Assembly: GCA_017608345.1 (NCBI GenBank) | Contig: JAFCGA010000001.1 | Location: 33,766 to 97,765, forward strand | Source of the DNA: Candidatus Pacearchaeota archaeon | GTDB lineage: Archaea; Nanobdellota; Nanobdellia; UBA10117; JAFCGA01 | Direction of reading: 5' to 3' | Length of the DNA: 64,000 bases | Shown: positions 1 through 64,000 of the stretch, one piece after another | Layout: every line of letters starts with the position of its first letter | Numbering within the stretch: position 1 is the first letter of the stretch | Translations under genes and position numbers: made by a program | Notes under the pieces: model-generated | Databases searched by the model: none | What the model was told of the DNA's origin: nothing | Seen by the model: only the letters and a program-made list of their open reading frames with translations

Positions 1-1360
1 CTGCCTCGCCAACTACCAGCGCCTCGCCAACTTTCAGCGAGCTAATAATATCAACATTACCTGATGACAGAGCTTCAGAGCTTCGTTTAATATGGTCAAT
101 ATCATAAGGATTTGTAACCCTAAGAATAATCTGCGTATTGCACTGACTCAAGGCAGTCGTACTCAATTGAACTGGCCGCTGGGATATCAAGCAAATATTC
201 GCGTAGAATTTACGTCCTTCGCGCGCCAAAGTTTCAATAATCTTTCTAGATAGCGCATACTCCGCTCGAGTTCCTTCTGGACAGAAGTTATGCGCCTCTT
301 CAATGATCTCTAAGTACGGCGGACACAAGCCTTGCTTACGGAGATCAAACAGCCGACGGGAGACATAATTCACAATTAGCTGCTTCTTTCGAAGACTTAG
401 CATTTCCCTAAAGTCAATAATAATCATCTTGCCTTGCTGTAACATAGTAGATGTGTTCGGCCAGTCAGCAGAGGCAAATAGCTTCATACTTTGCAGCTCG
501 CCAAGCCAAGCAGTCAGGGCTTCCTTAGTCGTAGTTCCCATACTGCTGTCTGTAATTGCCTGAAATATCTGATCCAAACTAAATGAATTATTCGTCGCCT
601 TGCGCACGTCCCCTATGACTTTTCCCAGCTCGCGAACCTGCACTGGAGACATCTTTGGTAATAAGGCAGCAAACCCTTTCTCATTCATCTTCGACACAGC
701 TAGCTTAACATCACCTGCTTTAATCACCTGAACCTTATCTGGATAATCCTCTGCCAAGCTAACATACTCTCCGTGATTGTCAATTATTATGACCGCTACC
801 CGACCGTGCTCAGCTTTCCGGTTCAGCAATTCTTCTAGTAGTACTGCAGTCGCGTAGGATTTGCCAGCTCCAGAGATAGCAAGGATAGCTAAGTGTTTCT
901 GAATCATCCGAGTTAGATTAAACTTAGCTGGTAGTGTATGCTGTTGAACTTCGCCAAGGTGCAATCCTCGTTCTTGATCCAATCCTAGAAAGCGATTCAG
1001 TACTGCAGTATCTATTTCAGTAACTGTAAAACCCGGCGATGGCGGGAAACTAGGACGAATTAGCATACCGTCTTTAGTGTAAACTCCGAGCGCTTTGGCA
1101 TCAGCGATCGTGTATTCCCATTCCTTAACTGGAAAAGCAGAGAACAAATCCGAGCAGCGATTATATTCTGTGACTGCGCCAGCTGATTCGAAATATTTAT
1201 TGGTTTTATATATGTTCGTTACATTTCCGAGCAATAATCCTTCTTTAGTCTGGATGGAGATAAATTCCCCGCGTTTAATATTCGTGTTAGTAATAACAAA
1301 TGAGAATTCAGATACAGATGGTCCGTTTGGAGTTGTTATTATGGTTCCAATAGCTTGCAT
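1..1360 (-). CDS. herA: HerA-type (DUF87) ATPase/helicase, C-terminal part cut by the window edge
   Basis: The ORF runs off the left edge, so it is absent from the track. My minus-strand translation from the ATG at 1360 reads MQAIGTIITTPNGPSVSEFSFVITN... It has Walker A AILAISGAGKSYATAV, Walker B-like RVAVIIIDNHGEY, plus IIEEAHNFCPEG and ICLISQRP, as in archaeal HerA. Confidence 0.75.
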   Translation of the reverse strand, partial: MQAIGTIITTPNGPSVSEFSFVITNTNIKRGEFISIQTKEGLLLGNVTNIYKTNKYFESAGAVTEYNRCSDLFSAFPVKEWEYTIADAKALGVYTKDGMLIRPSFPPSPGFTVTEIDTAVLNRFLGLDQERGLHLGEVQQHTLPAKFNLTRMIQKHLAILAISGAGKSYATAVLLEELLNRKAEHGRVAVIIIDNHGEYVSLAEDYPDKVQVIKAGDVKLAVSKMNEKGFAALLPKMSPVQVRELGKVIGDVRKATNNSFSLDQIFQAITDSSMGTTTKEALTAWLGELQSMKLFASADWPNTSTMLQQGKMIIIDFREMLSLRKKQLIVNYVSRRLFDLRKQGLCPPYLEIIEEAHNFCPEGTRAEYALSRKIIETLAREGRKFYANICLISQRPVQLSTTALSQCNTQIILRVTNPYDIDHIKRSSEALSSGNVDIISSLKVGEALVVGEA

Positions 1361-1439
1361 GCATGCTCTTTTTTAGCGGAGATATAAATAGCTTTGTTTG
1401 CTTGATTAGCTTTTTAAGATTTTGGTTAGATATTAAAGC

Positions 1440-1742
1440 ATGGAAGCGCCAAATCCGAGCATATCTAAATGGATGCCTGCTTGTGGATTAGAGCAGGACA
1501 TTCGAGGGGAGCTAATTGCGCAATGGATCCGAGATCGCCCGCTGATAGAAAAGTTCTGTAATATGTATTATCTAAATCTCACGATGACTGACTGGACAGA
1601 TGAGAATAGCGATGTTGAGATTGATCCAGTTACTTTTGAGGTTAAGCGAATTACAGAATGGAAAGTAGAGCTGATGTATGTCTTCGATGACGGATTGGGC
1701 GGCTATACTCATCGAGGGATCATAAATTCGCTGGAGGATTGA
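1440..1742 (+). CDS. hypothetical protein (100 aa)
   Basis: ORF in the track that fills the gap between two convergent or divergent genes. No motif recognised. Confidence 0.35.
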   Translation: MEAPNPSISKWMPACGLEQDIRGELIAQWIRDRPLIEKFCNMYYLNLTMTDWTDENSDVEIDPVTFEVKRITEWKVELMYVFDDGLGGYTHRGIINSLED

Positions 1743-1744
1743 CC

Positions 1745-2635
1745 TTAGCGTCTAGATTCTAATTCCTTTTGTATAATCTCAGCAAGATTATTCCTTCCAG
1801 ATTTTCTTAGAGTATTTATATTGACTTGATCGGAGTGGAGCGAATCATCAAATACATTATACTGCGAAAGCTCGTCTAAATCAGTATTTTTAATTGCTTC
1901 TTCGATAACTAATCGTGCTGCTTTTGCGGTTTTAGTTACTACTTCCATTACTCCAATATGGGTTACAGATGGCGCTCCGGGATAATTTGAATGATCCACA
2001 CACATAGCAAGCGCGGCGTAAGGTATGCTCATTTCTTTAGCTAGATGAACCTCTGGAACAAGAGTTTGACCAATAACTTTAGGATTTATGACTGTCTCTC
2101 GGAGTCTAGCTTCGCGGGCAGGAGTTGTGAATGCAGGACCCTGTATGTTAAAATAAGTGCCTTCATGAAAACCACATTGAAGGTTCTTAGAGTCGTGATA
2201 TAATTCCTTTAGTTCTTCGCAGACAGTATCATATGCGCTAGTAAGTATTTTTCGAAGCTCTGGATGAAATGGCTTGTTCATGGACACGTGCAAGAGTAAA
2301 CCTTGTTCTGCGAAAGTTGTTTCACGACGCAAGTCATCCCAATCAACATCATCGACTACAATCAAGTGACCGGGCAATACTTCTCTGGCTAGTCTTCCAG
2401 CAGCAGAAATAGAATAAATTGCGCGCACGCCTAGCATTTTTGCAGCTTGAATATTTGCGCGGTAATTTACTAAATGCGGAGGTTCTAAGTTCTGATGCCG
2501 CGCGATTAAGTAAACTTCTTTTCCTCCGATCTCTGCAGTGCTAACACTTGCGTATCCATAATCTGTTTTTATTTGTTCCGGCTTGGTTTTATCATCAGAA
2601 AAGCCAGTTCCGCCAATTATAGCTATATTATCCAT
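1745..2635 (-). CDS. purine nucleoside / 5'-methylthioadenosine phosphorylase family protein
   Basis: N-terminus MDNIAIIGGTGFS, then ...YLIARHQ...RANIQAAKMLGVRAIYSISAAG... and an overall 296-aa layout typical of the MTAP/PNP family. Confidence 0.8.
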   Translation of the reverse strand: MDNIAIIGGTGFSDDKTKPEQIKTDYGYASVSTAEIGGKEVYLIARHQNLEPPHLVNYRANIQAAKMLGVRAIYSISAAGRLAREVLPGHLIVVDDVDWDDLRRETTFAEQGLLLHVSMNKPFHPELRKILTSAYDTVCEELKELYHDSKNLQCGFHEGTYFNIQGPAFTTPAREARLRETVINPKVIGQTLVPEVHLAKEMSIPYAALAMCVDHSNYPGAPSVTHIGVMEVVTKTAKAARLVIEEAIKNTDLDELSQYNVFDDSLHSDQVNINTLRKSGRNNLAEIIQKELESRR

Positions 2636-2734
2636 ATATAACTCCAGAGGTAGACCACATCGAGCATAAAAATCTTTATCTGCTCTTCAGGACAGTATCG
2701 TAAGAAATATAAAGCCTTCTCTTAATCAATCCGT

Positions 2735-3373
2735 ATGCAAGCTAAAAAAGGCGAGTTCATAGAAATAGACTATATCGCGAAGATTAAATCTACTGGAAAG
2801 ATTTTCGATCTAACTCTCGCAGATGCGGCTAAGAAAGAAGGCGTATTTCAGCAAAGCCAGACTTATGAGCCACTAATTATCTGTGTTGGAGAGAAGCACG
2901 TAATTAAGGGCTTGGACGAAGTTATTGAAGGAAAGGAGATCGGAAAAGAATTTGAAACAGATGTTCCTCCAGAGAAAGCCTTCGGAAAGCGCAATGCTAA
3001 ATTAATCCAACTAGTTTCTCAAAGAATGTTCAAGAAGCAGAAAATGAATCCTTTTCCGGGTCTGCAGCTGAACATCGATGGAAACATCGCAACTGTTCGC
3101 AGCGTATCTGGTGGAAGAGTTATTATAGATTTTAACAACCCCCTCGCCGGGCAAGTAATACATTACTGGGTTAAGATCAACCGCACAGTTACAGATAATA
3201 AAAAGAAATTGCAAGCGCTCGCGTACAGCTTACTCGCGGAAAGGAGCGCAAGAGTCGAAATTAAAGACAAGACTGCAACTGTTACTCTAAAAAATAAGGA
3301 TAAAGACCTAAGAAAGAATTTCTCAGAGACTGCTAAGAAGCTAGTTCCTGGAATTGAGATCAAAATAATCTAA
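2735..3373 (+). CDS. FKBP-type peptidyl-prolyl cis-trans isomerase (archaeal long type with IF insert)
   Basis: GEFIEIDYIAKIKSTGKIFDLT, VIKGLDEVIEGKEIGKE, PPEKAFGKR and IIDFNNPLAGQVIHYWVKI match archaeal FKBP/SlyD-like PPIases. Confidence 0.8.
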   Translation: MQAKKGEFIEIDYIAKIKSTGKIFDLTLADAAKKEGVFQQSQTYEPLIICVGEKHVIKGLDEVIEGKEIGKEFETDVPPEKAFGKRNAKLIQLVSQRMFKKQKMNPFPGLQLNIDGNIATVRSVSGGRVIIDFNNPLAGQVIHYWVKINRTVTDNKKKLQALAYSLLAERSARVEIKDKTATVTLKNKDKDLRKNFSETAKKLVPGIEIKII

Positions 3374-3403
3374 TTATTTGGTCCGAGTATAAGTTTTTTT
3401 GAT

Positions 3404-3567
3404 GATCACTTATTTGTATTTACTCCGTTGTGTTATTTCTGAAGCGGAGCCGAACTTGTTCGGACCAGAAGCGTTAGCTTCTGGGCTTCAGATAGAATCT
3501 TCTTTGGGGCGCGGCGGGAACTTTCTTCTTAAGAAAGGGTCCGCTTTGTATAAACTATCCAGTGATC
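3404..3567. repeat. free-standing copy of the tRNA-intron-like structured element (three-way junction plus Y/R hairpin), bounded by the inverted 7-mers GATCACT/AGTGATC
   Basis: 3438-3492 folds as TCTGAAGC[CCGAAC-TTG-TTCGG][CCAGAAGC-GTTA-GCTTCTGG]GCTTCAGA. The reverse complement of 3495-3544 (GCGGACCCTTTCTTAAGAAGAAAGTTCCCGCCGCGCCCCAAAGAAGATTC) aligns with the tRNA-Pro T-loop insert, including an identical GTTCCCGCCGC. Confidence 0.6.
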
Positions 3568-3686
3568 CTTTACTGTTCTCTCAAACCGCGCAAAGTTTAT
3601 AAAAAATTGAACGTACTATTAGCTATATTAGAGAGGTAACACAGTGAGGGTTCTGTAATTCGACGAGCCCTAGCTTAATATGAAAA

Positions 3687-4880
3687 ATGGATGATCAATC
3701 TTTCGGTACGGGATTCGAAACTATAGCTGACCCTGCAGATGATATTTTTTCTTCGCCCCCACCACAACAACAGCCACAACCGCAGCCAGTTTATCAAGCA
3801 GCTCCTATGCAGGCAGCTCCAATATCTGTTCGGGAACCTGGTAATTCTGAGTTAGAAGAAATACTTGCTAAAAAGAAAGCTAGAATTAAGGTAATCGGAG
3901 CAGGTGGCGCAGGTAATCACACTATTTCGAGAATATCTGAAGTGGGCGTGGTCGGCGCTGAAACTGTAGCAATTAACACTGACGCTCAGGATCTTTTGAG
4001 TAATGCTGCAGATAAGAAAATGCTAATCGGCAAAGAACTTACCGCAGGTCTTGGTGCAGGTTCAAATCCTCAAGTCGGTAAGGAAGCTGCTAAAGAATCT
4101 GAAAATGATATTAAAAATGTATTAAAAGAAGCACACATGGTTTTCCTAACTTGTGGGCTTGGAGGCGGAACCGGAACAGGTGCGCTTCCAGTTATCGCAG
4201 CAGTAGCTAAAAAACTAGGGATTCTGACTGTTGCCGTAGTTACACTTCCATTCACAATGGAAGGTCAGCTGAGACACGAAAACGCAATGGTCGGCCTTGA
4301 GGAACTCGAAGGACTTGTCGATACGTTAATAGTTATACCAAATGATAAGCTAATTGAATTAGCTCCAGATCTTCCCCTACATACTGCATTCAAAGTTGCG
4401 GATGAGATTCTAACCAATGCAGTTAAAGGAATTGCAGAGCTGATCACAAAGCCAGGTCTTATTAATTTAGATTTTGCAGATATTAGAGCAGTTATGTCTT
4501 CTGGCGGAATTGCAATGATTGGTGTCGGAGAGAGCGATACTGAGAATCGTGCAATTGAGTGCGTTGAGAAAGCTATTTCTAACCCGTTGCTGGATATTGA
4601 TATTTCTGGAGCAAATGGCGCGTTGATTAATGTTGCTGGCGGTCCGTCTATGACTTTAGAGGAAGCTCGACAAGTAGTAGAGACTGTGACAGGTAAGCTA
4701 GACGATTCAGCTAAAATTATCTGGGGAGCTCAGGTGCAGCCGGACTTGCAGAATACTATCCGAGTCATGCTAGTAATTGTGGGTGTTAAATCACCGCAAA
4801 TCTTCGGACCTAAGCGGACGTTCTCTCAAAAGAGAAAAACAGAACTAGCTGACGATTTAGGGATTAAATTCGTTGACTGA
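3687..4880 (+). CDS. ftsZ: cell division GTPase FtsZ with a Q/P-rich N-terminal extension
   Basis: [10 protein letters not shown] and the tubulin signature [13 protein letters not shown]. The C-terminal domain is typical of FtsZ. Confidence 0.95.
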
Positions 4881-4900
4881 CCAACCCTATTTCTTTGCCA

Positions 4901-5062
4901 TTTTCTTTCTTTTGCAAAACCAGAGCGGAATGAAATTCCGCTTGGCCAACCGGAACTAGTTCCGGTCTGGAGAAAGAATTAGGCGTCCAAAGAAAGAAAA
5001 GCATATTTCTCCGCGACTGCGTCGCGTCAATAATAATCGCTCACTCATCAGTTCGCTCTAGC
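4901..5062. repeat. free-standing intron-like structured element between convergent genes
   Basis: Y-tract 4901-4914 (TTTTCTTTCTTTTG) pairs with R-tract 4988-5001 (CAAAGAAAGAAAAG) around the twin hairpin 4920-4970. That hairpin is about 47/50 identical to the reverse complement of 57276-57325, which lies inside the tRNA-Ala(GGC) D-loop insert. 5036-5062 (CGCTCACTCATCAGTTCGCTC) matches the sense strand of the 26903-26925 element. Confidence 0.65.
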
Positions 5063-5095
5063 GAATCGGGGCGATTCGCGCTTAGAGTGGTTGAG

Positions 5096-5473
5096 TTAGT
5101 TATGTTTTTTTACTCGCAGTTTCCTACTCTTTTTTTGGCTAAGCCAGGAGAACTGTTTTAATAGATTATTTGTAATTTTGCATAGGTTTTGTGGGTCGCT
5201 AGTAATTACGTTTATTTTTGGGAAGTTATCATCACAAGTTGTTATTTCAAGTGCTGCTTCTATTCCGTGTAAGCTTATGAAGTATTGTTTGTGACTAGCG
5301 GAGTATGCATTTACATTTTGAGAGCCTATTTGGTGGGCATTTCTAGATAAAAAGGCATATAACTCAGCGCCTTCGTAATCTTCACAACGTATACCGAACA
5401 GAAGTGATAGTTGATGCATTGGTTTTGTATGACCCCCTAATGTTTTTGAGTAGTATGTTTTCATATAATTCAC
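5096..5473 (-). CDS. hypothetical protein (125 aa), last gene of the NurA operon
   Basis: ORF in the track, on the same strand as and 58 nt downstream of the NurA-like gene. No motif recognised. Confidence 0.4.
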   Translation of the reverse strand: MNYMKTYYSKTLGGHTKPMHQLSLLFGIRCEDYEGAELYAFLSRNAHQIGSQNVNAYSASHKQYFISLHGIEAALEITTCDDNFPKINVITSDPQNLCKITNNLLKQFSWLSQKKSRKLRVKKHN

Positions 5474-5531
5474 TCAGAAAGGGGTCTTAAAAACTTTACT
5501 ATTTATAGTTACGCTATGTATAGCGTTTTTA

Positions 5532-6614
5532 TCAGAAGGGACGTATCTCTCTTCTCAGCTCAAATAAACTTGGATTTCTCCCAAGTTTTTCATTCAAAGC
5601 AGATTTAAAGACCATAATTTCCTGTTCTCGCAACTTGGCTCGGCCGTCAGCTTCTATTAGAACTGAGGGATAGGAATAACTGCGATTCTGTCGGGAGATC
5701 TCAAAGATTGTCGAGGCAACTTGCTCGGGGTCGCCGATGAAGTCTAGGCGCATAGGTCGGTCGTATTCAACTGCTTTGATGTACATAGCTCTCACAGCTT
5801 CGCTCCACTTGCCGATCTCGCGCATGACTGGTAGTTCGGCTCGCGAGGAGGAGTACTCGAAGTCTTCTGTCCGCCAGCCAGCTTGCAAGAAGTAGAAAAG
5901 AAAGAGCGTATCTGTTGTGCGATCCAATACTGGCAAGAGCTCACTGAGTTCTTTTTTTATCTCCTCTGGAAGGGCAGCTTCAGAAAATCTCTGCTTTAGC
6001 AAGCTGCAGTACTTTGTTCCTTTGCAGTCTTCAATTGCGCCGATCAGCAGGATATTGTTCTTTGTGCAATATTCGTAGAGCTCAATATATTGGTTAATAA
6101 CTTTCTCGTAGAGCGGCTGAACTTTAGAATCCTTGTCAGGCACGCTAGAAGGATGAAGTACAATCGAGCCGTCGGCGACTAGCACATCTGGCTGCAATTC
6201 TTTAGCAGCTTTTAGCTGAGTTGCTAATTCCATTTCAACGCGTCGTAAGCTAGCGAGTGTAGAAAACTCTGCGGAATTGAATTCAGATCCAATTATAATT
6301 GGTTCTGGCTGAGGTCGGCGGGAAGGGAAATAATCTGTCTTGACTAATTTATTTTGTTTATAGTGAAAGCAAGCTGCTACAGCTCTTCGAAGAATTAGAC
6401 CCATTCCGTGATATTCTTTAGCTAGAAATCCGCCATCTACTCCGCAGATCTTATTGTTGAGTTCGATTGGCTTGATTTGCTTTGCTAAGCTTGGAAAAAG
6501 TTTTAGAGAATCAACTTTTTTGAGTAGTTTTGCTAGCTCGGAGCGGTTTTTAGCTAAGTCATTGATGTGTTGAGCTATCTGATTAATGGTGTCTTCCATC
6601 GAATATTGGGTCAA
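5532..6614 (-). CDS. nurA: NurA-domain 5'-3' nuclease
   Basis: KICGVDGGFLAKE (N-terminal catalytic Asp motif), VLVADGSIVLHPS, LDRTTDTLFLFYFLQAGWRTEDF and SYPSVLIEADGRAKL follow the NurA motif order. Confidence 0.7.
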   Translation of the reverse strand: MTQYSMEDTINQIAQHINDLAKNRSELAKLLKKVDSLKLFPSLAKQIKPIELNNKICGVDGGFLAKEYHGMGLILRRAVAACFHYKQNKLVKTDYFPSRRPQPEPIIIGSEFNSAEFSTLASLRRVEMELATQLKAAKELQPDVLVADGSIVLHPSSVPDKDSKVQPLYEKVINQYIELYEYCTKNNILLIGAIEDCKGTKYCSLLKQRFSEAALPEEIKKELSELLPVLDRTTDTLFLFYFLQAGWRTEDFEYSSSRAELPVMREIGKWSEAVRAMYIKAVEYDRPMRLDFIGDPEQVASTIFEISRQNRSYSYPSVLIEADGRAKLREQEIMVFKSALNEKLGRNPSLFELRREIRPF

Positions 6615-7209
6615 TTAAGAATTCTAATTCTCTAATAGTCTCACTGTTTTCTCTTAGGCCTTTTATTCCATGTTCGTGCATTGTTTGAGCCAATTTAGCT
6701 TTATTTTTTACCCAGAGCTTCGATATATATATTGCTGCTGAGGCTCGATTAAGCCAATCATATCGGTTTTCCTCGTGCTGATCTGATAATTCGCATAGTT
6801 GTAAGAATTCATCATTGACTGTGGCTTTTGTAGCGTAGAAGTCTAATTTTAAGTTATGTCTATCTCCGGTCTCGAGTACGCTGATATCTCCTTTAAGATA
6901 CACGCTAGAGACCCCCATTTGTGTATAGAATCCGACATTAGCCGCGCCTACCATCGATGCTAGATAGATTGTATGCTGTAGTGGCAGTCTGAATCCGTTC
7001 TGTACTTCTTGTGCGCTCTTAACTGCCGCCACCCATCGGGAATTTATTTCAGCGATGTGTCTTGCGCTCTCAACAGCGTGGCAAGCAGGAATAAGATCTT
7101 GTGTTACTACATCTATTAGTCCTCTTTCAAAAGTATAATCCTGTACAACGCGTCGTTCATATTCTAACCCCATCGCGTCTGCGATGATAACCTTAGATCC
7201 GATTTCCAT
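6583..7209 (-). CDS. hypothetical protein (208 aa), overlaps the NurA start by 32 nt
   Basis: ORF in the track. The overlap with the downstream gene suggests an operon. No motif recognised. Confidence 0.45.
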   Translation of the reverse strand: MEIGSKVIIADAMGLEYERRVVQDYTFERGLIDVVTQDLIPACHAVESARHIAEINSRWVAAVKSAQEVQNGFRLPLQHTIYLASMVGAANVGFYTQMGVSSVYLKGDISVLETGDRHNLKLDFYATKATVNDEFLQLCELSDQHEENRYDWLNRASAAIYISKLWVKNKAKLAQTMHEHGIKGLRENSETIRELEFLIDPIFDGRHH

Positions 7210-7400
7210 AAGTCTAAGCTTCGGATAGCATATTTATATCTTTATTCGCTCAAAGAAACATTCGCAAGCTTTTTAAGACCATATAATAATTGATATTTGG
7301 TGATCAAATGGGTACTGAAGGCGATTATCGGATGTGTCAGTAATTCTTCCCAGCGCGAGCTTTTCACTAGTTTTAAATATGTCAATAGCGAGGTGATACT

Positions 7401-9248
7401 ATGAAGAAATTCTATATCACCACGACAATTCCATATACTAATGATTCTCCGCATATTGGTTTTGCTTTAGAGATTATTCAGGCAGATGTGCTAGCTAGAT
7501 GGCACCGTCAGAAAGGAGAGGATGTTTTCTTCTTGACTGGAACTGATGAGCATGGTACTAAAAATTACCAAACTGCGAGAAAGCAGGGGTTAACACCTAA
7601 GCAGTTTGTTGATAGGATAGCTGCTCAATTCAGAGAATTAACAAAAGTTCTTAACATTTCAAATAACTATTTCATCCGAACTACTGATAAAAAAATCCAT
7701 TGGCCTGGCGTTACTAAGATGTGGAAGGCGCTGTACAAAAGCGGCGATATTCATAAAAAGGAGTATACTGGTTCGTATTGTTCTGGCTGTGAGAGATTTA
7801 TAACTCGGAAGGAGCTTGTGAATGGAAAGTGTCCTAATCACCCAACTCGGGAAATTGAATATATTTCAGAAACGAATTATTTCTTTAAGTTGTCGAAGTA
7901 CTCTGATAAGATAAGAAACTTAATCAAATCGGGTAAATACAATGTTCAGCCACAAATATGGCGTAATGGTTTCTTAGCTTTAATCAAGGACGGCTTGCAG
8001 GACGTTAGCTTCTCAAGAGATAAAAAACATCTACCCTGGGGGATTCCAGTGCCAAACGATCCAGAGCAAGTTATGTATGTCTGGTGTGATGCTCTTACGA
8101 ATTACTTAACTGGAATCGGATATCCCAATAAGAAATATACGAAATATTGGCCTGCAGACATTCACGTGGGTGGAAAAGATATGCTTAGGTTTCACGCCGG
8201 TATTTGGCCAGGGATGCTCCTGTCGGCAGGCTTTCCGCTACCAAAGAACCTCTTTATTCATGGGTTTATAACAGCAGAAGGTCAGAAGATGTCAAAGTCA
8301 GTCGGAAATATCGTAAATCCGTTTGAAGAGGTGAAGAAGTTCAGTGCAGATGCAATTAGATATTATTTGATAAGAGAAATTCCGAGCAACAGCGATGGAG
8401 ATTATTCAAAGAAAGCTGTTGTTGAAAGATACAACAATGAACTGGCGAATGATCTCGGCAACCTTGTCTCAAGAGGTTTATCACTAATTGAAAAAGGCGC
8501 TGATGGGAAAGTTCCGAAAGGAAAGATAGATTCTAAACTAGATAAGCTAGCTAAGAGCGTTCAGAAGAAATCTGAAGCAGCGTTAAGCAAGTTTGAACTT
8601 CATCGAGCAATCGAATCGGTTTGGGAATTAATTAAGGCGACCAATAAATATATTCAAGATAATAAACCCTGGGAAAAGCCAAAGAATCTTAATGATATTT
8701 TGTTTAACATTGCTAACTCCCTAAGAATTATTTGCGCTTTAGTTTATCCGTTCATCCCATCTTCAGCAGAAGAAATTGCAAAACAAATCGGAATAAAGAA
8801 AGTTCCAAAATTTGCAGAACTAAAGAAGCCGGTTAAAGTAGGAACAAAAGTCAAGAAAGGAGAAATTTTATTCAAGAAGTTAGAAGTTAAGAAAGAAGAA
8901 ACTAAAAATAAGTTAAAGGTAAAACCAATGATAAATTTCAAAGAGTTTGAAAAGCTAGATCTACGAGTTGGGAAAATTGTCCATGCAGAAGAAGTTCCGA
9001 AGTCAAAAAAGCTAATCAAAATGAAAGTTGATTTTGGTGCAGAAACTAAGCAAGTCGTAGCGGGAATAAAGCAATACTATAAACCAAAAGATCTTAAGGG
9101 AAAGCAAGCAGTTTTTGTTGTAAATCTTGAGCCAGCTAAGATTATGGGCTTGACTTCTGAGGCGATGATTCTTGCTGCAAGTGATAAAAATAAAGTTTCT
9201 ATACTAAGTCCAGATAAGAAAATTAAGACCGGTTCAGGGATTAGCTAA
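7401..9248 (+). CDS. metG: methionyl-tRNA synthetase with a C-terminal Trbp111/EMAPII-like tRNA-binding domain
   Basis: PYTNDSPHIGFALE (HIGH), a CSGCERF...CPNH zinc knuckle, KMSKSVGN, and the C-terminal FEKLDLRVGKIVHAEEVPKSKKLIKMKVDFG. Confidence 0.95.
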   Translation: MKKFYITTTIPYTNDSPHIGFALEIIQADVLARWHRQKGEDVFFLTGTDEHGTKNYQTARKQGLTPKQFVDRIAAQFRELTKVLNISNNYFIRTTDKKIHWPGVTKMWKALYKSGDIHKKEYTGSYCSGCERFITRKELVNGKCPNHPTREIEYISETNYFFKLSKYSDKIRNLIKSGKYNVQPQIWRNGFLALIKDGLQDVSFSRDKKHLPWGIPVPNDPEQVMYVWCDALTNYLTGIGYPNKKYTKYWPADIHVGGKDMLRFHAGIWPGMLLSAGFPLPKNLFIHGFITAEGQKMSKSVGNIVNPFEEVKKFSADAIRYYLIREIPSNSDGDYSKKAVVERYNNELANDLGNLVSRGLSLIEKGADGKVPKGKIDSKLDKLAKSVQKKSEAALSKFELHRAIESVWELIKATNKYIQDNKPWEKPKNLNDILFNIANSLRIICALVYPFIPSSAEEIAKQIGIKKVPKFAELKKPVKVGTKVKKGEILFKKLEVKKEETKNKLKVKPMINFKEFEKLDLRVGKIVHAEEVPKSKKLIKMKVDFGAETKQVVAGIKQYYKPKDLKGKQAVFVVNLEPAKIMGLTSEAMILAASDKNKVSILSPDKKIKTGSGIS

Positions 9249-9576
9249 CTCCTTCTCTTCGTAAGTATAAGGCTACTACTGTTTTGGTCAGTCCCGGATC
9301 ATCTGGATTAACTAATACCTTGTGTCGGCTAGGAGTATATGAACCAGAGCCAATCTTAATCCAGCCGTCTTCGATTTTGACACCTTGTTCGGCTTGTATG
9401 ATATTGCTTGAATTAATATCGGTATGGTTTAGAATTACTACTCTCTCGCCTTCTACTGTTTTTGTTAGTTCTTCTAATCCGGGCAGTTCTTGTAATTCCC
9501 GCGTCGGAATACTTTCCCCTCGAAGCTTTTCAAGAGCTTTTTCATAGAGTCCGTATAGTTCAGATGCCTTGCTCAT
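9241..9576 (-). CDS. hypothetical protein (111 aa)
   Basis: ORF in the track. Its sequence is more protein-like than the antisense ORF 9284-9547. Confidence 0.45.
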   Translation of the reverse strand: MSKASELYGLYEKALEKLRGESIPTRELQELPGLEELTKTVEGERVVILNHTDINSSNIIQAEQGVKIEDGWIKIGSGSYTPSRHKVLVNPDDPGLTKTVVALYLRREGVS

Positions 9577-9606
9577 AATTAATAGAAGTAAATAGAATTT
9601 AAAAGA

Positions 9607-9774
9607 CTATTCCATCGGCTGATCATCAGAAGTAACAATAACATCCTTGTTGTCTGGCCAGTCGACTTTAATCACACGCACACATTTCTTGCAGATACCA
9701 ATATGATATCCTTTTTCTTTTACTTTAGCTTTATACTCGCAAAGCATGCATTCAAAGTTCGGTTTGACTGCCAT
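9607..9774 (-). CDS. small zinc-ribbon-like protein (55 aa)
   Basis: My translation is MAVKPNFECMLCEYKAKVKEKGYHIGICKKCVRVIKVDWPDNKDVIVTSDDQPME, with CxxC...CxxC. It falls below the size cut-off of the ORF track. Confidence 0.4.
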   Translation of the reverse strand: MAVKPNFECMLCEYKAKVKEKGYHIGICKKCVRVIKVDWPDNKDVIVTSDDQPME

Positions 9775-9883
9775 GCTAATATACACTCCGAAATTCTTTT
9801 TATTGTTTTGTTCGATGAATCACAACAAACTTTAAAAGCAAAATCATCCGGCGGGAGTTAAGTTTTTAAGTATTTTGGTCTGT

Positions 9884-10198
9884 TTACTCGAGACTATAAC
9901 TAATTAATCGTTTATTTGTTTGTGGTGTTAAATTATACTTTAACTTGCTCTCTAATCCGGAGTTAGAGATACTAATGGAGTAATTAGGACTGTGAATCGT
10001 GTAACGGGTATTAAATTGTTCTCGGTCTGTAGCGTAGCTTCTAAAATTAATAGTATTATTTTGCGCTAGCTCACCATCTTGTATTGCATTGATGTATGTC
10101 TCTAACGCGCTAGCAGGAATGGAGTATGAGCCAGATCCACCATAATTATTTTTAGAAGTGTCTTTGTATTTTGGCGTATTAGAAATAAGCGCTGCCAT
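9884..10198 (-). CDS. hypothetical protein (104 aa)
   Basis: ORF in the track, immediately downstream of tfb on the same strand. Confidence 0.4.
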   Translation of the reverse strand: MAALISNTPKYKDTSKNNYGGSGSYSIPASALETYINAIQDGELAQNNTINFRSYATDREQFNTRYTIHSPNYSISISNSGLESKLKYNLTPQTNKRLISYSLE

Positions 10199-10207
10199 TG
10201 CGAGTAT

Positions 10208-11161
10208 TTACTCTTTATCAACTTTCTTTTCTTTCTCTTTTTTAGCTGCTTCAATCATCGTATCTAAGTTTAGTTTCTCGATGATTTCTTTGTATCTGTT
10301 TCGAATTGTGACTTCAGTTACACTTACAACATCTGCTATTTCTCTCTGCGTTCTTTTCTCACCAGAAATCAAAGATGCTACATAAAGTGCAGCTGCAGCA
10401 AGTCCGGTTGGACCTCTGCCAGAAGTTAGCTCTTCTGCTTCGGCTTTCTTAAGGATTTCAATGGCTTTAGTTTGAGTCTCAGCTGAGAAGTTCAGTTTGC
10501 TAGCAAATTTTGGAATATAATCAATTGGCCCGCTCGGAAGCATTTTGATGCTTAGTTCCCGTGCAATAAATCGATATGTCTTACCAACGTCGCGTTTATT
10601 TGTGTTTGTTAATTCTGTAACTTCATTTAGCGATCTTGGAAGATTGAATAATCGTGCAGCAATATAAATTGCGCCTACGACTACAGATTCCATGCTTCGA
10701 CCCCTTACAAGACCTTTTGTGACAGCTAATCTATATATTCTAGCTGCTTCTTCCTCAACATCTGGAGGAATGTTCAAAAGTGAGGAAACTCTTCGCAGCT
10801 CAACCAGAGCATACTTTAAATTTCGCTCTAAAGATGTAACAGATCTTTGCTGCCATTTTCTCAGGCGCATGAATTTTCGTCTTTGAGCTCCACCGAGCTT
10901 GTAAACTTCAGAACTTGTACCGACTTCAGTGCCAGTACCCATATCAAATTTTGCAAAACTTGTTGGTGAGCCAGCCCTTCGCTGTTGTTGGCCTTCACCT
11001 GAGCCGAATTCCCGCCATTCCTGACCGAAATCAACCATGCTTTCATCAAGCACTAGTCCGCAGCTCTTGCAAATAACCTCACCTTGTGATTCGTCAATTA
11101 CAAGATTAATACTACTGCATTCAGGACATTTTTTGATCATTGAGCTTTTAGCTATAGCCAT
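10208..11161 (-). CDS. tfb: transcription initiation factor IIB (TFB)
   Basis: N-terminal zinc ribbon CPECSSINLVIDESQGEVICKSCG followed by two cyclin-fold repeats; the 317-aa length is typical. Confidence 0.95.
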   Translation of the reverse strand: MAIAKSSMIKKCPECSSINLVIDESQGEVICKSCGLVLDESMVDFGQEWREFGSGEGQQQRRAGSPTSFAKFDMGTGTEVGTSSEVYKLGGAQRRKFMRLRKWQQRSVTSLERNLKYALVELRRVSSLLNIPPDVEEEAARIYRLAVTKGLVRGRSMESVVVGAIYIAARLFNLPRSLNEVTELTNTNKRDVGKTYRFIARELSIKMLPSGPIDYIPKFASKLNFSAETQTKAIEILKKAEAEELTSGRGPTGLAAAALYVASLISGEKRTQREIADVVSVTEVTIRNRYKEIIEKLNLDTMIEAAKKEKEKKVDKE

Positions 11162-11302
11162 CTTATTGATCCTTCTAAGAGTACAGTCTTTACAGATACT
11201 CTTTTTGTGGTTCTACCGCGGGGGTATAAACAACTTTTATAAAAGGTGCGAGGCGCGCTTTATAAACCTTGTGATTAAGGTTAAAATTAGCAGAGGATAA
11301 AC

Positions 11303-11310
11303 TATTTAAA
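11303..11310 (+). promoter_or_regulatory. TATA-box-like element for rps6e
   Basis: TATTTAAA lies 22-29 nt upstream of the ATG at 11332, a spacing that fits a leaderless or short-leader archaeal mRNA. Confidence 0.4.
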
Positions 11311-11331
11311 CCCTTTATTATTGATAAGAAT

Positions 11332-11901
11332 ATGGAATTCAAACTTGCGATAGGCGATCCGGCTAGCAAAAGAACATACAAAGCAGAGCTGAAAGGCTCA
11401 GATGCTGAGAAACTGGCTGGAAAGAAGATTGGAGAAAGCTTCAAAGGTGAGTTGCTGGGATTGGGTGGCTATGAGCTGCAAATCACTGGCGGCAGCGATA
11501 ATGCTGGCTTTCCGATGCGGAGGGATGTAACTGGTCCCACTAGAAGAAAGATTATTCTATCAAGCGGAGTTGGCTTTAATAGCAAGCGCAACGGTCTAAG
11601 ACGAAGAAAGTCTATTCGCGGTAATACTATTTCTGTAGATATTGTTCAGGTTAATTGCAAGGTCGTTAAGGCTGGCAAGAAGACTCTTGCTGATGCTTTT
11701 GGGATTGTGCCTAAGGAAGCTGAAAAGAAAGAAGGGGAAGCTGCTGAAGCTCCAAAACAAGAAGCAAAGCCAGAAGCTAAGATAGAAGAGAAGCCTATAG
11801 CGGATAAGAAGGAAGAAGCTCCAAAAGTAGAAGAGAAACCAGTAGAGCAGCCGAAGGCTGAGGAAAAGAAAGAGAAACCGGCTGAAGCGAAGAAAGAATA
11901 A
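11332..11901 (+). CDS. rps6e: 30S ribosomal protein S6e with a Lys/Glu/Pro-rich C-terminal extension
   Basis: MEFKLAIGDPASKRTYKAEL...GYELQITGGSDNAGFPMRRDV is the S6e core. The tail is KEAEKKEGEAAEAPKQEAKPEAK... Confidence 0.9.
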   Translation: MEFKLAIGDPASKRTYKAELKGSDAEKLAGKKIGESFKGELLGLGGYELQITGGSDNAGFPMRRDVTGPTRRKIILSSGVGFNSKRNGLRRRKSIRGNTISVDIVQVNCKVVKAGKKTLADAFGIVPKEAEKKEGEAAEAPKQEAKPEAKIEEKPIADKKEEAPKVEEKPVEQPKAEEKKEKPAEAKKE

Positions 11902-11912
11902 TTCTAATAAGA

Positions 11913-12611
11913 ATGCTAACTTCTGAAGAGGAAATATATTCGAGATATCTTAATGGGAGATATCGCTGGCTCACGACTGATGCATCACCATATCTTCTTG
12001 AAAATACTACCTTACCGGATGATGTAGCACGGACTGAGTTCTATCCAAAAGAATGGAAAGACTCCTTTGGATTATTAAGTGCCTTACGGGCAAGAGATAT
12101 ACCTTCTATTATTCAAATATCCCTTCGTAAGTTAGATTTACGCGGATATGATCCACGATCAATTAAAGCGTCAGGTATACTTGAGCTAGACTCGATAATG
12201 GCTGAGGAAGAGGACTGGTTCTCTGAGCAGTATGGACTATTTAGTTCTCAAGAAGAACTTTTAATAGATGATCAATTACATGCAGCCATACTTCAATATC
12301 AAGCAAGGGATCGTTTTTGTCCCGTCGGATATGTTCAAACTATGTTCTATGCTGATCCAGAAGCACTTATCGTAGCATATGGAAATGAAGGAATAAAAGT
12401 ATTACCAAAAGAGGAAACAACTGCTATCCTTGAGAGGGGGAGAAGAACTCGCGAGGCTCTTCAGTCGGGAAATCCACACGCAATAGCAGAATTATTTATT
12501 GGTTGTATTGAAGAAGCTAATAGAATAACAAATGGTAAGCTAGATTTGCCTGAAGATGCTAAGAAAGAATTATCACAGGTATTCGCGGATTGTGTAGAAA
12601 TTAGGGATTAA
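11913..12611 (+). CDS. hypothetical protein (232 aa)
   Basis: ORF in the track. No motif recognised. Confidence 0.5.
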   Translation: MLTSEEEIYSRYLNGRYRWLTTDASPYLLENTTLPDDVARTEFYPKEWKDSFGLLSALRARDIPSIIQISLRKLDLRGYDPRSIKASGILELDSIMAEEEDWFSEQYGLFSSQEELLIDDQLHAAILQYQARDRFCPVGYVQTMFYADPEALIVAYGNEGIKVLPKEETTAILERGRRTREALQSGNPHAIAELFIGCIEEANRITNGKLDLPEDAKKELSQVFADCVEIRD

Positions 12612-14371
12612 ATCCCCCAAGTACTTCTCTCTTTCCTTTTAATCTCCGCTAGCTCCTTAAGAATCTCAACATCAGACTTCTTCAAGTGCTTTCTAGCTCG
12701 TCCTTTCAGCAACCGATAGCTAGCTTCTGATTGATCAACATAGAGAATATCATCTCCGTCTACCTGTCTGCCGATTGTCAAGCCCGGTACGGAAATTGCT
12801 GCCTGCTGATTCATTTTAAGCTCTTCGAGTTTCTTGCCTTGGTCCTCAAGAGTCTTAACTGCTCCAACTATTACTCCTTCTTCGGTCATCAACTTAACGC
12901 CGGGCTTTAATTTCCCAGCGATTACTTCTACGCCAAAGACTGCGGGATTGCATTGCCTAAAGATATATTGAGATAAGATTCGAATTTTAGCTGGCCAGAT
13001 CAAGCCCTGAAGCTGTTCGATTTCTAGCCGCTTAGCTATCTTTTCTAGCTCCTTTTCATACTTCTCGACTAGTTTATAGATAACTGGCTCGCTCAAAATA
13101 ATAACTTTAGATTTTTCAGCGTCTTTTTGAACACTTGAACTAGCCTTTACGTTAAAACCCAGAACAAAAGCTTTCAGCGGCTCATTTGCAGCTGCGGCAG
13201 CGACGTCGTTTTTATTGATATTTCCGATCGCAGCTCGCTTTATTGGGATTTCTTTTTGCTTAAATAGATTAGACGCAGCTTCTAATGAACCAAGAGTGTC
13301 TGCTTTTAATATAACTCCCTCCTCTTGAGTTTCGATCAGAACCTCTGAGATTTCCTTAGCAATTTCTTCTTTTGCAGTTTTTATTTGCTTTTCATTGCGC
13401 GCAGAAGCAAATGGCGCCCCGGCAATAGCGTCCTTCAAATTAGGAGCTATAATTTTTATGCCTGTGGCAGCTACAACTTCCTTGACATTCTTGAATCTGC
13501 TCTTCTTATCACGAATTTCAGCTAGCGGAAGCGGTTTTAGCAGGGATCTGATTTTGGTCTCAACTAATCGGTCGATTCCACCAACGATTATCGTATCATC
13601 CTCAGTTAGCGAACCGTCGTAAATTATCACGTCAGCTGTCGTACCCATCCCCTTTTCTTCTTTGATTTCAAGGATTGTTCCCTTCGCAGGCTTTTTTGGA
13701 TCGATCTCTAGCCGCTTGCTTAAGAATCTTTGAGAAAGCCCTGTTGCTAGAGCTAGCAGTTCAGCTACACCTTCGCCAGTCTTAGCTGAAATTGGGACTA
13801 CGGCTACTGATTTAGAATAATCTTGAATGTTCGTATAGAGATCTACAGTGAATCCGAGCTCAGAGACATCTCCGATTAGTTTATAGAAGCGCTTTTCGTA
13901 ATTCTCTTTCACAGAAGGGATTTGCTTTTCGATATTTTTAATGAATAGCTTGTTGTGGAGCTTCCATCCTGTGACCACGTCTAGCTTATTCGCGGCGAGA
14001 ATAAATGGAACCTTGAATGTTTTTAGAATATCAATAGCTTCTTTTGTTTGCGGCTGCACTCCTTGGTTGATATCAACTACTAGGATAGCTAGGTCTGCTA
14101 TGCTCCCTCCGCGCTTTCTCAAGTTGGCGAAAGCCTCATGCCCAGGAGTATCTACAAATAATAGCCCAGGTATGGTAAATTTAAGATTCGTGAACATTAA
14201 ATCACCGCAGACTTTGCGAACTGTGTCTAGCGGAATCTCAGTAGCTCCAATATGCTGCGTAATTAAGCCAGCTTCCCTCTGAGCTAGCGTTGTTCCCCTA
14301 ATCCAGTCTAGCAACGTAGTTTTTCCATGATCTACATGACCTAAGACTGTGATTATTGGTTGGCGGATCAT
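12608..14371 (-). CDS. infB: translation initiation factor aIF5B (IF-2 family GTPase)
   Basis: PIITVLGHVDHGKTTLLD, DTPGHEAF and ANKLD (G1, G3, G4 motifs); the 587-aa length is typical of archaeal aIF5B. Confidence 0.95.
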   Translation of the reverse strand: MIRQPIITVLGHVDHGKTTLLDWIRGTTLAQREAGLITQHIGATEIPLDTVRKVCGDLMFTNLKFTIPGLLFVDTPGHEAFANLRKRGGSIADLAILVVDINQGVQPQTKEAIDILKTFKVPFILAANKLDVVTGWKLHNKLFIKNIEKQIPSVKENYEKRFYKLIGDVSELGFTVDLYTNIQDYSKSVAVVPISAKTGEGVAELLALATGLSQRFLSKRLEIDPKKPAKGTILEIKEEKGMGTTADVIIYDGSLTEDDTIIVGGIDRLVETKIRSLLKPLPLAEIRDKKSRFKNVKEVVAATGIKIIAPNLKDAIAGAPFASARNEKQIKTAKEEIAKEISEVLIETQEEGVILKADTLGSLEAASNLFKQKEIPIKRAAIGNINKNDVAAAAANEPLKAFVLGFNVKASSSVQKDAEKSKVIILSEPVIYKLVEKYEKELEKIAKRLEIEQLQGLIWPAKIRILSQYIFRQCNPAVFGVEVIAGKLKPGVKLMTEEGVIVGAVKTLEDQGKKLEELKMNQQAAISVPGLTIGRQVDGDDILYVDQSEASYRLLKGRARKHLKKSDVEILKELAEIKRKERSTWGI

Positions 14372-14390
14372 AAAATAAGTTAGAAGTTAT

Positions 14391-14411
14391 GATTTTTAAA
14401 AGTTCGTATAT
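14391..14411 (-). promoter_or_regulatory. promoter module (TATA TTTAAAAAT on the minus strand) for infB; copy 1 of a perfect 21-bp direct repeat
   Basis: GATTTTTAAAAGTTCGTATAT is identical to 15084-15104. It lies 20-40 nt upstream of the infB ATG at 14371. Confidence 0.55.
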
Positions 14412-15065
14412 TTAGAAGACTACTGCTGCAGCGTCTTGTTCAGTGATTTTCTCGTGGATAGCTGCTATATTATATAGCTTAGCAAAACTTTCTATTATTT
14501 CTACTTGTTTATAACGTAGTTTCGGAACAATAATTTGGTATGTATTATCTGCTATTTTTGAAAGAGCTATTTCAACTCCATTATCCCAGTCTCCTTCCCA
14601 TACTCCGACTCTGCCATCGCGATGCAAAGTAACTGTGCTTAGTCCATTATCTAGAATAATTCTCTCTCCGTTTTCTTTATCAGTACGGTGCTGAATTTCG
14701 TAGACCTTAATCTCCAAATCTAACGTCTCCTTGCTCAGGGAATATTTGCGTAAATCCCGCGTTCCGGTTGCTCCGCATGGAACTACAAAACCAACTCTTT
14801 CAGGTGCTATTTCATTATGATAATCTAATAGTATATTAAATTCCTCCTTAGTTATCTCTGCTAATCGCGGTAAGTGATATATAGCATAACCTCCCCAAGT
14901 GTTCATGTCGATCTTGCTACTACCGTCCATATTTCTCCAAGTAGCGTAATCAGTCGCCGTAGGCATGCTATGTAGAATATCTCCAACTTCCTTCGATTCT
15001 TCCTTGCGGAATATGGCTTCTAAGGTTGTAGAAATACGCGAATCTTTGATTAGTTTAATCTCCAT
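14412..15065 (-). CDS. hypothetical protein (217 aa), ORFan cassette gene 3
   Basis: ORF in the track. No motif recognised. Confidence 0.6.
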   Translation of the reverse strand: MEIKLIKDSRISTTLEAIFRKEESKEVGDILHSMPTATDYATWRNMDGSSKIDMNTWGGYAIYHLPRLAEITKEEFNILLDYHNEIAPERVGFVVPCGATGTRDLRKYSLSKETLDLEIKVYEIQHRTDKENGERIILDNGLSTVTLHRDGRVGVWEGDWDNGVEIALSKIADNTYQIIVPKLRYKQVEIIESFAKLYNIAAIHEKITEQDAAAVVF

Positions 15066-15083
15066 GCTGTTGCTTAAGCATTA

Positions 15084-15104
15084 AGATTTTTAAAAGTTCG
15101 TATA
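15084..15104 (-). promoter_or_regulatory. promoter module, copy 2 of the 21-bp direct repeat, upstream of the 217-aa gene
   Basis: Identical 21-mer, 19-39 nt upstream of the ATG at 15065. Confidence 0.55.
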
Positions 15105-15116
15105 TCTAAGGATTAG

Positions 15117-16763
15117 CTACTTGCTACTAAAAGCGGTAGTAGTAGAATAATCATCTCTCATTTCGTCTAAAGCAGCTCTTCCTGCTGCGGTTATCCACCA
15201 GATGACTTTGCCGCCGTATTCTCCGCCAGAGTTGCTGAACATCAACTTATACACATATCCGCGGTTTAGCAAGCTATTTTCTCTTTCTTGTAATACATTA
15301 TTGACTTTAATTCCTAATTTTAATTGTGCTGTTATGAATTCTTTGTCGACTGCAAGTAACTGACCATCAACAAGATCATCAAGCATATCTCCCCAAGGTG
15401 CAGAATAGGTATGGTCTTTTCTATTAGTTTCCTGAGAACCGCCTATGCCGTATTTCTTAATCTCTACTTCGTAAGTCGTACGTAAGCCTCCGCCAGGGGT
15501 TAGAGCCTCCTTCTTCAATTCAGGATCTTCTCGCCAGCCTTCTCCGAGCTTTCCATTCCAAATTGCTTCTTGCTCCTTGTAAGTTTTCTCTAAATTGTAT
15601 AATGCACTGAGAACTTCAACATCATATTTTTGATGGAGCCAGTTGGAGTCATCCATTTCATTGAATATTTTGGATTCTAATTTATCTATCTCATATTGAG
15701 GTATTCCTAAGCTATCCGAAACATCATGATAAGTTCGTCTTAGTGCAGCCATTGCTGCGGATACTTTAGCTTTCGTCGAATGTATAAATGTCGGATGCTT
15801 TTTGAAGCCAGTATATTTAGTAAATCTCGCATATCTGGTTTTAGCAGTGGCTATCTCTTTCATAGCCAGGTTATTCTCTAATCCGATCCGAGTTATTATC
15901 TGATTAACAGATTTTCCAGGAATCCAGTCTTGGATTGGCATGAGGGATGCATTAGCAGCGTCAACTAGTTCATGCGCTTCTACGAGCTCCTGCTCCAATT
16001 CGCGTAAATTATATGTGCTATTCTTATGCTTTGCTAATGCGAAGAATTTCTTCTTTAGTCCTTCAACGCCCGTCTTCGCCAGAATAGTGGGATAGTCCGC
16101 AATGAACTTATCTAGATAAATTAGCATAGAGATTTTCGGATCATGCGAGTAGACTCTTAACTCTTCAGCTAGATCCGAAGGATCTGAATTGTTGTCTCTA
16201 AAATCTCTACAAGCTAGGCGGATTTCGCTAAATTCCTTTTCTGATTTAATTTTCCAAGACTTTGTGTCATGGTAGAGAGCTGCAAAAATATCATTGCTAG
16301 GAGTAGCATCTAATTTAGCACATTCTGCGCAATATTTCATTACAATTTCATTCAGTTCTAAACCGGTGCTATTTACAGCAACATCGAAAAGATGTTTTAC
16401 TGTACCGATCGGTATTATTCTCTCATCCTTTATTGAATCTTGCCAAGAGTGGCGTAAATTAGGGTTGTTTCTAATCTCACTTTGAGGCAATACATAGAAC
16501 GTTCCTAATAAATCGCTAATTTGCATATGCATATTTCGTAGGCGATCAATGTTACCATATATATCATCAAATATTGCTTCGCCTTCGAGATCCTGCCTTC
16601 TTTTTTTCCAGTTATGCAATTCGGGATAATAATATGTTCCTCGTCCGTAACCGCTTTCTTCTCTGCGAGCTTTAATGATGTTAGCTAAAGGTTTAATTCT
16701 ATTCTTGATTAGCGATTCTAGATTCTTTCTTGCTTTATGTGGAGTTAAAATATTCTTTGTCAT
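15117..16763 (-). CDS. hypothetical protein (548 aa; 558 aa if the start is at 16793), ORFan cassette gene 2
   Basis: ORF in the track. The ATG at 16763 sits 1 nt after the stop of the upstream gene (16765-16767), which favours this start. Confidence 0.65.
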   Translation of the reverse strand: MTKNILTPHKARKNLESLIKNRIKPLANIIKARREESGYGRGTYYYPELHNWKKRRQDLEGEAIFDDIYGNIDRLRNMHMQISDLLGTFYVLPQSEIRNNPNLRHSWQDSIKDERIIPIGTVKHLFDVAVNSTGLELNEIVMKYCAECAKLDATPSNDIFAALYHDTKSWKIKSEKEFSEIRLACRDFRDNNSDPSDLAEELRVYSHDPKISMLIYLDKFIADYPTILAKTGVEGLKKKFFALAKHKNSTYNLRELEQELVEAHELVDAANASLMPIQDWIPGKSVNQIITRIGLENNLAMKEIATAKTRYARFTKYTGFKKHPTFIHSTKAKVSAAMAALRRTYHDVSDSLGIPQYEIDKLESKIFNEMDDSNWLHQKYDVEVLSALYNLEKTYKEQEAIWNGKLGEGWREDPELKKEALTPGGGLRTTYEVEIKKYGIGGSQETNRKDHTYSAPWGDMLDDLVDGQLLAVDKEFITAQLKLGIKVNNVLQERENSLLNRGYVYKLMFSNSGGEYGGKVIWWITAAGRAALDEMRDDYSTTTAFSSK

Positions 16764-16764
16764 T

Positions 16765-18141
16765 TTACATCCTCGATAAATACTGCTCGCCATTATATTC
16801 TATTACGAACGTTCCCCAATTAGTATTATCTATCTCAAAATCTCGAGTTATGTCTGCATACCCTCCAACCCTTCGCTCCAGAAGCTTGACTTTTTTTCTC
16901 ATTGTTAATATAATATCCTTAGCTAAGTAATCCTCAGAAATTAGTTTTCCGGTAAGCACTCCGCTCTCGAATCTGAAAGGCTCTTGCCATTTATGCTGAA
17001 GTATATCAACAAGCCAGAGCCCTTTATCATCTCGTGTTAAAACTGAAGTTTCTGTACGCTTTACTTTGATATCTTTATCAACTAGCGCGGTTTGGTACAT
17101 ATTATTAATATCTGTAGGTATTAGCTTGAGCTGATAAGTGTCTTCAGTGATCTTCTTATTAGAAACAAACACGATTTTTTTATCGAATAAATAATGGTGT
17201 GCTTTTTCTGGGTCTTCATCCACCGTCTTGAATCCCTTATTCAACTCGGTATTAATCAAATCTTCGCCATCTTTTTTTGTTAGTTTCTTATCTGACTTGT
17301 CTAATATAGTACTTACTTTCGGCTGAGCTCGAATGAAAAGTGCTTCACTGTCTAATTGAATGAAATGCCGCTTCTTAATATTTTCAATTGGCCATTTATG
17401 ACCATAGCTATATGGTCTGAACTCAGTCATACCCGCATCACCCATAAGGCTTTCTTCATAATAGTTATCTACATGAAATAAGCAGAAATGAGATCCAAGA
17501 TATTTACCTACAATTCCATTCTGTAATTCGATTCTATCCCCAATGCTTACATCTCTTAAACCTACTTTTTTATGAATTCGTTTTGTATCTTTCATAGCTT
17601 CAAGATATGGCTCAGAGTTCTCAGGTAATAGCACAAGTCTGCTTCCTTTGCTTTTATCCCAAGCCCACACGCATTTTCCCTGAATCTCGCCATGATCGAT
17701 AATGCAGTACTCCATAATTTTAGCCATATTTCCTGATTGAATCTCTAATTCAAAACCGCGAGGATCCTCGATCCGCCAGACAACGTTACCGCCATTCCAG
17801 CTGCTAGTTCTTTTAACTTCTCGGGACATTTTGAATCCGGACTGAAGAGGATTGTCCATGATTTTAGCTTCAAGGTCTGGAAGCGGTACTTCTATTCTCC
17901 CACGCTCAAATTTCTCCAAGTGCTCACTCCATCTCGAATCGCCTTCATGGATTTGTTCTAAGTAGTACGGCTTCGCCCAACTATCTATTGTCCCCTTCCG
18001 CTGTTCAAATGCTTTATTTTCTTCATAATAAGTCATAAATCCCAGAATAATCCTCTCTTTCTCATCTCTAGGTGCGTTCCAATCTCCCGTAAGACGCTCC
18101 TGGAATCCAATATATGCTTGCTTAGGTACTATTATAGCCAT
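16765..18141 (-). CDS. hypothetical protein (458 aa), ORFan cassette gene 1
   Basis: ORF in the track. No Walker, HxH or nuclease motif recognised. Confidence 0.65.
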   Translation of the reverse strand: MAIIVPKQAYIGFQERLTGDWNAPRDEKERIILGFMTYYEENKAFEQRKGTIDSWAKPYYLEQIHEGDSRWSEHLEKFERGRIEVPLPDLEAKIMDNPLQSGFKMSREVKRTSSWNGGNVVWRIEDPRGFELEIQSGNMAKIMEYCIIDHGEIQGKCVWAWDKSKGSRLVLLPENSEPYLEAMKDTKRIHKKVGLRDVSIGDRIELQNGIVGKYLGSHFCLFHVDNYYEESLMGDAGMTEFRPYSYGHKWPIENIKKRHFIQLDSEALFIRAQPKVSTILDKSDKKLTKKDGEDLINTELNKGFKTVDEDPEKAHHYLFDKKIVFVSNKKITEDTYQLKLIPTDINNMYQTALVDKDIKVKRTETSVLTRDDKGLWLVDILQHKWQEPFRFESGVLTGKLISEDYLAKDIILTMRKKVKLLERRVGGYADITRDFEIDNTNWGTFVIEYNGEQYLSRM

Positions 18142-18166
18142 TCTTAAAGTATCGATTAAGGAAAAC

Positions 18167-18174
18167 CTTTTAAA
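18167..18174 (-). promoter_or_regulatory. TATA-box-like element for the ORFan cassette
   Basis: The minus strand reads CTTTAAAAGG, 26-33 nt upstream of the ATG at 18141. Confidence 0.4.
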
Positions 18175-18287
18175 GACTGTTTTTACCTATATTTTGTTAA
18201 CTGCTTAGGCAGCAGATGTCGAGTGACATCGAACATTGCGAAAGTGATGGGTTCTAAGCAGTTTCAATTTCGCAGAAATTGGAACCC

Positions 18288-18320
18288 CGCGAAAACGCCT
18301 CAAAAGGCTGACTTTTCGCG
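18288..18320 (+). promoter_or_regulatory. stable stem-loop in the L1 operon leader (candidate autoregulatory site)
   Basis: CGCGAAAA pairs with TTTTCGCG and encloses GCCT-CAAA-AGGC. The structure ends 14 nt before the rpl1 ATG. Confidence 0.3.
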
Positions 18321-18334
18321 TTGGTATTACTGAA

Positions 18335-18982
18335 ATGGCTATTTCAAGAGAAAGCTTCAAAAAAGCAATTATCGAAGCTAAAAAGCAGTCTGGTGATCGA
18401 AAGTTCAAGCAATCCTTAGACATAGCTATAAATCTTAAACTTTTGCCAAAAGGAACGAAAATAGAGGAACACATTCAACTCCCGCAAGGAAGGGCTAAGC
18501 CAGCTAAGATTTGTGGATTAGTTAGCGCGGAACTTAAGGACCAGGCATCAAAACTTTGCGATTCTATGGTTCTAGCAGATGATTTTCCGAAATGGACAGA
18601 TAAGCGGAAAATAAAGAAACTTCTTTCTGAGCATCATTTTTTCATAGCGCAGGCAAATATAATGGCGCAAGTCGCTAAGACTTTCGGTAAATATATGGGT
18701 CCGCGAGGTAAAATGCCGAACCCAAAAGCAGGCCAAATCGTTCCGCCAAAGGTCAATCTCGAGCCAATAGTTAAGAAGCTTAAGGCAACTGTTGTTCTTA
18801 AGCTAACCAAATCTCCAGTTCTTCATACTACACTCGGTTCTCAGGAGCTAGATGACGATAAGCTAGCTGAGAATGCATATCATATTTACGAGGCTATTTT
18901 ACACGTGCTTCCGAATCACGATCAAAACATAGCTTCAATGTTCGTAAAGACAACAATGGGCAAGGCGGTGAAAGTTGCGTAA
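18335..18982 (+). CDS. rpl1: 50S ribosomal protein L1
   Basis: MAISRESFKKAIIEAKKQSGDRKFKQSLDIAINLK... and the gene order L1-P0-P1. Confidence 0.95.
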   Translation: MAISRESFKKAIIEAKKQSGDRKFKQSLDIAINLKLLPKGTKIEEHIQLPQGRAKPAKICGLVSAELKDQASKLCDSMVLADDFPKWTDKRKIKKLLSEHHFFIAQANIMAQVAKTFGKYMGPRGKMPNPKAGQIVPPKVNLEPIVKKLKATVVLKLTKSPVLHTTLGSQELDDDKLAENAYHIYEAILHVLPNHDQNIASMFVKTTMGKAVKVA

Positions 18983-19944
18983 TGATAAAAGGAGCTAAAA
19001 ACCCCGCAGCATGGAAGCCGAAGATAGTTCAGGAGATTGTTCAAAATATTGAGAAATATCCTACTATTGCTGTAATTGATATGATGTATTTGCCTAGCAA
19101 GCAGCTGCAAATTATTCGCGCTAAAATCAAAGATCACGCTCTTATTATTATGACTCGAAAGCGGCTAATTAAGCATGCCTTAGAAAACTGCAAGAAACCG
19201 TCGGTTAATCAATTGTTAGAGTATATCACGGGCATGCCAGCACTTTTATTTTCAGATATGAATGCGTTCGAACTTTTCGCAGTACTTAAAGCTAACATGA
19301 GCGACGCGCCAATCAAAGCCGGTCAGGAAGCACCCTATGATCTAATTGTTCCTGCTGGTCCGACACCATTTGCTCCGGGTCCGATTATTAGCGAGCTCGG
19401 CGCAGCTAAGATCAAAGCTAGCATTCAAGGCGGAAAAGTTGTTGTAGTACATGATTCAACTGTGGCGAAAGCTGGTGAGCAAGTCAGTGAAGCAGCAGCA
19501 GGAATCCTTACGCGTCTAGGAGTTCACCCGATGAAGATCGGAATTAATATTCAAGCAGTCCTCGAAAAGGAAGACATATACACCAAGGCAGTTCTAGATA
19601 TCGATAGCGAGCAGTTCACTCAAGATTTACTACTGGCTCATCAAAACGCTTTTAAACTTGCTCTCGGTCTTGGTATCTTAACTAAGGAAACAGTAATTCC
19701 TCAGATTCAAAAGGCTTATCTTGAAGCCAAGCAACTTGCTATTAGCCAGAATATATTGGCTGACGAAGTTAAGAATCAAGTTTTGGCAAAAGTGAATGCG
19801 CAAGTTGAGCATTTGAGAGAAAGCTTGCCTGAGGCGAAGGTAGAAGCTGAGAAATCGGCTGAGCCAAAGTCGGAAGAAAAGCCGACCGAAGAAGCTAAGC
19901 CCGAGGAAAAAGCTGAGGAAAAGAAGGAGGAAGCAAAAGAATAA
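18982..19944 (+). CDS. rplP0: 50S ribosomal stalk protein P0 (L10), lacking the hydrophobic C-terminal tail
   Basis: Lies between L1 and P1; it has an L10 N-terminal domain and a charged linker. The protein ends ...EEKAEEKKEEAKE with no GLGALF-type tail. Confidence 0.9.
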   Translation: MIKGAKNPAAWKPKIVQEIVQNIEKYPTIAVIDMMYLPSKQLQIIRAKIKDHALIIMTRKRLIKHALENCKKPSVNQLLEYITGMPALLFSDMNAFELFAVLKANMSDAPIKAGQEAPYDLIVPAGPTPFAPGPIISELGAAKIKASIQGGKVVVVHDSTVAKAGEQVSEAAAGILTRLGVHPMKIGINIQAVLEKEDIYTKAVLDIDSEQFTQDLLLAHQNAFKLALGLGILTKETVIPQIQKAYLEAKQLAISQNILADEVKNQVLAKVNAQVEHLRESLPEAKVEAEKSAEPKSEEKPTEEAKPEEKAEEKKEEAKE

Positions 19945-20249
19945 TGGGATATGAAGGGAATCCATTAGCTGGAACGCGGAGAATGATGCAAGATGCACAA
20001 AAAATTCTCGATAGATATAAGGGTCTAGATAATGGGAAAGACTTCACAGAGTATATTACTTCCTTGTCGCAAGGAGATAAGATAACCCTGTTGCTCATGA
20101 TGCGAGGGACAGGCGCAGATAAGGAGAGCCAAAAGATAAATGGTTTAGCGGAGATATTAGAAACTCAATTAGGAATCGGGAATAATAGTCTAGATGGAGA
20201 AGGAGTAGAAAGAAAATATTCTGAACTTGCATCTCAAACTAAAAATTAA
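19944..20249 (+). CDS. hypothetical protein (101 aa) inserted between P0 and P1
   Basis: Its ATG overlaps the P0 stop (TAATG), suggesting translational coupling. No homology recognised. Confidence 0.5.
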   Translation: MGYEGNPLAGTRRMMQDAQKILDRYKGLDNGKDFTEYITSLSQGDKITLLLMMRGTGADKESQKINGLAEILETQLGIGNNSLDGEGVERKYSELASQTKN

Positions 20250-20263
20250 GGAGAAAAAAGAAA

Positions 20264-20575
20264 ATGGAATATCTATATGGAGCATTACTCCTGTTTAAAG
20301 CAGGAAAGGAAGTAACTGAAGACGCGCTGGATAAAACCCTAGCAGCAGCAGGAATTAAAGTAGACAAAGCTAGAGTAAAAGCCACTGTAACAGCTCTCAA
20401 GGATGTTGATATTGATAAAGTATTATCAGAAACTCAACTAGCAGCAACTGCACCTGCGGCAGCACCGGCCGGAGCACCTGCAGAAGCCAAACCTGCGAAG
20501 GAAGCACCTAAGGCGGAAGACTCAGCTAAACAAGAAGAAGCTGCGGCAGCGGGACTCGGAGCACTGTTTGGTTAA
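20264..20575 (+). CDS. rpl12: 50S ribosomal stalk protein P1 (L12)
   Basis: MEYLYGALLLFKAGKEVTEDAL..., an Ala/Pro hinge, and the C-terminal EEAAAAGLGALFG. Confidence 0.9.
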   Translation: MEYLYGALLLFKAGKEVTEDALDKTLAAAGIKVDKARVKATVTALKDVDIDKVLSETQLAATAPAAAPAGAPAEAKPAKEAPKAEDSAKQEEAAAAGLGALFG

Positions 20576-20630
20576 ATAAGAATAACAGAGGTAAAGCTAC
20601 TTGGTAATCCAAGCAGCTCAACTTATACTT

Positions 20631-21500
20631 ATGACTAATGAAGACATCAACCAAAAAATATCTCAACTTAGAAAAGAGATACAGCTACTTAATAATAGCT
20701 TAAAGGATCTCAATAATAAGAAAGAGGATAAGTATAAGGAGAAAGTAGACCTCGATGAGAGGCTTAATTCTTTAATTAAATCTGCTAAGGATTTGAAGGA
20801 GCAGAAAGAAGTTCTTAATAAAGAAGTAAAAGAGCTAAAGCAGAAACGTGAAGTTGAAAATAAGGTAGTACGTGAGTTGCTAACAAAACTAAACGATATT
20901 AAGCAGGACAAGCGAACTGAATTTAGGAAGAGTAATTCTCTTTCTATTAGCCAGATTCGAGAGAAGATAAAAAATATTGAGTTCATAATTCAGACGCAAG
21001 CAATTAGTTTCGACCGCGAGAAAAAGTATATGACTTCACTTAGGGAGCTAAAAGCTAAAGAAAAAGAAGTATCTGAGTTCGAGAAAGGCTTCAGCGATTT
21101 GAGTGGTCTGAAAGCTCAGATTAAGACTAAGAAAGACGAAGCAGATAATATTCACAAACAGATACAGGAAACCGCTGCTCGAGTTAGCAAGATCTTCGAT
21201 GAATTGACTGATAAATCAAAGGAAATCTCAGAGATAAAAGAGAAGAGGAGTACGGTATTAGCTTTTCTCAGGACGGTTAAGCTTAATATTAATGTTCTTA
21301 ATAAAAAACTGAATACTGTGCTTAAGAGTTGGTCTGGAATAACTCACAAGTCAATTAGTGAAATTGCAAGCAGAGGCCAAGAATTGCTTCGCCAGAAGAC
21401 CGAAGAAGTTAAAGAGAAATTCAAGAAGAAAAAGAAGCTGACTACAGAGGATATTTTGTTACTGCAGCGGGAAGCTATCCGTAACGCACCTCGGCATTAG
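20631..21500 (+). CDS. coiled-coil protein (289 aa counted from the ATG at 20631)
   Basis: Lys/Glu/Leu heptad-like composition throughout. The track ORF starts at a TTG at 20601; the ATG at 20631 is more plausible. Confidence 0.6.
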   Translation: MTNEDINQKISQLRKEIQLLNNSLKDLNNKKEDKYKEKVDLDERLNSLIKSAKDLKEQKEVLNKEVKELKQKREVENKVVRELLTKLNDIKQDKRTEFRKSNSLSISQIREKIKNIEFIIQTQAISFDREKKYMTSLRELKAKEKEVSEFEKGFSDLSGLKAQIKTKKDEADNIHKQIQETAARVSKIFDELTDKSKEISEIKEKRSTVLAFLRTVKLNINVLNKKLNTVLKSWSGITHKSISEIASRGQELLRQKTEEVKEKFKKKKKLTTEDILLLQREAIRNAPRH

Positions 21501-21535
21501 GAACCTTTATAAGAACAGTATTTTGTCACTTATTA

Positions 21536-21973
21536 ATGGAAAGGGAATTATTGCGTTATTTAGCATTAGGCATATTTATTATTTTCCTGAGTTTATTCTC
21601 GAATGTTGTTCTGCATGAAATAGGTCATTTCTTTGTTGCGGATATGCTGGACATGAACCCATCAATCCACCTAGAGAGCCCGATTAGCATAACTGGCCAT
21701 CATGTATCCTCTAATCGATTTGCGTACGTTAGTTATTCTAGCTATTTTCCAGGAGTAGCGCTGCAGGATGTATTAATCGCTGCCGCTGGTCCAATAGTTA
21801 ATGCAATAATGGCGCTTATCTGCGCAGGGCTGCTTTTTGTAAATTATAAAAATAAAACTGCAAGTTATATTCTTCTGTTATTTTTAGTAGTATCTGTCTT
21901 GTCGTGTGTAATAAATCTGATTCCTTTGTCAGGATCAGACGGATCAGTAATTTTTAGCTATTTGATGCGTTAA
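21536..21973 (+). CDS. small membrane protein with an HExxH motif (M50/site-2-protease-like)
   Basis: VLHEIGHFFVA lies inside the first hydrophobic segment, with several predicted TM helices. Confidence 0.5.
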   Translation: MERELLRYLALGIFIIFLSLFSNVVLHEIGHFFVADMLDMNPSIHLESPISITGHHVSSNRFAYVSYSSYFPGVALQDVLIAAAGPIVNAIMALICAGLLFVNYKNKTASYILLLFLVVSVLSCVINLIPLSGSDGSVIFSYLMR

Positions 21974-23638
21974 TTATCCAAATAACGATTCTATCGCATC
22001 AATTATTATGTCCAGAACTGTCTGTTTCTTTACTTGGAGGGTAATTTCATGGGTTTCGTCAATGCCATTCCCTGTGAAGTATAGTTTTATCTTATTCTCG
22101 CCGATATTCGTTGGAGTTATTTGAAATTCCTTTGCTATTTCTTCAGAGATACCTGCGTACGCTCCCTTACATTCATTTTCAACGCAGATTTTCAAGTCAG
22201 GGATAGCGCTATTTCCATTATTGACTGCGGTTACTGCTAGCTCAAATGGCTTGTCTAGATAAGCCTTATTTGGGTGATGGATGTTTATTGCTAGATTCGG
22301 CTTGGGGATAGCAGTAGAAGAGATATCTGTCTTTAGCTTTTTGTTGATATCACTTAATTTAAGGATATCTGCGCCTTTGTCTGCTATAAAACTACTTTTC
22401 TGAGGTGCAGCGAACATAGTCTTGCTCTCTACACTATAAGTATAAGAGTATAATTCATCCAGATCTGAGGGAATTCTGACTATCCAATGGATTAATTCTG
22501 TTCCTCTCGGCTCTAGCAATACGTATTGTGGATTGTCGGAGATTATCTCCGGTGATTTAGCCAAAGCTACTTCAGGTATGATATAATAATTATTTGGATT
22601 TTCTAGCTGCATCCAGATTATATTGTAGCTGTCGAACCCGATTGTATTTTTCTCGACCCACATAGTAGAAGTTAAGATATTTGGCAGCCCGATTTTTTCA
22701 TCTTGCATGACTATTTGTATATCTGGCTGTTCGCCTTCAACGTCCCCTTTTTCCCAAATGTATCTAATTGACGGAACTTCAGCATTCTGAGTCTCCTGTA
22801 GCCGTATATGCGTTGCATCTACCCACCCGTATTCGTTGTACGTCGGATCAAAAGGTATCCATCCATAGTCGGGGAAATAAACTTCCGCCCAGGAATGCGG
22901 ATTAAATTCATCATCAATATTGCTAAAAGCTACTCCAGAAATGTATCTTACAGGAATTCCGACTGAGCGGCATAGCGACATGAAGAGAACTGTATATTCA
23001 TCACAGACACCTCTTTTTAGCTCGAGCACCTTGCTAGCTTTTTGAGTTCCCTCTAAATATTTTCGGTCATACTCTAGCAGATTATTTACATATTTAGCGA
23101 ATTTAAAAACGACTGCGTATAAGTCATCCTCTCCCGAGGCTAGTTTATTAGCTAATTGTTTTATATTTGATTCATTGCTGTCTATTTTCGGGGTGGCTTC
23201 AGTATAAGGTCGTAAATCTTTGTCTAACGCGAGATAAGGAAAAGGTATTTTTTCTTTAACTTTTGGAAGTATGAAATTAGCCTTGACCTCAGCAGTTAGC
23301 GAATATTCAAGTCGCTCGTCGTTTAATTTATATTTGAGTGTATCTAAATCTTGCTGGATATTATCCGGATCCCAGATGAAGTAGTAGAACTCCTCCCCGC
23401 TTTCTTCTTTCAATTCTGCGCGCGGGCTCGTCTGTACATTAAGGACAGTATTAAAAATATCTGATTTTGGGAAGGAGAACAATTTGAGATTGATATATTT
23501 CACATTGCCGACGGTTCTAAGCGATCCTGTTGCAGAGAATTTCATATCTGCCTGACTAATCTCTTTTTGATCCTCTAGTTGTGCTGCTGCTAGCGGTAGC
23601 ATTAGCAGAAGTAAGAGTATCGCTAAGATGCGTTTCAT
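21974..23638 (-). CDS. secreted transglutaminase-like protein
   Basis: Signal peptide MKRILAILLLLLMLPLAAA. The transglutaminase core is GVCDEYTVLFMSLCRSVGIPVRYISG...HSWAEVYFPDYGWIPFDPT (Cys-His-Asp). Confidence 0.7.
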   Translation of the reverse strand: MKRILAILLLLLMLPLAAAQLEDQKEISQADMKFSATGSLRTVGNVKYINLKLFSFPKSDIFNTVLNVQTSPRAELKEESGEEFYYFIWDPDNIQQDLDTLKYKLNDERLEYSLTAEVKANFILPKVKEKIPFPYLALDKDLRPYTEATPKIDSNESNIKQLANKLASGEDDLYAVVFKFAKYVNNLLEYDRKYLEGTQKASKVLELKRGVCDEYTVLFMSLCRSVGIPVRYISGVAFSNIDDEFNPHSWAEVYFPDYGWIPFDPTYNEYGWVDATHIRLQETQNAEVPSIRYIWEKGDVEGEQPDIQIVMQDEKIGLPNILTSTMWVEKNTIGFDSYNIIWMQLENPNNYYIIPEVALAKSPEIISDNPQYVLLEPRGTELIHWIVRIPSDLDELYSYTYSVESKTMFAAPQKSSFIADKGADILKLSDINKKLKTDISSTAIPKPNLAINIHHPNKAYLDKPFELAVTAVNNGNSAIPDLKICVENECKGAYAGISEEIAKEFQITPTNIGENKIKLYFTGNGIDETHEITLQVKKQTVLDIIIDAIESLFG

Positions 23639-23735
23639 AGACTAATTAAGAATAGAAGGGTATTTATTGTTTACTAATCCTCCCTTTTTCAGAACATTTG
23701 TATACAAGGCGGAGTCGGAAAACCTATCAGCAATA

Positions 23736-24044
23736 TTAGTCGATAACCTGGATTTCAATATTAACGTCAGAAGGTATATTGACACGCATTACTAGATGGA
23801 GGGCCCGCTCATCAGCTACTAAATCAATCATTCGTTTATGGATTCGCATTTCATGGCGTTCCCAGGTGCCTGATCCTTCTCCGTCAGGTGATCTTCGGAT
23901 AGGAATTCTTAAGAACTTTGTAGGGAGATTAATCGGACCGCTGAAGTCAACTTTTGTCTTTTTAGCAATGTCTATAATCTGAGAGCTGACACTATTGAGC
24001 TTTTTTAGCTCAGTACCGTATAGTTTTATACGCGCTTTTGGCAT
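23736..24044 (-). CDS. rps10: 30S ribosomal protein S10
   Basis: MPKARIKLYGTELKKLNSV...GPINLPTKFLRIPIRRSPDGEGSGTWERHEMRIHKR. Confidence 0.95.
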   Translation of the reverse strand: MPKARIKLYGTELKKLNSVSSQIIDIAKKTKVDFSGPINLPTKFLRIPIRRSPDGEGSGTWERHEMRIHKRMIDLVADERALHLVMRVNIPSDVNIEIQVID

Positions 24045-24084
24045 GAAAGTAAGTTGAGAAAGGGCTTTTTAAAGTTTTGGTAGA

Positions 24085-25122
24085 CTATTCCTGTTGATAA
24101 ATAAGCGCGCTAGTTTCTTCAACTATTGGGCGGATTAATGGTTCATCTGATGCCCAACTATTAGGACTATGCTCGGAGTCATATTTTTCAACCGCTGAAA
24201 AAAGTGAACCAGCTTCCTGAATGTCCTCCGGCTCTGCTTTCTTGGCTAGCGCACGGGATAGATAAAGTTGCAATACTGCGACTTGCATATCATAATCTGC
24301 TCCTTGCTTTGATGTTTTGAGAGAATCTCGGTAGTGTTTAATCGCTTTGTGGAGGTCTCCGCGAAATTCAGCGATAAGTCCGATATCTGCGTATATATTA
24401 GATTCCCAAGTCGCTCTATCTTGTTCCCCCGAGTGGTTTAAGCATTCAATCGCTGTATTAAATGATTCCTCTGCGGAGGCTAATTCTTCCTCAAGATCAT
24501 TTACTTGTGCTCCCAGCCATCTCATCGAAGTCCGGGCGATTGTTAAATAATTTCCACCCTTTAGTGCATAAGTCCTTATTGCAATTTGTGCTTCTGCATC
24601 TTCAATAGGCATCTCATTAAAAGTCCTTTCTAGAGCCCTAAATTTTTCTAGCGCACCGCTATAGTCTTTCTGTGCGAATAATGCGTATCCTTCAGCGCTT
24701 TGAACAAGCGAGAGACGTTCGCCTACTCTGAGTTTTAGTTGAGCATCCCCGATAATTGCGGCATTTTTTTGTAATTTCTCGCCGATTTCTCTTGCTTTCG
24801 CGAGCATATTCCCGCGTCGCCATATATCCATAATATTTGTAAATTCTTTTATTGCGTGTATTACATAGGGCTTTAGTTCTCCTCGTTTAGTTTCAGGAGG
24901 AATAGAATCTGATAGAAGTCCCCAGCAGATAAGCGGACTATGAGTTGTATAGGCATTTTCTGCTTGTTTTATTAGTTCTCTCTGCTTGATTGGATCTTTC
25001 TCGTTCTGTGCTTTTTTAGTAATCCGCCAGCCTTCATTAAGCGCAACCTCTGCTGCAGTATCAATTGCTGCGATTAAGTCTTCTTTATCTCCGCAGAGTA
25101 TTGCATCGAGATCTAGTGACAT
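24085..25122 (-). CDS. helical-repeat (TPR-like) hypothetical protein
   Basis: ORF in the track with a repetitive helical A/L/Y-rich pattern. No catalytic motif. Confidence 0.5.
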   Translation of the reverse strand: MSLDLDAILCGDKEDLIAAIDTAAEVALNEGWRITKKAQNEKDPIKQRELIKQAENAYTTHSPLICWGLLSDSIPPETKRGELKPYVIHAIKEFTNIMDIWRRGNMLAKAREIGEKLQKNAAIIGDAQLKLRVGERLSLVQSAEGYALFAQKDYSGALEKFRALERTFNEMPIEDAEAQIAIRTYALKGGNYLTIARTSMRWLGAQVNDLEEELASAEESFNTAIECLNHSGEQDRATWESNIYADIGLIAEFRGDLHKAIKHYRDSLKTSKQGADYDMQVAVLQLYLSRALAKKAEPEDIQEAGSLFSAVEKYDSEHSPNSWASDEPLIRPIVEETSALIYQQE

Positions 25123-25268
25123 CTTTAGCTAGAAGGCATAAAAACTTTTAAAGTTTTCTAAGTGCATAGAGCTCTTAGCTGGAGTATTATATAGCCAATA
25201 AGAGAAGTATTTTTATTTAATTAATATCAATATTTAAAATTAGTATAACCCTTGAGAGGAATATCAAT

Positions 25269-26066
25269 ATGCAGAGCCCCTTTAATAAACCGCAGAATCC
25301 ATCACATCCTTCTGGCACTGGCAGAATTAAGTGGGAGGTCATTTTCCAGCTGATAAATTTCATACTATTGATAGTAATTGTTTTTTTCGTTATACCTCGG
25401 TCCCAAATATCAACGGAGGATGTGCTTACGGGAAATGCTGCTAAGGTTGAAGTGGTAGAGCCGGTTGAAGAGCCAGAACCTGAGAAAGTGGAGGAACCCG
25501 TAGTAGAAGATAAATCGGGGATGGTTTGCAATAAGCCCTATATCGTTGTAGGCAATGATTGCTGCTTAGATAAAGATGGTAATTCAATATGCGACAAGGA
25601 TGAGACTACCGCAATCTCGTTAACTGCTGAAGATGTCAAAGCTATTGCGTTAGATAGCGCTGAGGAGGAAATAGCTGCTTCTGATTCAGATTGCCATCTA
25701 GCTCATGAGGGTTTTAATCAACCAGACTTTAGTCTGCGATTCGAATTAGGCGAGGCTAAAATAGCGTCGATTAAACGAGAAGTAGATTCAGGTTGGGCAG
25801 TTTTTGAGCTAGTCATACAGCCGACTGAAGAAGGACGACTGCATTGCGATGCTGCAGAGTACTATAATAATGTTCCCATTGAAGAATTTGAAATAGATAA
25901 TATACATACTACTCGAGAAGTCGAGCCAATGGACGAAGAAGGAACGCGACTAGTCAACTATCGCGTGACTTGCTATAACGCTAAAGAGTATGAGTATAAG
26001 GACACCTGCGATACAATAAAGTCTAAATTCAAAAGCGGGACGCTACTTATAGAGTATGAAGATTAA
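25269..26066 (+). CDS. membrane-anchored Cys-rich hypothetical protein (265 aa)
   Basis: N-terminal TM segment FQLINFILLIVIVFFVI, then an acidic linker and a Cys-containing ectodomain. Its stop codon abuts the 3' end of tRNA-Thr. Confidence 0.5.
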   Translation: MQSPFNKPQNPSHPSGTGRIKWEVIFQLINFILLIVIVFFVIPRSQISTEDVLTGNAAKVEVVEPVEEPEPEKVEEPVVEDKSGMVCNKPYIVVGNDCCLDKDGNSICDKDETTAISLTAEDVKAIALDSAEEEIAASDSDCHLAHEGFNQPDFSLRFELGEAKIASIKREVDSGWAVFELVIQPTEEGRLHCDAAEYYNNVPIEEFEIDNIHTTREVEPMDEEGTRLVNYRVTCYNAKEYEYKDTCDTIKSKFKSGTLLIEYED

Positions 26067-26207
26067 GCCCCCAATGGGAGTTGAACCCATGACCTATGGT
26101 TTAATTGGAGCTCCCTTCTTTTCTTTTCCCGAGGGTTTTCTTTTCTTTGGGAAGAAAAGAAAAGGCTCTTACAAAACCATCGCTCTACCAGGCTGAGCTA
26201 TGGAGGC
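26066..26207 (-). tRNA. tRNA-Thr(UGU) with a 68-nt intron at the canonical 37/38 site (26102-26169)
   Basis: The minus strand folds as GCCTCCA TA GCTC AGCCTGGTA GAGC G ATGGT TTTGTA[intron]A ACCAT AGGTC ATGGG TTCAACT CCCAT TGGGGGC T. It is 74 nt after intron removal. Confidence 0.85.
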
Positions 26208-26248
26208 TTAGTAAAAAGATAAAAAAGTAGTTTAAAAAGGTTACTAGC

Positions 26249-26650
26249 TTAACTCGGTTGTTTCTGGATTAGTTTCTCAGCAGCTTTGTAATCAAAGCTA
26301 AATCCAATATTCTCATCGTTAAGGATTTCATCTACCGCGCTTATTGTTTTCTCAAGTTCTTGCTTGAGATTTTTAATTTCTTTAATCATATCCTTGTCAT
26401 CATGCAGTTTTTTTCTTGCTAATCTTCCTGCGACCAATATTTTCCTTTTCTCCGTAGCGTTTATTTCTCTTAGAGAATCCTTAATTGCACGGTTTACTTC
26501 GCTATACAGCTCTGCGCATGAAAGAGATAGATTATGCATTTGATTATTGATTAAATCGTGTATTTCATCTTTTAGTTTTTCTAATAACAGAAAATCTTTC
26601 TTTTCCCACGCAAGCGTCTCTTTAAGATATTCTTCTCCATATAATACCAT
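26249..26650 (-). CDS. hypothetical coiled-coil protein (133 aa)
   Basis: ORF in the track. Confidence 0.45.
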   Translation of the reverse strand: MVLYGEEYLKETLAWEKKDFLLLEKLKDEIHDLINNQMHNLSLSCAELYSEVNRAIKDSLREINATEKRKILVAGRLARKKLHDDKDMIKEIKNLKQELEKTISAVDEILNDENIGFSFDYKAAEKLIQKQPS

Positions 26651-26701
26651 ATCCTATAAAGAATATGTAGAAGTATAAAACCTTTATGGTGAGATTAGAA
26701 G

Positions 26702-26870
26702 TGGACCGACCCGGATTCGAACCGGGGATCCTCGCGATGTAAACGCGATGTCATAACCAGATTGTCTTACTGCACGATTCATATTTTCGAGCGAAGCGAG
26801 CAAGACGCCTTTCTTTTAGCACCTTAGCTTTTCTTTCGCGAAAGAAAAGGCAGTTCTAGACCATCGGTCC
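26702..26870 (-). tRNA. tRNA-Val(UAC) with an insert of about 92 nt in the D-loop
   Basis: The minus strand folds as GGACCGA TG GTC TAGAA[insert]TCTGGTTAT GAC A TCGCG TTTACAT CGCGA GGATC CCCGG TTCGAAT CCGGG TCGGTCC A. Confidence 0.75.
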
Positions 26871-26879
26871 ACTAATTTG

Positions 26880-27068
26880 CTCACGTGGACTTTTGTTCTG
26901 TAGCGAGCTGATGAGCGAGCGTTTATTTCGAAGCTCCGTAGGAGTTGAGCAAACTGCTTCTCTTTGGGGCTACTCAACTTTGTTGAGTCCCCAAACTCGT
27001 TTGGGCTACCTTACCACCTTTCTCTTCGCAAGAGAAAGGGGGCAGCGACCAATCGGTCCACTACTATT
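26880..27068 (-). pseudogene. tRNA-Val-like 5' fragment fused to an intron-like element (leader or pseudo-tRNA)
   Basis: The minus strand starts AGTGGACCGATTGGTC, versus AGTGGACCGATGGTC for tRNA-Val. This is followed by GCTGCC-CCTTTCTCTT-GCGA-AGAGAAAGG, the hairpins CCCAAAC/GTTTGGG and ACTCAAC/GTTGAGT, then CCCCAAAGAGAAGC...CTCCTACGGAGC, which is homologous to the tRNA-Ala(GGC) D-loop insert. I could not build any anticodon or T arm. Confidence 0.35.
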
Positions 27069-27083
27069 AGGCGTAGCAAGTCC

Positions 27084-27091
27084 TTTATAAA
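27084..27091 (-). promoter_or_regulatory. TATA box (TTTATAAA) for the transcript containing the tRNA-like element and tRNA-Val
   Basis: About 22 nt upstream of GTGGACC at 27066. No TATA-like element lies directly upstream of tRNA-Val itself. Confidence 0.45.
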
Positions 27092-27167
27092 TCTAACTGC
27101 TAATCATAAAATCACTTTCGAGTAGGTCTGGAAGCTTTAAATAGCAGAGCTTCTTTGGGCTAGAATT

Positions 27168-27302
27168 ATGGAGCTAGATCTTATAGAAAAATATCCGCTA
27201 TTATTCCCTGTGGACGACGAAGAGGACGCTGAAGAAGAAGAGGAAGAAGACGACGAAGAGTGGGAAGATGGTCCTAAAGAAAGGAAATTTGTGGCTTGCT
27301 AA
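27168..27302 (+). CDS. possible small acidic protein (44 aa)
   Basis: My translation is MELDLIEKYPLLFPVDDEEDAEEEEEEDDEEWEDGPKERKFVAC. The ORF is short and low in complexity. Confidence 0.2.
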   Translation: MELDLIEKYPLLFPVDDEEDAEEEEEEDDEEWEDGPKERKFVAC

Positions 27303-27383
27303 TTAAGTTCTGTATTTTCGTCTTTTTTTACAATTCAAAAGCCTTTAAAGTATTTCGTTTCTAAAGAGTAGTAGTGATTCAAA

Positions 27384-27929
27384 ATGACAACTGATTTAGA
27401 AACGAAAGTAGGAACTACAACCGTTGGACCAGATCTTGGTTTATTTGGAGCTAAGACTGGCGTACAAGCTGATGCAGAGAAATTATATGATAGAATTATG
27501 AAATATAATCCTCTCTCAAAACCAACTAACTGTAAAATCGGCATGGATGAAGCCTTTGCACTGCGTGTTGAAGCTGATGATAACGTAAGAGTACAAGTCA
27601 TAAGTCCGGTACAGTTTGACGAACAAACTTTGTATTGTCCTGGCGGAGTTGTGAATAGTAAGATGCATGGCAAACCTTGCAGAGAGATAACCCAACCTAC
27701 CATGTATACAGTTACAAAAACAGGAGTAGCAACTGCAGTACAATGGGATAATATAACTAGTGGGATGAAGCCTGGAGAGCCAGTTGGATATCAGCAAAAG
27801 ATTGCTAAGAATAAGAATATTGTTCCAATCTCTAGAGATGTAGTTAAAGAAATAGCTACCCTTATAACAAAGTACACACCAAAACAAGCACCTACACAGA
27901 AGAAAAAGGTTGCACATAAACAAAAATAG
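27384..27929 (+). CDS. hypothetical protein (181 aa)
   Basis: ORF in the track with normal amino-acid composition. Both antisense ORFs look like junk. Confidence 0.55.
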   Translation: MTTDLETKVGTTTVGPDLGLFGAKTGVQADAEKLYDRIMKYNPLSKPTNCKIGMDEAFALRVEADDNVRVQVISPVQFDEQTLYCPGGVVNSKMHGKPCREITQPTMYTVTKTGVATAVQWDNITSGMKPGEPVGYQQKIAKNKNIVPISRDVVKEIATLITKYTPKQAPTQKKKVAHKQK

Positions 27930-27969
27930 TTTTAAGAGCAGGCACTTGCTTGCCAACTTCTTTTATTTT

Positions 27970-29637
27970 TTACTTATGCGTAAAGCAGAATACTTGTTTT
28001 GTTTTTAATTTTCTATCTAATTTACAGAAGCCAAACCGCTCAAACTGGATAATTGCACCAACTTTTAGTTTTTTGATATTTGGTTCTGCTACGCCTTTGA
28101 CAACTGTTCCGTCGGGCATAAGGATTTCAGTCTTAACAGCACTTTTAGATACCCACTGTATTTTTTGAATCTTTTTATTTGGCTGGCTGGTGAATTCTCC
28201 GGAAGTATCTAGTTTTATGTTGTAGAGATCTTTTAATCGGATCTCAGTTCCGTAGAATCTTTCAAAATCAGACTTTGCGATGCAAATTAAATTATTTACT
28301 TTGATTTGACGGGTCTTGCCAGAGTAAGGGCTTATCGGAACACTTATCTCTTGTATGTCCTTTGGAGCATTTGGAATTTCTATCTCTATTGGATCTGCTA
28401 CAAAGGAATATCTATTTGCAATCGGGTCAATTATTTCGCGATTGTGTGCATAGATTATTTTCATGAATTCTTCGAAACTCACGCGCTTATCTACATTGCT
28501 CGGACCAACGCCGATTACGTATTTTCTAAATGCTTCTGGCTGTAAGCCTCTGCGCCTTAGCGCTTTTAGCGTCGGTAATCGAACGTCATCAAATCCACTA
28601 TATTCCTTTTCCTTGACCCCTTTTAGAAATTCCCGTTTGCTAATCTTAATGCCTGTGAATTGAATTCGTCCGTGATGTATATATTGCGGCTTCTTCCAGC
28701 CCATCGCATCAAAGATGTATGCCTGTCGTAGGGTATTATCTGCATGATCTTTGCCGCGGATTACGTGAGTGAGACCAAGCGTGTGATCATCGACCGCAAC
28801 TGCTAGATTCATTAGCGGCCATACGCGATATTTCGTTCCCTGCCGAGGATGCTTATCTTCGGCGATTCTAAATACTGGAAAATCTCGCATAGCTGGATTT
28901 TTGTGCTCCAAATCGGTCTTTATTCGCATAACAGCGTCTCCAGCTATGTATCTTCCAAACATATCTTTCCATCGTTCAAGGGTTTCTGCCGGAGGCAAGG
29001 TTCTGCAAGGACAGGCTGTCTTCTTGCTTAATAAAAATTTGAATTTCTCAGGATCGCAGGTACATATGTAAGCAACGTCTTTTTTTATTAGCTCTTCAGC
29101 AGTATTATAATATAAGGCCATTCGATCAGATTGGATATGAACTTCATCGACGCGATCTTCTGTCAGCCAGTTAGAATCTTCATCAATATGATCATAAGCT
29201 TTTTTGTAAACTCCTGCTGGATTCGTATCAGAGATGCGAATTATTAGCTTACCGTCGTACTTGTCTGCATAGCCAGCGTTTAGTAGCAAGGGAAAGGAAT
29301 GCCCAATATGCATCGGTCCGCTCGGCGCAGGCTCGAATCGAAGGACAACTTTACCTTGTTTAGCATTCTTAAGCGGAGGCAGTTCTTTTTTGGCTTCCTC
29401 TTTTTCTTCGAAGAAATTTGGGTCGATTTGCATAAGCCGAGATTTCTGCGCATCTAGGGATAGCTTGTTAATTCGCGGAAGAACCAGCCGTATCTCTTCG
29501 CTTACTTTTAGAACATTATTTCTCAACTGCAGCTTCTCAGCAAGAACTTTTCCAAGGACAGCTTTTTCAGTCGCCTTGCCGTTATGCGTTACAGCATTCA
29601 TAAGCGCTGCTTTCTCAATTAATTTAAGTAAGCTCAT
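27970..29637 (-). CDS. gltX: glutamyl-tRNA synthetase (archaeal type)
   Basis: MSLLKLIEKAALMNAVTHNGKA is a typical archaeal GluRS N-terminus, and PSGPMHIGHSFPLLLN is the HIGH motif. The start is set at the ATG at 29637 rather than the upstream track start. Confidence 0.9.
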   Translation of the reverse strand: MSLLKLIEKAALMNAVTHNGKATEKAVLGKVLAEKLQLRNNVLKVSEEIRLVLPRINKLSLDAQKSRLMQIDPNFFEEKEEAKKELPPLKNAKQGKVVLRFEPAPSGPMHIGHSFPLLLNAGYADKYDGKLIIRISDTNPAGVYKKAYDHIDEDSNWLTEDRVDEVHIQSDRMALYYNTAEELIKKDVAYICTCDPEKFKFLLSKKTACPCRTLPPAETLERWKDMFGRYIAGDAVMRIKTDLEHKNPAMRDFPVFRIAEDKHPRQGTKYRVWPLMNLAVAVDDHTLGLTHVIRGKDHADNTLRQAYIFDAMGWKKPQYIHHGRIQFTGIKISKREFLKGVKEKEYSGFDDVRLPTLKALRRRGLQPEAFRKYVIGVGPSNVDKRVSFEEFMKIIYAHNREIIDPIANRYSFVADPIEIEIPNAPKDIQEISVPISPYSGKTRQIKVNNLICIAKSDFERFYGTEIRLKDLYNIKLDTSGEFTSQPNKKIQKIQWVSKSAVKTEILMPDGTVVKGVAEPNIKKLKVGAIIQFERFGFCKLDRKLKTKQVFCFTHK

Positions 29638-29689
29638 TGTAAATCTTTGATTTTCAATTCCACAGAAATTGCTGAGCAATTTCGTGGAT

Positions 29690-29739
29690 CCACGGAACTT
29701 CGTTCCGTTGGTCCCAAAAATCCGCCCGAGGATTTTTGG
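29690..29739. repeat. twin hairpin in the tyrS-gltX spacer
   Basis: CCACGGAAC-TTC-GTTCCGTTGG followed by CCAAAAATCC-GCCCGA-GGATTTTTGG. The first hairpin resembles the CCGGAAC-NN-GTTCCGG module of the tRNA inserts. Confidence 0.45.
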
Positions 29740-29781
29740 TTATAAAACTAAAAATGAGACCGTTGTATTTAAATTCAACGG

Positions 29782-30828
29782 TTAATAGCCTGCTTTCTTT
29801 AATAAATTCTTCATCTTCTGACTTGAAAAGTGCTTTCTAACTGGAGCAAGAATATCATTTAGCTCTCTAGCCACTGCTTTCTTGAGATCCATCGGATGCA
29901 GCTGCTTATCTGCAAAGGCTTGCTCTAGCTGTCGATAATTTCCAAACTCAATATTCCCACCGAATTTTTCAGGCCGCTTAATTATGAATTTCTTGCTAGC
30001 GTCTTTTAGGCGAGGCATTATGACTAATTTTATTAGTTCTAGCAAGCCGTTTTCTTCTACTTTTCCAGTGACGCAGAAAGCAGAGTTTATTTTCTTGCTG
30101 ATATCTTTTTCAGAGTCTAACAGACTGATTTTAGTAGAGGAGCCTGCGGAAGCGCTCATCTTTCCACCCATTTTTCCACCAGATAGACTCGGAAGCAGCG
30201 GACCAAAAACACAAGTTGGCTTCTTGCGACCAACTGCTGGAAAGACCTCTCTCCCTAGCATGTAGATACCGCGCTGATCTACTCCTCCGAAAGCGACATC
30301 TGCGTTAAGAGCAGTGATATCTTCAATTTGCATTAGCGGATATATGAATCCGCCTAGCTTTGGCGCATCTCCGAAACGAACAACCTCCGAAGCTGCCCGT
30401 TTAACTCGAGCAAAAGTTACTTCTCCAGCAAATCTTAGAACATCGAGCTGATAGTCTTTTTCTAATTGAAAGTCTGAGCCCTTAACAAATTTGATATTCT
30501 TTGGATCAACGCCTAAAGATTTTATCGCACTTTTCGCTAGCTCTTCATAAACTTTGGCTCTGAATGCTAGCTGCTCCCAGCTGGATTTTTTATCATCTAA
30601 GTATGCATGAATATCTGCAACCAAGAAGGTGAATTTGAAGCCAGCTCGCAAAAAGTCAGCGATTTTTAGCAAAGGAACTAGATGGCCGATATGCAGTAAA
30701 CCTGTCGGAGCATAGCCAACATAAGCAGTAGGATTCTTCTTCTTTTTTAGAAGCTCTTTTAGCTCTTTCTCTTCAACGATTTCCTGAGTGTTTCTTTTTA
30801 TTAGCCTAAATTTTTCTTCTGTATTCAT
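29782..30828 (-). CDS. tyrS: tyrosyl-tRNA synthetase
   Basis: Aligns closely by eye with archaeal TyrRS: LIKRNTQEIVEEKEL, GYAPTGLLHIGH, KMSAS, IKRPEKFGG and QLHPMDLKKAV. AGGTGA lies 4 nt upstream of the ATG at 30828. Confidence 0.95.
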   Translation of the reverse strand: MNTEEKFRLIKRNTQEIVEEKELKELLKKKKNPTAYVGYAPTGLLHIGHLVPLLKIADFLRAGFKFTFLVADIHAYLDDKKSSWEQLAFRAKVYEELAKSAIKSLGVDPKNIKFVKGSDFQLEKDYQLDVLRFAGEVTFARVKRAASEVVRFGDAPKLGGFIYPLMQIEDITALNADVAFGGVDQRGIYMLGREVFPAVGRKKPTCVFGPLLPSLSGGKMGGKMSASAGSSTKISLLDSEKDISKKINSAFCVTGKVEENGLLELIKLVIMPRLKDASKKFIIKRPEKFGGNIEFGNYRQLEQAFADKQLHPMDLKKAVARELNDILAPVRKHFSSQKMKNLLKKAGY

Positions 30829-30869
30829 AATTTCACCTCGCAATACCGTCTATTAAATCTTGCGGCAAG

Positions 30870-31136
30870 CTAACCGCGAGAGAGATAAGTTCGTAATCGG
30901 TATACTTCTCCCGCGACGGTTAGTCCAACAACTACTGCAGCCGTTCCAGCAGCTAGAATCGGATCAGATAAAATATGTGCATCCCAGACTGGAAGCTCAC
31001 TGATTTTCTCTAGTACTGGATTTCCTGCGAAGTAGTTGTTTAGCAGTACGCCAGTTCCAGCGCCCGCCATTATTCCACTAGTAATCTCTACTAGCCCGCT
31101 ATTCTTTGCTTTCCTTAGTAATTCCTGTATTTCCAT
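30870..31136 (-). CDS. small membrane protein (88 aa)
   Basis: ORF in the track with Gly/Ala-rich hydrophobic segments. Confidence 0.4.
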   Translation of the reverse strand: MEIQELLRKAKNSGLVEITSGIMAGAGTGVLLNNYFAGNPVLEKISELPVWDAHILSDPILAAGTAAVVVGLTVAGEVYRLRTYLSRG

Positions 31137-31547
31137 TTATCTCACCTCAGTCCCGCGGGCCGGAGTTGCACCAGCAGCCTCTCGGTCTACGGCCGAGCGC
31201 TCTTCTAACTGCTCCAACCGTTTCTTATTTCCGAGCGAAGCGAGCAAGACGCCTTTCTTTTGGCATCTTAGCTTTTCTTTCGCGAAAGAAAAGGCAGATT
31301 GAGCTACCGCGGGAAGAATTAATTCACCAGTATGAGTTAGAGAAATTAGCTTACTATCGCCGAAGCTGATTAGTCTCTTATTTCTGAGCTGGCGAAGATT
31401 ATGCCAGCCAGTTGATTTAGGTAAGTTTAGAGAAGCGACAAATTGTGATGCAGTTAGTAAGTCATTATCTGCGATTGCGAATAAAAGCTTACGCTGAAGA
31501 TCAGGTATATTATTAGAAATTAATTCGCAGAGGATACGGATGATCAC
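31137..31547 (-). CDS. winged-helix (HTH) protein ORF whose C-terminal 58 codons run through tRNA-Tyr
   Basis: The first 78 aa (…LTASQFVASLNLPKSTGWHNLRQLRNKRLISFGDSKLISLTHTGEL) look like a wHTH. There is no in-frame stop before 31137. Confidence 0.4.
   Translation of the reverse strand: MIIRILCELISNNIPDLQRKLLFAIADNDLLTASQFVASLNLPKSTGWHNLRQLRNKRLISFGDSKLISLTHTGELILPAVAQSAFSFAKEKLRCQKKGVLLASLGNKKRLEQLEERSAVDREAAGATPARGTEVR
31151..31313 (-). tRNA. tRNA-Tyr(GUA) with an insert of about 87 nt in the D-loop
   Basis: The minus strand folds as CCCGCGG TA GCTC AATC[insert]GAGC G CTCGG CCGTAGA CCGAG AGGCT GCTGG TGCAACT CCGGC CCGCGGG A. The archaeal Tyr identity pair C1:G72 is present. Position 33 reads C rather than U. 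Confidence 0.75.
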
Positions 31548-31720
31548 CCATCAAAAATTTAGAGCTATGGCTAGGGATTTCGTTACTAACAGTACCGACA
31601 CTCACCTGCTATGTCTGGTGAGCTATCGGAATTTATTCCGATTTGATCGCCTATATTTATCATACTACTTCAATAGCGAGCGGATTTAAAAAGCTTTTGT
31701 GCAACGATTTTTGTATAATT

Positions 31721-32059
31721 TTATACGGCTCGAATTAGCTCGCAATCTGGAGTAACCTCAACAAAATGATGCGCTCGACCTTCTATAAACTCTTGGCATT
31801 GGTTCTCCGGAAGATTATCAATTTCTTCCCGCGGCGAGTGAGCAATATCACAAACCCAATCATCGACGTTCCATTCAGTATGCCTTTCAGAAATACACGG
31901 TCCTGAGGGCTTATCATCATAGTCATACTGCTGACACATTAAAATGCAATACGCCTTAGCTAGCTCCGCGGGATCTTTATATTTTGCACTTTCGGGAGCA
32001 ACGCAGCCGCTAACTAGCAATATTCCAATAAAGGTTAGGATTACCCATCGCATAAACAT
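31721..32059 (-). CDS. secreted or lipoprotein-like Cys-rich protein
   Basis: Signal peptide and lipobox-like MFMRWVILTFIGILLVSGC. The start is moved to the ATG at 32059 to avoid overlap with the divergent HAD gene. Confidence 0.5.
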   Translation of the reverse strand: MFMRWVILTFIGILLVSGCVAPESAKYKDPAELAKAYCILMCQQYDYDDKPSGPCISERHTEWNVDDWVCDIAHSPREEIDNLPENQCQEFIEGRAHHFVEVTPDCELIRAV

Positions 32060-32103
32060 AAAAGTAGACGAACGTTTATATATTCTTTTCTTGATAGATA
32101 TAT

Positions 32104-32697
32104 ATGGCAATTAAAGCAATTGTATTTGATGTTGGACAAATATTTCAAAAGAAGAAAATTATCTATCAGAAGATCTGCGAGAAATATCCACATATATCCT
32201 TAGAAGATATAGCTAAAGCAAAATGCAAATATGGTCTAAAAAGCAAATTTAGAACCGGCAAGATGTCCCAGGAGGAATATGCCCGACGCTTTTTTGATAA
32301 TCTCGGATTGAAAGATGCGGAACTTCTTGCTCTCACGAAGAAATCTTCTGAAAAATACCCAAAAGTTATTGAATTCGCAAGACAGCTTTCTAAGAAATAT
32401 CGAATAGCAGCTCTAACAAATATTGGATATGGTCCTAGACTCGAGGCTCGCAAAATAATGCTCAAAGAAATAGCTGAGTTTGTAATGGCTTCTGCTGATG
32501 CCGGCGCTTCCAAGCCAAGCAAGAAAGCATATCAAGCGTTATTAGACAAGCTTAAACTTAAGCCAGCGGAAGTTATTTTCATTGATGATAAAAAGAGAAA
32601 CATCGACGGTGCTAAGAAGCTCGGAATAAAGGGAATTGTTTTTAAGAATCTAGCGCAATTGAAGCGAGATCTGGAGAAGTTGGGAGTTGTTGCTTAA
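32104..32697 (+). CDS. HAD-superfamily hydrolase
   Basis: IKAIVFDVGQ (motif I region), ALTN, and VIFIDDKKRNIDGAKKLGIKGI (motif IV). Confidence 0.75.
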   Translation: MAIKAIVFDVGQIFQKKKIIYQKICEKYPHISLEDIAKAKCKYGLKSKFRTGKMSQEEYARRFFDNLGLKDAELLALTKKSSEKYPKVIEFARQLSKKYRIAALTNIGYGPRLEARKIMLKEIAEFVMASADAGASKPSKKAYQALLDKLKLKPAEVIFIDDKKRNIDGAKKLGIKGIVFKNLAQLKRDLEKLGVVA

Positions 32698-33929
32698 GCT
32701 CGGTGCTTCTTTAAATATTTATGATAGTGATGCATATGCAAGCTAGAAGGAACGGGTTCTTTTGCTCCCCGCTCTTTAATATTATATTTCTTCCTAAATA
32801 CAACAAATAAGATAGAGATGATTAACGTTGTGAAAGGCACTGCTGGGGCGAAGATAGATATAGCACTTTTATCGACAAATACTCCCATTTGAAGAGCTAG
32901 TAGGAGTATAACTAATGATTCAACATCTAAACTAAGAACAGAAGCGGCGATTATTCCCGGATATTTTAGCTTTTGGCGCTTTGACATTACAAAGGCGATG
33001 ATAAATTTTGTGCTGACAGCAACTGCTAGAAGGATAAGTGCTGGCACAATGTTTGCTATAATTCCTTCTGGTCCCCAAAGCATTAATTCTAGGCCGAACC
33101 AGCCAAAGAAAAGCGGTACAAATAATCCAAGAGATATTGCCTTAATGCTATCTGCAAATTTTTGCGTGCTAGCAAATCTCGTCCGAGCTACTACAACTCC
33201 TCCTAAAAATGCGCCTAATATACTTGAGAAACCCAAAGCTTCGGTTAAGTAGGCTAAGAATAATACTAGCACAAATGCCAGTGTAAATTGAACAGCTTCG
33301 CTTTCGAATAATGCAACTTTCTGAGAAATTTTATTGATTAGCGCATGAAGACCGAAAAATAATCCGGCGAAGATGCCGATCCCTAAGAGCTTCATAGCAA
33401 TAGCGCTAGCAGTAGGATTAAAGAAAAGAGTTAGCCCGACTAAAGCGCTGAATCCGAATAGAATATTTATTACCCCCGCGTTTAATGCAGAGCGTCCATA
33501 TTCTGTATCAAGTAATCCTAAAGATAAAAACAGTTTGGCAGGCACACCTAAATCAACAACTGCAAAGGCTAAAGCGAAGAAAATAATCTGCATGAGATTG
33601 AAAGAACCCATAATAAATAGTGTTATGAATACTGCGGCAAATGTACCTAGCAAAAGTGCTATACCTATAGACACCGCTTTTTTATTAGTATATATTTGCG
33701 CTGCATTTTCTTCTTTTAGTCCAGCCATAAATAAAATTAGAACTGCACCGACTAGAGCAAAATCTTCGACAATGTGAGGATTCACTAGTTTCAAAATAGA
33801 CGGACCTAGAAGCAGTCCAGCTAGCAAATATCCAATAACTGCGTCAAGGCCAAAACGCTCAAATACTTCCCCAAGAGCGAAAGATGCAAGCAAGAGCACT
33901 GCGATTGATAGTAAGAAATTTGTTATCAT
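32694..33929 (-). CDS. cation:proton antiporter (CPA2 / Kef-NapA type)
   Basis: About 12 hydrophobic helices, beginning GEVFERFGLDAVIGYLLAGLLLGPS, which is typical of the Na+/H+ exchanger family. Confidence 0.8.
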   Translation of the reverse strand: MITNFLLSIAVLLLASFALGEVFERFGLDAVIGYLLAGLLLGPSILKLVNPHIVEDFALVGAVLILFMAGLKEENAAQIYTNKKAVSIGIALLLGTFAAVFITLFIMGSFNLMQIIFFALAFAVVDLGVPAKLFLSLGLLDTEYGRSALNAGVINILFGFSALVGLTLFFNPTASAIAMKLLGIGIFAGLFFGLHALINKISQKVALFESEAVQFTLAFVLVLFLAYLTEALGFSSILGAFLGGVVVARTRFASTQKFADSIKAISLGLFVPLFFGWFGLELMLWGPEGIIANIVPALILLAVAVSTKFIIAFVMSKRQKLKYPGIIAASVLSLDVESLVILLLALQMGVFVDKSAISIFAPAVPFTTLIISILFVVFRKKYNIKERGAKEPVPSSLHMHHYHKYLKKHRA

Positions 33930-34366
33930 GGTTTATGTATGCATTTTATCAAGTTACGGAGGTGAACTACTCCAACTACTTTTTTGTTTTTTATTATCGG
34001 TATTGCTCTGATTTCTTCTTTGTACATTATGAGTGCTAAATTCGGTATCGGCGTGTCTGGCGCAGCGACGAAATCATGCGCGTGCATGAGATCTCTAGCG
34101 TCCTTTGCTATAAATCCGCGATCATAGCCCATACCTAATATGCCTACAACTTCTTCTTCACTTATTTCTTGTTCAGGTACAATTAATTTTAATAAATCAT
34201 ATTCGTGAATCTCGCCGAGAAATTTACCACGTTTGTTTATGACAATGATTGTGTCTTCTGTAGTCTTTAGAATGCGTTTTAGTTTTGCTATTGGATCACG
34301 AGGATGGACGATTTTAGGTCGAAACATTATATCTCTTGCAGTGAGCAGTTTGTTGACCATGGTCAA
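33926..34366 (-). CDS. CBS-domain pair protein
   Basis: Two CBS-like repeats (…IIVINKRGKFLGEIHEYDLLK… and …IPIIKNKKVVGVVHLRNLIK). It overlaps the antiporter start by 4 nt. Confidence 0.7.
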   Translation of the reverse strand: MTMVNKLLTARDIMFRPKIVHPRDPIAKLKRILKTTEDTIIVINKRGKFLGEIHEYDLLKLIVPEQEISEEEVVGILGMGYDRGFIAKDARDLMHAHDFVAAPDTPIPNLALIMYKEEIRAIPIIKNKKVVGVVHLRNLIKCIHKP

Positions 34367-34426
34367 TTAAGGAGATTGCAGTTCTAAAAACTTGCTGAGC
34401 ACTTTAAGGGAGTAGATTTTGTTTAG

Positions 34427-34728
34427 TGGACCGGCCGGGATTTTCTGAAGGACAAATAGACCAAAGTATTTTGGTTTTACCAACTTCAGGGAGGTTGGTA
34501 CACCTTGGTTGGCTATATTTGAGTTGAAGGAACTTCAACTCCAGCCAGACAATGTGCTAGGGGGTCTTGCCCTTACTTTGAACCCGGGGCCTTCTACGTG
34601 CGAGGCAGACGCTCTACCGCTTCAGCAGCGTTTTCTTATTTTCCGAGCGCAAGCGAGAAAGAATTTTTCTTTTTCGCCAACGTTTTTCTTTTGTTAAAAG
34701 AAAAAGGCTGTGGCTGAGCTACCGGCCC
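34427..34728 (-). tRNA. tRNA-Ala(CGC), 302 nt, with a D-loop insert (about 90 nt) and a T-loop insert (about 136 nt)
   Basis: The minus strand folds as GGGCCGG TA GCTC AGCCA[34621-34710]GCGGTA GAGC G TCTGC CTCGCAC GTAGA AGGCC CCGGG TTCAAA[34441-34576]T CCCGG CCGGTCC A. G3:U70 is present, and the gene is 76 nt after removing the inserts. Confidence 0.75.
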
Positions 34729-34832
34729 ACTACTTATTCGCAGTCACTAACTATTTTATGTAAGGGATATTATAAAGATTATGTATCGCTAGAAATCTTC
34801 GGACTTCTGGAATTACAAATCAAATATTAGCA

Positions 34833-36767
34833 ATGGTAAGACAGCCTCCAGCACAAGTTTACAGTCAAGTTAGTGATCCTGCTCTAAAAAAAGGCGAGCT
34901 AAAGAAGAGCATACCTTTCTCGATATTACTTTTGCTAGCGATTAATGCTATCATCGGTACAGGTATCTTCTTTGTTCCGGGGATTGCAGCAGGGATTGCT
35001 GGTCCAGCTTCGCTGATTTCATGGGTGGCTGTAGCTAGTATGGCTATATTTATTGCCGCGTGTTTTGCTGAACTTTCAGGTATGTTTCCGAAGTGCGGAG
35101 GAGTATATGAATATACAAAGCAAGCTTTCGGGGAGTTCGGGGGCTACTTAGTTGGGTGGACTTCTTGGATTGTGGCGAACGTGACGATTGCCATGCTCAC
35201 AATCGGCTCTCTTGATTATCTCGGGACCATCGTTCCAATTCCTCACTGGCAAAAGCTAGCATTTTGTGTGGCGTTCTTGATGGGAATGAATTATATTTCG
35301 TTCCGAGGAATAGACATGTCAGTTAAAGTTCTCTTAGTGTTTGCAATATTCACAATTCTAAGCTTATGGACTTTATTTAGCTGGGGAATTTATCATGTTA
35401 ATCTCGCTCACCTGAGTCTAACAACGTTTCTTCCGCTTTTCCCAAAAGTCTCGCTCACGATAGCGATGCTTTATATTATGGAGACGTTCTTCGGCTGGGA
35501 AACCGTCGCATATCTATCTGAAGAAACAAAGGACGCTCAACACGTTATTCCGAAAGTCATGATGTGGGCTACGGTGGCAGTCTGCCTTCTGGCCATAGCT
35601 GTTGTCACAGTTACACTCGGTGTTGTTCCATGGGAGCAGCTTGCCGCTTCAGCTTCACCATTAGTAGACGCAGCAATTGTATTTATGGGTACAACTGGGG
35701 CCAAGTTTATGGCTATTTTGATTTTCCTTAATATTATTGGAGGCGCAGCTGCGTGGATAGTAGTCACTCCACGTTTAGTATATGCGCTTGCAAGAGATAA
35801 ATTGCTGCCTGAATCATTAGGCAAAGTTCATCCTAAGCATAATACTCCTCATATGGCTATCCTCTTGCAGACATTTCTCAGCATTGCAATCGTTCTTGCA
35901 GGAGCCTATAAGTTTCTATTAGAAATGCTATTACCCATGGCAGTATTCATGTATTCAATGGTTATTGTAAGCGTAGCAATACTCAGATTTACAAAGCCTC
36001 ACCTTACAAGAACGTTTAAGGTTCCATGGGGCAAGTATAGTCCGATAATTATTGCGTTGATTATGCTATTTCTAGCCGGTGCGATTGAGATTGGAACAAT
36101 TGTTTCTGGTGCTTTGTTCATCTTAATCGGAATTCCGCTGTATCTGATTACTGTAATAAAATACAAACCAGAGGTCATTAGGGATTTTCTTAATATTTCG
36201 GCAGGACTTACCAAGCTGACGTATAAGTGGTGGCTGTCCAAAAAAACTCGGCGAAGAATTATTCATTTATTGGGCAGTCTAAAAGCGGGTAGAATATTTA
36301 ATCCGAGCTGTAATATTGGAATACTAGCTGTTGATCTATCTAAATTTGTTGGTCCGCAAGGCAAGATATTTGCTACAGATTTATCGGATAAACAGATTAA
36401 TGAAGCCCAGAAATATGCTCTGGAGAATAAATCAGAGAATATTCAATTCATATTGGAAGATCCAGCAGGTAAGCACAAGATTCATCAAGATATACATTCC
36501 TTGCATGGCGCCGCGTCTGTTGATATGCTCAGTTATCTTGAAGATCCTAAATTGTTCTTATGCGAACTTAATCGTAGAATGCATCACCAAGGCAGAATAT
36601 ATTTTGTAGAATTTGATAAGGTGTTTGGTATGCGCACTCAGAGTTGGCTCCAAGAAGATCAGAAAGCAATCCAGGCATTTGCTCAGTGTGGGTTTCATAT
36701 TAAAATCGAGCGAGAAAAGAAGCTTTTCTGGGAGACAATACACCTTCTTGGCTATAAAGTACGATAA
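34833..36767 (+). CDS. APC-family amino-acid permease fused to a C-terminal class-I methyltransferase-like domain
   Basis: The N-terminal ~440 aa have 12 TM helices and an APC pattern (INAIIGTGIFFVPG, FAELSGMFPKCGGVYEY). The C-terminal ~190 aa have a Rossmann-MTase-like layout (IFATDLSDKQINEAQKYA..., RMHHQGRIYFVEF), but the Gly-rich loop is degenerate (NPSCNIG). Confidence 0.75.
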   Translation: MVRQPPAQVYSQVSDPALKKGELKKSIPFSILLLLAINAIIGTGIFFVPGIAAGIAGPASLISWVAVASMAIFIAACFAELSGMFPKCGGVYEYTKQAFGEFGGYLVGWTSWIVANVTIAMLTIGSLDYLGTIVPIPHWQKLAFCVAFLMGMNYISFRGIDMSVKVLLVFAIFTILSLWTLFSWGIYHVNLAHLSLTTFLPLFPKVSLTIAMLYIMETFFGWETVAYLSEETKDAQHVIPKVMMWATVAVCLLAIAVVTVTLGVVPWEQLAASASPLVDAAIVFMGTTGAKFMAILIFLNIIGGAAAWIVVTPRLVYALARDKLLPESLGKVHPKHNTPHMAILLQTFLSIAIVLAGAYKFLLEMLLPMAVFMYSMVIVSVAILRFTKPHLTRTFKVPWGKYSPIIIALIMLFLAGAIEIGTIVSGALFILIGIPLYLITVIKYKPEVIRDFLNISAGLTKLTYKWWLSKKTRRRIIHLLGSLKAGRIFNPSCNIGILAVDLSKFVGPQGKIFATDLSDKQINEAQKYALENKSENIQFILEDPAGKHKIHQDIHSLHGAASVDMLSYLEDPKLFLCELNRRMHHQGRIYFVEFDKVFGMRTQSWLQEDQKAIQAFAQCGFHIKIEREKKLFWETIHLLGYKVR

Positions 36768-36810
36768 GTTAGAGATAATTATATATACTTTCTCTTTGTT
36801 ATAACTACTT

Positions 36811-37587
36811 ATGGAAGATAAGATAACGTTCCTAGGCACAGGGGGTGGCAGAGTAGTTGTATCTAATCAAATCAGATCTACAGGCGGTTTTATGATAAAT
36901 CTAGCCGGCCATCAGATTCATGTCGATCCAGGTCCTGGTGCGCTAGTAAAAGCCAGAGAATTCAATATAGATACTAGCAGGACAGGTATATTCTTTGTTT
37001 CTCATGCTCATCTTGACCACGTTAATGATATAAATGCAGTTATCGATGCCTTGACTCTCGGCGGAGTTCATAAAAAGGGAATACTAATATCTGTTCCATC
37101 TGTGATTGAAGGAACCGACGCAGATATCCCTTGGTTGCGGAAATTTCATCGTTCTGTCCTCGACGAGTGCTTCTCTATACGCGTGGGTGATTCAGTAAAG
37201 ATCGGAGAGCTGAGCTTTACAGCTACACCAACAAAGCACGATGAGCCGATGAACGTCGGATTTAAATTAGAATCATCTAAACTGAGCATTGGCTATACTT
37301 CTGATACAACTTATTCTGGCGAACTCTGGCGCACGTTCAAAGGAGTTAAAATTCTAATTATCAATACCTTGCGTCCCGGTAAGGATCGCTGGAAAACTCA
37401 CATGTGCACAGAAGATGTAATTCGCCTGATCGATAAAGTCCACCCCGAGCTAGCTATTATCCATCACTTCGGAGCCAAAATGGTTAGAGCTAACCCGCTT
37501 TACGAAGCTAGAAAAATTCAGACTCGCACAGGTATTCGTACGATAGCCGCTGCCGACGGGTTAGTGGTTAGTTTGAAGGGTTTATAG
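36811..37587 (+). CDS. metallo-beta-lactamase-fold hydrolase
   Basis: ITFLGTGGG and VSHAHLDH (the HxHxDH motif). Confidence 0.8.
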   Translation: MEDKITFLGTGGGRVVVSNQIRSTGGFMINLAGHQIHVDPGPGALVKAREFNIDTSRTGIFFVSHAHLDHVNDINAVIDALTLGGVHKKGILISVPSVIEGTDADIPWLRKFHRSVLDECFSIRVGDSVKIGELSFTATPTKHDEPMNVGFKLESSKLSIGYTSDTTYSGELWRTFKGVKILIINTLRPGKDRWKTHMCTEDVIRLIDKVHPELAIIHHFGAKMVRANPLYEARKIQTRTGIRTIAAADGLVVSLKGL

Positions 37588-37672
37588 CTCTTTGGATTTC
37601 TCAGTAAGATAAGGTTTTCCGTCCACGCTTTTGCGAGTTCGGGTACAGTAATGAGCAAAAGGGTGGCTGTCT

Positions 37673-37705
37673 GATGGATTAGTTGTTAGTCTTAAAGGAT
37701 TATGA
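37673..37705 (+). pseudogene. relic of an alternative 3' end of the MBL-fold gene
   Basis: GAT GGA TTA GTT GTT AGT CTT AAA GGA TTA TGA encodes DGLVVSLKGL*, identical to the real C-terminus at 37555-37587. There are 9 nucleotide differences, all synonymous. An upstream in-frame stop lies at 37652-37654. Confidence 0.55.
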
Positions 37706-37762
37706 GACTGTAAGGTTATACTATTTGTTAACTTAAGAAATTTAAAAGAAAGAAAATGCCGC

Positions 37763-38008
37763 TTAAAATTGCTTTGCTGCGGCTCTTTTTGCTGCAGATG
37801 CGGCTGTTTTTGTAGCTTTTGCAGAAATATTTGCTGCAGCTGATTTCATAGCTGCTGCTACTGCTTTATGCGCTGTTGCTTTTGCTCCGGTTGATCTCGC
37901 TGCCATTGCCGCTACATTTGCTGCTGCAGCACGCATAGATGCTGCCACTGCTCTATTTGCTGCAGCCGCTACTGCTTTATGTGTTGTTACTTTGCTAGCC
38001 ATTGCCAT
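37763..38008 (-). CDS. small Ala/Lys-rich repeat protein (81 aa)
   Basis: MAMASKVTTHKAVAAAANRAVAASMRAAAANVAAMAARSTGAKATAHKAVAAAMKSAAANISAKATKTAASAAKRAAAKQF. The longer track ORF adds an implausible N-terminus. Confidence 0.45.
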   Translation of the reverse strand: MAMASKVTTHKAVAAAANRAVAASMRAAAANVAAMAARSTGAKATAHKAVAAAMKSAAANISAKATKTAASAAKRAAAKQF

Positions 38009-38102
38009 GATAAAAGAATCGTTTGAGAAGTATATAACTGTTTTGCTTTTAATCTCCGAAGAGTTTTTATATTTTAATCTATATTGTGTTTTTGAGGATA
38101 AA

Positions 38103-38390
38103 ATGGCAGCCAGAAAATTAAGAGTAGCAAAAGAAATTGGAATCGGGCAGAGAGAAAAGAATCTCGGAGCAAAAGCGTTGAGGAAACTAGGAGACTGCAC
38201 GAAGAGAATGAGAACTGTAGAGCGGCTTTTTACAATCGAAGAAAGATGGGAAATGAAAACCGGTCGCGAAGCAATCGGTCTTGATAGCGTAGAGATAAAG
38301 GATCTGAAGTATATACTAACGGAACTTCAATCAGTGGTAGCATTAGTCGAGAATCTGCTAAGGATGGAAGGAGTTGACCTTCGCAGTTAA
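38103..38390 (+). CDS. hypothetical protein (95 aa)
   Basis: Uses the internal ATG (MAARKLRVAKEIG...) of track ORF 37992-38390. The upstream part overlaps the divergent gene. Confidence 0.35.
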   Translation: MAARKLRVAKEIGIGQREKNLGAKALRKLGDCTKRMRTVERLFTIEERWEMKTGREAIGLDSVEIKDLKYILTELQSVVALVENLLRMEGVDLRS

Positions 38391-38408
38391 CTTAATATCC
38401 CGAAATTT

Positions 38409-39299
38409 TTAGCTTTCGTTTGTTTTATTTTTAAGTAAGTAAGCAGCGCCAGCAAATATTTTTTGGAAATATTTGTGCTGAAATTCCCACGACCAGCTAA
38501 ATTCAGTATCATAGAGCCGGTCAATTCCGTAAAATTCTTTGACAATCTCTTGAGCGTGCGGCTCATACTTATTTTGTATATAATTAATTAATTTCTTTGC
38601 TTTTGGATTTGGATAGCTCTGAAAAGGAAGAACTACTGACAAAAGAGCTAGTTCAAATAAAATAGCGTTTAATATTTCTTCTTTTGTGGCCTTGTCAAAG
38701 CTCTTGTAAAATTTCGGAGCTTTTACTGGCTTAACAAACTGGCAGTAATATGCTTCTAGGAGGTAATCACCTAATCCCCGATTTATTAATTCTGAAGCCA
38801 TATATAGGTCTTTTAGAACAAACGTTGCTGTTTCTCCGATAGTCACTGCTAGCTTTTCTGTTTCAGCTGGAGGATATTTTAATTTCTGTAGGATCTTGTA
38901 ATATTCATCAAAAAAATGATTAAAACAGTCGCTTAAATGCTCATTCATTCCTTCTCTCTTTTGGAAAACATGTGTAAGCTCGTGTGCTAGGATACCCATG
39001 CAAGCGTTTATGTTACTCTTCAGATACTTATCTTGCTTTGAAATGAAAATAATAACTACTTCTATATCTTTATATGTGAATGCCATAGATGCTTGTTCTT
39101 GTTCAAACGTGCTAAGGAATTTCTTTCGGGTGTTCTTTGGAAAGTCTCTGAATAAGCTTGCTGCGTGTTTAACCTGGTCGATGATAAAAATCTTTTCGAT
39201 ATAATCTGGTATAGGGAGCAATTGCTTTAAATTAGCTTCAACTTTCTTAAAGTAGGTCTTATTTAGATTTCCCTTGATTAAGAATTCCATAAAATTCAA
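38409..39299 (-). CDS. hypothetical protein with an HExxH motif (putative metalloprotease)
   Basis: GILAHELTHVFQKREG. Confidence 0.5.
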   Translation of the reverse strand: MNFMEFLIKGNLNKTYFKKVEANLKQLLPIPDYIEKIFIIDQVKHAASLFRDFPKNTRKKFLSTFEQEQASMAFTYKDIEVVIIFISKQDKYLKSNINACMGILAHELTHVFQKREGMNEHLSDCFNHFFDEYYKILQKLKYPPAETEKLAVTIGETATFVLKDLYMASELINRGLGDYLLEAYYCQFVKPVKAPKFYKSFDKATKEEILNAILFELALLSVVLPFQSYPNPKAKKLINYIQNKYEPHAQEIVKEFYGIDRLYDTEFSWSWEFQHKYFQKIFAGAAYLLKNKTNES

Positions 39300-39381
39300 T
39301 CGCTATCCTTACTTAAAAAATTTTAGAAAACTAGCAAGTAAGAACATAATTGTTAAATATCTCAAACACATTTTTGATATA

Positions 39382-40707
39382 ATGATTAAGCATCATCATA
39401 AAAGGAAAGTCGAAAGAAAGCAAATTACCTTAAAGCGAGACCTCGGATTGCTCGAAGCAACTTTCTGCGGTGTAGGAATTATCTTAGGAGCTGGAATCTA
39501 TGCTCTAATTGGAAAAGCTGCTGGAATTGCAGGTAATTCTGTATGGCTATCTTTCGCTATCGCGTCATTAGTTGCAGCTCTCACAGGTTTATCCTATGCA
39601 GAGCTATCTTCGATGTTTCCGAGCGATTCTGGAGAATATATTTATACAAAGAAAGCATTTGGAGCTAGAGTTGCCTTCCTTGTAGGTTATTTTGTCATAG
39701 CGGCAGGTATTATTTCAGCAGCAGCAGTAGCTCTGGGTTTTGGCGGCTATCTTGCAGCTCTATTAAATGTAAATTTCATCATACCAATGGCTATCGGCTG
39801 CATTGTTCTTTTCTCTTTAATTAACTTTTGGGGCATAAAGCAGACAGCATGGGTTAATATTATTTGTACAGTTCTTGAAGCTGGTGGATTGATATTAATT
39901 ATAGTTCTAGCACTCAAGTTCATTGGCAGAGTAAATTATTTTGAAATGCCACACGGATACGTGGGCGTTTTCTCAGCAGCATCTCTGATATTCTTTGCGT
40001 TCATTGGTTTTGAGAGTATAATCAAACTATCCGAGGAAACTAAGCAGCCCAGGAAAACAATCCCTAAGGCTTTAATTTTATCGATTATTATAAGTACCAT
40101 ATTATATATTTTAGTAGGAATCGCAGCGGTTTCTGTTCTTGGTTGGGAAAAATTAGGAGCTTCAGCTGCTCCGCTAGCAGATGTGGCAGCAGCAGCTATG
40201 GGAAGCAACGCATTTACGATGTTAGCGATTATAGCTATTTTCTCAACAGCAAATACTGTTTTGATAATCTTGCTTTCAACTTCAAGAATAATATATGGTA
40301 TGAGTGCTGATAAGTCCCTACCTAAAATACTATCTCATATCCATAAAAAGCAGAGAACTCCTTGGGTAGCTATAATTGCAGTAGCACTTTTGGCAATTGC
40401 TTTCGCACTAATCGGAGACATTACTTTTGTAGCTGGGGCAACTAATTTTGCTATATTTATTACCTTTGCAGTTGTTAATGCAGCGCTAATTGGTTTGAGA
40501 TATACTGACTCTAAGCAAAAGAGACCATTTAAGGTGCCGTTGAATATCGGTAAGTTCCCAGTACTAGCCTTACTTGGAATTATAACTTCTATATTTATGC
40601 TGTTCAACCTGGACAAAATGGTTCTTATTAGTGGCGTTGGTTTGACCTTAGTTGGAATCGCAATATACGAAGGTTATAGTAGGGTGCATATGAATAAGAA
40701 AAGCTAA
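39382..40707 (+). CDS. APC-family amino-acid permease
   Basis: LGLLEATFCGVGIILGAGIYALIGKAAG, YAELSSMFPSDSGEYIYTKKAFG, and 12 TM helices. The start is set at the internal ATG (MIKHHHKRK). Confidence 0.85.
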   Translation: MIKHHHKRKVERKQITLKRDLGLLEATFCGVGIILGAGIYALIGKAAGIAGNSVWLSFAIASLVAALTGLSYAELSSMFPSDSGEYIYTKKAFGARVAFLVGYFVIAAGIISAAAVALGFGGYLAALLNVNFIIPMAIGCIVLFSLINFWGIKQTAWVNIICTVLEAGGLILIIVLALKFIGRVNYFEMPHGYVGVFSAASLIFFAFIGFESIIKLSEETKQPRKTIPKALILSIIISTILYILVGIAAVSVLGWEKLGASAAPLADVAAAAMGSNAFTMLAIIAIFSTANTVLIILLSTSRIIYGMSADKSLPKILSHIHKKQRTPWVAIIAVALLAIAFALIGDITFVAGATNFAIFITFAVVNAALIGLRYTDSKQKRPFKVPLNIGKFPVLALLGIITSIFMLFNLDKMVLISGVGLTLVGIAIYEGYSRVHMNKKS

Positions 40708-40743
40708 AAGTAGTATCTAGCTTAAACTAGATTAAATAATATA

Positions 40744-41676
40744 ATGGAACCTTTAACTGCTGCAATAGTGATTTTTATCGTTTCTATTTTATTATTGGGT
40801 GGCTCTTCAGCGTATTTAGTTAGAGCGCTAGCGTTTATTGCTCAGAAAATAGGCATATCGGAATTCGTAATCGGCAGCGTTATATTAGCAATGGGGACGA
40901 CCTTGCCTGAGCTAACTAGCACTGTAATTGCTAACCTTCAGGGCAAACCTGAGCTGGGAGTGGGTGTAGTAATCGGTTCGGTTGTTACTAATCTCTGTCT
41001 AATCCTTGGAATAGTATCTCTACTTCGCGAGCAGAAAATTGAAGGCAAAACAGAGAAGAGAAGCTTCTTATTTGCGCTGGCTCCGCTCATTTTATTCGCG
41101 CTTCTAGCTTTCAACGGAACTATCTCACGATGGGAGGGCGTTCTCTTAGTCGGTGTTTTTGCGATGTATCTTTATTATATGTTTAGTCAAGGTATTTTAG
41201 TTAGCCGGAAGAGACCGCAATTTAAGACCATGCATTTGCACTATCTCATGGTGCCGCTAGCGATCTTCACGATAATAATCGCATCTAGACTTTTAGTAGA
41301 TACTGCTCAATATGTTGCACTTGCTGTAGGGATACCGCTCGCAGTAGTTGGTCTTATCATTGTTGCTTTTGGCACGTCTGTTCCAGAGCTAGCCTCGAGC
41401 ATAGCAGCTACTGTTAGCGGGGAGCAGAACTTAGCAGTCGGAGACCTAGTCGGAGCAAATATAACTGTCGTCCTTTTTGTTATAGGAGTTGCAGCGATAA
41501 TAAGACCAATTACGATTGTGTTTAGACAGTTTTATGTTCCGTTATTTATTGGACTCGGCGCAACCGCATGGTTCATGAGCTATGTCACTATTCGGCACAA
41601 GACTGATCGGTTTTTGGGAGCTAGCCTGCTAGGAATATACGTGGTTTATTTAGCGCTTACTTGGTTGAGAATCTAA
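40744..41676 (+). CDS. Ca2+/cation (Na+) antiporter, CaCA family
   Basis: Two alpha-repeats, GTTLPELTSTVIA and GTSVPELASSIAA. Confidence 0.85.
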   Translation: MEPLTAAIVIFIVSILLLGGSSAYLVRALAFIAQKIGISEFVIGSVILAMGTTLPELTSTVIANLQGKPELGVGVVIGSVVTNLCLILGIVSLLREQKIEGKTEKRSFLFALAPLILFALLAFNGTISRWEGVLLVGVFAMYLYYMFSQGILVSRKRPQFKTMHLHYLMVPLAIFTIIIASRLLVDTAQYVALAVGIPLAVVGLIIVAFGTSVPELASSIAATVSGEQNLAVGDLVGANITVVLFVIGVAAIIRPITIVFRQFYVPLFIGLGATAWFMSYVTIRHKTDRFLGASLLGIYVVYLALTWLRI

Positions 41677-41714
41677 ACAGAATTTTTTTAAACAAGTAGC
41701 TAGAGATAAGTATA

Positions 41715-44081
41715 ATGACCTTGGATAAAAGACCAGATTTTAAGGAATTAGAAGCTAAATGGCAAGCTTACTGGAAGAAGAATAAGATCAATAAGTTCGA
41801 TCCTAAATCCAATAAGCCAATTTATTCTATTGATACTCCTCCACCTTACGCTTCAGATGCGCATCTTCACATAGGGCATGCAGAGAGCTATACTCAATTT
41901 GAAATTATTGCTCGATATAGAAAGCTAGCTGGATTCAATGTCTATTTCCCGCCTTGTTTTGATAATAACGGCATGCCAACTGAGAGGTATGTTGAGAAAG
42001 AGTACAAAATCAAGAAGGGCGACATGCCTAGATCCAAGTTCATTAAATTGTGCAGAAAAGTTTCAAAAGAAGTCGAGAAAAACTATTCTGATCGTTTCTT
42101 CAACGCGCTCGGTTTCTCATTTGATTGGGACTTACTCTATACTACAATTGATCCAGAAGCTCAGAAAGTTGCTCAGACTTCTTTTTTGAGACTTGTCAAA
42201 GATAAGCGAGCTTATCGCGCTGAAGAGCCTACGCTGTGGTGCCCGCACTGCCAGACAGCTCTAGCGCAGGCAGAAGTTGAGAATAGCTCGAGAAATACTA
42301 AGATTAATCGGATTAATTTCGAGCTAGAAGACGGAAAAAAGATTGAAATCGCAACAACTCGGCCGGAATTCTTGCCCGCAACTGTCGCTGTGTTTGCTCA
42401 TCCAAAAGATAAGCGCTATAAGAAATATTTTGGAAAGAAAGCTAAAGTTCCGCTTTTTGACCTTAAAGTTCCGATTCTTCCAGATGAAGAAGTTGATCCT
42501 GAATTTGGATCCGGAATAATGATGGTCTGTACTTTTGGAGATAGCGCAGACGTTGACAAATGGAAGCGGCATAAGCTAGACTTGCGAATCATGCTAAATC
42601 GAGACGGGACACTCAATGAATTAGCTGGCAAGTATAAAGGATTAGATCTTAAGACGGGCAGGCAAGCAATACTTGATGATCTAGAAGGTCAGGGTTACTT
42701 TATCCAAGACGAGCCGCTGAAGCAGGACGTTGGTATTTGCTGGAGATGCGCGACACCAGTAGAATTCTTAGTTACAAAGCAATGGTTCATCAACGTGCTT
42801 GATCACAAAAAAGATATTATCAAGTTCGGACGGAAGATTAATTGGTATCCGAAATACATGCGCAATCGATTAGAAGACTGGACAAACAATCTTGGTTGGG
42901 ACTGGTGCATTTCTCGTCAGAGATTTTACGGAGTTCCGATTCCAGTTTGGTACTGCTCGAAATGCGATGAAGCTCTGCTGCCTAATGAAAACGAGCTTCC
43001 AGTAAATCCCGAGGATATTGCAGTCAAACGCAAATGCAAATGTGGAAATAGCAAGTTTATTCCAGAGAAAGATGTTTTTGATACTTGGATGACTAGCTCG
43101 AACTCGCCACAAGTAGCTTGCAAATGGCTAGAAAAACCAAAGCAGTACAAGAAAACTTGGCCGATGACTCTTCGGCCGCAGTCGCAAGATATAATTCGAA
43201 CTTGGGCGTTCTATACAATCTACAAGAACTTAGCGCTGTTTAAGGAAAAGCCGTGGGAAGATATTATGATTAGCCCGTATGTTTTAGATCCGAAAGGGAG
43301 AGGAATGTCAAAGTCTAAGGGAAATGCTATTTGGTTACACACTTATTTAGAGAAGTATTCTTCAGATGCAATTAGATATTGGGTTTCGACAGCCGGTCTT
43401 GGTGGAGACATGCCCTTTAAGGAGCAGGAAATTGTTCGAGGGACTAAACTGCTAACTAAAATATGGAACACAGCTAGATTTGCTAGCATGCATCGCGAAG
43501 ATATTCCTAAGAAAGCTGAGCCGGAAATAATTGATAAATGGATTATGTCTAAGATAGCTCTGACTCTAAAAAGCTACAAGAAGTTCTTTGATAAATATGA
43601 AATCGCTAAGGCTCGGAAAGCTCTAGAGATGTTCTTCTACACTGACTTCTGCGATAATTATCTCGAGATGATTAAGTACAGATTATATGGCGAGGACAAG
43701 AAGAGCAAAGCTTCAGCGCAGTATCACCTGTATACAGTTTTATTTGAAGTTCTCAAAATGTGGGCGCCAATCTTACCGCACATAACTGAAGCGCTCTATC
43801 AAGAGCTATACAAAAAGGAGATGAAAGCAAAGTCAATACATCGGTTAGAATTCAGCGAAGGAATAAGTTATCCTAAAGGATTAGAGCAAGGCAAGCTAGC
43901 TTGCGATGTTATTTCTGCACTTAGAAAGTGGAAGCAGAAGCAAAGTTACTCTCTGGGAAAAGAGATTGATAAATTAACTCTTAGCTATTCTAAGGATTTG
44001 TCCAAAATTAAGAAGGTTATAGCTGGAACTATGCGAATTAAGAAGTTGATTGCTAAAAAAGGAAAATTGAAAATTAATTAG
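41715..44081 (+). CDS. valS: valyl-tRNA synthetase
   Basis: IDTPPPYASDAHLHIGHA, FDNNGMPTE, TTRPEFLPATVAVFAHP, WDWCISRQRFYGVPIPVWYC, LRPQSQDIIRTWAFYT, KMSKSKGN and DNYLEMIKYRLYGED align by eye with archaeal ValRS. Confidence 0.88.
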   Translation: MTLDKRPDFKELEAKWQAYWKKNKINKFDPKSNKPIYSIDTPPPYASDAHLHIGHAESYTQFEIIARYRKLAGFNVYFPPCFDNNGMPTERYVEKEYKIKKGDMPRSKFIKLCRKVSKEVEKNYSDRFFNALGFSFDWDLLYTTIDPEAQKVAQTSFLRLVKDKRAYRAEEPTLWCPHCQTALAQAEVENSSRNTKINRINFELEDGKKIEIATTRPEFLPATVAVFAHPKDKRYKKYFGKKAKVPLFDLKVPILPDEEVDPEFGSGIMMVCTFGDSADVDKWKRHKLDLRIMLNRDGTLNELAGKYKGLDLKTGRQAILDDLEGQGYFIQDEPLKQDVGICWRCATPVEFLVTKQWFINVLDHKKDIIKFGRKINWYPKYMRNRLEDWTNNLGWDWCISRQRFYGVPIPVWYCSKCDEALLPNENELPVNPEDIAVKRKCKCGNSKFIPEKDVFDTWMTSSNSPQVACKWLEKPKQYKKTWPMTLRPQSQDIIRTWAFYTIYKNLALFKEKPWEDIMISPYVLDPKGRGMSKSKGNAIWLHTYLEKYSSDAIRYWVSTAGLGGDMPFKEQEIVRGTKLLTKIWNTARFASMHREDIPKKAEPEIIDKWIMSKIALTLKSYKKFFDKYEIAKARKALEMFFYTDFCDNYLEMIKYRLYGEDKKSKASAQYHLYTVLFEVLKMWAPILPHITEALYQELYKKEMKAKSIHRLEFSEGISYPKGLEQGKLACDVISALRKWKQKQSYSLGKEIDKLTLSYSKDLSKIKKVIAGTMRIKKLIAKKGKLKIN

Positions 44082-44494
44082 ACATCTATGCATATCCTAA
44101 ATTCGCGTTCTAAAGCAGACTTTTCTCGCATATCTGCTATTACTGCATTCGTATAATTCTCTGCAGCTCGATTGTAGATGCAAAGAACTTTATTCATACC
44201 GTGAATTATTCTATGTGCTTCCTGAATACGATCTTTCTCGGAGAAACATACATTACCGAATAATCTGCGACCACCATCATTTGCACCCGTAGCTTCGTAG
44301 TCTATATCTCCTTTAAATCTGAGTCCTTCTATTATCTCATCTAGAATTATATGGAATTTCTGATCTAAGAATGGAAAAGTGATATGTTGTTTAGATCTTA
44401 GTCTAATAAAGTGGTCTTCGCCTCGATAATAGACTTCAACAGAATCTACGTATTTATCTTTGATTAGCTCATCAATCGTCTGATATTCTGCCAT
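44078..44494 (-). CDS. hypothetical protein (138 aa)
   Basis: ORF in the track, 1 nt downstream of the 131-aa ORF, forming a two-gene unit. Confidence 0.45.
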   Translation of the reverse strand: MAEYQTIDELIKDKYVDSVEVYYRGEDHFIRLRSKQHITFPFLDQKFHIILDEIIEGLRFKGDIDYEATGANDGGRRLFGNVCFSEKDRIQEAHRIIHGMNKVLCIYNRAAENYTNAVIADMREKSALEREFRICIDV

Positions 44495-44495
44495 T

Positions 44496-44891
44496 TTATT
44501 TTACTGGAATATAAAAATCATCAAATTCGTGACTTCGCGGACAGTTATCGTAAACACTGCATAGCCCGCATAGACTTTCTTTTTTAACATCTTGTTTACT
44601 AACCGGACCGTTTACATTTGAGTCCGAACATACTGCTTGGGAGATACACACTGCTTTCCCTAAGTAAGTTATAGTATAACTTTCTATGCTCTCCTCGCCT
44701 CTTGCCAGATTAAGGACTATAGTATCATACTTTGTGAGGACATTTCTTATTGCTTCGTGTCTATCGCTACGTAGAACTTCCTTTTTTAATTCTGAGCCAG
44801 ATGATTCAGGAGCAGGTTTATCTAAAATGATCTCTAGCTCCTTATTTCTTCTATTAAGTAGAAGAGATATCATAGAATTAGTTAATTTCAT
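44496..44891 (-). CDS. hypothetical Cys-containing protein (131 aa)
   Basis: ORF in the track, with CGLCSVYDNCP near the C-terminus. Confidence 0.45.
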   Translation of the reverse strand: MKLTNSMISLLLNRRNKELEIILDKPAPESSGSELKKEVLRSDRHEAIRNVLTKYDTIVLNLARGEESIESYTITYLGKAVCISQAVCSDSNVNGPVSKQDVKKESLCGLCSVYDNCPRSHEFDDFYIPVK

Positions 44892-44990
44892 TTTGTATTT
44901 GGAGCTGTTAAACCTTATAAGTTTTCGTGGTCTACTTTATAATAGTCTAGAATTAATAATTCTTTTAAACCACCGATTTTTATAATTTTT

Positions 44991-45323
44991 ATGGTAACCT
45001 TCCAAGACTTCCAGAAAGTCGACATGAGAGTCGGTAAAATAACTAAAGTAGAAGACTTTCCTGAAGCTAGAAAGCCAGCTTACAAGCTTTGGATTGATTT
45101 CGGATCGCTAGGAGTTAAGAAGACTAGCGCTCAGATCACTAAACTCTACACTAAAGAAGCTCTTCTTAATAAGCAAGTCATAGCAGTTGTTAATTTCCCC
45201 CCGAAACAGATAGCTAACTTTACTTCGGAAGTTCTTGTGCTAGGTTTAATAAAGAAAAATAGCGAGGAAGTTATATTACTTAAGCCCGAAATAGAAGCTG
45301 AGCTCGGGCAGAGAGTCGCTTAA
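44991..45323 (+). CDS. stand-alone tRNA-binding domain protein (CsaA/Trbp111-like)
   Basis: FQKVDMRVGKITKVEDFPEARKPAYKLWIDFG...AVVNFPPKQIANFTSEVLVLG. Confidence 0.8.
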   Translation: MVTFQDFQKVDMRVGKITKVEDFPEARKPAYKLWIDFGSLGVKKTSAQITKLYTKEALLNKQVIAVVNFPPKQIANFTSEVLVLGLIKKNSEEVILLKPEIEAELGQRVA

Positions 45324-45664
45324 CTCTCAATTAGCACAAGATTCTTGCGCTGTTCTAATGTTATTTTATTATCCTTGAATAAAGCAATTCCTGCTAATCT
45401 GAAGCTGGATTTTGAACTAACTACCTCCGCAGTAAATATTCTATTATCGATCTTAACGTCGGTAGAATATAGGGAAACTTCCTTTCTAAGCGCATCGACA
45501 GATAAGCAATCAGTAGTAGAGAATTTCTCAAGTTTTAATTTTTCAATTAATTCTTCTGGAAGCAAAAGCTCTCCATTAAAACCCGTATCTAAGATTGCTG
45601 TAATTTTATGTTCGTTTACATATAAATCAATTACTGGGAATCCTAGCTCGAATCTACCGCGCAT
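45320..45664 (-). CDS. clan AA (retropepsin-like) aspartic protease, DTGF type
   Basis: KITAILDTGFNGELLLPEE contains the catalytic DTG(F) motif, and the 114-aa size is typical. Confidence 0.7.
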   Translation of the reverse strand: MRGRFELGFPVIDLYVNEHKITAILDTGFNGELLLPEELIEKLKLEKFSTTDCLSVDALRKEVSLYSTDVKIDNRIFTAEVVSSKSSFRLAGIALFKDNKITLEQRKNLVLIES

Positions 45665-45879
45665 CTCGGTGTACCTACAAAATAAGTATATTCAAAACCT
45701 AATCGTTTAACTACAAAAACTTTACCTGGTTGACGCTTTATAAGTTTCTTATAAGCGTCTAATGCCCTATCAGCTATTTCATAATCTCCAGATTCTTCAT
45801 CGATAGCTATAAGTTTACCTTTATGTTTAGGTAGAAGCTTTTTACTAGCTTCTTTGAATATTTGGTCTATTTTGTTCAT
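45643..45879 (-). CDS. small partner protein (78 aa) overlapping the protease gene
   Basis: KGKLIAIDEESGDYEIADRALDAYKKLIKRQPGKVFVVKRLG. It overlaps the downstream gene by 22 nt. Confidence 0.45.
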   Translation of the reverse strand: MNKIDQIFKEASKKLLPKHKGKLIAIDEESGDYEIADRALDAYKKLIKRQPGKVFVVKRLGFEYTYFVGTPRCAVDSS

Positions 45880-46008
45880 ATTAGTTATTAGATAGCATTT
45901 TATTTAAGGATTTCTACTGTATGAGAATTGAAGATTAAGAAATGAACTGAGATTGGGCAGAGCGTCGTATAGCATAGATTTTTATAGACTAATTCTTATT
46001 TTTCTAAT

Positions 46009-47100
46009 ATGGACTCCAAATCAAAGTTCAGATTAAGAAAACTCCTAAAGGAATTATCTAGCTACCGCGCTAGGCATACGGAGCTAGTTTCGGTGTATAT
46101 TCCTTTCGGGTATGATATTGTTAAGGTTCAGCAGCAGCTGTCACAAGAGGCCGGAACTGCTAGGAATATCAAGTCTGCTTCAACTCGGAAGAATGTACAA
46201 GATGCCTTAGAGAAGATGATCCGGCAGTTAAGATTGTATAAGCGGACGCCGGAAAATGGATTAGCAGCGTTTTCAGGGAATATTTCTGGAGAAGAAGGCG
46301 CATCAGATGTGCAAGTATGGTCTATTGAGCCGCCAGTTCCTATAGCTAATCGTTTGTATCGCTGTGGTCAGACGTTCTTTCTGGAGCCGTTATTTGCTTT
46401 ATCTAAACCGAAGGAGGCTTACGGTTTAATTGTTCTAGATCGGAGCGAGGCAGATATAGCTCTACTCAAAGGTAAGGCAATTGTTCCAGTAGTTCATTAT
46501 CATTCTTTAGTTCCCGGGAAAACGCGTGCTGGTGGCCAGTCTGCTCAGAGATTTGCGCGAATCAGAGAGAACATGGCTAAAGATTTCTTTAGGAAAGTCG
46601 GAGACGCAGTCAATAAAGAATTCGCAAATATGAAAGAACTAAAAGGAATAATCGTCGGTGGTCCGGGTCCAGTTAAGGAGTTGTTTATTGATGGAAATTA
46701 CCTAAGCAACGCTATGAAAGATAAGATAATCGCAACCGTAGACATTGGCTACACTGGCGAGCATGGAGTCGAAGAGCTAGTTAATAGAAGTGAGGATTTA
46801 CTCGCTAAGGAAGAGATTATGGCAGAGAAGCAAGCTATAAATAAATTTATGACTAAGCTTGCCACGCATCCGGATCATGTTACTTATGGCATTCAGCGGG
46901 TCAAGAACGCTCTCGAGGCCGGTGCTGTTGACTTATTATTAATTTCTGAGGAGATTAATGACACCGTTATTGAGGAGCTAGCTGAGAAAGCTGAAGCGTT
47001 CGGCGGCGACTGGATGATGATTTCTAAAGACACGAAAGAAGGTCAGCTCTTAATTAATATGGGTCAAGTTGGAGCTATCTTGCGATTTCCTATTGAGTAA
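46009..47100 (+). CDS. prf1: peptide chain release factor aRF1
   Basis: NIKS motif (GTARNIKSASTRKN) and GGQ motif (KTRAGGQSAQRFARIRE). Confidence 0.9.
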   Translation: MDSKSKFRLRKLLKELSSYRARHTELVSVYIPFGYDIVKVQQQLSQEAGTARNIKSASTRKNVQDALEKMIRQLRLYKRTPENGLAAFSGNISGEEGASDVQVWSIEPPVPIANRLYRCGQTFFLEPLFALSKPKEAYGLIVLDRSEADIALLKGKAIVPVVHYHSLVPGKTRAGGQSAQRFARIRENMAKDFFRKVGDAVNKEFANMKELKGIIVGGPGPVKELFIDGNYLSNAMKDKIIATVDIGYTGEHGVEELVNRSEDLLAKEEIMAEKQAINKFMTKLATHPDHVTYGIQRVKNALEAGAVDLLLISEEINDTVIEELAEKAEAFGGDWMMISKDTKEGQLLINMGQVGAILRFPIE

Positions 47101-47580
47101 TCAGATAACTAATAAAATAATTATGCTGATTATGAGTACTATATCTAAGACTAGTTCATAATAAGATATATCTATCATGAAACCATACTTTTTGATTCTG
47201 AAATAGCGTGGATTATATTTTCTAAGCCCGCCCTCTATCCCATCTAGAATAAGATGCGGAAAATATGCAAGGCCGATAATAAGGAGCCAACTATTATTGT
47301 ACACATATAAGATGGCGAGTATTATTAATACTACTATAAATGCTAATGGGTGATGTATAAAAGTTATGTCCCGCTTTTGCTTGATGACTGATGCGTTCCA
47401 TGCGCGTTTGACGCTGAAATCTTTATATCTATGATTAATGACATAAGCCACATAATGATCTATGTCAATAAATACTGCCAATAACCCTGCCAAAATAGCT
47501 GCCTTGTGGTCCAGTAGATTGAATTTTACAAGGATTTCTGCTAAGAAGAAAGGCAGTAGAAAGTGAGTTTGTGGGAACAT
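47101..47580 (-). CDS. membrane-bound metal-dependent hydrolase-like protein (DUF457/YdjM-like)
   Basis: MFPQTHFLLPFF..., FIDIDHYV, and four hydrophobic helices. Confidence 0.45.
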   Translation of the reverse strand: MFPQTHFLLPFFLAEILVKFNLLDHKAAILAGLLAVFIDIDHYVAYVINHRYKDFSVKRAWNASVIKQKRDITFIHHPLAFIVVLIILAILYVYNNSWLLIIGLAYFPHLILDGIEGGLRKYNPRYFRIKKYGFMIDISYYELVLDIVLIISIIILLVI

Positions 47581-47887
47581 ATAGTTAATGACGCTTTGGA
47601 GTTATTTAAATCTTACTTGCGCTATTCTTTTGATTCAGTGAGTGTTCGAATCCGAGAGTCATTGTTAATAAAGTTTTTCGAGTATTTCTGATTAATTCTC
47701 GAAACCTTTTTATCTTCTCGCCTGTATCTCCTTCCAATCGGTGATTCAAAACACGTCGGAAGCATAGCTTCTCGTGTCTCAATTCACTAGATGATATTGA
47801 GCAGGTGAATTAAGATGGCAGAAACAAAACAACTCGAAAACCAGTCACGATTCTTTCGAGAGTTTTATCTCTGCTAGGAGATATAAA

Positions 47888-48280
47888 ATGGCAGAGATAA
47901 AATCAGAAGAAATTGGAAAGTTAAAAGTCGGAAGTTACATTTTAATGGATGGAAATGCAAGTAAAATCGTCAAGATAGATCGTTCTTCTCCTGGCAAGCA
48001 CGGTCACGCCAAATATCGGGTTGAAGCTGTTGGATTATTAGATAAACAGAAGCGGATTACAGTTATGACTGGGCACGCTAAAGTAGAAGTGCCGATTATC
48101 GGGAAGAAAACTGCTCAAGTGCTATCTGTATCTGGCGATAAAGCACAGCTAATGGATATGGTCTCTTATGAGACTTTCGAGGTCCCAATTCCAGAAGAGT
48201 TCAAAGGAAAATTAATATCCGGAGCTACGGTTTTATATTGGGATATAATGGATACGAAGGTAATTAAGCAGTTAAAGTAA
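47888..48280 (+). CDS. eif5a: translation initiation factor aIF5A
   Basis: Hypusination loop SSPGKHGHAKYRVEAVGL. Confidence 0.9.
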   Translation: MAEIKSEEIGKLKVGSYILMDGNASKIVKIDRSSPGKHGHAKYRVEAVGLLDKQKRITVMTGHAKVEVPIIGKKTAQVLSVSGDKAQLMDMVSYETFEVPIPEEFKGKLISGATVLYWDIMDTKVIKQLK

Positions 48281-49121
48281 AGCGAGGCTCTTCTGCTGAA
48301 GAGCATACAGCTTTTGTCCAGAAATTGATGCAATCTTTTACTTCGTTTTTAGAGCAGCTATGATTACCTAATTCAAGAACTATTGGGCCCTCGCATCTTC
48401 TCAATGCTTCAATTACTCTATTAAAGTCACCTACATTATCTTTGGTAGGCAATAGATGCTGATCTCTTGATCCGTCGTTTCCGTGTAAATGAACTGAGAA
48501 TATAGGATAGGGTAATGCTAGAAGCGCCTCAATGGGCTCTTCAGCCATTTTTGTATGGCCCACGTCTATGCATATTCCATAGTTCTTGTCTCCGATCAAC
48601 TTAGGAAAATGCTCTGCTTTGTATCCTAATAATGAGTGACCTGGGTTCGCATCTGGTTCGTGCATGGTCTCAATCGCTAGACGTGATTTCAAATCCAGGC
48701 TTTGAAAGAAGTCTATGCTATTTTTAAGTGCAGTTTTCTCATCAACCCAGAATTGATAGTTCGGATCAGAATACTTTGCTGCATGAACTGTTATTAGAGG
48801 GTATAGATCATATTTCTGAATGTTAGTGTCTAAGTCAATTAAAAATCGCTCCAGGGTTGAGTGAGCTTCTTTTAGAGCGGGCGTCAAAAAGATATTGTTA
48901 ATAATGAAATTATATGGATGAATATGAACTTTAACACCATATTTCTCCTGGAGCGAGCCTAATTTTCTGAAGTCAGCTTCTATTAATCTACTTTTAGAGT
49001 CAATTAGCTGAATGTCTCCAGCTTTTTTGATCATAATATGATTTATTCCGAGGTCTAGCCAATATTGCGTAGTTTCTTCAACAGTTTTTTTAGAATACTT
49101 ATTCTGGCCAGCTAATAGCAT
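48264..49121 (-). CDS. sugar phosphate isomerase/epimerase (xylose-isomerase-like TIM barrel)
   Basis: ICIDVGHTKM and FSVHLHGNDGSRDQHLLP metal-ligand motifs. Confidence 0.65.
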   Translation of the reverse strand: MLLAGQNKYSKKTVEETTQYWLDLGINHIMIKKAGDIQLIDSKSRLIEADFRKLGSLQEKYGVKVHIHPYNFIINNIFLTPALKEAHSTLERFLIDLDTNIQKYDLYPLITVHAAKYSDPNYQFWVDEKTALKNSIDFFQSLDLKSRLAIETMHEPDANPGHSLLGYKAEHFPKLIGDKNYGICIDVGHTKMAEEPIEALLALPYPIFSVHLHGNDGSRDQHLLPTKDNVGDFNRVIEALRRCEGPIVLELGNHSCSKNEVKDCINFWTKAVCSSAEEPRFTLTA

Positions 49122-49253
49122 GCTATTACTGGCGTGTTCTTATTAATAAATCTTCTTGGCATGGAGTAAATAGTAAGCAAGCTCCGCAGATCTCTTGTCT
49201 TCCATAAAGTCCGATAGCCTAAAGTTTAAATATAACCATTGCTACCATATAAT

Positions 49254-50228
49254 ATGGGAAGCCGCAATCCAAATTGTATAATGAGCTATGATACTCCTCG
49301 CACAGAGTGCGAGGACCTAACAGAGAAGGCTTATCGTTTAGTGGATCCACTTAGAGAAGCCGATCATGTAACGAAACTGGATGCACATATTCTCTGTGAA
49401 GTTTATCATATACAAGACACAGAGAATTATATGGATAAGGTACAAACTCAAATAAAAGATCTAGCTAAGATAATAGAAGACTCACAGCAACATGATACAA
49501 AGCTTGCTATTCCGCGACCAAACCTTGAATATAATTTGGGATTTAAACCTGTTCAGGAAGCACATGACCTGAGATTAAAACAAATAATTAGTTATTTTTC
49601 GAACCGAGCAGTTGAAGAACGCGTGAAACATTATGCTGGAGATCTGAAAGAAAAGAGAGACTTTACAGAGCATGACCAGAGTATTTTTGATATATTTACA
49701 GATTACGTTAGTAAAGCCCATACTTTAGAAAAATATATTGATAACGAACAACCCCGAGATTTATTAAGCGAAGCATTGAAACTATTCGCTGAAGATGCTG
49801 GAAGGTTAGCGGATACAAGGCTTTATTTTGAATGTGCTCTATCTATTGAACAGACTAAGCCGCTATTCTTAGAAATGAGGCAGATGGAGCTGCCTCTGGA
49901 AGTGCAGAATAAAGTTACTGCTTCTGAAATCGAGCTAAGTGATTTAGAAAAGAAAGTAGAAAAAGCTAGAACATATAGTGGGGCATTGGAAATCTATAAT
50001 GGGAACGCAGATCGAATCGGGAGAATTCATTCTAACATGTATAACTGGCTGAATAATGAAAGAACATACAAGCTAATATCTTCTAATAATAGAATGACTA
50101 CTAAAGAACTGATAGATGTAGGAATTGAGCACTTACCAGCGGCAGAAGAGCTAGTTGACTCAGGTAGAATCATTAAAGATAGGGAACAAAGAGGAAATGC
50201 GATTTACTTAGTTTTTGTATCTCCTTAA
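49254..50228 (+). CDS. hypothetical protein (about 324 aa)
   Basis: ORF in the track. The first ATG is used instead of the TTG at 49239. Confidence 0.5.
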   Translation: MGSRNPNCIMSYDTPRTECEDLTEKAYRLVDPLREADHVTKLDAHILCEVYHIQDTENYMDKVQTQIKDLAKIIEDSQQHDTKLAIPRPNLEYNLGFKPVQEAHDLRLKQIISYFSNRAVEERVKHYAGDLKEKRDFTEHDQSIFDIFTDYVSKAHTLEKYIDNEQPRDLLSEALKLFAEDAGRLADTRLYFECALSIEQTKPLFLEMRQMELPLEVQNKVTASEIELSDLEKKVEKARTYSGALEIYNGNADRIGRIHSNMYNWLNNERTYKLISSNNRMTTKELIDVGIEHLPAAEELVDSGRIIKDREQRGNAIYLVFVSP

Positions 50229-50296
50229 TACCGAATCTCGTTGGTCTATTTTAATTAATAGAAAGCTTAATAAACCCAATTTAACTCCCTTAGACT

Positions 50297-50470
50297 ATGA
50301 AAATACCTGAAGCCGAAGCAAGACTATTCAACCGGATATTTGTCTGTCTTAAATGCAAGTCTAAAATCAAGGCGGATTCAGCTAAAATCAGAGCTAAAAA
50401 AATCCTTTGCCGCAAGTGCAAGTCCCGCGACTTCAGAGGCAAGAACAAAGAGAAGAAAGTTGTTGGCTAA
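50297..50470 (+). CDS. rpl40e: 50S ribosomal protein L40e (57 aa)
   Basis: My translation is MKIPEAEARLFNRIFVCLKCKSKIKADSAKIRAKKILCRKCKSRDFRGKNKEKKVVG. It has the L40e-like PEAEARLF start, a CxxC...CxxC pattern and a basic tail. It falls below the track size cut-off. Confidence 0.6.
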   Translation: MKIPEAEARLFNRIFVCLKCKSKIKADSAKIRAKKILCRKCKSRDFRGKNKEKKVVG

Positions 50471-50520
50471 GCTTCCATACAGAACTCTTTTAAGCTTTTT
50501 TCAACTAATTTGACTATTCG

Positions 50521-51030
50521 ATGGTAATCAAGAAACCAACTAAAGCTCCGTCTGTTTCAGCTATCAAAAAGCAGCTAACTGAAGCTAAAAAGCAGGCTGA
50601 GGAATACAAAGAGACTCTGCAGAGATTGCAAGCTGAATTTGATAATTATAGAAAAAGAATTGAGGCTGAAAAGCCAAGTCTTATTGCCTCCGCTAACAAA
50701 GAATTAGTAACCAAGCTGTTAGAGGTTTTGGATAGCTTTGATAGAGCGCTATCAGCAAAGCTATTAGAGGATCCTGGACTCAAATTAATACATAAGCAGA
50801 TTTATACAACTCTCGAAAGCGAGGGCTTATCGCTAGTACAAGCTATCGGAAATAAATTCGATCCGCAGCTACACGAAGCTCTTTCTTGTAAGGAATCAGA
50901 TTGTGAGGGAGATATTATCCTCGAAGAAGTCCGGAAGGGCTATTTATTCAAGAGCAAGCCAATACGGCCAGCTCAAGTCATAATCTCAAAATCGAAAGAG
51001 AATAAAGAGGAACAAAAAAATGGTAAATAA
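50521..51030 (+). CDS. grpE: nucleotide exchange factor GrpE
   Basis: [14 protein letters not shown] and FDPQLHEA motifs, located upstream of dnaK. Confidence 0.85.
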
Positions 51031-52903
51031 GATTATTGGTATAGATTTAGGTACAACTTTTTCAGCAGTCGCGGTTATGGAGGGCGGAAAGCAAACCATA
51101 ATTCCAAACGCAGAGGGCAGTCGAACAACGCCTTCAGTGGTCGCTTTTAAGGACGGCGAGCTATTAGTCGGCGAAGTTGCTAAGCGGCAAGCAGTTGCTA
51201 ATCCAAAGAACACGGTTAGAAGTATCAAGCGAATAATGGGCTCAAAAGAGAAGATAACTCTCGAAGGAAAGGATTATTCGCCTGAGCAGATATCCGCTAT
51301 GATTCTACAGAAGCTTAAGCGAGATGCAGAAGCTTATCTGGGAACGAAAATAACCGACGCAGTTATTACAGTTCCAGCCTACTTCGAGGACGCTCAACGA
51401 CAGGCAACAAAAGATGCGGGTAAGATTGCTGGCTTAGAAGTCAAGAGAATCGTAAACGAACCTACTGCTGCATCGCTAGCTTATGGATTGACTAAAGAAA
51501 AGGATCAGACCGTTATGGTTTTTGATCTAGGTGGTGGTACTTTTGATGTCTCAATTTTAGAGCTGGGAGATGGTGTATTTGAAGTTAAGGCAACTTCAGG
51601 TAATAACCATCTTGGTGGAGATGATTTTGATGAAGCTATTATTGATTGGCTAGCAAGTGAGTTCAAAGAAAAGCACGGAATTGATCTTCGAGAAGATCCA
51701 TCAGCTAAGCAGCGGTTAAAGGATGCCGCGGAAAAAGCTAAGATCGAAGTCTCGTCAGCTCAGAAGACAAATATTAATCTTCCATATGTTGCGCAAGGAA
51801 AAGAAGGTCCGCTGCATATTGATATTGATCTAACGCGGGCGAAATTCAATGAGCTAACTTCAGATCTTGTAGAAAAAGTTGTGAAACCAGTAAAGCAAGC
51901 TCTAAAAGACTCCAAGCTAGACAAGGTTGATAAAGTTCTTCTCGTAGGCGGATCTACTAGAATCCCAACTATACAAAATAAAGTCAAGGAACTAACAGGT
52001 CTGGAGCCAGACAGATCAATTAATCCAGACGAAGCTGTAGCTCTTGGAGCGGCTATTCAAGCAGGAATACTGGGCGGAGATGTTAAAGATGTCTTACTCT
52101 TGGACGTAACTCCATTAAGCTTAGGCATAGAGACCTTAGGCGGAGTTTGCACTAAATTAATTGCCAGAAATACAACTATCCCGACCAAGAAATCGCAAGT
52201 ATTCTCAACAGCTGCAGACAATCAGCCACAAGTAGAGATTAATGTCTTGCAAGGAGAGCGGGATATGGCTGCAGGAAATAAGAGCCTAGGCAAGTTCAGT
52301 TTAGCTGGAATACCACCGGCACCGCGAGGAATACCGCAGATCGAAGTAACCTTCGACATCGACGCTAACGGAATTGTAAATGTATCTGCGATGGACAAAG
52401 CTACTAACAAAAAGCAGTCCATAACCGTTACAGGCAGCACTCGGCTAAAAGAAGATGAAGTTGAGAAAATGGTTAAGGAAGCTGAGCAGCACGCAGAGGA
52501 AGATAAGAAGCTTAAGGAAGCTGTTGAAACAAAGAATTCTGCTGAGACCTTGATATTTACAACTGAAAAAATGCTCAAGGAGCACAGTGACAAAGTTGAT
52601 AAAAAGACTAAAGAGAAGATTGAGAAAGCTATTGGCGAGCTAAAAGAGACTTTGAAGGAAGGCAAGACAGAAGACATTAAGAAAAAGCTAGAAGAAGTCG
52701 ACAAGGTAGCTCAGGAAATCGGCGCTGAAATGTATAAAAAAGTCGCTGAGGAGATGGCTAAGAAGCAAGCTGCTGCGTCTAAGACTGAAGAAAACGGTAA
52801 GAAAGATGAAAAGGAAACAGTAGTTGATGCTGAGGTCGAAGACACGTCTGAGCAAGCTCCTCGTGCCTCAAGCGAAGCTGAAGGAGAAAAGAAAGAGAAA
52901 TAG
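51020..52903 (+). CDS. dnaK: chaperone DnaK (Hsp70)
   Basis: [26 protein letters not shown] and LVGGSTRIP. Confidence 0.97.
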
Positions 52904-52908
52904 CGTTA

Positions 52909-53292
52909 TTATTTATATTTTCCTTGAATTCGTTTAATGTTAGCAATAATCTCGTCAGCAGGGTATTGTATTGCAGCAGAGCTCATGTCAAAGCTATGCG
53001 CTATTATTCTTGGTGTTCGGGATCTTAGGATACTAATTGATTCGTAAAAATCATTTTTTACTGGAGTAATATAACCATAATTTCCTCGTACTATTTCACT
53101 AAGTGTGTCTGCACCATTACCTGCAAATGCAATAAAACTAACTGCTGGCGCTAAATAAAAATGCGTGTGATCTGCACCTATTAATTTGCCAAATAAAAGC
53201 CCAGTATCTCTATTACTCAATAGAACAGTTTTTCCTTCTAAGCAACCTAAAGTATTTTTCATTTCAATTACTCGCGAGTAGTAGTTGCTCAA
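52909..53292 (-). CDS. hypothetical protein (127 aa)
   Basis: ORF in the track, 5 nt downstream of the Bro-N-like ORF on the same strand. Confidence 0.45.
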   Translation of the reverse strand: MSNYYSRVIEMKNTLGCLEGKTVLLSNRDTGLLFGKLIGADHTHFYLAPAVSFIAFAGNGADTLSEIVRGNYGYITPVKNDFYESISILRSRTPRIIAHSFDMSSAAIQYPADEIIANIKRIQGKYK

Positions 53293-53297
53293 TAAAT

Positions 53298-53663
53298 TTA
53301 TAAAACTTTCGCCATTTTATCCGCAATCCGCTTCTTCCGCTCAGCTCGCTTTGGAGGAATGGATTGGATGACTCTGAACATTGATTCTGTATCTGCGCAG
53401 TCTGTTAATAGAAGTTTACCGTCTTCTGCTAGCAGTTTCAATTGTACGATAAAATCGTACGGTTCAAATCCTTCTTCGTCTAAACTATTCTTTAGATCCG
53501 ACCAATATCGCTTAGGTATTGAACTTATGTCTAAAGCGTTTACAATATCAACTACTGAGAAAAACCACTTACCTTCATGCCGGATTCGTCGGATATTCTT
53601 TCCGTGAAAAGTGACTAGCGCATTATTTGAAGCTATTTTATTATCCGGAGTAATATTAGCAAT
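53298..53663 (-). pseudogene. Bro-N-domain ORF with no usable start codon (in-frame TAG 12 codons after a possible TTG)
   Basis: My minus-strand translation is IANITPDNKIASNNALVTFHGKNIRRIRHEGKWFFSVVDIVNALDISSIPKRYWSDLKNSLDEEGFEPYDFIVQLKLLAEDGKLLLTDCADTESMFRVIQSIPPKRAERKKRIADKMAKVL*. The first ATG/GTG/TTG in frame leaves only 46 aa, which is why it is absent from the track. Confidence 0.45.
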
Positions 53664-53731
53664 CTAGATTTTATAATGATTTTGACGATCCAAGAGCAAA
53701 CCTCTAAAAGCCTTCCCTATAACTTATATTT

Positions 53732-54808
53732 ATGACCAAAGACTACTACGAAACGCTAGGAGTAAGCAAATCATCATCTAAAGACGAGCTCAAGAAAGCT
53801 TACAAGAAGCTAGCTAAGAAGTACCATCCAGATATATCTGGAGACAAGTCAACCGAAGAAAAATTCAAGGAAATCTCAGAAGCTTACGCTGTTCTCAGCG
53901 ACGGCGAAAAGCGTAAGATGTATGACCAATTTGGCCACGCTGATTTTAATCAGCAGTTCTCGCAGGAGGATATTTTCAGAAACGTTAATTTCCAAGATAT
54001 ATTTAGTGAAATTTTCGGTAGCAATGGCGGCTTCGGCGGCAGCATTTTTGGTGATCTTTTTGGAGCTGGCAGAGGAAGAGAACCGCAACATGGAGAGCAT
54101 TTAAGATATGATTTAGAAGTCGATTTTGAGGAAGCTGCTTTCGGTGCTACAAAAGAAGTTAGAGTAAGCAAGTTAGATAGCTGCGAAGAATGCGACGGAT
54201 CTGGCTCTTCAGATGGAAAAACTAAAACTTGCTCTACTTGCAACGGAACTGGACAATTCCGTCAGGTAAGGCAGACTATGTTCGGAACAATGGTTCAGCA
54301 AGGTATTTGCCCCGACTGCAGGGGACAGCGGGAGAGCATACTTAATCCCTGTAAGAACTGCCGCGGAACTGGACGAGTAGCAAAATCAAAAACTATCAAT
54401 CTAAAAGTACCGCCCGGAGTGGATAATGGATTTAGACTGCGAGTAAAAGGCGAGGGGGAAGCTGGCGTAAGGGGACGAGCATCCGGAGATTTATTTGTAA
54501 TAATTCACGTCCGTCCGCACAATTTCTTCAAGCGGGACGATGAAGATATTATTTTTAAATTGCCAGTTAGCTTTCCGAAACTAGCGCTAGGAGCTAAGAT
54601 CGAAGTACCAACATTGCATGGAAAAGTTAAGCTCAAAATTCCAGCTGGAACTCAGACTGGAACAGTATTTAGAGTTAGGGGTAAGGGCGTGCCTCGGTTT
54701 AGAGGCTTCGGTAACGGTGACCAATATGTTAAGGTGTTTACTAAGGTTCCTGAGAAGCTAGATCGAAAGGCGAAGAAGCTTTTAGAGGAGCTGGATAAGC
54801 GGCTCTAG
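53732..54808 (+). CDS. dnaJ: co-chaperone DnaJ (type I)
   Basis: J domain (DYYETLGV...KKYHPD), a G/F region and four CxxCxGxG zinc-finger repeats. Confidence 0.95.
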   Translation: MTKDYYETLGVSKSSSKDELKKAYKKLAKKYHPDISGDKSTEEKFKEISEAYAVLSDGEKRKMYDQFGHADFNQQFSQEDIFRNVNFQDIFSEIFGSNGGFGGSIFGDLFGAGRGREPQHGEHLRYDLEVDFEEAAFGATKEVRVSKLDSCEECDGSGSSDGKTKTCSTCNGTGQFRQVRQTMFGTMVQQGICPDCRGQRESILNPCKNCRGTGRVAKSKTINLKVPPGVDNGFRLRVKGEGEAGVRGRASGDLFVIIHVRPHNFFKRDDEDIIFKLPVSFPKLALGAKIEVPTLHGKVKLKIPAGTQTGTVFRVRGKGVPRFRGFGNGDQYVKVFTKVPEKLDRKAKKLLEELDKRL

Positions 54809-54846
54809 AAACATTTAAAAGCGCTGTATAAATCTTAAATTTAGAT

Positions 54847-55069
54847 GGGGCTATGGTGTAGCTAGAGCTTAAGTATTGCTTTAGTTCCTACAATGGCTAG
54901 CATCGCAGGTTTGGGACCTGCAGACCCCAGTTCAAAGCGGAGCCTTTTCTTTTGCTAAAAGAAAAGTTCCCGCCGCTCTCCAAAAGAAAAGCGTATTGCT
55001 CGCTTCGCTCGAGAATATTGCCTTTGGCAAGTTAGGAGATGTCGGCACTTGAAAATCTGGGTAGCCCCA
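54847..55069 (+). tRNA. tRNA-Pro(UGG) with a D-loop insert (about 31 nt) and a T-loop insert (about 119 nt)
   Basis: Folds as GGGGCTA TG GTGT AGC[54863-54893]TGGCTA GCAT C GCAGG TTTGGGA CCTGC AGAC CCCAG TTCAAA[54937-55055]T CTGGG TAGCCCC A. It is 73 nt after removing the inserts. Confidence 0.75.
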
Positions 55070-55074
55070 TTGAT

Positions 55075-55213
55075 GCGCCCGTGGTCTAGTGGTACGCGCT
55101 AAAAATCCGTGCACTAAATGACTCAAGCTTGCCAAGCTTGCAACCCGAGTTCAAATTCGGACTGGTTCGAATTACTGCGAGAACTTGTTCGATCGGAAAT
55201 CTCGGCGGGCGCA
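55075..55213 (+). tRNA. tRNA-Gly(GCC) with a D-loop insert (about 24 nt) and a T-loop insert (about 44 nt)
   Basis: Folds as GCGCCCG TG GTCT AGTGGTA[55095-55118]TGAC T CAAGC TTGCCAA GCTTG CAAC CCGAG TTCAAAT[insert]CTCGG CGGGCGC A. It is 71 nt after removing the inserts and starts 5 nt after tRNA-Pro. Confidence 0.75.
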
Positions 55214-55297
55214 TTTTATGTAACTACTATTGTATACTTAAACAAATATATAAATGAGCGTATACTTATTTCTAATAACATCTATAGAGGTGCTAAG

Positions 55298-55552
55298 ATG
55301 GTTAAACACAATTTAAAGAAACACGAGCATCTAGGGTTACTTTTAATATTCGCTGGCGCGACGTGGCTCGGATTCGCTCTATATGGAACACTTCTAGCAG
55401 CTAACAGAATGTTAGTTCCAGCGATGCCACTGATTGCAGGAAAGGAATTATTTATCTTTCCATTATTCTTCGGAATAGGAGCATTACTAGTAACACTAGG
55501 AAAAATAGAGTTAAGAGAAGCTTTACCGGGTAAAAATAGGGGGTTGTTATAA
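55298..55552 (+). CDS. small membrane protein (84 aa)
   Basis: Uses the internal ATG (MVKHNLKKHEHLGLLLIFAG...) preceded by AGAGG. The longer track ORF starts inside tRNA-Gly. Confidence 0.4.
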   Translation: MVKHNLKKHEHLGLLLIFAGATWLGFALYGTLLAANRMLVPAMPLIAGKELFIFPLFFGIGALLVTLGKIELREALPGKNRGLL

Positions 55553-55554
55553 AT

Positions 55555-55662
55555 ATGAAAGAAATGTCTAAAGAAGAAATAGAATATGGAATAAAAGAGT
55601 TCATACAAGGTCTCTTAGTAGGATTCATAATCGGATTCATAATCGCGACCCAGCTATTGTAA
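55555..55662 (+). CDS. possible 35-aa single-TM peptide
   Basis: MKEMSKEEIEYGIKEFIQGLLVGFIIGFIIATQLL, starting 2 nt after the previous stop. Confidence 0.25.
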   Translation: MKEMSKEEIEYGIKEFIQGLLVGFIIGFIIATQLL

Positions 55663-55767
55663 GCTCTTTCTCTTTTATTTTTTTAATTATTTTTATTTTT
55701 AATATACTATTGAAACTAGAAAGTTTTCAAAAACCTTATAAATCCGTTCTTAGCTTTATTCTTTAGT

Positions 55768-55974
55768 GGGCCGTTAGCTCAGAGCCTTTTTCTTTCTTTC
55801 CCAAAGAAAGAAAAACCCTCGGGAAAAAGAAAGAACGGGAACGCGAGCAATCTGGTCATATTCCGTCAGGAATATTCCTGGACGGAGTACTGGAAAGAGC
55901 ACTTGGCTCTTAACCAAGGTGTCGAGGGTTCAAAGCTGCCAAATATTAAGCAGTAGAAAATCCCTTACGGCCCG
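55768..55974 (+). tRNA. tRNA-Lys(CUU) with a D-loop insert (about 105 nt) and a T-loop insert (26 nt)
   Basis: Folds as GGGCCGT TA GCTC AG[about 55783-55887]..CTGGAAA GAGC A CTTGG CTCTTAA CCAAG GTGTC GAGGG TTCAAA[55935-55960]T CCCTT ACGGCCC G. TTATAAAT lies 25-32 nt upstream. Confidence 0.8.
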
Positions 55975-56015
55975 CTATCTAAATTCTTTTATACTCTTTA
56001 TATCCGAAAGATAAT

Positions 56016-56732
56016 ATGGAGTACCAAGTTCTTGTCCATGCTGGCGGTCCTGGAACGAGATTAAGACCCTATACGTTGGAGAAACCAAAGGGCCTTTTAG
56101 AAGTTAAAGATAAAACCCTAATAGAACTAGCAATTCAACCTTTTCTGGAGTTCGGAATTAAGAAGTTCGTTCTTACTGCTAACTATAAAGCAGAAATGCT
56201 CAAAGCGTTCTTTTTAGAAAAACATCCTGAACTGGATATTTCTTTTATTGAAGAGAAAACTCGGTCTGGAAGAGCGGGAGCAGTGAAGCTAGGTATAGAA
56301 CAAGGCAAACTCGACCCCGAAAAACTAACAATAATTGCGCACCAAGACGATCTTATTTCACTCGATGTTGCTAAACTAATCGATACGCATAAGAGCAGCG
56401 GCGCGGAAGCTACTGTTATCTTAGCTAGATCATTTACAAATCCCTTTGGGGTAGTTCACCATTCAGAAGGCAAGATAACAAAGTTCGAAGAAAAAGCCCA
56501 GACGGAGATGCCAGAAACTCAGGCTGTTAATGCGGGAATGAGTGTTTTTTCTAATCTTAAGCTATTCCTAGATGTTCCGATACCTTCGCATGAAGAATAT
56601 GTCATTTTTCCGAAGCTAGCTGAGCAAGGCAAGCTCGGAGTTTTCTTTGCTGACTCATGGAAACCAATTAATACAAAAGAGGAGTACCATAAGCTAATTT
56701 CTGATGTGAGCGATACAGCAGAATTCATGTGA
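56016..56732 (+). CDS. sugar-phosphate nucleotidyltransferase
   Basis: VHAGGPGTRLRPYTLEKPKGLLEV is the G-x-G-T-R-L signature. Confidence 0.85.
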   Translation: MEYQVLVHAGGPGTRLRPYTLEKPKGLLEVKDKTLIELAIQPFLEFGIKKFVLTANYKAEMLKAFFLEKHPELDISFIEEKTRSGRAGAVKLGIEQGKLDPEKLTIIAHQDDLISLDVAKLIDTHKSSGAEATVILARSFTNPFGVVHHSEGKITKFEEKAQTEMPETQAVNAGMSVFSNLKLFLDVPIPSHEEYVIFPKLAEQGKLGVFFADSWKPINTKEEYHKLISDVSDTAEFM

Positions 56733-56764
56733 TAGTTAATTATATCTTTCACTTCGATTTTACT

Positions 56765-56875
56765 ATCTATCCAAAGCTAGCTAAAGTGGGTGAGATAAAT
56801 GCTTATTTCGTAGATTCCTGGAAGTCGGTTAATACAAAGGAAGATTATCTTCGATTGTTAGCTGAGCAGAAATGA
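56765..56875 (+). pseudogene. C-terminal fragment of a second nucleotidyltransferase paralogue
   Basis: IYPKLAKVGEINAYFVDSWKSVNTKEDYLRLLAEQK* parallels the end of the upstream gene (IFPKLAEQGKLGVFFADSWKPINTKEEYHKLISD). The N-terminal ~190 aa are absent. Confidence 0.5.
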
Positions 56876-57193
56876 CTAGCGAATATATTCCTTACGCACT
56901 GCTTCTATGAACTGCGCTATGTTGTTTAGTGGTAAATTATAATGTTTAATCGGAGTCTGATTGCGTCGATTGCTTATTACAGTTTCGACCTCCACTTGCT
57001 CAAAAGCAACAGCTAGTCTACCCTTGCAAATGCGCGCAAAAGTTTCATATCTTAATCCATACGTCTCAATAAGGTATTTCCTATCAAATCCGCTGCGGAT
57101 CTTAATGAAAGCTCTTATTAGCTTAAAGTCATTTAGCTGTTTGTTTGGGAATTCGTCAAGAAGTGCGTCAATTTTCTCTTGCAGATCATTCAT
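56876..57193 (-). CDS. hypothetical protein (105 aa)
   Basis: ORF in the track. Confidence 0.4.
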   Translation of the reverse strand: MNDLQEKIDALLDEFPNKQLNDFKLIRAFIKIRSGFDRKYLIETYGLRYETFARICKGRLAVAFEQVEVETVISNRRNQTPIKHYNLPLNNIAQFIEAVRKEYIR

Positions 57194-57241
57194 TGCTATT
57201 CGATAAGGTTATAAAACTAAACGCTTTTTAAATTAACTAGT

Positions 57242-57587
57242 GGGCCGGTAGTTCAGCCAGCGGATCCCTTGCTCTCCAGACCGGAACAAGTTCCGGTTGG
57301 CCACGCGGAATTTCATTCCGCTTGGTGCAAAGAGAAAGGTCTACGCATCACCCCAAAGAGAAGCGTATTCCTTCGCTCCTTCGGAGCTCAAAAATAAAGA
57401 GATTTGCCTGAAACGGTAGAACGCTACATTGGCAGAGCCTTTTTCTCTTTCCAGAAAGAGAAAAACGTTCGCGAAAAAGAGAAAGCGAACATGGGTTTCA
57501 GACTTGTAGAGGCCCCGAGTTCAAATAGCCTTTCTTTCCTGAATGAAAGAACGAATTTCAGAGGCTAGGAAAATCTCGGCCGGTCCA
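57242..57587 (+). tRNA. tRNA-Ala(GGC), 346 nt, with three inserts: D-loop (about 153 nt), canonical 37/38 (69 nt) and T-loop (about 48 nt)
   Basis: Folds as GGGCCGG TA GTTC AGCC..[insert]..GGTA GAAC G CTACA TTGGCA[57435-57503]T TGTAG AGGCC CCGAG TTCAAA[about 57526-57573]T CTCGG CCGGTCC A. G3:U70 is present, and the gene is 76 nt after removing the inserts. Confidence 0.75.
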
Positions 57588-57683
57588 CTAATAACTTTTT
57601 TAAAGTGCTTAATCTTAGAATTAATTATGCAGAGATTATGCAAAAAAAGGTTTTTGCTAGATCTCAGCACTCACTACGTTCGT

Positions 57684-57769
57684 GCCGAGATAGCTCAGCT
57701 GGTAGAGCGCCAGTTTAATAGGCGAATCTCATAAGCTGGAGGTCGGGAGTTCGAGCCTCCCTCTCGGCA
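57684..57769 (+). tRNA. tRNA-Met/Ile2(CAU), elongator type, with a 13-nt insert at the 31/32 boundary
   Basis: Folds as GCCGAGA TA GCTC AGCTGGTA GAGC G CCAGT[TTAATAGGCGAAT]CTCATAA GCTGG AGGTC GGGAG TTCGAGC CTCCC TCTCGGC A. Confidence 0.8.
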
Positions 57770-57770
57770 C

Positions 57771-57776
57771 TTTTTT
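57771..57776 (+). terminator. oligo-T tract after tRNA-Met
   Basis: TTTTTT lies 2 nt after the discriminator base. Archaeal Pol terminates at T-runs. Confidence 0.4.
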
Positions 57777-57802
57777 ATATCCTTAACAATTATAGCAGCT
57801 CG

Positions 57803-58492
57803 ATGCAACAAATTCTAACCCACAAAGACAAGCAAATCAATTATTCAATCCGAGTCAATAAGCTAGCTAAGCGAATTATTCTGAAAGTCTCTGAAGATGG
57901 AGAAGTTAAAGTTACTGTTTCTCGCAAAAGATTAGTAAAAGACGGGATAAGATTAGCAGAATCAAAAGCTAGCTGGATTTATTCGCATCTTAAGAGATTA
58001 GAGCGAGATAAATCTTTCAGGATGCCAATAACTGAGCAAATTATGTTCTTGGGAGATAGCTATCCTGTCGAGCTAGCAGCTAGTTCTAAATTAAAACTGA
58101 ATTTCAGCTCAGATAAGTTTCAGGTTTATCTGAAAGATCACAATTATGAAGACATTCGCGGGGAGCTCAAAAAATTCTACATTAAGGAAGCTAGAAAACT
58201 ACTTCCGAAGATGGTTGATGACTTGGGATATGCTCAGAGGATTAATCGAATAGCAATCCGTGGACAAAAGACTCGCTGGGGGTCTTGCTCTTCAGACAGA
58301 AACCTGAATTTTAATTGGCGCTTGATGATGGCTCCGGTGACAGCTGTCCAATACGTCGTGGCTCACGAGCTAGCTCATCTAGAGCATATGGATCATTCTA
58401 CTCGCTTCTGGAAAGCCGTTGAAAAGATGAGTCCGGATTATAATTGGCATCGCGCCTGGCTGAAGAAGAATGGGAAGCTTTTGAAATTCTAG
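57803..58492 (+). CDS. YgjP-like (DUF45/M48-type) metal-dependent hydrolase
   Basis: INYSIRVNKLAKRIILKVSEDGEVKVTV and VAHELAHLEHMDHSTRFW. Confidence 0.8.
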   Translation: MQQILTHKDKQINYSIRVNKLAKRIILKVSEDGEVKVTVSRKRLVKDGIRLAESKASWIYSHLKRLERDKSFRMPITEQIMFLGDSYPVELAASSKLKLNFSSDKFQVYLKDHNYEDIRGELKKFYIKEARKLLPKMVDDLGYAQRINRIAIRGQKTRWGSCSSDRNLNFNWRLMMAPVTAVQYVVAHELAHLEHMDHSTRFWKAVEKMSPDYNWHRAWLKKNGKLLKF

Positions 58493-58533
58493 AGTGAATA
58501 AATATTTTTAACTAGCAAACATAATCAAAGATT

Positions 58534-59073
58534 ATGCTAACTACCGACGACGTTGCTAATATTCGAGAAATAAAAGAATATTTTTCTAAGGTAATGAATA
58601 TTTATGAAGACGCACATAATCTTGGTAGAATCCTACTCGAGGGTGGGCTTATCTCCGATCAATACATATTAGATAAAACAAATAAGGGTCTTAGAACCGC
58701 GAGCAGCATGGTGGACACATACGCTGGGCTTAATGCGTTGATCTTTAAGTCTATGCTCCTATCTGCGAATAGTACAGACAAGCCAGACGATTCAGTTGCA
58801 TGGAATTCAGCAGTTGAGCACAGTCTTCTTGATTTACTTAGCAATAAAATGACTGGAGTATTCCCCGAAATTTCTGAAATATCTAAACAAGCTGTTGATT
58901 ATCTCGTTCAGCTCTCCGGAGAGATTTCAGTAATCTATGGAGAAGTAGTCGAGAACAATTCTGAAATTTTAATTATTCCTAAGATTAAACATCAAATAAA
59001 AGAACTAAACAAGTTATTAAAAAGTAATATATCTATCCAGCTGACAATTCAGTATCTTAAGCCTACTTCTTAA
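58534..59073 (+). CDS. hypothetical protein (179 aa)
   Basis: ORF in the track. Confidence 0.45.
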   Translation: MLTTDDVANIREIKEYFSKVMNIYEDAHNLGRILLEGGLISDQYILDKTNKGLRTASSMVDTYAGLNALIFKSMLLSANSTDKPDDSVAWNSAVEHSLLDLLSNKMTGVFPEISEISKQAVDYLVQLSGEISVIYGEVVENNSEILIIPKIKHQIKELNKLLKSNISIQLTIQYLKPTS

Positions 59074-59110
59074 TCGGATCTTTTTTATATCTAACTTCCA
59101 TATCTAATCC

Positions 59111-59461
59111 ATGGAAAAAATGATATCCTTCTGTGGAATAGTCTGCAGCGAATGCCCGGCTTTCTTAGCTAGAAAAGACAACTGGGACTTGGAAAGGAAA
59201 AGAGAAATCGCTGAAAAGTGGGCTAAACAGTTTGATCATTCCGGCTTAACGGCAGAAGACATATCTTGCGAAGGCTGTCTATCTGACTCTGAAAATGTTT
59301 TTAGCCATTGTAAAGAATGCGAGATTAGAGCGTGCGGCAAGGAAAAAGCTCTGAAGAACTGCGCTTACTGCTCCGAGTATGCTTGCGCTAAGTTAAAAGA
59401 GTTCTTTAAACATTCGCCAGATTGTAAGAAAGTTTTGGATGAGATACAAGTGCAGAGATGA
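59111..59461 (+). CDS. Cys-rich DUF3795-like protein
   Basis: CGIVCSECPAF...CEGC...CKECEIRAC...CAYCSEYAC. Confidence 0.6.
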   Translation: MEKMISFCGIVCSECPAFLARKDNWDLERKREIAEKWAKQFDHSGLTAEDISCEGCLSDSENVFSHCKECEIRACGKEKALKNCAYCSEYACAKLKEFFKHSPDCKKVLDEIQVQR

Positions 59462-59631
59462 TTTGCTTTATCTTAAATATTTACTATTAAGACGCAAACA
59501 TTGCGCTCGATAGTTGTTAGTTGCAATTATTTTCAAGGACTAAAATTAGAAGGGGGATGATTAAAAACAAAAAGAGCGGAAGCTATTTCAGATAATTTTA
59601 TAAAGAAGTTCTTCTATTTTATTTATACACA

Positions 59632-60228
59632 ATGGGAAAAATAAAATCTTTTGCAAAAAAACATCCTGTCTGGTCTGTAATCATCGTTATAGTTGTGATT
59701 GGTTTTATTGGAAGTTTATTTAGTTCTCCAGAAACAAATACTAATTCACAACCAACTACAACAACCCAAACACAATTAAATCAAAATACAAATACTCAAA
59801 CACAAACTTTATCTTCTAATTCTCTTGAAAGAATAGAGCAAATTGTAGATAAAGTTGGAGATTACGAAGTTACAATCTGGGATTCAACAGGAGATTTTGC
59901 AACAGAAAGCTCAGCTCCTTATGAAGTGATTGTAAATTCTAAACCAAATCAGTTTAGTGATTGTTTTGATGCTAAAAATTCATTGTATGAAACAATGAAA
60001 GGTTTGTATTCTGATTCTCAATTGAACGGAAAAATCGCAAGAGTTCAATTTACTGCTCGGGGATATCTAAAAGCAAGTTTGGGCAATGATGATGCGAAAG
60101 ATTTGAGATGGGATGTTGGTCCATCAACTTATTGGAAAGTAACTTTACAATACAAAGATTATGAGGATACTTCAAGTCCTTTGTCCCAACAAACATGGGG
60201 CGTAAAGATTAAAGAAGATTGTAACTAA
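59632..60228 (+). CDS. membrane-anchored secreted protein with a Thr/Gln/Asn-rich linker
   Basis: TM segment VWSVIIVIVVIGFIGSLF followed by NTNSQPTTTTQTQLNQNTNTQTQT. Confidence 0.5.
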   Translation: MGKIKSFAKKHPVWSVIIVIVVIGFIGSLFSSPETNTNSQPTTTTQTQLNQNTNTQTQTLSSNSLERIEQIVDKVGDYEVTIWDSTGDFATESSAPYEVIVNSKPNQFSDCFDAKNSLYETMKGLYSDSQLNGKIARVQFTARGYLKASLGNDDAKDLRWDVGPSTYWKVTLQYKDYEDTSSPLSQQTWGVKIKEDCN

Positions 60229-60239
60229 TTTGTTCTAAA

Positions 60240-60566
60240 ATGATAGATTCTATATTCAAACAATATCAAGGTCTTTTAAATAATGCTTCAGGTAATACCT
60301 TGAATTTTAAAGAACAGATTAGTGGAAATGTATGGGTTGAAGGAAAAATAACATCCCCCAATTTAGCTATAATTCCAACCCTCCCAGTAACAGACACAAA
60401 ATTTTCTATAACAACATTTGATAAAAATAGGGGGAGAATTACTGGAATTGATAACCACGAGAATCAATCTCTTCATGAACATATTTCTGGAACGCAACCT
60501 TTTATTTCAGGAAATCACACTCTTGGGACTATTGGTTCTCACGCTTTTTTGAACTTCTTTAAATGA
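60240..60566 (+). CDS. hypothetical protein (108 aa)
   Basis: ORF in the track, in an A+T-rich stretch. Confidence 0.4.
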   Translation: MIDSIFKQYQGLLNNASGNTLNFKEQISGNVWVEGKITSPNLAIIPTLPVTDTKFSITTFDKNRGRITGIDNHENQSLHEHISGTQPFISGNHTLGTIGSHAFLNFFK

Positions 60567-60806
60567 AACAGCCTCTCTTAAAAAAATAATTGTCTCCCTT
60601 GATTCTTGTTCTTGATGTATCGCATTTGCTCATTGGATAGAACGCCCTTGAAAATAACTCTTCAGAATTTTTGCTTCGCAAAAATCGTTGCTCTCTCTCG
60701 GTCTCCGCTTCGCTCCGACGCAATTAATAGGAATTCCGATGTTATATTCAACATTATTTTTGCCCCTAACACAAATTTTATATATCTTAGTAAATAATCC
60801 AACCTT

Positions 60807-60983
60807 ATGCAAGACAAAAACATTTTTTACATCTTTGGTATCTTACAAGCAATCACTTTAGGATTAATTGTATTCTTTATTTTAGGACTAACTAATATTG
60901 GAAAAGACACTGCTGTTCTTTTGAGTATTTTATTTCCATTATTCACAGTGATTATTGAATATATTATATATTCCAAAAAATAA
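60807..60983 (+). CDS. possible two-TM small membrane protein (58 aa)
   Basis: MQDKNIFYIFGILQAITLGLIVFFILGLTNIGKDTAVLLSILFPLFTVIIEYIIYSKK. Confidence 0.3.
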   Translation: MQDKNIFYIFGILQAITLGLIVFFILGLTNIGKDTAVLLSILFPLFTVIIEYIIYSKK

Positions 60984-61035
60984 TAATTTGGATGAGCTTC
61001 GAAGCGTTTAAATTATTTTCTTACTATTAACTAGC

Positions 61036-62004
61036 ATGTTCAAAGTTAATCTAACAAAGTGCAAGGCGATTGGCGAAGAGCTAGCAAAGATTCCGCTAAA
61101 CCCAAATCTTTCTTCTGCCCTTGCTCCGGAAATATCTGATCCGAGAGTTGCATCACTAGCGTATATTTATGTAACGAGTATTTGTCACCAGACTGAAGAA
61201 TTAAAAGGAAAGCTCAACGGAGAGGACAAACGCGGCTGGGATTACTTGATGGGCAAGTTTATCGAGCTAGGCCGATGCGAGCCAGAGAGTCTGCATCCTT
61301 CTCACATAAGCCTCATTTCTGCAAAAGATCTTCAATCGATCTTATCCGACAATGGACGCCCTGATTCATCAACATTAACACGAGCAGAGGAGCGAGCGAA
61401 GTTCCTACAAGATCTTGCTTCAACTCTCAGAGATGAATATGACGGAGATCCAAGAAATCTCTATGGTGATGGAGTTCTAGCTGGCGAGAACGGATTATAT
61501 CTGCGGATGAAGGAATTCGCGGCTTTTGGAAAAGATCCAATTAGCAAGAAAGCTACGGTCTATTTTATGTTGATGAATTTATCCGGAATTTGGGAAGACT
61601 TCGAAGATATGTCCGAGCTGAAACCAATGCCAGACTACCACAAGGAGCGCTTATTTCTTAGAACCGGCTGCGTTAAAGTAACAGATCCGGAGATAGTATA
61701 TAATCTGCTGACTAGAAAAGAAGTATCTATTGATGTAGATAACTCTTTGCGACTAGCAGTTGGAGAAGCTTACAAGGAATTAGTGAAACACTCAGAGAAA
61801 AGTTTCTTCGAGCTGGAAGGATTCTTGTGGTCATTCGCGCGCAGTCTATGCTATAAAATTCCGATGTGCTCTGAGGGACTCGAGAATGTCGGCAATTTTC
61901 CGAGCTACGCAAATATCTCTGAATTAACCGAATGTCCGTTACTTGACTCCTGCGAACAGAGAACCGAATTCTGGCAGCCGATTGTTAATACGAGTTTTCA
62001 TTAA
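61036..62004 (+). CDS. hypothetical protein (322 aa); weak resemblance to the DUF2419/queuosine-salvage family
   Basis: ORF in the track. The ICHQT and PMPDYHKERLFLRTG motifs are only suggestive. Confidence 0.5.
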   Translation: MFKVNLTKCKAIGEELAKIPLNPNLSSALAPEISDPRVASLAYIYVTSICHQTEELKGKLNGEDKRGWDYLMGKFIELGRCEPESLHPSHISLISAKDLQSILSDNGRPDSSTLTRAEERAKFLQDLASTLRDEYDGDPRNLYGDGVLAGENGLYLRMKEFAAFGKDPISKKATVYFMLMNLSGIWEDFEDMSELKPMPDYHKERLFLRTGCVKVTDPEIVYNLLTRKEVSIDVDNSLRLAVGEAYKELVKHSEKSFFELEGFLWSFARSLCYKIPMCSEGLENVGNFPSYANISELTECPLLDSCEQRTEFWQPIVNTSFH

Positions 62005-62049
62005 ATAGAAAGGCATAAAAAGAGTATTTCTAGCTACTTATTAGTTAAA

Positions 62050-62499
62050 ATGATATCATTAGGAGATAAAATTGAGGCTATCCTCGTTAGGGCAGACAAG
62101 TTTGAGTTGAGAGAAGAAAATCTAGCTCTATTTCTAGATGGTATCAGCGAATATTTCTCTGAACAGAGGGGATTAAATCAGATCTATCAAAACGAAAGGG
62201 GACTCTGGACTAATTCTGATACTCTCCTTGAACTAAAAAATGTGGATTTCCTGGAACAATTTACAAAGCTCAGAGAATACAAAAGATTCCGAGAAATCGA
62301 TCTTAGCAAGGGCATCATTAGAGTGCACTATGCGAACACAAAGAAAAAAGAAAGTACATATGATATTTTCCTGCAACTGGCGCCAGTTTTTGCTTTTATA
62401 GATGGAAAGTCTGGAATTTATATATCTCAGGGCGGAGACAATTTAGGATCACCATATCTTCGGCGCCATAAGATGTTTTTCTCAGCTAAGAAGTTATAG
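62050..62499 (+). CDS. hypothetical protein (149 aa)
   Basis: ORF in the track. Confidence 0.45.
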   Translation: MISLGDKIEAILVRADKFELREENLALFLDGISEYFSEQRGLNQIYQNERGLWTNSDTLLELKNVDFLEQFTKLREYKRFREIDLSKGIIRVHYANTKKKESTYDIFLQLAPVFAFIDGKSGIYISQGGDNLGSPYLRRHKMFFSAKKL

Positions 62500-62537
62500 C
62501 TACAAATCTTTTAATACTCCTAGCATTTCAGCAATCC

Positions 62538-64000
62538 ATGACTCTCTTTCCTTTCAAAACCATCCGTCCAGAGCAAAATAAGCTAATTCAAGATATAGCT
62601 CAAGCTATCAAGGATGGCAAGAACATTATCACTCATGCTCCGACTGGGCTAGGAAAGACTGCTGCTGCTATAGCGCCAGCTTTAGAATATGCGTTAGAGA
62701 ATGATCTCACGGTTTTCTTTCTTACTTCGAGGCATACGCAGCATAATATTGTAATTGAAACTTTACAAAAAATAAACAAAATAAAACCAATCATAGCTGT
62801 TGATTTTATCGGCAAGAAAGGCATGTGCCCACAACTATATGGTTCAGATGCAAGGAAAATAAACTTTGTTGAATTCTGTAGCAAGCAAAGAAAAGAGGGA
62901 AGCTGCATACTTTACAAAAATACTCTCAATGGAGGCAAATATACAGACGAAGCGAGAGAGTTCGGCAAGATGTTCACGCGGGGCGAGCCGCTAAATGTTG
63001 AAGACGTTGTTTCAGACTGCCGGAATCAGTTCTGCGCGTATGAGCTATCCATGAAGATGGCTCAGAAGGCGAATGTGATTGTAGGAGATTACTATCATAT
63101 TTTTAGCCCGAAAATTCAAGCTTTCTTTCTTAACAAGATCAAAAAAGACCTTTCCGATGCGATTATTATCGTTGACGAAGCTCATAATCTAGCTGGACGG
63201 ATCAGGAACTTGCTTACGCGGAAAATCAATAGTTATACTCTAGCCAAAGCTGTAGAAGAGCTAGAAGAATTAGAGGAGGATAAATTCGCGAGCATAATCG
63301 TAGCGATCATTGATGAGCTTAAGATTCTAGCTAGGAATCGACTCTCAAATGAATCAGAGATACATATTAAGAAAGAAGAATTTATAGCTCTCGTAGAAAC
63401 TGCTGTAGGCAAGAAGTACTCGGAGTTTGTTGACGCGTTAGAGAAGCTGACGGATGATATTGAAGATCCTGACGAAGAGGATAACATCGGGACATTGCTA
63501 TTCTTCTTACGCAGCTGGCATGGGCCCGAAGAAGGCTTTGTTAGAATCTTCAAGAAGGAAAAGACGCGGCGTGGAAAAGAATTCTTCGGATTAGAGTATA
63601 ATTGTCTTTCGCCAAGCACTTTATCTAAGAGCGTATTCAATACGGTGCATTCCGCGATCCTGATGTCGGGTACTTTAGTCCCAACTGAGATGTATCGAGA
63701 TGTTTTGGGGCTAAGCAAAAGCACGATATTAAAAGTCTACTCGGATCCATTTCCAAAAAAGAATCGGCAAGTTCTGATATCCCCAGATATTACAACAAAA
63801 TTCACAGAACGGACTGAGCAGATGTTCAAGAAGATAGCTACATCTTGTGCTTATGTTATTAACAATGTCAATGGCAACTCAGCTGTCTTTTTCCCGTCTT
63901 ATGATATATTAAACAAGACTCTTCGTTTTCTGGAAGGGATTGCTAGCAAGAAACTATTCATCGAAGCCCGTGGAATGACAAAAGAAGAACGCTCAGAGCT
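62538..64000 (+). CDS. xpd: XPD/Rad3-family Fe-S DNA helicase, C-terminal part cut by the window edge
   Basis: The ORF runs off the right edge, so it is absent from the track. My translation is MTLFPFKTIRPEQNKLIQDIAQAIKDGKNIITHAPTGLGKTAAAIAP... It has DEAH box IIVDEAHNL and four Cys (GMCP, EFCS, GSCI, QFCAYE) in the Fe-S domain position. Confidence 0.85.
   Translation, partial: MTLFPFKTIRPEQNKLIQDIAQAIKDGKNIITHAPTGLGKTAAAIAPALEYALENDLTVFFLTSRHTQHNIVIETLQKINKIKPIIAVDFIGKKGMCPQLYGSDARKINFVEFCSKQRKEGSCILYKNTLNGGKYTDEAREFGKMFTRGEPLNVEDVVSDCRNQFCAYELSMKMAQKANVIVGDYYHIFSPKIQAFFLNKIKKDLSDAIIIVDEAHNLAGRIRNLLTRKINSYTLAKAVEELEELEEDKFASIIVAIIDELKILARNRLSNESEIHIKKEEFIALVETAVGKKYSEFVDALEKLTDDIEDPDEEDNIGTLLFFLRSWHGPEEGFVRIFKKEKTRRGKEFFGLEYNCLSPSTLSKSVFNTVHSAILMSGTLVPTEMYRDVLGLSKSTILKVYSDPFPKKNRQVLISPDITTKFTERTEQMFKKIATSCAYVINNVNGNSAVFFPSYDILNKTLRFLEGIASKKLFIEARGMTKEERSE

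Follow-up and report, generated by a model that had tools for sequence, protein, structure and literature searches.

The spacer between an FKBP-type gene and ftsZ in a DPANN-type archaeon, whose tRNA genes carry several introns, contains a real, tightly folded and exon-less copy of the building blocks of the tRNA introns of the same host, and this copy is one of many members of a dispersed repeat family. The reading that we favor, at a probability of roughly 0.6, is of a non-coding, duplicative member of the intron family, constrained in its structure, that occupies a "safe" intergenic slot and plays no part in the ftsZ mRNA.

The window analyzed here is the whole stretch of 64,000 nt at G000:C1:33766-97765, and the genome around it (1.05 Mb, 39% G+C) is 88% complete; the genomes of its relatives are 0.3-1.2 Mb in size. 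The stop codon of the FKBP-type gene (3371-3373) and the ATG of ftsZ (3687) are both on the plus strand, and the length of 313 nt originally given for the spacer between them is correct. A single gene for the splicing endonuclease EndA (243 aa; PF01974, 98.9 bits) is present, on contig C6, and this is compatible with the single-subunit (alpha4-type) EndAs on record for DPANN lineages whose tRNA genes are heavily disrupted (PMC5829648).

Extent of the element and its relationship to the tRNA-Pro intron

The features of the spacer and of the related intron to which we refer are listed below. The "sense" orientation is that which the modules have in tRNA introns, and for the ftsZ-spacer copy this is the minus strand.

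3393-3399, plus strand: T7 run, 20 nt past the FKBP stop and upstream of the element, the likely FKBP terminator
3404-3410, no strand assigned: GATCACT, left half of a 7-nt inverted bracket, lacking at the C4 paralog
3434-3544, minus strand: repeat unit proper, the stretch common to the paralog G000:C4:47572-47690 (77-83% identity, flanks unrelated)
3438-3492, no strand assigned: three-way junction, with an 8-bp outer stem (3438-3445/3485-3492) and two hairpins
3450-3463: junction hairpin 1, CCGAAC-TT-GTTCGG, arms 3450-3455/3458-3463
3465-3484: junction hairpin 2, CCAGAAGC-GTTA-GCTTCTGG, arms 3465-3472/3477-3484
3498-3509, minus strand: third tract R3, sense CCCCAAAGAAGA, mirror image of the purine arm
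3514-3544, minus strand: module hairpin, closing helix P1 GCGG/CCGC (3541-3544 with 3514-3517)
3521-3527 and 3531-3537, minus strand: module arms in the sense orientation, purine arm AAGAAAG and pyrimidine arm CTTTCTT, respectively
3561-3567, no strand assigned: AGTGATC, right half of the 7-nt inverted bracket, not significant
3597-3606, plus strand: TTTATAAAAA, ftsZ TATA box, downstream of the element
3687-4880, plus strand: ftsZ, downstream neighbor, 397 aa, FtsZ 70-80% identical to that of the metagenome relatives
54937-54993, plus strand: homologous module at the 5' end of the tRNA-Pro(UGG) T-loop intron

The repeat unit is ~111 nt long (3434-3544), not 164 nt, and the homology between its two copies in the genome stops at ~3434 and ~3544. 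On the minus strand positions 3495-3544 read GCGGACCCTTTCTTAAGAAGAAAGTTCCCGCCGCGCCCCAAAGAAGATTC, and the T-loop intron of the tRNA-Pro(UGG) gene opens at 54937 with GCGGAGCCTTTTCTTTTGCTAAAAGAAAAGTTCCCGCCGCTCTCCAAAAGAAAAGCG; both strings were exact as quoted in the sequence-only reading, the latter at 54937-54993. This tRNA gene (54847-55069), which carries a D-loop intron and, from 54937, a ~119-nt T-loop intron, was not detected by ARAGORN, nor by Rfam at gathering score. The homology that had been claimed between the two sequences is confirmed by an exact 11-mer, GTTCCCGCCGC, common to the unit (where it flanks P1) and the tRNA-Pro intron and found within the window only at these two sites, and by 79% identity over 46 nt (E = 7e-4; BLAST within the genome). 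The likeness is confined to a hairpin-plus-tract module of ~50 nt, and the rest of the intron differs. The ftsZ-spacer module is most closely related to two T-loop introns, those of tRNA-Pro and of a C4 tRNA, with which it shares the closing helix GCGGAG...TTCCCGCCGC, and to free-standing copies in a genome (G003) from another family of the order (80% identity, E = 1.3e-5).

Every part of the unit derives from the intron "toolbox", because the hairpin GAAC(TT/AA)GTTC and the 14-mer CCGAACTTGTTCGG also recur in tRNA introns. The hairpin, which in the unit belongs to the junction, occurs 12 times in the genome against ~2 expected, mostly in tRNA introns. The 14-mer is found without any change in several genomes that belong to another family of the order, where some of its copies are in tRNA introns. 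The sites noted for these two sequences are window 3450-3463, C1:88946, C10:27468, C1:91049 and C7:19432 of G000, and the loci L009 and L012.

Two further tRNA loci in the window were also noted. Directly 3' of tRNA-Pro (55075-55200) there is a probable tRNA-Gly(GCC) with inserts in the D-loop and T-loop, which was missed by ARAGORN and has a partial Rfam match (18.9 bits, E = 0.47). The 87-nt locus 57684-57770, designated "tRNA-Stop (tta)" by ARAGORN and scored as a tRNA at 58.9 bits by Rfam, is probably an intron-bearing tRNA with a misread anticodon and not a suppressor.

A family of modules with a mirror-image purine tract

A pattern search for a pyrimidine arm (Y1), a loop of 2-4 nt, a purine arm (R2), a spacer of 3-13 nt, one to four C and a purine tract (R3) identified ~36 modules in the genome, including the ftsZ-spacer copy. 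The resemblance to the tRNA-Pro insert is real, but what had been seen as a pair is one instance of this covarying family of ~36 copies. Within the family R3 is the mirror of R2, neither a direct nor an inverted repeat of it, as in the example TTTCTTTCTCTT gc GAAGAGAAAGAA ctaggcgt CCAAGAAAGAGAAG. Mean ungapped scores of R3 against R2 were 9.9 in the mirror orientation and 6.6 in the direct orientation, while against the mirror of R2 from other copies the mean was 6.0; the mirror score exceeded the direct score in 28 of the 36 modules and tied with it in 6, and none of 2000 permutations in which R3 and R2 were reassigned matched the observed mean mirror score. The ftsZ-spacer copy has the pyrimidine arm and complementary purine arm of the family (CTTTCTT/AAGAAAG) as well as its closing helix (GCGG/CCGC), and it obeys the mirror rule with a mirror score of 7 and a direct score of 1 (AAAGAAG being the mirror of GAAGAAA).

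Y-R-R, the order on the sense strand, corresponds to the definition given to class II purine-motif intrastrand triplexes in bacterial DNA repeats (PMC4666352), and the complementary strand has the pyrimidine-motif order. Read in this manner, the mirror tract would mark, at the level of sequence, a strand able to fold back on itself as an intrastrand triple helix of the purine-motif (class II) type. Covariation suggests that such a triplex may form, in RNA or in DNA, and to our knowledge RNA purine-motif triplexes are not established structures. Approximately half of the modules are located in tRNA or rRNA introns and the other half have no RNA gene nearby, as assessed by inspection of their flanks by eye. 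In the intronic half the module begins 3-6 nt after the 5' splice site, in the D-, anticodon- or T-loops of tRNAs or in 16S rRNA, and the copies within tRNA introns are transcribed in one fixed orientation.

Selection on the fold and the possibility of a small RNA gene

The clean three-way junction that had been described at 3438-3492, with its 8-bp outer stem and two hairpins, was upheld by folding z-scores of -4.4 (minus strand) and -5.0 (plus strand), none of the shuffled sequences being as stable. The genome contains one paralog of the whole unit, at C4:47572-47690 (E = 2e-15, 77% identity), and the two copies were compared over 30 base pairs, which comprise the closing helix, the Y/R hairpin, the outer stem and the two junction hairpins. 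All 30 pairs form in both copies; 8 of the 60 paired positions differ between them, all in a compensatory manner (4 pairs), and of the 47 unpaired positions 20 differ. The closing helix P1 is GCGG/CCGC in the window copy and CTAG/CTAG in the paralog, with 3 pairs altered on both sides. The paralog also retains the three-way junction, in which a single pair has been exchanged in a compensatory way (A-U to G-C) and the loops are altered. Eight substitutions placed at random preserved all 30 pairs in only 3 of 200,000 trials. Because all 8 of the stem changes are compensatory, the fold, whether of RNA or of single-stranded DNA, has been under selection since the two copies diverged. Such selection could reflect a host function or the needs of propagation.

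A covariance model, R1, scores the two copies at 137.7 and 147.7 bits, and it has no other full-length match among the 39 genomes of the order and the 151 sampled from the class; its weaker matches are to the module alone. Assignment of a strand by means of G.U pairs was attempted and abandoned, as there is one wobble or mismatch on each closing-helix strand and the tRNA-Pro intron is alike in this respect. The unit is non-coding, because indels in the paralog disrupt the frame of the overlapping 67-aa ORF at 3399-3602.

A strong fold on both strands and purifying selection between two paralogs would also be expected of a separate gene, on one strand or the other, for a small structured RNA of ~110-130 nt that acts in trans, and a T6 run is found directly 3' of the C4 unit on the plus strand. 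A plus-strand transcript would consist of a U-rich tract followed by a hairpin, a pyrimidine-motif (U.A-U) arrangement, and arrangements of this kind protect RNA 3' ends. We nevertheless regard a small RNA gene as unlikely. The two copies have no consistent promoter: the strong TATA box at C4, which was considered as a promoter of the unit itself, suits the divergent neighboring gene, whose ATG is ~25 nt away, and apart from it there are weak AT-rich matches on the plus strand for the window copy and no match on the minus strand for the C4 copy. Furthermore, no oligo-T run follows the window copy on either strand, the unit belongs to no Rfam family, and the full unit is restricted to this genome among those of the order and class that were searched.

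Free-standing copies at gene boundaries and the possibility of a DNA-level element

Because a second free copy is present at 4899-5090, 19 nt past the ftsZ stop, ftsZ and its promoter are bracketed by two family members (3495-3544 and 4899-5090) that are inverted with respect to each other and have their module ends facing the gene. Genome-wide, the free copies occupy two kinds of position: 3-9 nt past a stop codon in the sense orientation, or beside a gene that is read in the direction away from them, with the module end adjoining its promoter or ATG. The C4 paralog sits between two divergent promoters, the gene to its left having a TATA box ~25 nt from its ATG and the gene to its right the sequence CGAAACCTTTTTTAG ~30 nt before its ATG, and the genes beside the two unit copies are unrelated. 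Free copies in G003 (L071 1500-1600, L080 100-270) end in a conserved CGAAAG-(A/C)-TTTATATAG, facing the next gene; in sequence this CGAAAG-TTTATATAG end is BRE/TATA-like, and the element may carry or target promoters.

A number of additional observations were made on individual copies. The copy downstream of ftsZ (4899-5090) is of a different subfamily from that at 3495-3544, with the twin-hairpin junction nested in the loop of the Y/R hairpin. Free copies of the "gcca" subfamily abut gene ends at C2:131670, C3:4289, C1:243212, C4:60090 and C14:45221 (all G000), their ends being 5-7 nt short of an ATG or 3-9 nt past a stop in gene calls that come from a crude ORF map, and the reverse complement of their GCCAT end yields ATGGC. 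The antisense strand of this subfamily contains a hammerhead-like CUGAUGA (e.g., 5040-5060), which was rejected as a ribozyme candidate as it has no Rfam match at gathering score and its helices misfit. In three other genomes (G019, G007 and G016) the modules of L084, L074/L082 and L086 have long direct repeats on either side (29 nt in the case of L084) or are located in tandem duplications, which in relatives measure ~80-130 nt. Lastly, L044, whose FtsZ is 72% identical, has a Y-R-R module ~200 nt past its ftsZ (~4200-4250) on the opposite strand, viz. CCCCTTTCTT gt AAGAAAGG tgtaagtta CCCCAAAGAA.

An element acting at the DNA level, in which an intrastrand triplex or H-DNA would serve as a recombination hot spot, as a barrier to replication or transcription, or as an insulator, would account for free copies at gene boundaries (after stops, or beside promoters and start codons) and for the long direct or tandem duplications that flank copies in relatives, and Y-R-R is the class II intrastrand triplex motif of dispersed bacterial repeats that cause genomic instability (PMC4666352). 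This explanation is likewise improbable in our assessment, as half of the family is transcribed within tRNA introns in one fixed orientation and as the ftsZ-spacer copy has no duplicated FKBP or ftsZ end alongside it (six-frame reading of the spacer revealed neither an FKBP C-terminus nor an FtsZ N-terminus). H-DNA requires just a mirror repeat, whereas here compensatory change has preserved a complementary arm on the same strand, a closing helix and the adjoining three-way junction, which points to a single-stranded fold.

Position of the element relative to the ftsZ promoter

A metagenome scan with FtsZ identified 38 loci, of which 14, with an FtsZ core 63-80% identical, have an FKBP gene directly upstream of ftsZ. 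In 12 of these 14 the spacer measures 19-69 nt and contains only a TATA box, (a/c)(c/t)TTATAAAAA, and none of these 12 orthologous spacers contains a Y-R-R module or a junction; in the other two, another gene or ~0.8 kb lies between FKBP and ftsZ. In a multiple alignment ~200 nt of the window (3374 to ~3570) have no counterpart in the relatives, the boundaries of the insertion being approximate because the relatives with the empty site are only 70-80% identical in FtsZ. The sequence TTATAAAAA (window 3598-3606) is invariant in the alignment with the FKBP-ftsZ spacers of six relatives and lies ~55 nt downstream of the element. Archaeal transcription starts ~25 nt past the TATA box, and the ftsZ transcript would accordingly have its 5' end at about 3625-3632, with 80 nt or more between it and the unit upstream. 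Oligo-T runs are the usual archaeal transcription termination signal, and the T7 run at 3393-3399 probably serves in this capacity for FKBP.

Because the spacers of the relatives are empty, the conserved TATA box is downstream and the T7 run is upstream, the element is, as judged from these comparisons, an insertion between the likely FKBP terminator and the ftsZ promoter and not part of the ftsZ leader. The sequence-only reading had placed it in the ftsZ leader, where it could influence expression, and this proposal does not withstand the position of the TATA box, the 12 empty spacers and the T7 run. Comparison of the same spacer in related genomes, which had been put forward as a check, shows that the spacer is conserved without the modules of the element in 12 relatives and speaks against the leader claim. 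The element lies outside the interval between the predicted start and the ATG and is not conserved in orthologous leaders, and nothing points to its being included in the ftsZ mRNA; it probably does not regulate ftsZ. A cis-acting role within the ftsZ 5' leader, as a modulator of expression, would be in keeping with the location in the 313-nt spacer and with a plus-strand orientation that is the same as that of ftsZ, as the C4 paralog likewise has the orientation of its downstream gene, but it is very improbable given that relatives express ftsZ from 19-69-nt spacers without the element, that the T7 run stands between the element and read-through from FKBP, and that the genes beside the two paralogs have nothing in common.

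Some features of the ftsZ start region also vary. The distance from the TATA box to the ftsZ ATG (3607-3686) is ~80 nt in the window compared with roughly 20-40 nt in the relatives, and the ftsZ ATG of L033 and L034 aligns with a GTG at 3645 of the window, from which the frame is now open for just four codons before a stop. In the window and in the relatives alike, FtsZ begins with a variable linker of low complexity, and its MDDQS... corresponds to the MDPYD... start of the relatives.

Identities and boundaries that were examined and rejected

The description of the element as a free-standing copy is well founded, as there are no exons and no tRNA around it. ARAGORN with the intron search on reported no tRNA in 3301-3700, either in the native sequence or with the element deleted at six alternative boundaries, and both strands of the element gave nothing above chance with Rfam; a hidden tRNA or split-tRNA host was rejected on these results. 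The element interrupts no functional RNA gene with joinable exons, and strict BHB motifs number 1 per strand compared with 3.1 in shuffles, the true tRNA-Pro locus itself scoring 0. Homology to an intron (79% over 46 nt and the shared 11-mer) and a splicing endonuclease (one EndA) are both present.

A C/D box sRNA was suggested by TGATGA at 3400 and CTGA at 3439; its scores are 17-20 bits against cut-offs of 43-47 (E 0.5-0.8), the internal D'/C' boxes are absent and the paralog has no boxes.

It is also most unlikely that the unit is the relic of a disrupted or duplicated intron-bearing tRNA gene whose exons were lost, since the junction ...CAAA|GCGGA, which is as at the tRNA-Pro 5' splice site (TTCAAA|GCGGAG), extends the match beyond the intron boundary by only 1-4 nt at a splice site that is itself ambiguous by 3 nt, no tRNA halves are detectable by ARAGORN, the unit departs from the tRNA-Pro intron in its 3' part, the three-way junction, and the unit is intact and under selection instead of decaying, although scattered tRNA fragments from mobile-element integration are documented in Caldiarchaeum (PMC3293823).

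The 7-nt sequences GATCACT and AGTGATC that had been described as bracketing the unit are both present; the meaning attached to them is lost, in view of the fact that an inverted match of at least 7 nt between 60-nt flanks arises in 29% of shuffles, that the bracket is absent at the paralog and that the unit ends at 3434 and 3544. A 7-nt direct repeat, TTTGTAT (3414-3420 and 3545-3551), is matched in 19% of shuffles. The C4 copy has neither the inverted bracket nor the flanking direct repeat, and both were rejected as the terminal inverted repeat or target duplication of a transposon. With regard to a transposase partner, the 88%-complete genome has no TnpB or reverse transcriptase domain match; it encodes two tyrosine recombinases. 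Terminal repeats, target duplication, near-identical copies and a transposase, as would characterize a MITE or transposon, are all lacking, the unit having one paralog at 77-83% identity.

Proposed explanation

The explanation that we favor for the ftsZ-spacer copy involves the following steps. The unit 3434-3544 joins two blocks of the family, the twin-hairpin three-way junction and the Y-R-R module. By insertion or copying it would have entered a short spacer, at a point where the FKBP terminator was on one side and the native promoter of ftsZ on the other. Because purifying selection acts on its helices, it has since been maintained as a folded nucleic acid. Its persistence is most likely that of a structured element, duplicative or selfish, drawn from the same stock as the tRNA and rRNA introns. 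The term mobile is suggested here by the distribution of the copies and not by a mechanism, as no transposase, significant terminal repeats or target duplication was found, and the absence of a reverse transcriptase argues weakly against spread through RNA.

A more speculative proposal, which on present indications is rather doubtful, is that the free copies are the propagating form of the family, the folded hairpin-plus-mirror-tract (triplex) end being recognized on copying, with landings in loops of tRNA or rRNA surviving as spliceable introns and landings at gene boundaries as intergenic units. If true, archaeal tRNA introns would have a concrete source that can be traced by sequence, and the family would include the first natural fold-back triplex of class II (purine-motif) to have a biological role.

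Significance and comparison with known systems

The same covarying module is present inside tRNA and rRNA introns and, without exons, between the protein genes of one genome. A recent preprint (2026) describes the route by which introns arrive as still open, and a traceable sequence family makes it possible to ask whether introns were seeded from free elements or the reverse. Natural cases in which a purine-motif fold-back triplex is called for are rare, and covariation of the mirror tract is one of them. To these the ftsZ-spacer copy adds an empty orthologous site in relatives, a paralog pair with a selected fold, and a negative result for ftsZ regulation.

Archaeal BHB tRNA introns at non-canonical positions and "intron transposition" in the Thermoproteales have been described (Fujishima et al., 2010, as reviewed in PMC4090602 and PMC4033280). 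The present element is similar to these introns in that part of it is homologous to a genuine tRNA-Pro T-loop intron, in that the host encodes EndA, and in that the same modules are present in the 16S rRNA of the host and in introns at the D-, anticodon- and T-loops of many of its tRNAs. It differs in that the ftsZ-spacer copy has no exons and yielded no splice motif in a strict BHB scan in which the tRNA-Pro locus also scored 0, and also from the transposed introns that have been described, which share their overall sequence. A covarying core of hairpin plus mirror tract and intergenic copies without exons were both absent from the literature that we searched, and in the full-text literature we found nothing that links archaeal tRNA introns with triplex motifs and no description of this family.

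Like MITEs and repeats of the REP/ERIC type, the element is short, non-coding, strongly folding, multi-copy and intergenic, near terminators and promoters. Unlike them, it has no significant terminal inverted repeats, target duplication or transposase partner, and its copies are modular and diverged (77-83% at best) instead of near-identical.

The intrastrand triplex DNA repeats of bacteria, with class II purine-motif members such as TMECO (equivalent to the BoxC/PIT elements), offer another comparison (Hoyne et al., 2000; Holder et al., 2015; PMC4666352). Both groups have the same order of a 5' pyrimidine arm, a purine arm and a 3' reverse-Hoogsteen purine tract, and both are dispersed, mostly intergenic and multi-copy. 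However, the bacterial repeats are G/C-rich and have been studied as DNA, whereas the archaeal family described here is rich in A/T, has half of its copies transcribed as part of tRNA and rRNA introns, with the orientation fixed, and occurs in combination with further hairpin modules of an RNA-like kind.

Follow-up and report, generated by a model that had tools for sequence, protein, structure and literature searches.

A structured element between ftsZ and a convergent orphan ORF carries tRNA-intron modules without exons in a Woesearchaeota-like archaeon

The 64-kb stretch of DNA analyzed here (hereafter, the window; GC content 39.6%) encodes an FtsZ protein whose best named relatives come from Candidatus Woesearchaeota and other DPANN archaea, the nearest sequence being 82% identical. 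The ftsZ ORF terminates in the conserved ...FVD* and is followed by a convergent orphan ORF, beyond which nurA is encoded (Table 1). The whole gap between ftsZ and the orphan ORF is denoted E. Its GC content is 47% overall and reaches 57% in an internal twin-hairpin cassette. The protein encoded by the orphan ORF belongs to no Pfam or NCBIfam family and has no homologues; an exhaustive search yielded just three matches, all weak and local, to long multi-stretch proteins (best E-value = 8e-12), and the one that was inspected resembles a low-complexity repeat. Neither the family searches nor the homologue searches linked this ORF to mobility.

The surroundings of ftsZ were compared among relatives. 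In three of them (L015, L017, and L020; 72-80% FtsZ identity), the gene order is FKBP-ftsZ-(small ORF)-Spt5/NusG-L11, where the small ORF is presumably secE, and no structured element follows ftsZ. The convergence of ftsZ and nurA is shared with two other relatives, L023 and L076. In L023, which has the closest FtsZ (82%), nurA ends in ...LFELRRELRPF* and its stop codon overlaps that of ftsZ by 2 nt; in L076, two unrelated small ORFs separate the two genes, and E is absent. Given that ftsZ and nurA abut tail to tail in L023, E is located in lineage-specific DNA. Judging from these relatives, the lineage-specific stretch amounts to 651 nt (4881-5531), taking in the orphan ORF and a 58-nt spacer along with E. 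Protein identity to the relatives is just 64-82%, so that none of them provides a same-species empty site, and even the closest are too distant to be compared base by base. The variability of the junction itself (abutting genes in L023, inserted ORFs in L076) was counted against the interpretation of E that we favor. An apparent likeness of the right end of E to the DNA following ftsZ in L023 was rejected, this DNA being the coding end of nurA there. An inversion between the two twin hairpins of the window as the cause of the synteny break was unsupported as well: the genes near 57 kb are not secE, nusG, or L11.

Table 1. Features at the ftsZ-nurA junction and related elements elsewhere in the window
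Feature	Position	Strand	Remarks
U, second exon-less intron-like element	3440-3560	- (sense)	Between FKBP gene and ftsZ promoter
ftsZ	3687-4880	+	Stop TGA at 4878-4880
E	4881-5095		215 nt
Terminal helix, left arm	4874-4886	+	TTGACTGA + CCAAC region; contains ftsZ stop TGA
Pyrimidine tracts	4889-4914	+	TATTTCTTTGCC, then ATTTTCTTTCTTTTG; TGCC + pyrimidine-tract start typical of the intron family
Inverted stem-loop unit, ~73 nt	4904-4976	-	Copy at 57269-57340 in tRNA-Ala(GGC) D-loop intron
Twin-hairpin cassette	4920-4970	.	Outer stem CCAG/CTGG, two hairpins, and linker
Cassette hairpin 1	4925-4941		GCGGAAT-GAA-ATTCCGC
Cassette linker			Between the hairpins; palindromic TTGGCCA
Cassette hairpin 2	4949-4966		ACCGGAAC-TA-GTTCCGGT
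Purine tract R1, spacer, purine tract R2	4971-5001	+	AGAAAGAA, TTAGGCGTC, CAAAGAAAGAAAAG
Module 2 core	5002-5039	+	CATATT, hairpin GCGAC-TGC-GTCGC (5013-5025), A/T-rich TCAATAATAATC
Box	5040-5060	+	CGCTCACTCATCAGTTCGCTC; reads CUGAUGAG on - strand
Terminal GC-rich hairpin	5057-5088	+	CTCTA-GCGAATC-GGGGC-GATTCGC-GCT-TAGAG
Terminal helix, right arm	5089-5102	+	GGTTG A GTTAGTTA; contains orphan-ORF stop
T7 run	5105-5111	+	3 nt past terminal helix; first oligo-T of at least 5 nt downstream of ftsZ
Orphan ORF, 125 aa	5096-5473	-	Convergent to ftsZ; stop codon 5096-5098
nurA	5532-6614	-	Beyond orphan ORF
val_up, element just upstream of tRNA-Val(UAC)	26873-27066	-	Pyrimidine/purine hairpin, hairpin cluster, module 2, 5040-5060-type box, GTCCAC end
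tRNA-Ala(GGC) gene	57242-57588		Contiguous, complete; three introns
tRNA-Ala(GGC) D-loop intron, 153 nt	57262-57414	+	Carries partner twin hairpin (57276-57325) and module 2 copy
tRNA-Ala(GGC) intron after anticodon	57435-57503		Textbook bulge-helix-bulge
tRNA-Ala(GGC) T-loop intron	57526-57572

E folds much better than shuffled sequences on both strands (z = -4.3 and -3.9). On the + strand, its ends pair in a 13-bp terminal helix composed of 8 bp (4874-4881/5095-5102) and 5 bp (4882-4886/5089-5093), with A5094 bulged and two G-U pairs; this helix is also present in the minimum free energy folds. Both of its arms include stop codons of the flanking host genes. The longest T-run inside E is 4 nt on either strand, and, upon inspection, neither flank showed a consensus TATA box. 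Given that E has no recognizable promoter of its own and that no T-run of at least 5 nt precedes 5105-5111, E is probably carried along passively in the ftsZ transcript, as its 3'UTR. Oligo-T is a termination signal for archaeal RNA polymerase, and T7 is the likely end of the joint transcript of ftsZ and E. This RNA is predicted to form a closed rod of about -72 kcal/mol, held by the 13-bp terminal helix and ending just before T7, so that E, as RNA, would at most provide a structure for the 3' end or for termination where two genes converge.

An Infernal scan against Rfam 15 assigned no family in or around E, at either gathering or permissive thresholds. The best match nearby, DUF805b at 5121-5147, scored 19.9 bits against a gathering threshold of 35.6 and lies inside the neighboring ORF. 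The - strand reading of the 5040-5060 box, CUGAUGAG, resembles a C box and was considered as part of a box C/D sRNA or a hammerhead. Both candidates were rejected: the Rfam sR16 model scored 15.6 bits against a gathering threshold of 70 (E-value = 1.5), and the hammerhead had no Rfam match. Box C/D sRNAs have C (RUGAUGA) and D (CUGA) boxes at their ends, usually with C' and D' boxes, and form k-turns; E contains this single C-box-like sequence, on the - strand only, without a D, C', or D' box, and its likeness to the box C/D sRNAs of archaeal tRNA introns goes no further. The initial annotation had found no tRNA exon pieces around E, and neither did we in 4800-5200, using ARAGORN and Rfam at gathering thresholds and at E-value <=10; window-wide, no tRNA or other RNA piece was detected that would explain E as an intron. 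A split tRNA was rejected likewise, as no tRNA half adjoins E and the tRNA-Ala(GGC) gene is uninterrupted by any such break.

Long introns are abundant in the tRNA genes of this genome and are assembled from recurrent modules. Read along the tRNA sense strand, they begin with (A/T)GCC and a pyrimidine tract, which a loop separates from the purine tract that pairs with it (R1). After a short spacer come another purine tract (R2), CRTATT, a segment or hairpin rich in GC, AAATAA, and the 3' junction. E contains these modules in full order. The TGCC that opens its first module lies 16 nt from the ftsZ stop codon, and the same start, TGCC or AGCC followed by a pyrimidine tract, was read directly in introns of tRNA-Val, tRNA-Tyr, tRNA-Ala, and a tRNA at 55.8 kb. 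The pyrimidine/purine clamp previously proposed between 4901-4914 and 4988-5001 is real but comprises 12 perfect base pairs (4901-4912/4989-5000), not 14. The R1-spacer-R2 segment of E aligns with five true tRNA introns and with two further elements, U and val_up, and a multiple alignment of R1-spacer-R2-CRTATT-AAATAA covers all of these. An nhmmer profile of module 2 (R2 to AAATAA) has seven matches in the window. Besides the copies in val_up and E, there are five in true introns, namely those of tRNA-Ala GGC, tRNA-Ala CGC, tRNA-Val UAC, tRNA-Tyr GUA, and a fifth tRNA, which ends near 55.06 kb. The intron and val_up copies are all sense to the adjacent tRNA, and that of E is found on the + strand only. 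With E left out of the profile, 4993-5013 (+) is the best non-training match in the window (E-value = 0.03-0.06). The arms of the module 2 hairpin in E differ from the CTCC/GGAG arms of tRNA-Ala and val_up, with pairing retained.

Further downstream, the motif matches reported in the initial annotation were borne out, both being real but modest. The similarity to the tRNA-Ala intron is colinear (43/71 between 4979-5045 and 57339-57405), and that to val_up amounts to 23/26 (5032-5057 versus 26927-26902). The only other copy of the 5040-5060 box in the window is in val_up (26902-26921). The GC-rich hairpin at 5057-5088, overlapped by an alternative hairpin, TTCGCT/AGCGAA, has no second copy in the 64 kb. 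On the + strand, E is colinear with both the tRNA-Ala D-loop intron and the sense strand of val_up; apart from the inverted unit described below, it shares the orientation of the introns, which makes the + strand, that of ftsZ, its family sense strand. E is thus homologous in sequence to genuine introns of its own genome; as E in its entirety is single-copy in 64 kb, its membership rests on the modules, of which two of three give individually weak matches (E-values ~0.03-0.06). Within the family, the D-loop introns of tRNA-Val and tRNA-Tyr are 94% identical (family D2). The pyrimidine-R1-CGTTGGCG-R2 design also occurs in tRNAs of the relative L020, which implies that the module family is older than this genome.

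The strongest similarity between E and an intron is in the opposite orientation. The tRNA-Ala(GGC) gene consists of exons 57242-57261, 57415-57434, 57504-57525, and 57573-57588, which, when joined in silico, give a canonical tRNA-Ala(ggc) with G3:U70 (ARAGORN). Positions 4924-4973 of E and 57273-57322 of the D-loop intron form a 50-nt inverted repeat, 48/50 (96%) complementary, which is the longest in the window (blastn-short E-value = 1e-18). The match had been put at about 47/50 between 4920-4970 and the reverse complement of 57276-57325, where we found 47 identities and one 1-nt gap. When small gaps are allowed, the inverted similarity spans about 4904-4976 (~70/77). The inversion is therefore real, but the inverted part is larger than the twin hairpin that was claimed: it is a whole stem-loop that takes in the outer CCAG/CTGG stem, the TTGGCCA linker, and parts of the pyrimidine and purine arms with an asymmetric TGCAAA. 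Under covariance model R2, the cassette reaches 89.3 bits when read on the - strand, compared with 41.9 bits on the + strand. The unit is ~91% identical to its tRNA-Ala copy compared with ~61% for the colinear flank (Fisher p = 1.4e-5), a difference suggestive of a recent exchange of the unit. Selection for function could account for the near-identity instead; the two cassette copies differ at three spots, namely a loop, the linker, and an indel that leaves the outer stem paired. Whether the similarity is confined to this single pair has a divided answer. Neither the window nor any of the collections scanned contains a further near-identical twin hairpin, whereas weaker twin-hairpin relatives exist and the other modules are present in seven copies.

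Alternatively, E might encode a functional structured RNA of its own, either a - strand RNA excised at a bulge-helix-bulge (BHB) and circularized or a + strand RNA whose flipped twin hairpin could form a ~50-nt duplex with the pre-tRNA-Ala(GGC) D-loop intron and thereby influence its splicing. We consider this very unlikely. The strong folding of both strands, the GC content above that of the window, and the sparing of paired positions by the differences between the cassette copies are all compatible with a functional RNA, and the 48/50 complementarity to the tRNA-Ala intron would be available if both + strands were transcribed. However, such complementarity arises trivially whenever a palindromic unit is flipped, and self-folding of each hairpin would come first. 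As for excision, the - strand contains a formal, strict h3-B3-H4-B3-h'4 motif spanning exactly 5087-4880, but a motif of the same quality is found in 13% of shuffled sequences. On the + strand, the BHB scan produced just the 13-bp helix with its 1-nt bulge and GU-rich candidates; the strict scan recovers the canonical anticodon intron of tRNA-Ala and misses the boundaries of D-loop and T-loop introns. A stand-alone RNA is further opposed by the lack of a consensus TATA box on either side, of an Rfam family match, and of homologues in the collections scanned that would indicate conservation.

Two other loci help to place E. One is val_up, which includes a duplicated 5' end of the tRNA, TAGTGGACCGAT, and looks like a relic of a tRNA gene, combining a duplicated 5' exon piece (GGACCGATTGGTC), intron-like modules, and a GTCCAC that resembles the 3' end of an acceptor. 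By analogy, E could be the remnant of a tRNA gene downstream of ftsZ that lost its exons and left a D-loop-type intron behind. The 5040-5060 box, shared by E and val_up to the exclusion of the true introns, agrees with such an origin, and the ends of E pair as an acceptor stem would. Yet no tRNA-like piece is detectable even at E-value <=10, the short interval between the conserved ftsZ stop and the TGCC has no room for a promoter and a 5' exon, and none of the relatives examined has a tRNA gene at this junction. The lack of exon vestiges and the mere 16 nt ahead of the first module leave only a slim chance that E is a destroyed tRNA gene.

In the second locus, U, ~110 nt can be aligned to the T-loop intron of a tRNA near 54.9 kb, and U also folds strongly (z = -3.5). 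The FKBP-ftsZ spacer that holds U is 313 nt long here versus 64-88 nt in relatives, that is, ~230 nt longer, and the ftsZ promoter, GCAAAGTTTATAAAAAA, is conserved with L023. Lying in a lengthened but otherwise conserved spacer, U is the clearest sign that such elements insert outside tRNA genes.

Hairpin pairs also recur elsewhere. The window contains seven tandem GC-rich hairpin pairs compared with 0.2 expected from shuffled sequences (35-fold), both in introns and in intergenic DNA (3450-3485, 29665-29740, and 31600-31648), and several of these have a GGAAY/RTTCC dyad core in common. The cassette covariance model detects two weak further relatives, at 31600-31648 and 29657-29714 (E-values 0.006-0.02). 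The position of the hairpin pair varies relative to the core modules: E and tRNA-Ala carry it within the pyrimidine/R1 loop, val_up has it between R1 and R2, and in U it follows R2. This variation fits an independently inserted sub-unit. Conceivably, the hairpins act as DNA, either as REP-like extragenic palindromes or as CGGAAY-N2-3-RTTCCG sites recognized by a recombinase or another DNA-binding protein, and have entered tRNA introns only secondarily. Their excess over shuffles in several spacers as well as introns, the occurrence of either orientation (E versus tRNA-Ala; U on the - strand), and the common dyad core accord with this possibility, to which we nonetheless give little credence: just two copies are near-identical, the others are weak, and a G-U pair in the outer stem of the tRNA-Ala copy works only in sense-strand RNA. 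The REP/BIME class is characterized by a high copy number of one conserved sequence and an associated RAYT-type transposase. The hairpins of the window resemble this class in being short GC-rich palindromes that are clustered, intergenic, and found in both orientations; the copy number, two near-identical cassettes and two weak ones in 64 kb, is not high.

Mobility of E as a unit was evaluated along similar lines. E could be a MITE-like element or "intron-transposon" that enters tRNA loops and intergenic DNA, with the 13-bp helix serving as terminal inverted repeats (TIRs) and a putative enzyme moving it. The presence/absence pattern sought for MITEs was observed for E, by comparison with L023 and L076, and for U, by the length of its spacer. 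The lineage-specific presence of E at the ftsZ/nurA junction, the ~230 extra nt that U represents in a conserved spacer, the TIR-like arms (4874-4886 and 5089-5102), a 12-nt direct repeat, TAGTGGACCGAT, flanking val_up, the 94% identity of the D-loop introns of two tRNAs, Val and Tyr, and the intron transposition inferred for tRNA genes of Thermoproteales (Fujishima et al. 2010, per PMC4033280) would all be accounted for. Against it, the window holds no second full-length copy of E; only modules recur, the ends are unique, and the best relatives of the individual parts sit at different loci. The search for a target-site duplication yielded a flanking direct repeat, GTTGACTGA/GTTGAGTTA, that is just 7/9 identical, and the supposed TIR arms consist of the stop-codon regions of two host genes. 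The public collections scanned contained no copies either: exact twin-hairpin patterns gave 14 matches in GTDB genomes, all of them chance matches in actinomycetes, and none in JGI metagenomes or viral contigs; an exact pattern for the 3' box retrieved 50 metagenomic matches, all unrelated coding or high-GC sequence; and BLAST of E against phage and plasmid collections returned no match. On balance, a mobile unit of this kind is unlikely, and a classical MITE does not describe E, which as a whole is single-copy and mosaic.

With moderate confidence, we therefore interpret E as an exon-less mosaic copy, made at the DNA level, of a lineage-specific family of tRNA-intron modules; E would serve at most as a 3'-end structure in the ftsZ transcript. 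The statement of the initial annotation that the modules exist outside tRNA genes is upheld, E having the full intron module order with neither exons nor an Rfam family. Of the three origins proposed there, a DNA-level repeat or insertion is favored by the location of E in DNA absent from the nearest relatives and of U in a longer spacer, a destroyed tRNA gene is disfavored, and a stand-alone RNA, with no promoter of its own and no homologues, is without support. The mosaic would consist of an older, diverged intron-like frame, a recently exchanged and flipped stem-loop, a val_up-type box, and the unique terminal hairpin. Dispersed copies may have traded modules through recombination, gene conversion, or template switching at palindromes, which would account for the presence of a stem-loop that is flipped and was recently exchanged in a frame that is older and diverged. 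Copies could persist in tRNA loops, where the splicing endonuclease would be able to remove them, and in intergenic spacers, where they would be harmless. We tentatively extend this scheme to suggest that the long tRNA introns of this Woesearchaeota lineage might be copies of a family of self-folding elements, propagated as DNA to wherever an insertion is tolerated. Equally tentatively, copies in tRNA loops might survive via splicing, those in spacers might be solo copies (E and U), and the twin-hairpin stem-loop might hop and flip independently.

Non-canonical tRNA introns that are cut by the splicing endonuclease, can number several per tRNA, and have sequence in common across tRNA genes have been described in Thermoproteales and interpreted as the result of intron transposition (Fujishima et al. 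2010, summarized in PMC4033280). These introns are the nearest known counterpart of E, which resembles them in having modules of bona fide D-loop and T-loop introns, near-identical pieces common to unrelated loci, and self-pairing ends. It differs from BHB introns of tRNA genes in the absence of flanking exons, with nothing to splice and no convincing BHB found on the family sense strand; lacking exons, it fails the defining test of an intron. The host is also different, a Woesearchaeota-like DPANN archaeon, and the reviews consulted describe intron copies in other tRNA genes only, not in intergenic DNA. Our literature search turned up no account of tRNA-intron sequences present as exon-less copies in intergenic DNA, and none of introns of this kind in Woesearchaeota.

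The next closest case is a model proposed for Caldiarchaeum subterraneum, in which integration of a mobile element creates an intron along with tRNA fragments (PMC3293823). That case is comparable in that lineage-specific DNA lies beside duplicated tRNA pieces (here, in val_up) and intron gain is tied to insertion or recombination at the DNA level. The Caldiarchaeum element is 1.8 kb in size and encodes a recombinase, whereas E is 215 nt long and non-coding, without a tRNA fragment or a nearby integrase. MITEs and REP/BIME elements occur in either orientation, often between convergent genes, and can act as 3'-end structures (PMC3184786, PMC3733652). Like these, E is short, structured, non-coding, and intergenic, with inverted-repeat ends. 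Unlike them, it is a single-copy mosaic with no clear target-site duplication and a near-identical cassette in two copies in 64 kb, and the same modules function here as tRNA introns; without repeated full-length copies, E fails the defining test of a MITE.

So far, the evidence on how archaeal tRNA genes gain protein-spliced introns has been indirect, consisting of the similar introns of Thermoproteales and the single integration model for Caldiarchaeum. In the present genome, modules that make up introns also occur without exons in intergenic DNA, at sites that are lineage-specific by comparison with relatives, one sub-unit being 96% identical between the two settings. If the long introns are indeed spreading elements, E would be a direct snapshot of archaeal tRNA intron gain, and, should the same hold genome-wide, this uncultured DPANN lineage would offer a concrete system for testing introns as selfish repeats. 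The findings also bear on annotation. ARAGORN and the Rfam/Infernal tRNA models missed most of the tRNA genes in the window, and repeats of this kind may break metagenome assemblies.

At least seven tRNA genes within the 64 kb carry long introns, which occupy D-loop, anticodon-loop, or T-loop positions and number up to three per gene. The only tRNA gene that ARAGORN reported in the window is an eighth, short-intron one (57684-57770), and Rfam detected just three tRNA genes; most tRNAs of this organism would escape standard annotation.

Intron-bearing tRNA genes, intron-like elements, and repeated motifs (window coordinates unless a contig is named)
Feature	Position	Strand	Remark
Intron-bearing tRNA gene	57242-57588	+	
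Intron-bearing tRNA gene	34423-34736	-	
Intron-bearing tRNA gene	~31150-31320	-	
Intron-bearing tRNA gene	~54890-55065	+	
Intron-bearing tRNA gene	~55075-55215	+	
Intron-bearing tRNA gene	55768-~55960	+	
Intron-bearing tRNA gene	26066-26207	-	
tRNA-Val(UAC) and preceding element	26702-27066	-	
U, exon-less intron-like element	3440-3560	- (family sense)	Between FKBP gene and ftsZ promoter
Pyrimidine tract and two purine tracts	26113-26163		
Pyrimidine tract and two purine tracts	55788-55838		
Pyrimidine tract and two purine tracts	57440-57490		
Pyrimidine tract and two purine tracts	34660-34712		
Pyrimidine tract and two purine tracts	L020 740-800		Relative's contig
Intergenic cluster of two or three GC-rich hairpins	29657-29740		
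Intergenic cluster of two or three GC-rich hairpins	31600-31648		

Sequences are shared between these introns. The D-loop introns of tRNA-Val(UAC) (26775-26853) and tRNA-Tyr(GUA) (31219-31297) are 94% identical over 79 nt in unrelated tRNAs, an identity that points to recent copying of an intron between tRNA genes. Many introns also have a single pyrimidine tract and, after it, two nearly identical purine tracts with a short GC motif (CCCTCGGG, CGTTCGCG, or CGTTGGCG) between them; the CGTTGGCG form is also present in L020, a relative whose FtsZ is just 76% identical. This arrangement may allow alternative pairing or a triple helix.

The tRNA-Val(UAC) gene, with a D-loop intron of ~92 nt, was barely detected by Rfam (30.1 bits). 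Just upstream is an element of ~190 nt, which begins with a duplicate of the 5' end of this tRNA and ends with GTCCAC; the 12-nt direct repeat TAGTGGACCGAT is located at about 27066-27055 and 26876-26865. The sole TATA-like box lies upstream of the duplicated 5' end, and the element looks like a decayed tandem copy that now serves as a long 5' leader.

The tRNA near 54.9 kb has a T-loop intron to which element U is homologous; U also carries a twin hairpin (GC-rich hairpin pair) of its own, closed by the stem CTGAAGC/GCTTCAG. The FKBP-ftsZ spacer that holds U spans 313 nt, compared with 64-88 nt in relatives. U and E, the exon-less intron-like element downstream of ftsZ, thus bracket this gene and are oriented opposite to each other.

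The tail-to-tail junction of ftsZ and nurA is variable: in the relatives' contigs, the two stop codons overlap by 2 nt (L023, 1339-1342) or two unrelated small ORFs intervene (L076, 4192-4803), and in the window (4881-5531) the junction contains E and an orphan ORF of 122/125 aa, which has a TATA-like box of its own, CTATAAATAG (about 5499-5508, - strand). A weak Rfam match to DUF805b RNA inside this ORF (5121-5147, - strand; 19.9 bits, gathering threshold 35.6; E = 0.003 for a search of 400 nt and 0.49 for the whole window) is probably due to chance. L023 itself, from the closest relative, is a 1375-nt Logan contig that begins within the FKBP gene and stops 33 nt past the ftsZ stop codon; such short contigs may result from assembly breaks at repeats of the kinds seen in the window.

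The two intergenic hairpin clusters, one of them located between two aminoacyl-tRNA synthetase genes and the other near tRNA-Tyr, include the hairpin ACGGAAC-TTC-GTTCCGT and weakly match the covariance model of the twin hairpin (E = 0.017 for 29657-29740 and 0.006 for 31600-31648).

What the first reader, a model, noticed from the sequence alone, without database searches (positions are those of the whole stretch)
26066..57769. Every tRNA gene in the window is interrupted: 15 inserts in 9 tRNAs, mostly in D- and T-loops
Nine tRNA genes (Thr-UGU, Val-UAC, Tyr-GUA, Ala-CGC, Pro-UGG, Gly-GCC, Lys-CUU, Ala-GGC, CAU) give a cloverleaf only if 1-3 internal segments are removed. By my folds, 7 inserts are in the D-loop, 5 in the T-loop, 2 at the canonical 37/38 site and 1 at 31/32. 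After removal each gene is 71-76 nt and carries the expected identity elements: G3:U70 in both Ala genes and C1:G72 in Tyr. The inserts range from 13 to about 155 nt. Multiple introns at non-canonical positions are known in Thermoproteales and some DPANN archaea, but 100 percent interruption, systematic D-loop plus T-loop pairs and inserts larger than the tRNA itself look extreme.
Basis: partly seen in the sequence, partly recalled or inferred. Interest (0 to 1): 0.8.

Follow-up and report, generated by a model that had tools for sequence, protein, structure and literature searches.

The report
Nine archaeal tRNA genes, all intron-split
All nine tRNA genes in this stretch of a tiny DPANN-type archaeon are real genes cut up by 15-16 removable inserts, and many inserts carry one shared three-part repeat that also sits between tRNA genes in relatives, which suggests how such introns spread.

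Summary
The window has exactly nine tRNA genes: Thr-UGU, Val-UAC, Tyr-GUA, Ala-CGC, Pro-UGG, Gly-GCC, Lys-CUU, Ala-GGC and CAU. None is intact. Removing 1-3 segments per gene (13-153 nt; 15 inserts, or 16 if Lys has two D-loop inserts) gives 71-77 nt cloverleaves that ARAGORN calls with the expected anticodons.

The inserts behave as archaeal bulge-helix-bulge (BHB) introns. Both 37/38 introns have a strict BHB. The five T-loop introns share one geometry at 59/60. The D-loop introns are mostly relaxed forms. BHB-likeness beats random site pairs (combined p about 1e-11).

The organism is Woesearchaeota-like. Relatives carry the same isoacceptors intact or with introns at other positions, and the spliced products align colinearly with them. 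This argues for young, mobile introns rather than pseudogenes.

One feature appears new. Eight inserts here, relatives' introns, their inter-tRNA spacers and one solitary intergenic copy share a pyrimidine tract, its reverse complement, and a mirror copy of that complement. This is the sequence signature of an intrastrand triplex.

No splicing endonuclease gene is in the window, and there is no RNA evidence. The kind is known; the variant is unusual.

The parts
26066..26207 (-). tRNA-Thr(UGU). Exons 26207-26170 and 26101-26066. 68-nt intron 26102-26169 at 37/38.
   Evidence: Rfam 53.5 bits. Strict hBHBh' with H3, h'4, h5, p<0.001. The spliced product is called Thr-TGT.
26702..26870 (-). tRNA-Val(UAC). 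Exons 26870-26856 and 26761-26702. 94-nt D-loop intron 26762-26855 after position 15.
   Evidence: Spliced product called Val-TAC. The spliced D arm GGTCTAG|TCTGGTTATGAC matches the relative's intact D arm. The BHB is relaxed: H is GTCT/AGAC, h' is ACTGC/GCAGT, with one extra nucleotide.
26871..27059 (-). Displaced 5' fragment of tRNA-Val (27059-27046, GGACCGATTGGTCG) followed by a copy of the repeat element. It lies directly upstream of the full Val gene.
   Evidence: Seen in the sequence. The only TATA-like box (TTTATAAA) lies 24 nt upstream of the fragment, not of the full gene. Element homology is shown.
31151..31313 (-). tRNA-Tyr(GUA). One-intron reading: exons 31313-31297 and 31210-31151, 86-nt D-loop insert 31211-31296. 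Two-intron readings are also possible.
   Evidence: ARAGORN calls Tyr-GTA under four alternative splicings. The one-intron reading has strict BHB geometry, p=0.001. The insert is 94% identical over 79 nt to the Val insert. C1:G72 is present; C33 and G55 are atypical.
34427..34728 (-). tRNA-Ala(CGC). Exons 34728-34711, 34620-34577 and 34440-34427. D-loop intron 34621-34710 (90 nt). T-loop intron 34441-34576 (136 nt).
   Evidence: Spliced product called Ala-CGC, with G3:U70. D intron is HBh' (H4, h'3). T intron has h as the T stem, H as TTCA/AGAA and 3' bulge AA|T.
54847..55069 (+). tRNA-Pro(UGG). Exons 54847-54862, 54894-54936 and 55056-55069. D-loop intron 54863-54893 (31 nt). T-loop intron 54937-55055 (119 nt).
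   Evidence: Spliced product called Pro-TGG. D intron has H4, h'5, h4 with a 4-nt 3' bulge, p=0.001. T intron has H as TTCA/TGAA and h as the T stem.
55075..55213 (+). tRNA-Gly(GCC), 5 nt downstream of Pro. Exons 55075-55094, 55119-55156 and 55201-55213. D-loop intron 55095-55118 (24 nt). T-loop intron 55157-55200 (44 nt).
   Evidence: Spliced product called Gly-GCC. D intron is HBh' in strict geometry (H4, h'4), p=0.011.
55768..55974 (+). tRNA-Lys(CUU). Exons 55768-55782, 55851-55856 (6-nt micro-exon TCTGGT), 55896-55934 and 55961-55974. D-loop introns 55783-55850 (68 nt) and 55857-55895 (39 nt). T-loop intron 55935-55960 (26 nt).
   Evidence: Called Lys-CTT under all readings. The two-D-intron reading gives the D arm AGCTCAGTCTGGTAGAGC, which differs by a single 1-nt gap from the intact ortholog in L129.
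57242..57587 (+). tRNA-Ala(GGC). Exons 57242-57260, 57414-57434, 57504-57526 and 57575-57587. Introns 57261-57413 (153 nt, D loop), 57435-57503 (69 nt, 37/38) and 57527-57574 (48 nt, T loop).
   Evidence: Spliced product called Ala-GGC, with G3:U70. The 37/38 intron is a perfect hBHBh' (H4, h'5, h5), p<0.001. The T intron is relaxed, p=0.01. The D intron is weak in strict geometry. The spliced D loop AGCCAGCGGTA is identical to that of Ala-CGC.
57684..57769 (+). tRNA(CAU), elongator-Met or Ile2 type. Exons 57684-57713 and 57727-57769. 13-nt mini-intron 57714-57726 at 30/31 (equivalent to 31/32).
   Evidence: Rfam 58.9 bits. hBH plus loop: h is GAG/CTC, H is CGCC/GGCG, bulges AG|T and AA|T; strict-geometry p=0.003.
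26116..26163 (-). Three-tract module in the Thr intron: TTTTCTTTTCTT / AAGAAAAGAAAA / linker CCCTCGGG / AAAAGAAAAGAA.
   Evidence: The mirror match is 12/12 in register.
26808..26849 (-). Three-tract module in the Val D-loop intron, followed by the conserved 3' box at 26782-26808.
31252..31293 (-). Three-tract module in the Tyr D-loop insert, followed by the 3' box at 31226-31252.
34664..34705 (-). Three-tract module in the Ala-CGC D-loop intron (linker CGTTGGCG).
54944..54991 (+). Three-tract module in the Pro T-loop intron, followed by the 3' box at 54991-55017.
55787..55835 (+). Three-tract module in the first Lys D-loop intron (linker CCCTCGGG).
   Evidence: The mirror match is 12/12 in register.
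57440..57485 (+). Three-tract module in the Ala-GGC 37/38 intron (GAG core, linker CGTTCGCG).
   Evidence: The mirror match is 11/11 in register.
57529..57551 (+). Partial module in the Ala-GGC T-loop intron: pyrimidine/purine hairpin only, with no third tract.
3405..3560 (-). Solitary copy of the same repeat element (module plus the 3' GCTTCAGAAATAA box), in the gap between the FKBP-type and FtsZ genes. No recognisable tRNA is nearby.
   Evidence: The flanking genes were identified.

Best explanation
These are nine functional tRNA genes of a DPANN (Woesearchaeota-like) archaeon. Each is interrupted by 1-3 protein-spliced BHB introns, 15-16 in total.

Proposed pathway (inferred from established archaeal tRNA biology):
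- Each gene, or the Pro-Gly pair, is transcribed from a TTTAWAAA box about 24 nt upstream.
- In the precursor, each exon-intron boundary pair folds into a BHB or a relaxed HBh'/hBH motif.
- A broad-specificity splicing endonuclease (EndA) cuts in the two bulges, and RtcB-type ligase joins the exons. This yields 71-77 nt tRNAs and probably circular introns.

The introns look evolutionarily young and interrelated. Most of the long ones are copies of one 90-170 nt repeat family. Its 5' part is a pyrimidine tract (S1), a purine tract that is its reverse complement (S2), and a second purine tract that is the mirror image of S2 (S3). In relatives the same element sits in 3' trailers and inter-tRNA spacers, and one solitary copy lies in this window.

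My reading is that this repeat spreads at the DNA level into tRNA transcription units. Inside a gene it survives only where its flanks give EndA a usable BHB.

Shown: the gene models, junction motifs, element homology and comparison with relatives. Inferred: splicing, the enzymes, and the mode of spread.
For: 1. Spliced products are tRNAs with the expected anticodons and identity elements, whereas the unspliced genes are missed or only partly matched.
2. Junction motifs. Thr and Ala-GGC 37/38 have strict hBHBh'. CAU has hBH plus a loop. All five T-loop introns share h as the T stem, H as T54-A57 paired with xGAA, and the 3' bulge AA|T, which places them at 59/60. Gly, Ala-CGC, Lys-1 and Pro D-loop introns are HBh'-like. 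The combined p against random site pairs is about 1e-11.
3. The organism is archaeal and DPANN-like (aIF5B, class I aaRS, TFB; best named hits are Woesearchaeota).
4. No intact tRNA exists in the 64 kb.
5. Relatives L126, L128 and L129 carry intact Thr, Pro, Lys and Ala-GGC, and Val, Gly and CAU with introns at other positions. My spliced products align colinearly with them at 66-83% identity.
6. Intron relatedness. The Val and Tyr D-loop introns are 94% identical over 79 nt. Six elements share one architecture.
7. The module. There are 19 tRNA-sense instances with 16 distinct S2 sequences. Twelve are perfect in-register mirrors. By my own inspection of the table, the other seven become perfect once the terminal G(s) or GC of S2 are assigned to the linker stem. 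Permutation p<5e-5. Pyrimidine/purine hairpins of this kind with a matching third tract were not found in four other loci (L124, L125, L130, L131).
8. Literature. Non-canonical positions including 30/31 and 59/60, three-intron genes and intron 'transposition' are established for Crenarchaeota (PMC4090602). DPANN lineages show raised tRNA disruption linked to EndA loop insertions (PMC5829648).
Against: - There are no RNA data, so splicing is not demonstrated.
- No EndA or RtcB gene is among the 67 window ORFs scanned against Pfam (nearly all non-nested ORFs of 100 aa or more), and the rest of the genome could not be retrieved.
- Several junctions are weak in strict geometry (Val, Lys second D intron, Ala-GGC D intron). 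For T-loop introns, part of the score comes from the T stem itself.
- The strict cut sites of the Lys T-loop intron would leave an 8-nt T loop unless a 4-nt bulge is assumed.
- tRNA-Tyr has C33 and G55 at near-universal U positions, and its splice pattern is ambiguous.
- Instances of the module are partly homologous copies, so they are not statistically independent.
Confidence: 0.8

Rival explanations
1. The nine loci are pseudogenes. They would be tRNA genes inactivated by insertion of a small repeat (MITE- or PIT-like), with intact functional copies elsewhere in the genome.
For: - The inserts belong to a repeat family that also occurs outside tRNA genes: the solitary copy at 3405-3560 and spacers in relatives.
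- A displaced 5' Val fragment lies upstream of the Val gene.
- tRNA-Tyr carries C33 and G55.
- The rest of the genome could not be inspected.
Against: - All nine genes keep complete, GC-rich exons that still fold (60% GC against 40% for the window).
- Junctions are BHB-like far beyond chance.
- No intact tRNA lies in the 64 kb.
- Stems split by inserts stay complementary while differing from relatives.
- From established knowledge, small DPANN genomes normally hold one gene per anticodon, so nine simultaneous pseudogenes is implausible.
Confidence: 0.07
2. The inserts are not spliced in cis. Each exon would be its own transcription unit, with the T-rich tract acting as terminator and the AAATA box as promoter. 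The pieces would then be joined in trans, as in the split tRNAs of Nanoarchaeum.
For: - Each long insert begins with T4-T5 runs a few nucleotides after the exon end and ends with an A/T-rich box (GAAATAA/AAAATA).
- The same T-rich module follows complete tRNAs in relatives, where a terminator would be expected.
Against: - Genuine promoters here read TTTAWAAA 24 nt before the tRNA 5' end. The intronic boxes do not match that consensus.
- Those boxes lie only 14-18 nt from the 3' splice site (Val 18 nt, Ala-CGC 14 nt), so transcripts would start inside the exon.
- Exons are colinear and adjacent.
- Seven inserts (13-136 nt) have neither element.
Confidence: 0.04
3. The apparent inserts are assembly artefacts, meaning repeat-induced chimeric joins in a metagenome-assembled contig.
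For: The window comes from a metagenomic contig (the cluster record lists a 244,767-nt contig), and the inserts contain repeated sequence.
Against: - Sixteen inserts all fall so that exon order, orientation and reading register are exactly preserved.
- The same gene architecture appears in independent assemblies from other samples (ENA, JGI, Logan).
Confidence: 0.02

Closest known systems
Multi-intron tRNA genes of Thermoproteales / Crenarchaeota (Marck & Grosjean 2003; Sugahara 2008; Fujishima 2010; reviewed in PMC4090602)
   Same: Up to three BHB or relaxed-BHB introns per tRNA gene. Non-canonical positions include 30/31 and 59/60. Nearly identical introns occur in unrelated tRNAs, which has been interpreted as intron transposition. 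Most tRNA genes are interrupted.
   Different: The lineage differs (DPANN, 40% GC). There is a strong preference for D-loop plus T-loop pairs. Non-canonical introns reach 136-153 nt. There is a probable 6-nt micro-exon. The shared element has a three-tract, triplex-type module and also occupies inter-tRNA spacers.
Disrupted tRNA genes of DPANN archaea with broad-specificity EndA (ARMAN epsilon2, PMC3239211 and PMC3488258; L3-loop alpha4 types, PMC5829648)
   Same: These are ultrasmall archaea with raised numbers of non-canonical and multiple tRNA introns. Standard predictors miss many of their tRNAs.
   Different: The endonuclease of this organism is unknown. The density here (9 of 9 genes, about 1.8 introns per gene) exceeds that of its own relatives (12 of 16 genes, about 1.0 per gene).
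Potential intrastrand triplex (PIT / BoxC / TM) repeats of bacteria (Hoyne/Maher 2000; Holder et al. 2015, PMC4666352)
   Same: One strand carries pyrimidine tract - purine tract - mirror purine tract with short loops (class II purine motif; class IV pyrimidine motif on the complement). The elements are repeated in the genome and associated with rearranged loci.
   Different: The composition here is A/T-rich (T-A-A triads with a few C-G-G). The host is archaeal. The elements are embedded in tRNA introns and spacers and always lie in the tRNA-sense orientation. No in vitro evidence of triplex formation exists.
tRNA-Thr fragment plus intron gain in Caldiarchaeum subterraneum (PMC3293823)
   Same: A displaced 5' tRNA fragment lies upstream of an intron-containing full copy. 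That paper reads this as the footprint of integration or recombination of a mobile element.
   Different: The intervening DNA here is only about 175 nt and non-coding (a copy of the repeat element), not a 1.8-kb recombinase-bearing element.
Ectopic D-, anticodon- and T-arm introns of Cyanidioschyzon merolae and nucleomorph tRNAs (PMC3728597, PMC9602550)
   Same: [quoted passage not shown]
   Different: Those hosts are eukaryotic, the introns are short, and there is no shared repeat module.

Membership tests
Archaeal BHB (EndA-spliced) tRNA introns | The insert interrupts a tRNA gene, and the exons rejoin into a canonical cloverleaf with a sensible anticodon. | tested here: met
   ARAGORN calls all nine spliced products. 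They align colinearly with intact orthologs in relatives.
Archaeal BHB (EndA-spliced) tRNA introns | A strict hBHBh' motif at the boundaries: two 3-nt bulges separated by a 4-bp helix, with cuts after the second bulge nucleotide. | tested here: inconclusive
   Clearly met for Thr 37/38, Ala-GGC 37/38, the Tyr one-intron reading and CAU (hBH) (p<=0.003). Partly met (HBh' or hBH) for Gly-D, Ala-CGC-D and the five T-loop introns. Not met in strict geometry for Val-D, Lys-D2, Ala-GGC-D and Pro-D, which need 2- or 4-nt bulges.
Archaeal BHB (EndA-spliced) tRNA introns | A relaxed BHB (HBh'/hBH) at non-canonical sites, found more often than chance. | tested here: met
   All 16 junction pairs score 8-12 of 12 in relaxed geometry. 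The Fisher combined p against 1500 random site pairs of the same length is 2e-11.
Archaeal BHB (EndA-spliced) tRNA introns | The genome encodes EndA of a broad-specificity type ((alpha-beta)2, epsilon2, or alpha4 with a loop insert) and RtcB ligase. | not testable with these tools
   Neither gene is among the window ORFs scanned against Pfam. The source contig and genome were not retrievable.
Archaeal BHB (EndA-spliced) tRNA introns | Mature spliced tRNA and excised (circular) introns are present in cellular RNA. | not testable with these tools
   No RNA data are available.
Split or permuted tRNA genes | tRNA pieces are encoded at separate loci or in permuted order, each with its own promoter. 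| tested here: not met
   Exons are colinear within 86-346 nt. The intronic A/T boxes do not match the promoter consensus or its spacing.
Group I / group II self-splicing introns | A conserved catalytic RNA core. | tested here: not met
   No Rfam intron family matches anywhere in the window at E<=10. The inserts are 13-153 nt, too short for such cores.
Intrastrand triplex (PIT/BoxC, class II) motif | One strand carries tract 1 (pyrimidine), tract 2 (its reverse complement) and tract 3 (the mirror of tract 2), joined by short loops. | tested here: met
   There are 19 tRNA-sense instances with 16 distinct tract-2 sequences. Twelve of 19 are perfect in-register mirrors. By my inspection of the table, the rest become perfect after trimming the terminal G(s) or GC of tract 2. 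Permutation p<5e-5. One instance has a 51-nt linker, which is longer than usual for the class.
Intrastrand triplex (PIT/BoxC, class II) motif | A triple helix actually forms (CD, NMR, footprinting). | not testable with these tools
   The literature states that purine-motif triplexes form in DNA but not in RNA, whereas pyrimidine-motif triplexes (the complementary strand here) do form in RNA (PMC4666352). ViennaRNA cannot model triplexes. Its MFE folds alternate between S1:S2 and shifted S1:S3 pairing.

The most novel reading that the evidence does not exclude
The pyrimidine-purine-mirror-purine module is a true triple-helix-forming element. It could act in single-stranded DNA of the sense strand, or as a U.A-U-type RNA triplex on the complementary strand. 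On this reading it marks a recombinogenic or mobile repeat that creates new tRNA introns and inter-tRNA spacers in a Woesearchaeota-like clade. That would give a concrete vehicle for the long-unexplained 'transposition' of archaeal BHB introns.
Probability: 0.3. Interest if true: 0.8.

Novelty: new variant of a known kind. Interest (0 to 1): 0.6.

Why it matters
How archaeal tRNA introns are gained and moved is an open question. The BHB motif explains their removal but not their spread.

This clade offers closely related genomes in which the same tRNA is intact, singly interrupted or triply interrupted. The inserted DNA is a recognisable repeat that also occurs in spacers and as a solitary copy, with footprints such as displaced 5' tRNA fragments. 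That makes intron gain directly testable by comparative genomics and RNA sequencing.

Practically, standard tools find only 1-3 of the 9 genes. tRNA complements of such DPANN genomes, and completeness or auxotrophy inferences drawn from them, are therefore badly underestimated.

If the splicing endonuclease turns out to be a simple alpha4 type, the relaxed D- and T-loop sites would also widen the known substrate range of that enzyme class.

Tried and rejected
- Genome-collection scan with the 16-mer TTGCTCGCTTCGCTCG.
- Metagenome scan with the 22-mer 3' box. It returned two unrelated contexts and no tRNAs.
- Exact-protein look-ups for the source contig failed three times, and the cluster record carries no name. 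The organism is therefore identified only by homology.
- Loci syntenic around TyrRS/GluRS in relatives (L124, L125, L131) contain no tRNAs.
- A more distant relative (L130) has one intact tRNA and no module.
- ARAGORN with intron options mis-assigns anticodons and finds at most five loci, so it is not usable for these genes.
- Internal promoter / split-gene idea: rejected on consensus and spacing.
- By eye, no convincing C/D-box or K-turn pattern is present in the inserts. No Rfam family overlaps any insert at E<=10.
- Per-instance permutation tests of the mirror tract are weak because the tracts are low-complexity. Only the in-register, across-instance test is informative.
- A simple bistable S1:S2 / S1:S3 switch was considered. 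S1:S3 pairing is possible in a shifted register, but that model predicts a direct copy of the purine tract, not the mirror copy observed.

Full report
**1. What is in the sequence**

Standard tools see almost none of the tRNA genes. ARAGORN finds one, with the wrong anticodon. At its gathering thresholds Rfam finds two tRNAs with large gaps in the anticodon loop and one mismatched partial hit.

I then scanned for a GC-rich 7-bp acceptor stem plus a T arm while allowing inserts. That scan recovers exactly these nine loci and no other GC-rich candidate in the 64 kb. The window therefore holds nine tRNA genes and no intact one.

**2. Gene models**

With the exon coordinates listed under 'parts', the spliced sequences are 71-77 nt. 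ARAGORN calls them Thr-TGT, Val-TAC, Ala-CGC, Pro-TGG, Gly-GCC, Ala-GGC and CAT. It calls Tyr-GTA and Lys-CTT under each alternative splicing I tried.

- Both Ala genes have G3:U70, and Tyr has C1:G72.
- The two Ala genes, spliced independently, give the identical D loop AGCCAGCGGTA.
- Exons total 669 nt at 60% GC. Inserts total 1108 nt at 43% GC. The window is 40% GC.
- Inserts range from 13 to 153 nt.

For Lys, a reading with two D-loop inserts around the 6-nt micro-exon TCTGGT gives a D arm that differs by a single 1-nt gap from the intact Lys gene of a relative.

Tyr remains ambiguous between one 86-nt insert with strict BHB geometry but a 12-nt D loop, and two inserts. It also has C33 and G55 at normally invariant U positions.

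**3. Are the inserts BHB introns?**

I scored every boundary pair for the bulge-helix-bulge geometry: a 4-bp helix H, 3-nt bulges cut after the second nucleotide, and flanking helices h and h'. The register was checked on the two canonical introns, where it reproduces a 7-nt anticodon loop.

- Thr and Ala-GGC 37/38 are textbook hBHBh' (H3-4, h'4-5, h5).
- The 13-nt CAU intron is an hBH motif whose second cut lies in a hairpin loop.
- All five T-loop introns share one design. The T stem is h, T54-A57 pairs with an intronic xGAA as H, and the 3' bulge is AA|T. This places them at 59/60, a known non-canonical site (PMC4090602).
- The Gly, Ala-CGC, first Lys and Pro D-loop introns are HBh'-like.
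- Val, the second Lys D intron and the Ala-GGC D intron need irregular bulges.

Against 1500 random site pairs per intron length, the combined p is 2e-11 for relaxed geometry and 6e-12 for strict geometry. One caveat is that, for T-loop introns, part of the score comes from the T stem itself.

**4. Organism and relatives**

The proteins are archaeal: aIF5B, TFB, ribosomal proteins, and class I aminoacyl-tRNA synthetases including MetRS, GluRS, ValRS/IleRS-type and TyrRS. The best named aIF5B homologs are Woesearchaeota/Nanoarchaeota, and the nearest non-self hit is 80% identical.

No EndA or RtcB gene is among the 67 window ORFs scanned against Pfam. The source contig could not be fetched.

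I reached three relatives through homologs of the sugar-nucleotidyltransferase gene at 56016-56732. They carry syntenic tRNA clusters.

| Locus | Protein identity | tRNA genes seen |
|---|---|---|
| L126/L127 | 70% | Thr and Pro intact; Val, CAU and Gly with one intron in the anticodon loop (37/38); Lys with a T-loop intron; Ala-GGC with a D-loop intron |
| L128 | 58% | Pro and Gly each with 37/38 plus T-loop introns; Ala-GGC with a D-loop intron |
| L129 | 59% | Lys and Ala-GGC intact; Val with D plus 37/38 introns; CAU with 37/38 plus T; Thr with T; Pro with D |

So 12 of 16 genes are interrupted in relatives, about one intron per gene, against 9 of 9 and about 1.8 per gene here. My spliced products align end to end with these orthologs at 66-83% identity, with conserved loops. 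Intron presence and position differ between close relatives while the exons persist. That is what young, removable introns would show, and it is not what pseudogenes would show.

**5. The shared element**

The Val and Tyr D-loop introns are 94% identical over 79 nt. Six inserts or insert-like segments align into one architecture:

- a 5' CGGA/CNGCC
- a pyrimidine tract (S1)
- a 3-4 nt loop
- a purine tract (S2) that is the exact reverse complement of S1
- a short linker, often a 2-bp stem with a UUCG-like loop (CG-TTCG-CG, CC-CTCG-GG, CG-TTGG-CG, CG-TTCA-CG), in which the second base pair changes in a compensatory way
- a second purine tract (S3)
- a variable hairpin
- a GAAATAA-type box

S3 is the mirror image of S2, not a direct or inverted copy.

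I curated 19 tRNA-sense instances from the window and relatives, with 16 different S2 sequences. Twelve are perfect in-register mirrors. By my own inspection of the table, the other seven become perfect once the terminal G(s) or GC of S2 are assigned to the linker stem. Re-pairing S2 and S3 between instances never matched the observed fit in 20,000 permutations. The G-containing cores (G, GAG, GAAAG, GAAAAG) change together in all three tracts. On the opposite strand the same hairpins have no third tract.

The module occurs in D-loop, 37/38 and T-loop introns. In relatives it also lies directly after complete tRNAs, in trailers and inter-tRNA spacers. One solitary copy lies in this window at 3405-3560, with no tRNA nearby. 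It is absent from four other loci of related archaea.

This pattern is the definition of a class II intrastrand (purine-motif) triplex element, and of a class IV pyrimidine-motif element on the complementary strand. Such elements are known as PIT/BoxC repeats in bacteria, where they associate with rearranged loci (PMC4666352). That paper also states that purine-motif triplexes do not form in RNA. If a triplex is real here, it would therefore more plausibly form in single-stranded DNA or in an antisense RNA than in the pre-tRNA. Minimum-free-energy folds alternate between S1:S2 and a shifted S1:S3 pairing, so I cannot settle the structure. Full-text searches found no paper linking triple helices or mirror repeats to archaeal tRNA introns.

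**6. Footprints of rearrangement**

A 14-nt copy of the Val 5' end (27059-27046, with one extra T) is followed by a copy of the element, directly upstream of the full Val gene. The only TATA-like box lies 24 nt upstream of the fragment. L129 shows the same arrangement for tRNA-Thr. This parallels the displaced tRNA-Thr fragment in Caldiarchaeum, which was interpreted as the result of mobile-element integration (PMC3293823).

**7. Conclusion**

The phenomenon belongs to a known kind: multiple non-canonical BHB introns, as in Thermoproteales, with increased tRNA disruption already noted in DPANN (PMC4090602, PMC5829648).

It is an unusual variant in four respects:
- density (9 of 9 genes, 1.7 times more intron than exon sequence)
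- D-loop plus T-loop pairing
- a probable micro-exon
- above all, a conserved triplex-type repeat shared by introns, spacers and a solitary copy

The mechanism of removal (EndA plus RtcB) is inferred from established archaeal biology. The role of the repeat in intron gain is a hypothesis.

Noticed in passing
window 26871-27059 (-); also L129 about 3075-3225 (+): A displaced 5' fragment of the tRNA (Val here, Thr in L129) plus a copy of the repeat element lies directly upstream of the full gene. In the window the only TATA-like box lies upstream of the fragment, so the full Val gene may be transcribed with a leader of about 190 nt.
   Followed up: partly
window 3405-3560 (-): A solitary copy of the intron/spacer repeat element lies in the gap between the FKBP-type and FtsZ genes. 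It has the three-tract module, extra hairpins and a GCTTCAGAAATAA box. A TTTTTATAAA box lies roughly 30-40 nt upstream of the aligned copy. No tRNA exons are recognisable nearby.
   Followed up: partly
window 31151-31313 (-): tRNA-Tyr has C33 and G55 where U is nearly universal, and the T loop reads TGCAACT. In the one-intron reading its D loop also lacks GG. It may be an unusual tRNA, a decaying gene or a sequence error. It sits about 300 nt from the TyrRS gene (29782-30843).
   Followed up: partly
L126 5788-5850, 7011-7075, 14880-14945; L128 7964-8015; L129 8143-8175: In relatives the three-tract module begins 5-10 nt after the 3' end of complete tRNAs, in trailers and inter-tRNA spacers. 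Two L126 trailers are identical over more than 60 nt.
   Followed up: partly
L015, L017, L034, L051, L062, L063, L080, L109, L118; L122, L123: The GC-rich core of the element's 3' box (TTGCTCGCTTCGCTCG) turns up in AT-rich intergenic DNA of several unrelated CPR bacteria and DPANN archaea. It is often flanked by short inverted repeats, and occurs twice in a 66-nt tandem repeat in a Micrarchaeia contig. The total hit count is compatible with chance, but these contexts look non-random.
   Followed up: no
window, 5' flanks of the tRNA genes (for example 26208-26245, 27060-27095, 34729-34765, 55730-55767, 57205-57241): tRNA genes share a TTTAWAAA box about 24 nt upstream. Five 5' ends (both Val copies, Ala-CGC, Lys, Ala-GGC) share the leader TAGT immediately before G1. 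Pro and Gly are only 5 nt apart and are presumably co-transcribed.
   Followed up: no
window 31137-31547 (-) and 55118-55552 (+): Mechanical ORFs run straight through tRNA-Tyr and through the 3' part of tRNA-Gly. Gene callers may annotate interrupted tRNA regions as small hypothetical proteins, as may have happened with the unannotated 35-107 aa genes called next to the tRNA clusters in relatives.
   Followed up: no
L126 6874-7010 and L129 3221-3340: A second intron family lacks the triplex-type module and shares GTTCGCT(T/A)ACGCGAAAGC. It occupies the T loop of tRNA-Lys in L126 and of tRNA-Thr in L129.
   Followed up: no
window 34833-36767 (+): A 644-aa protein fuses an amino-acid permease domain to a C-terminal SAM-methyltransferase-like domain. 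It lies 105 nt from tRNA-Ala(CGC).
   Followed up: no
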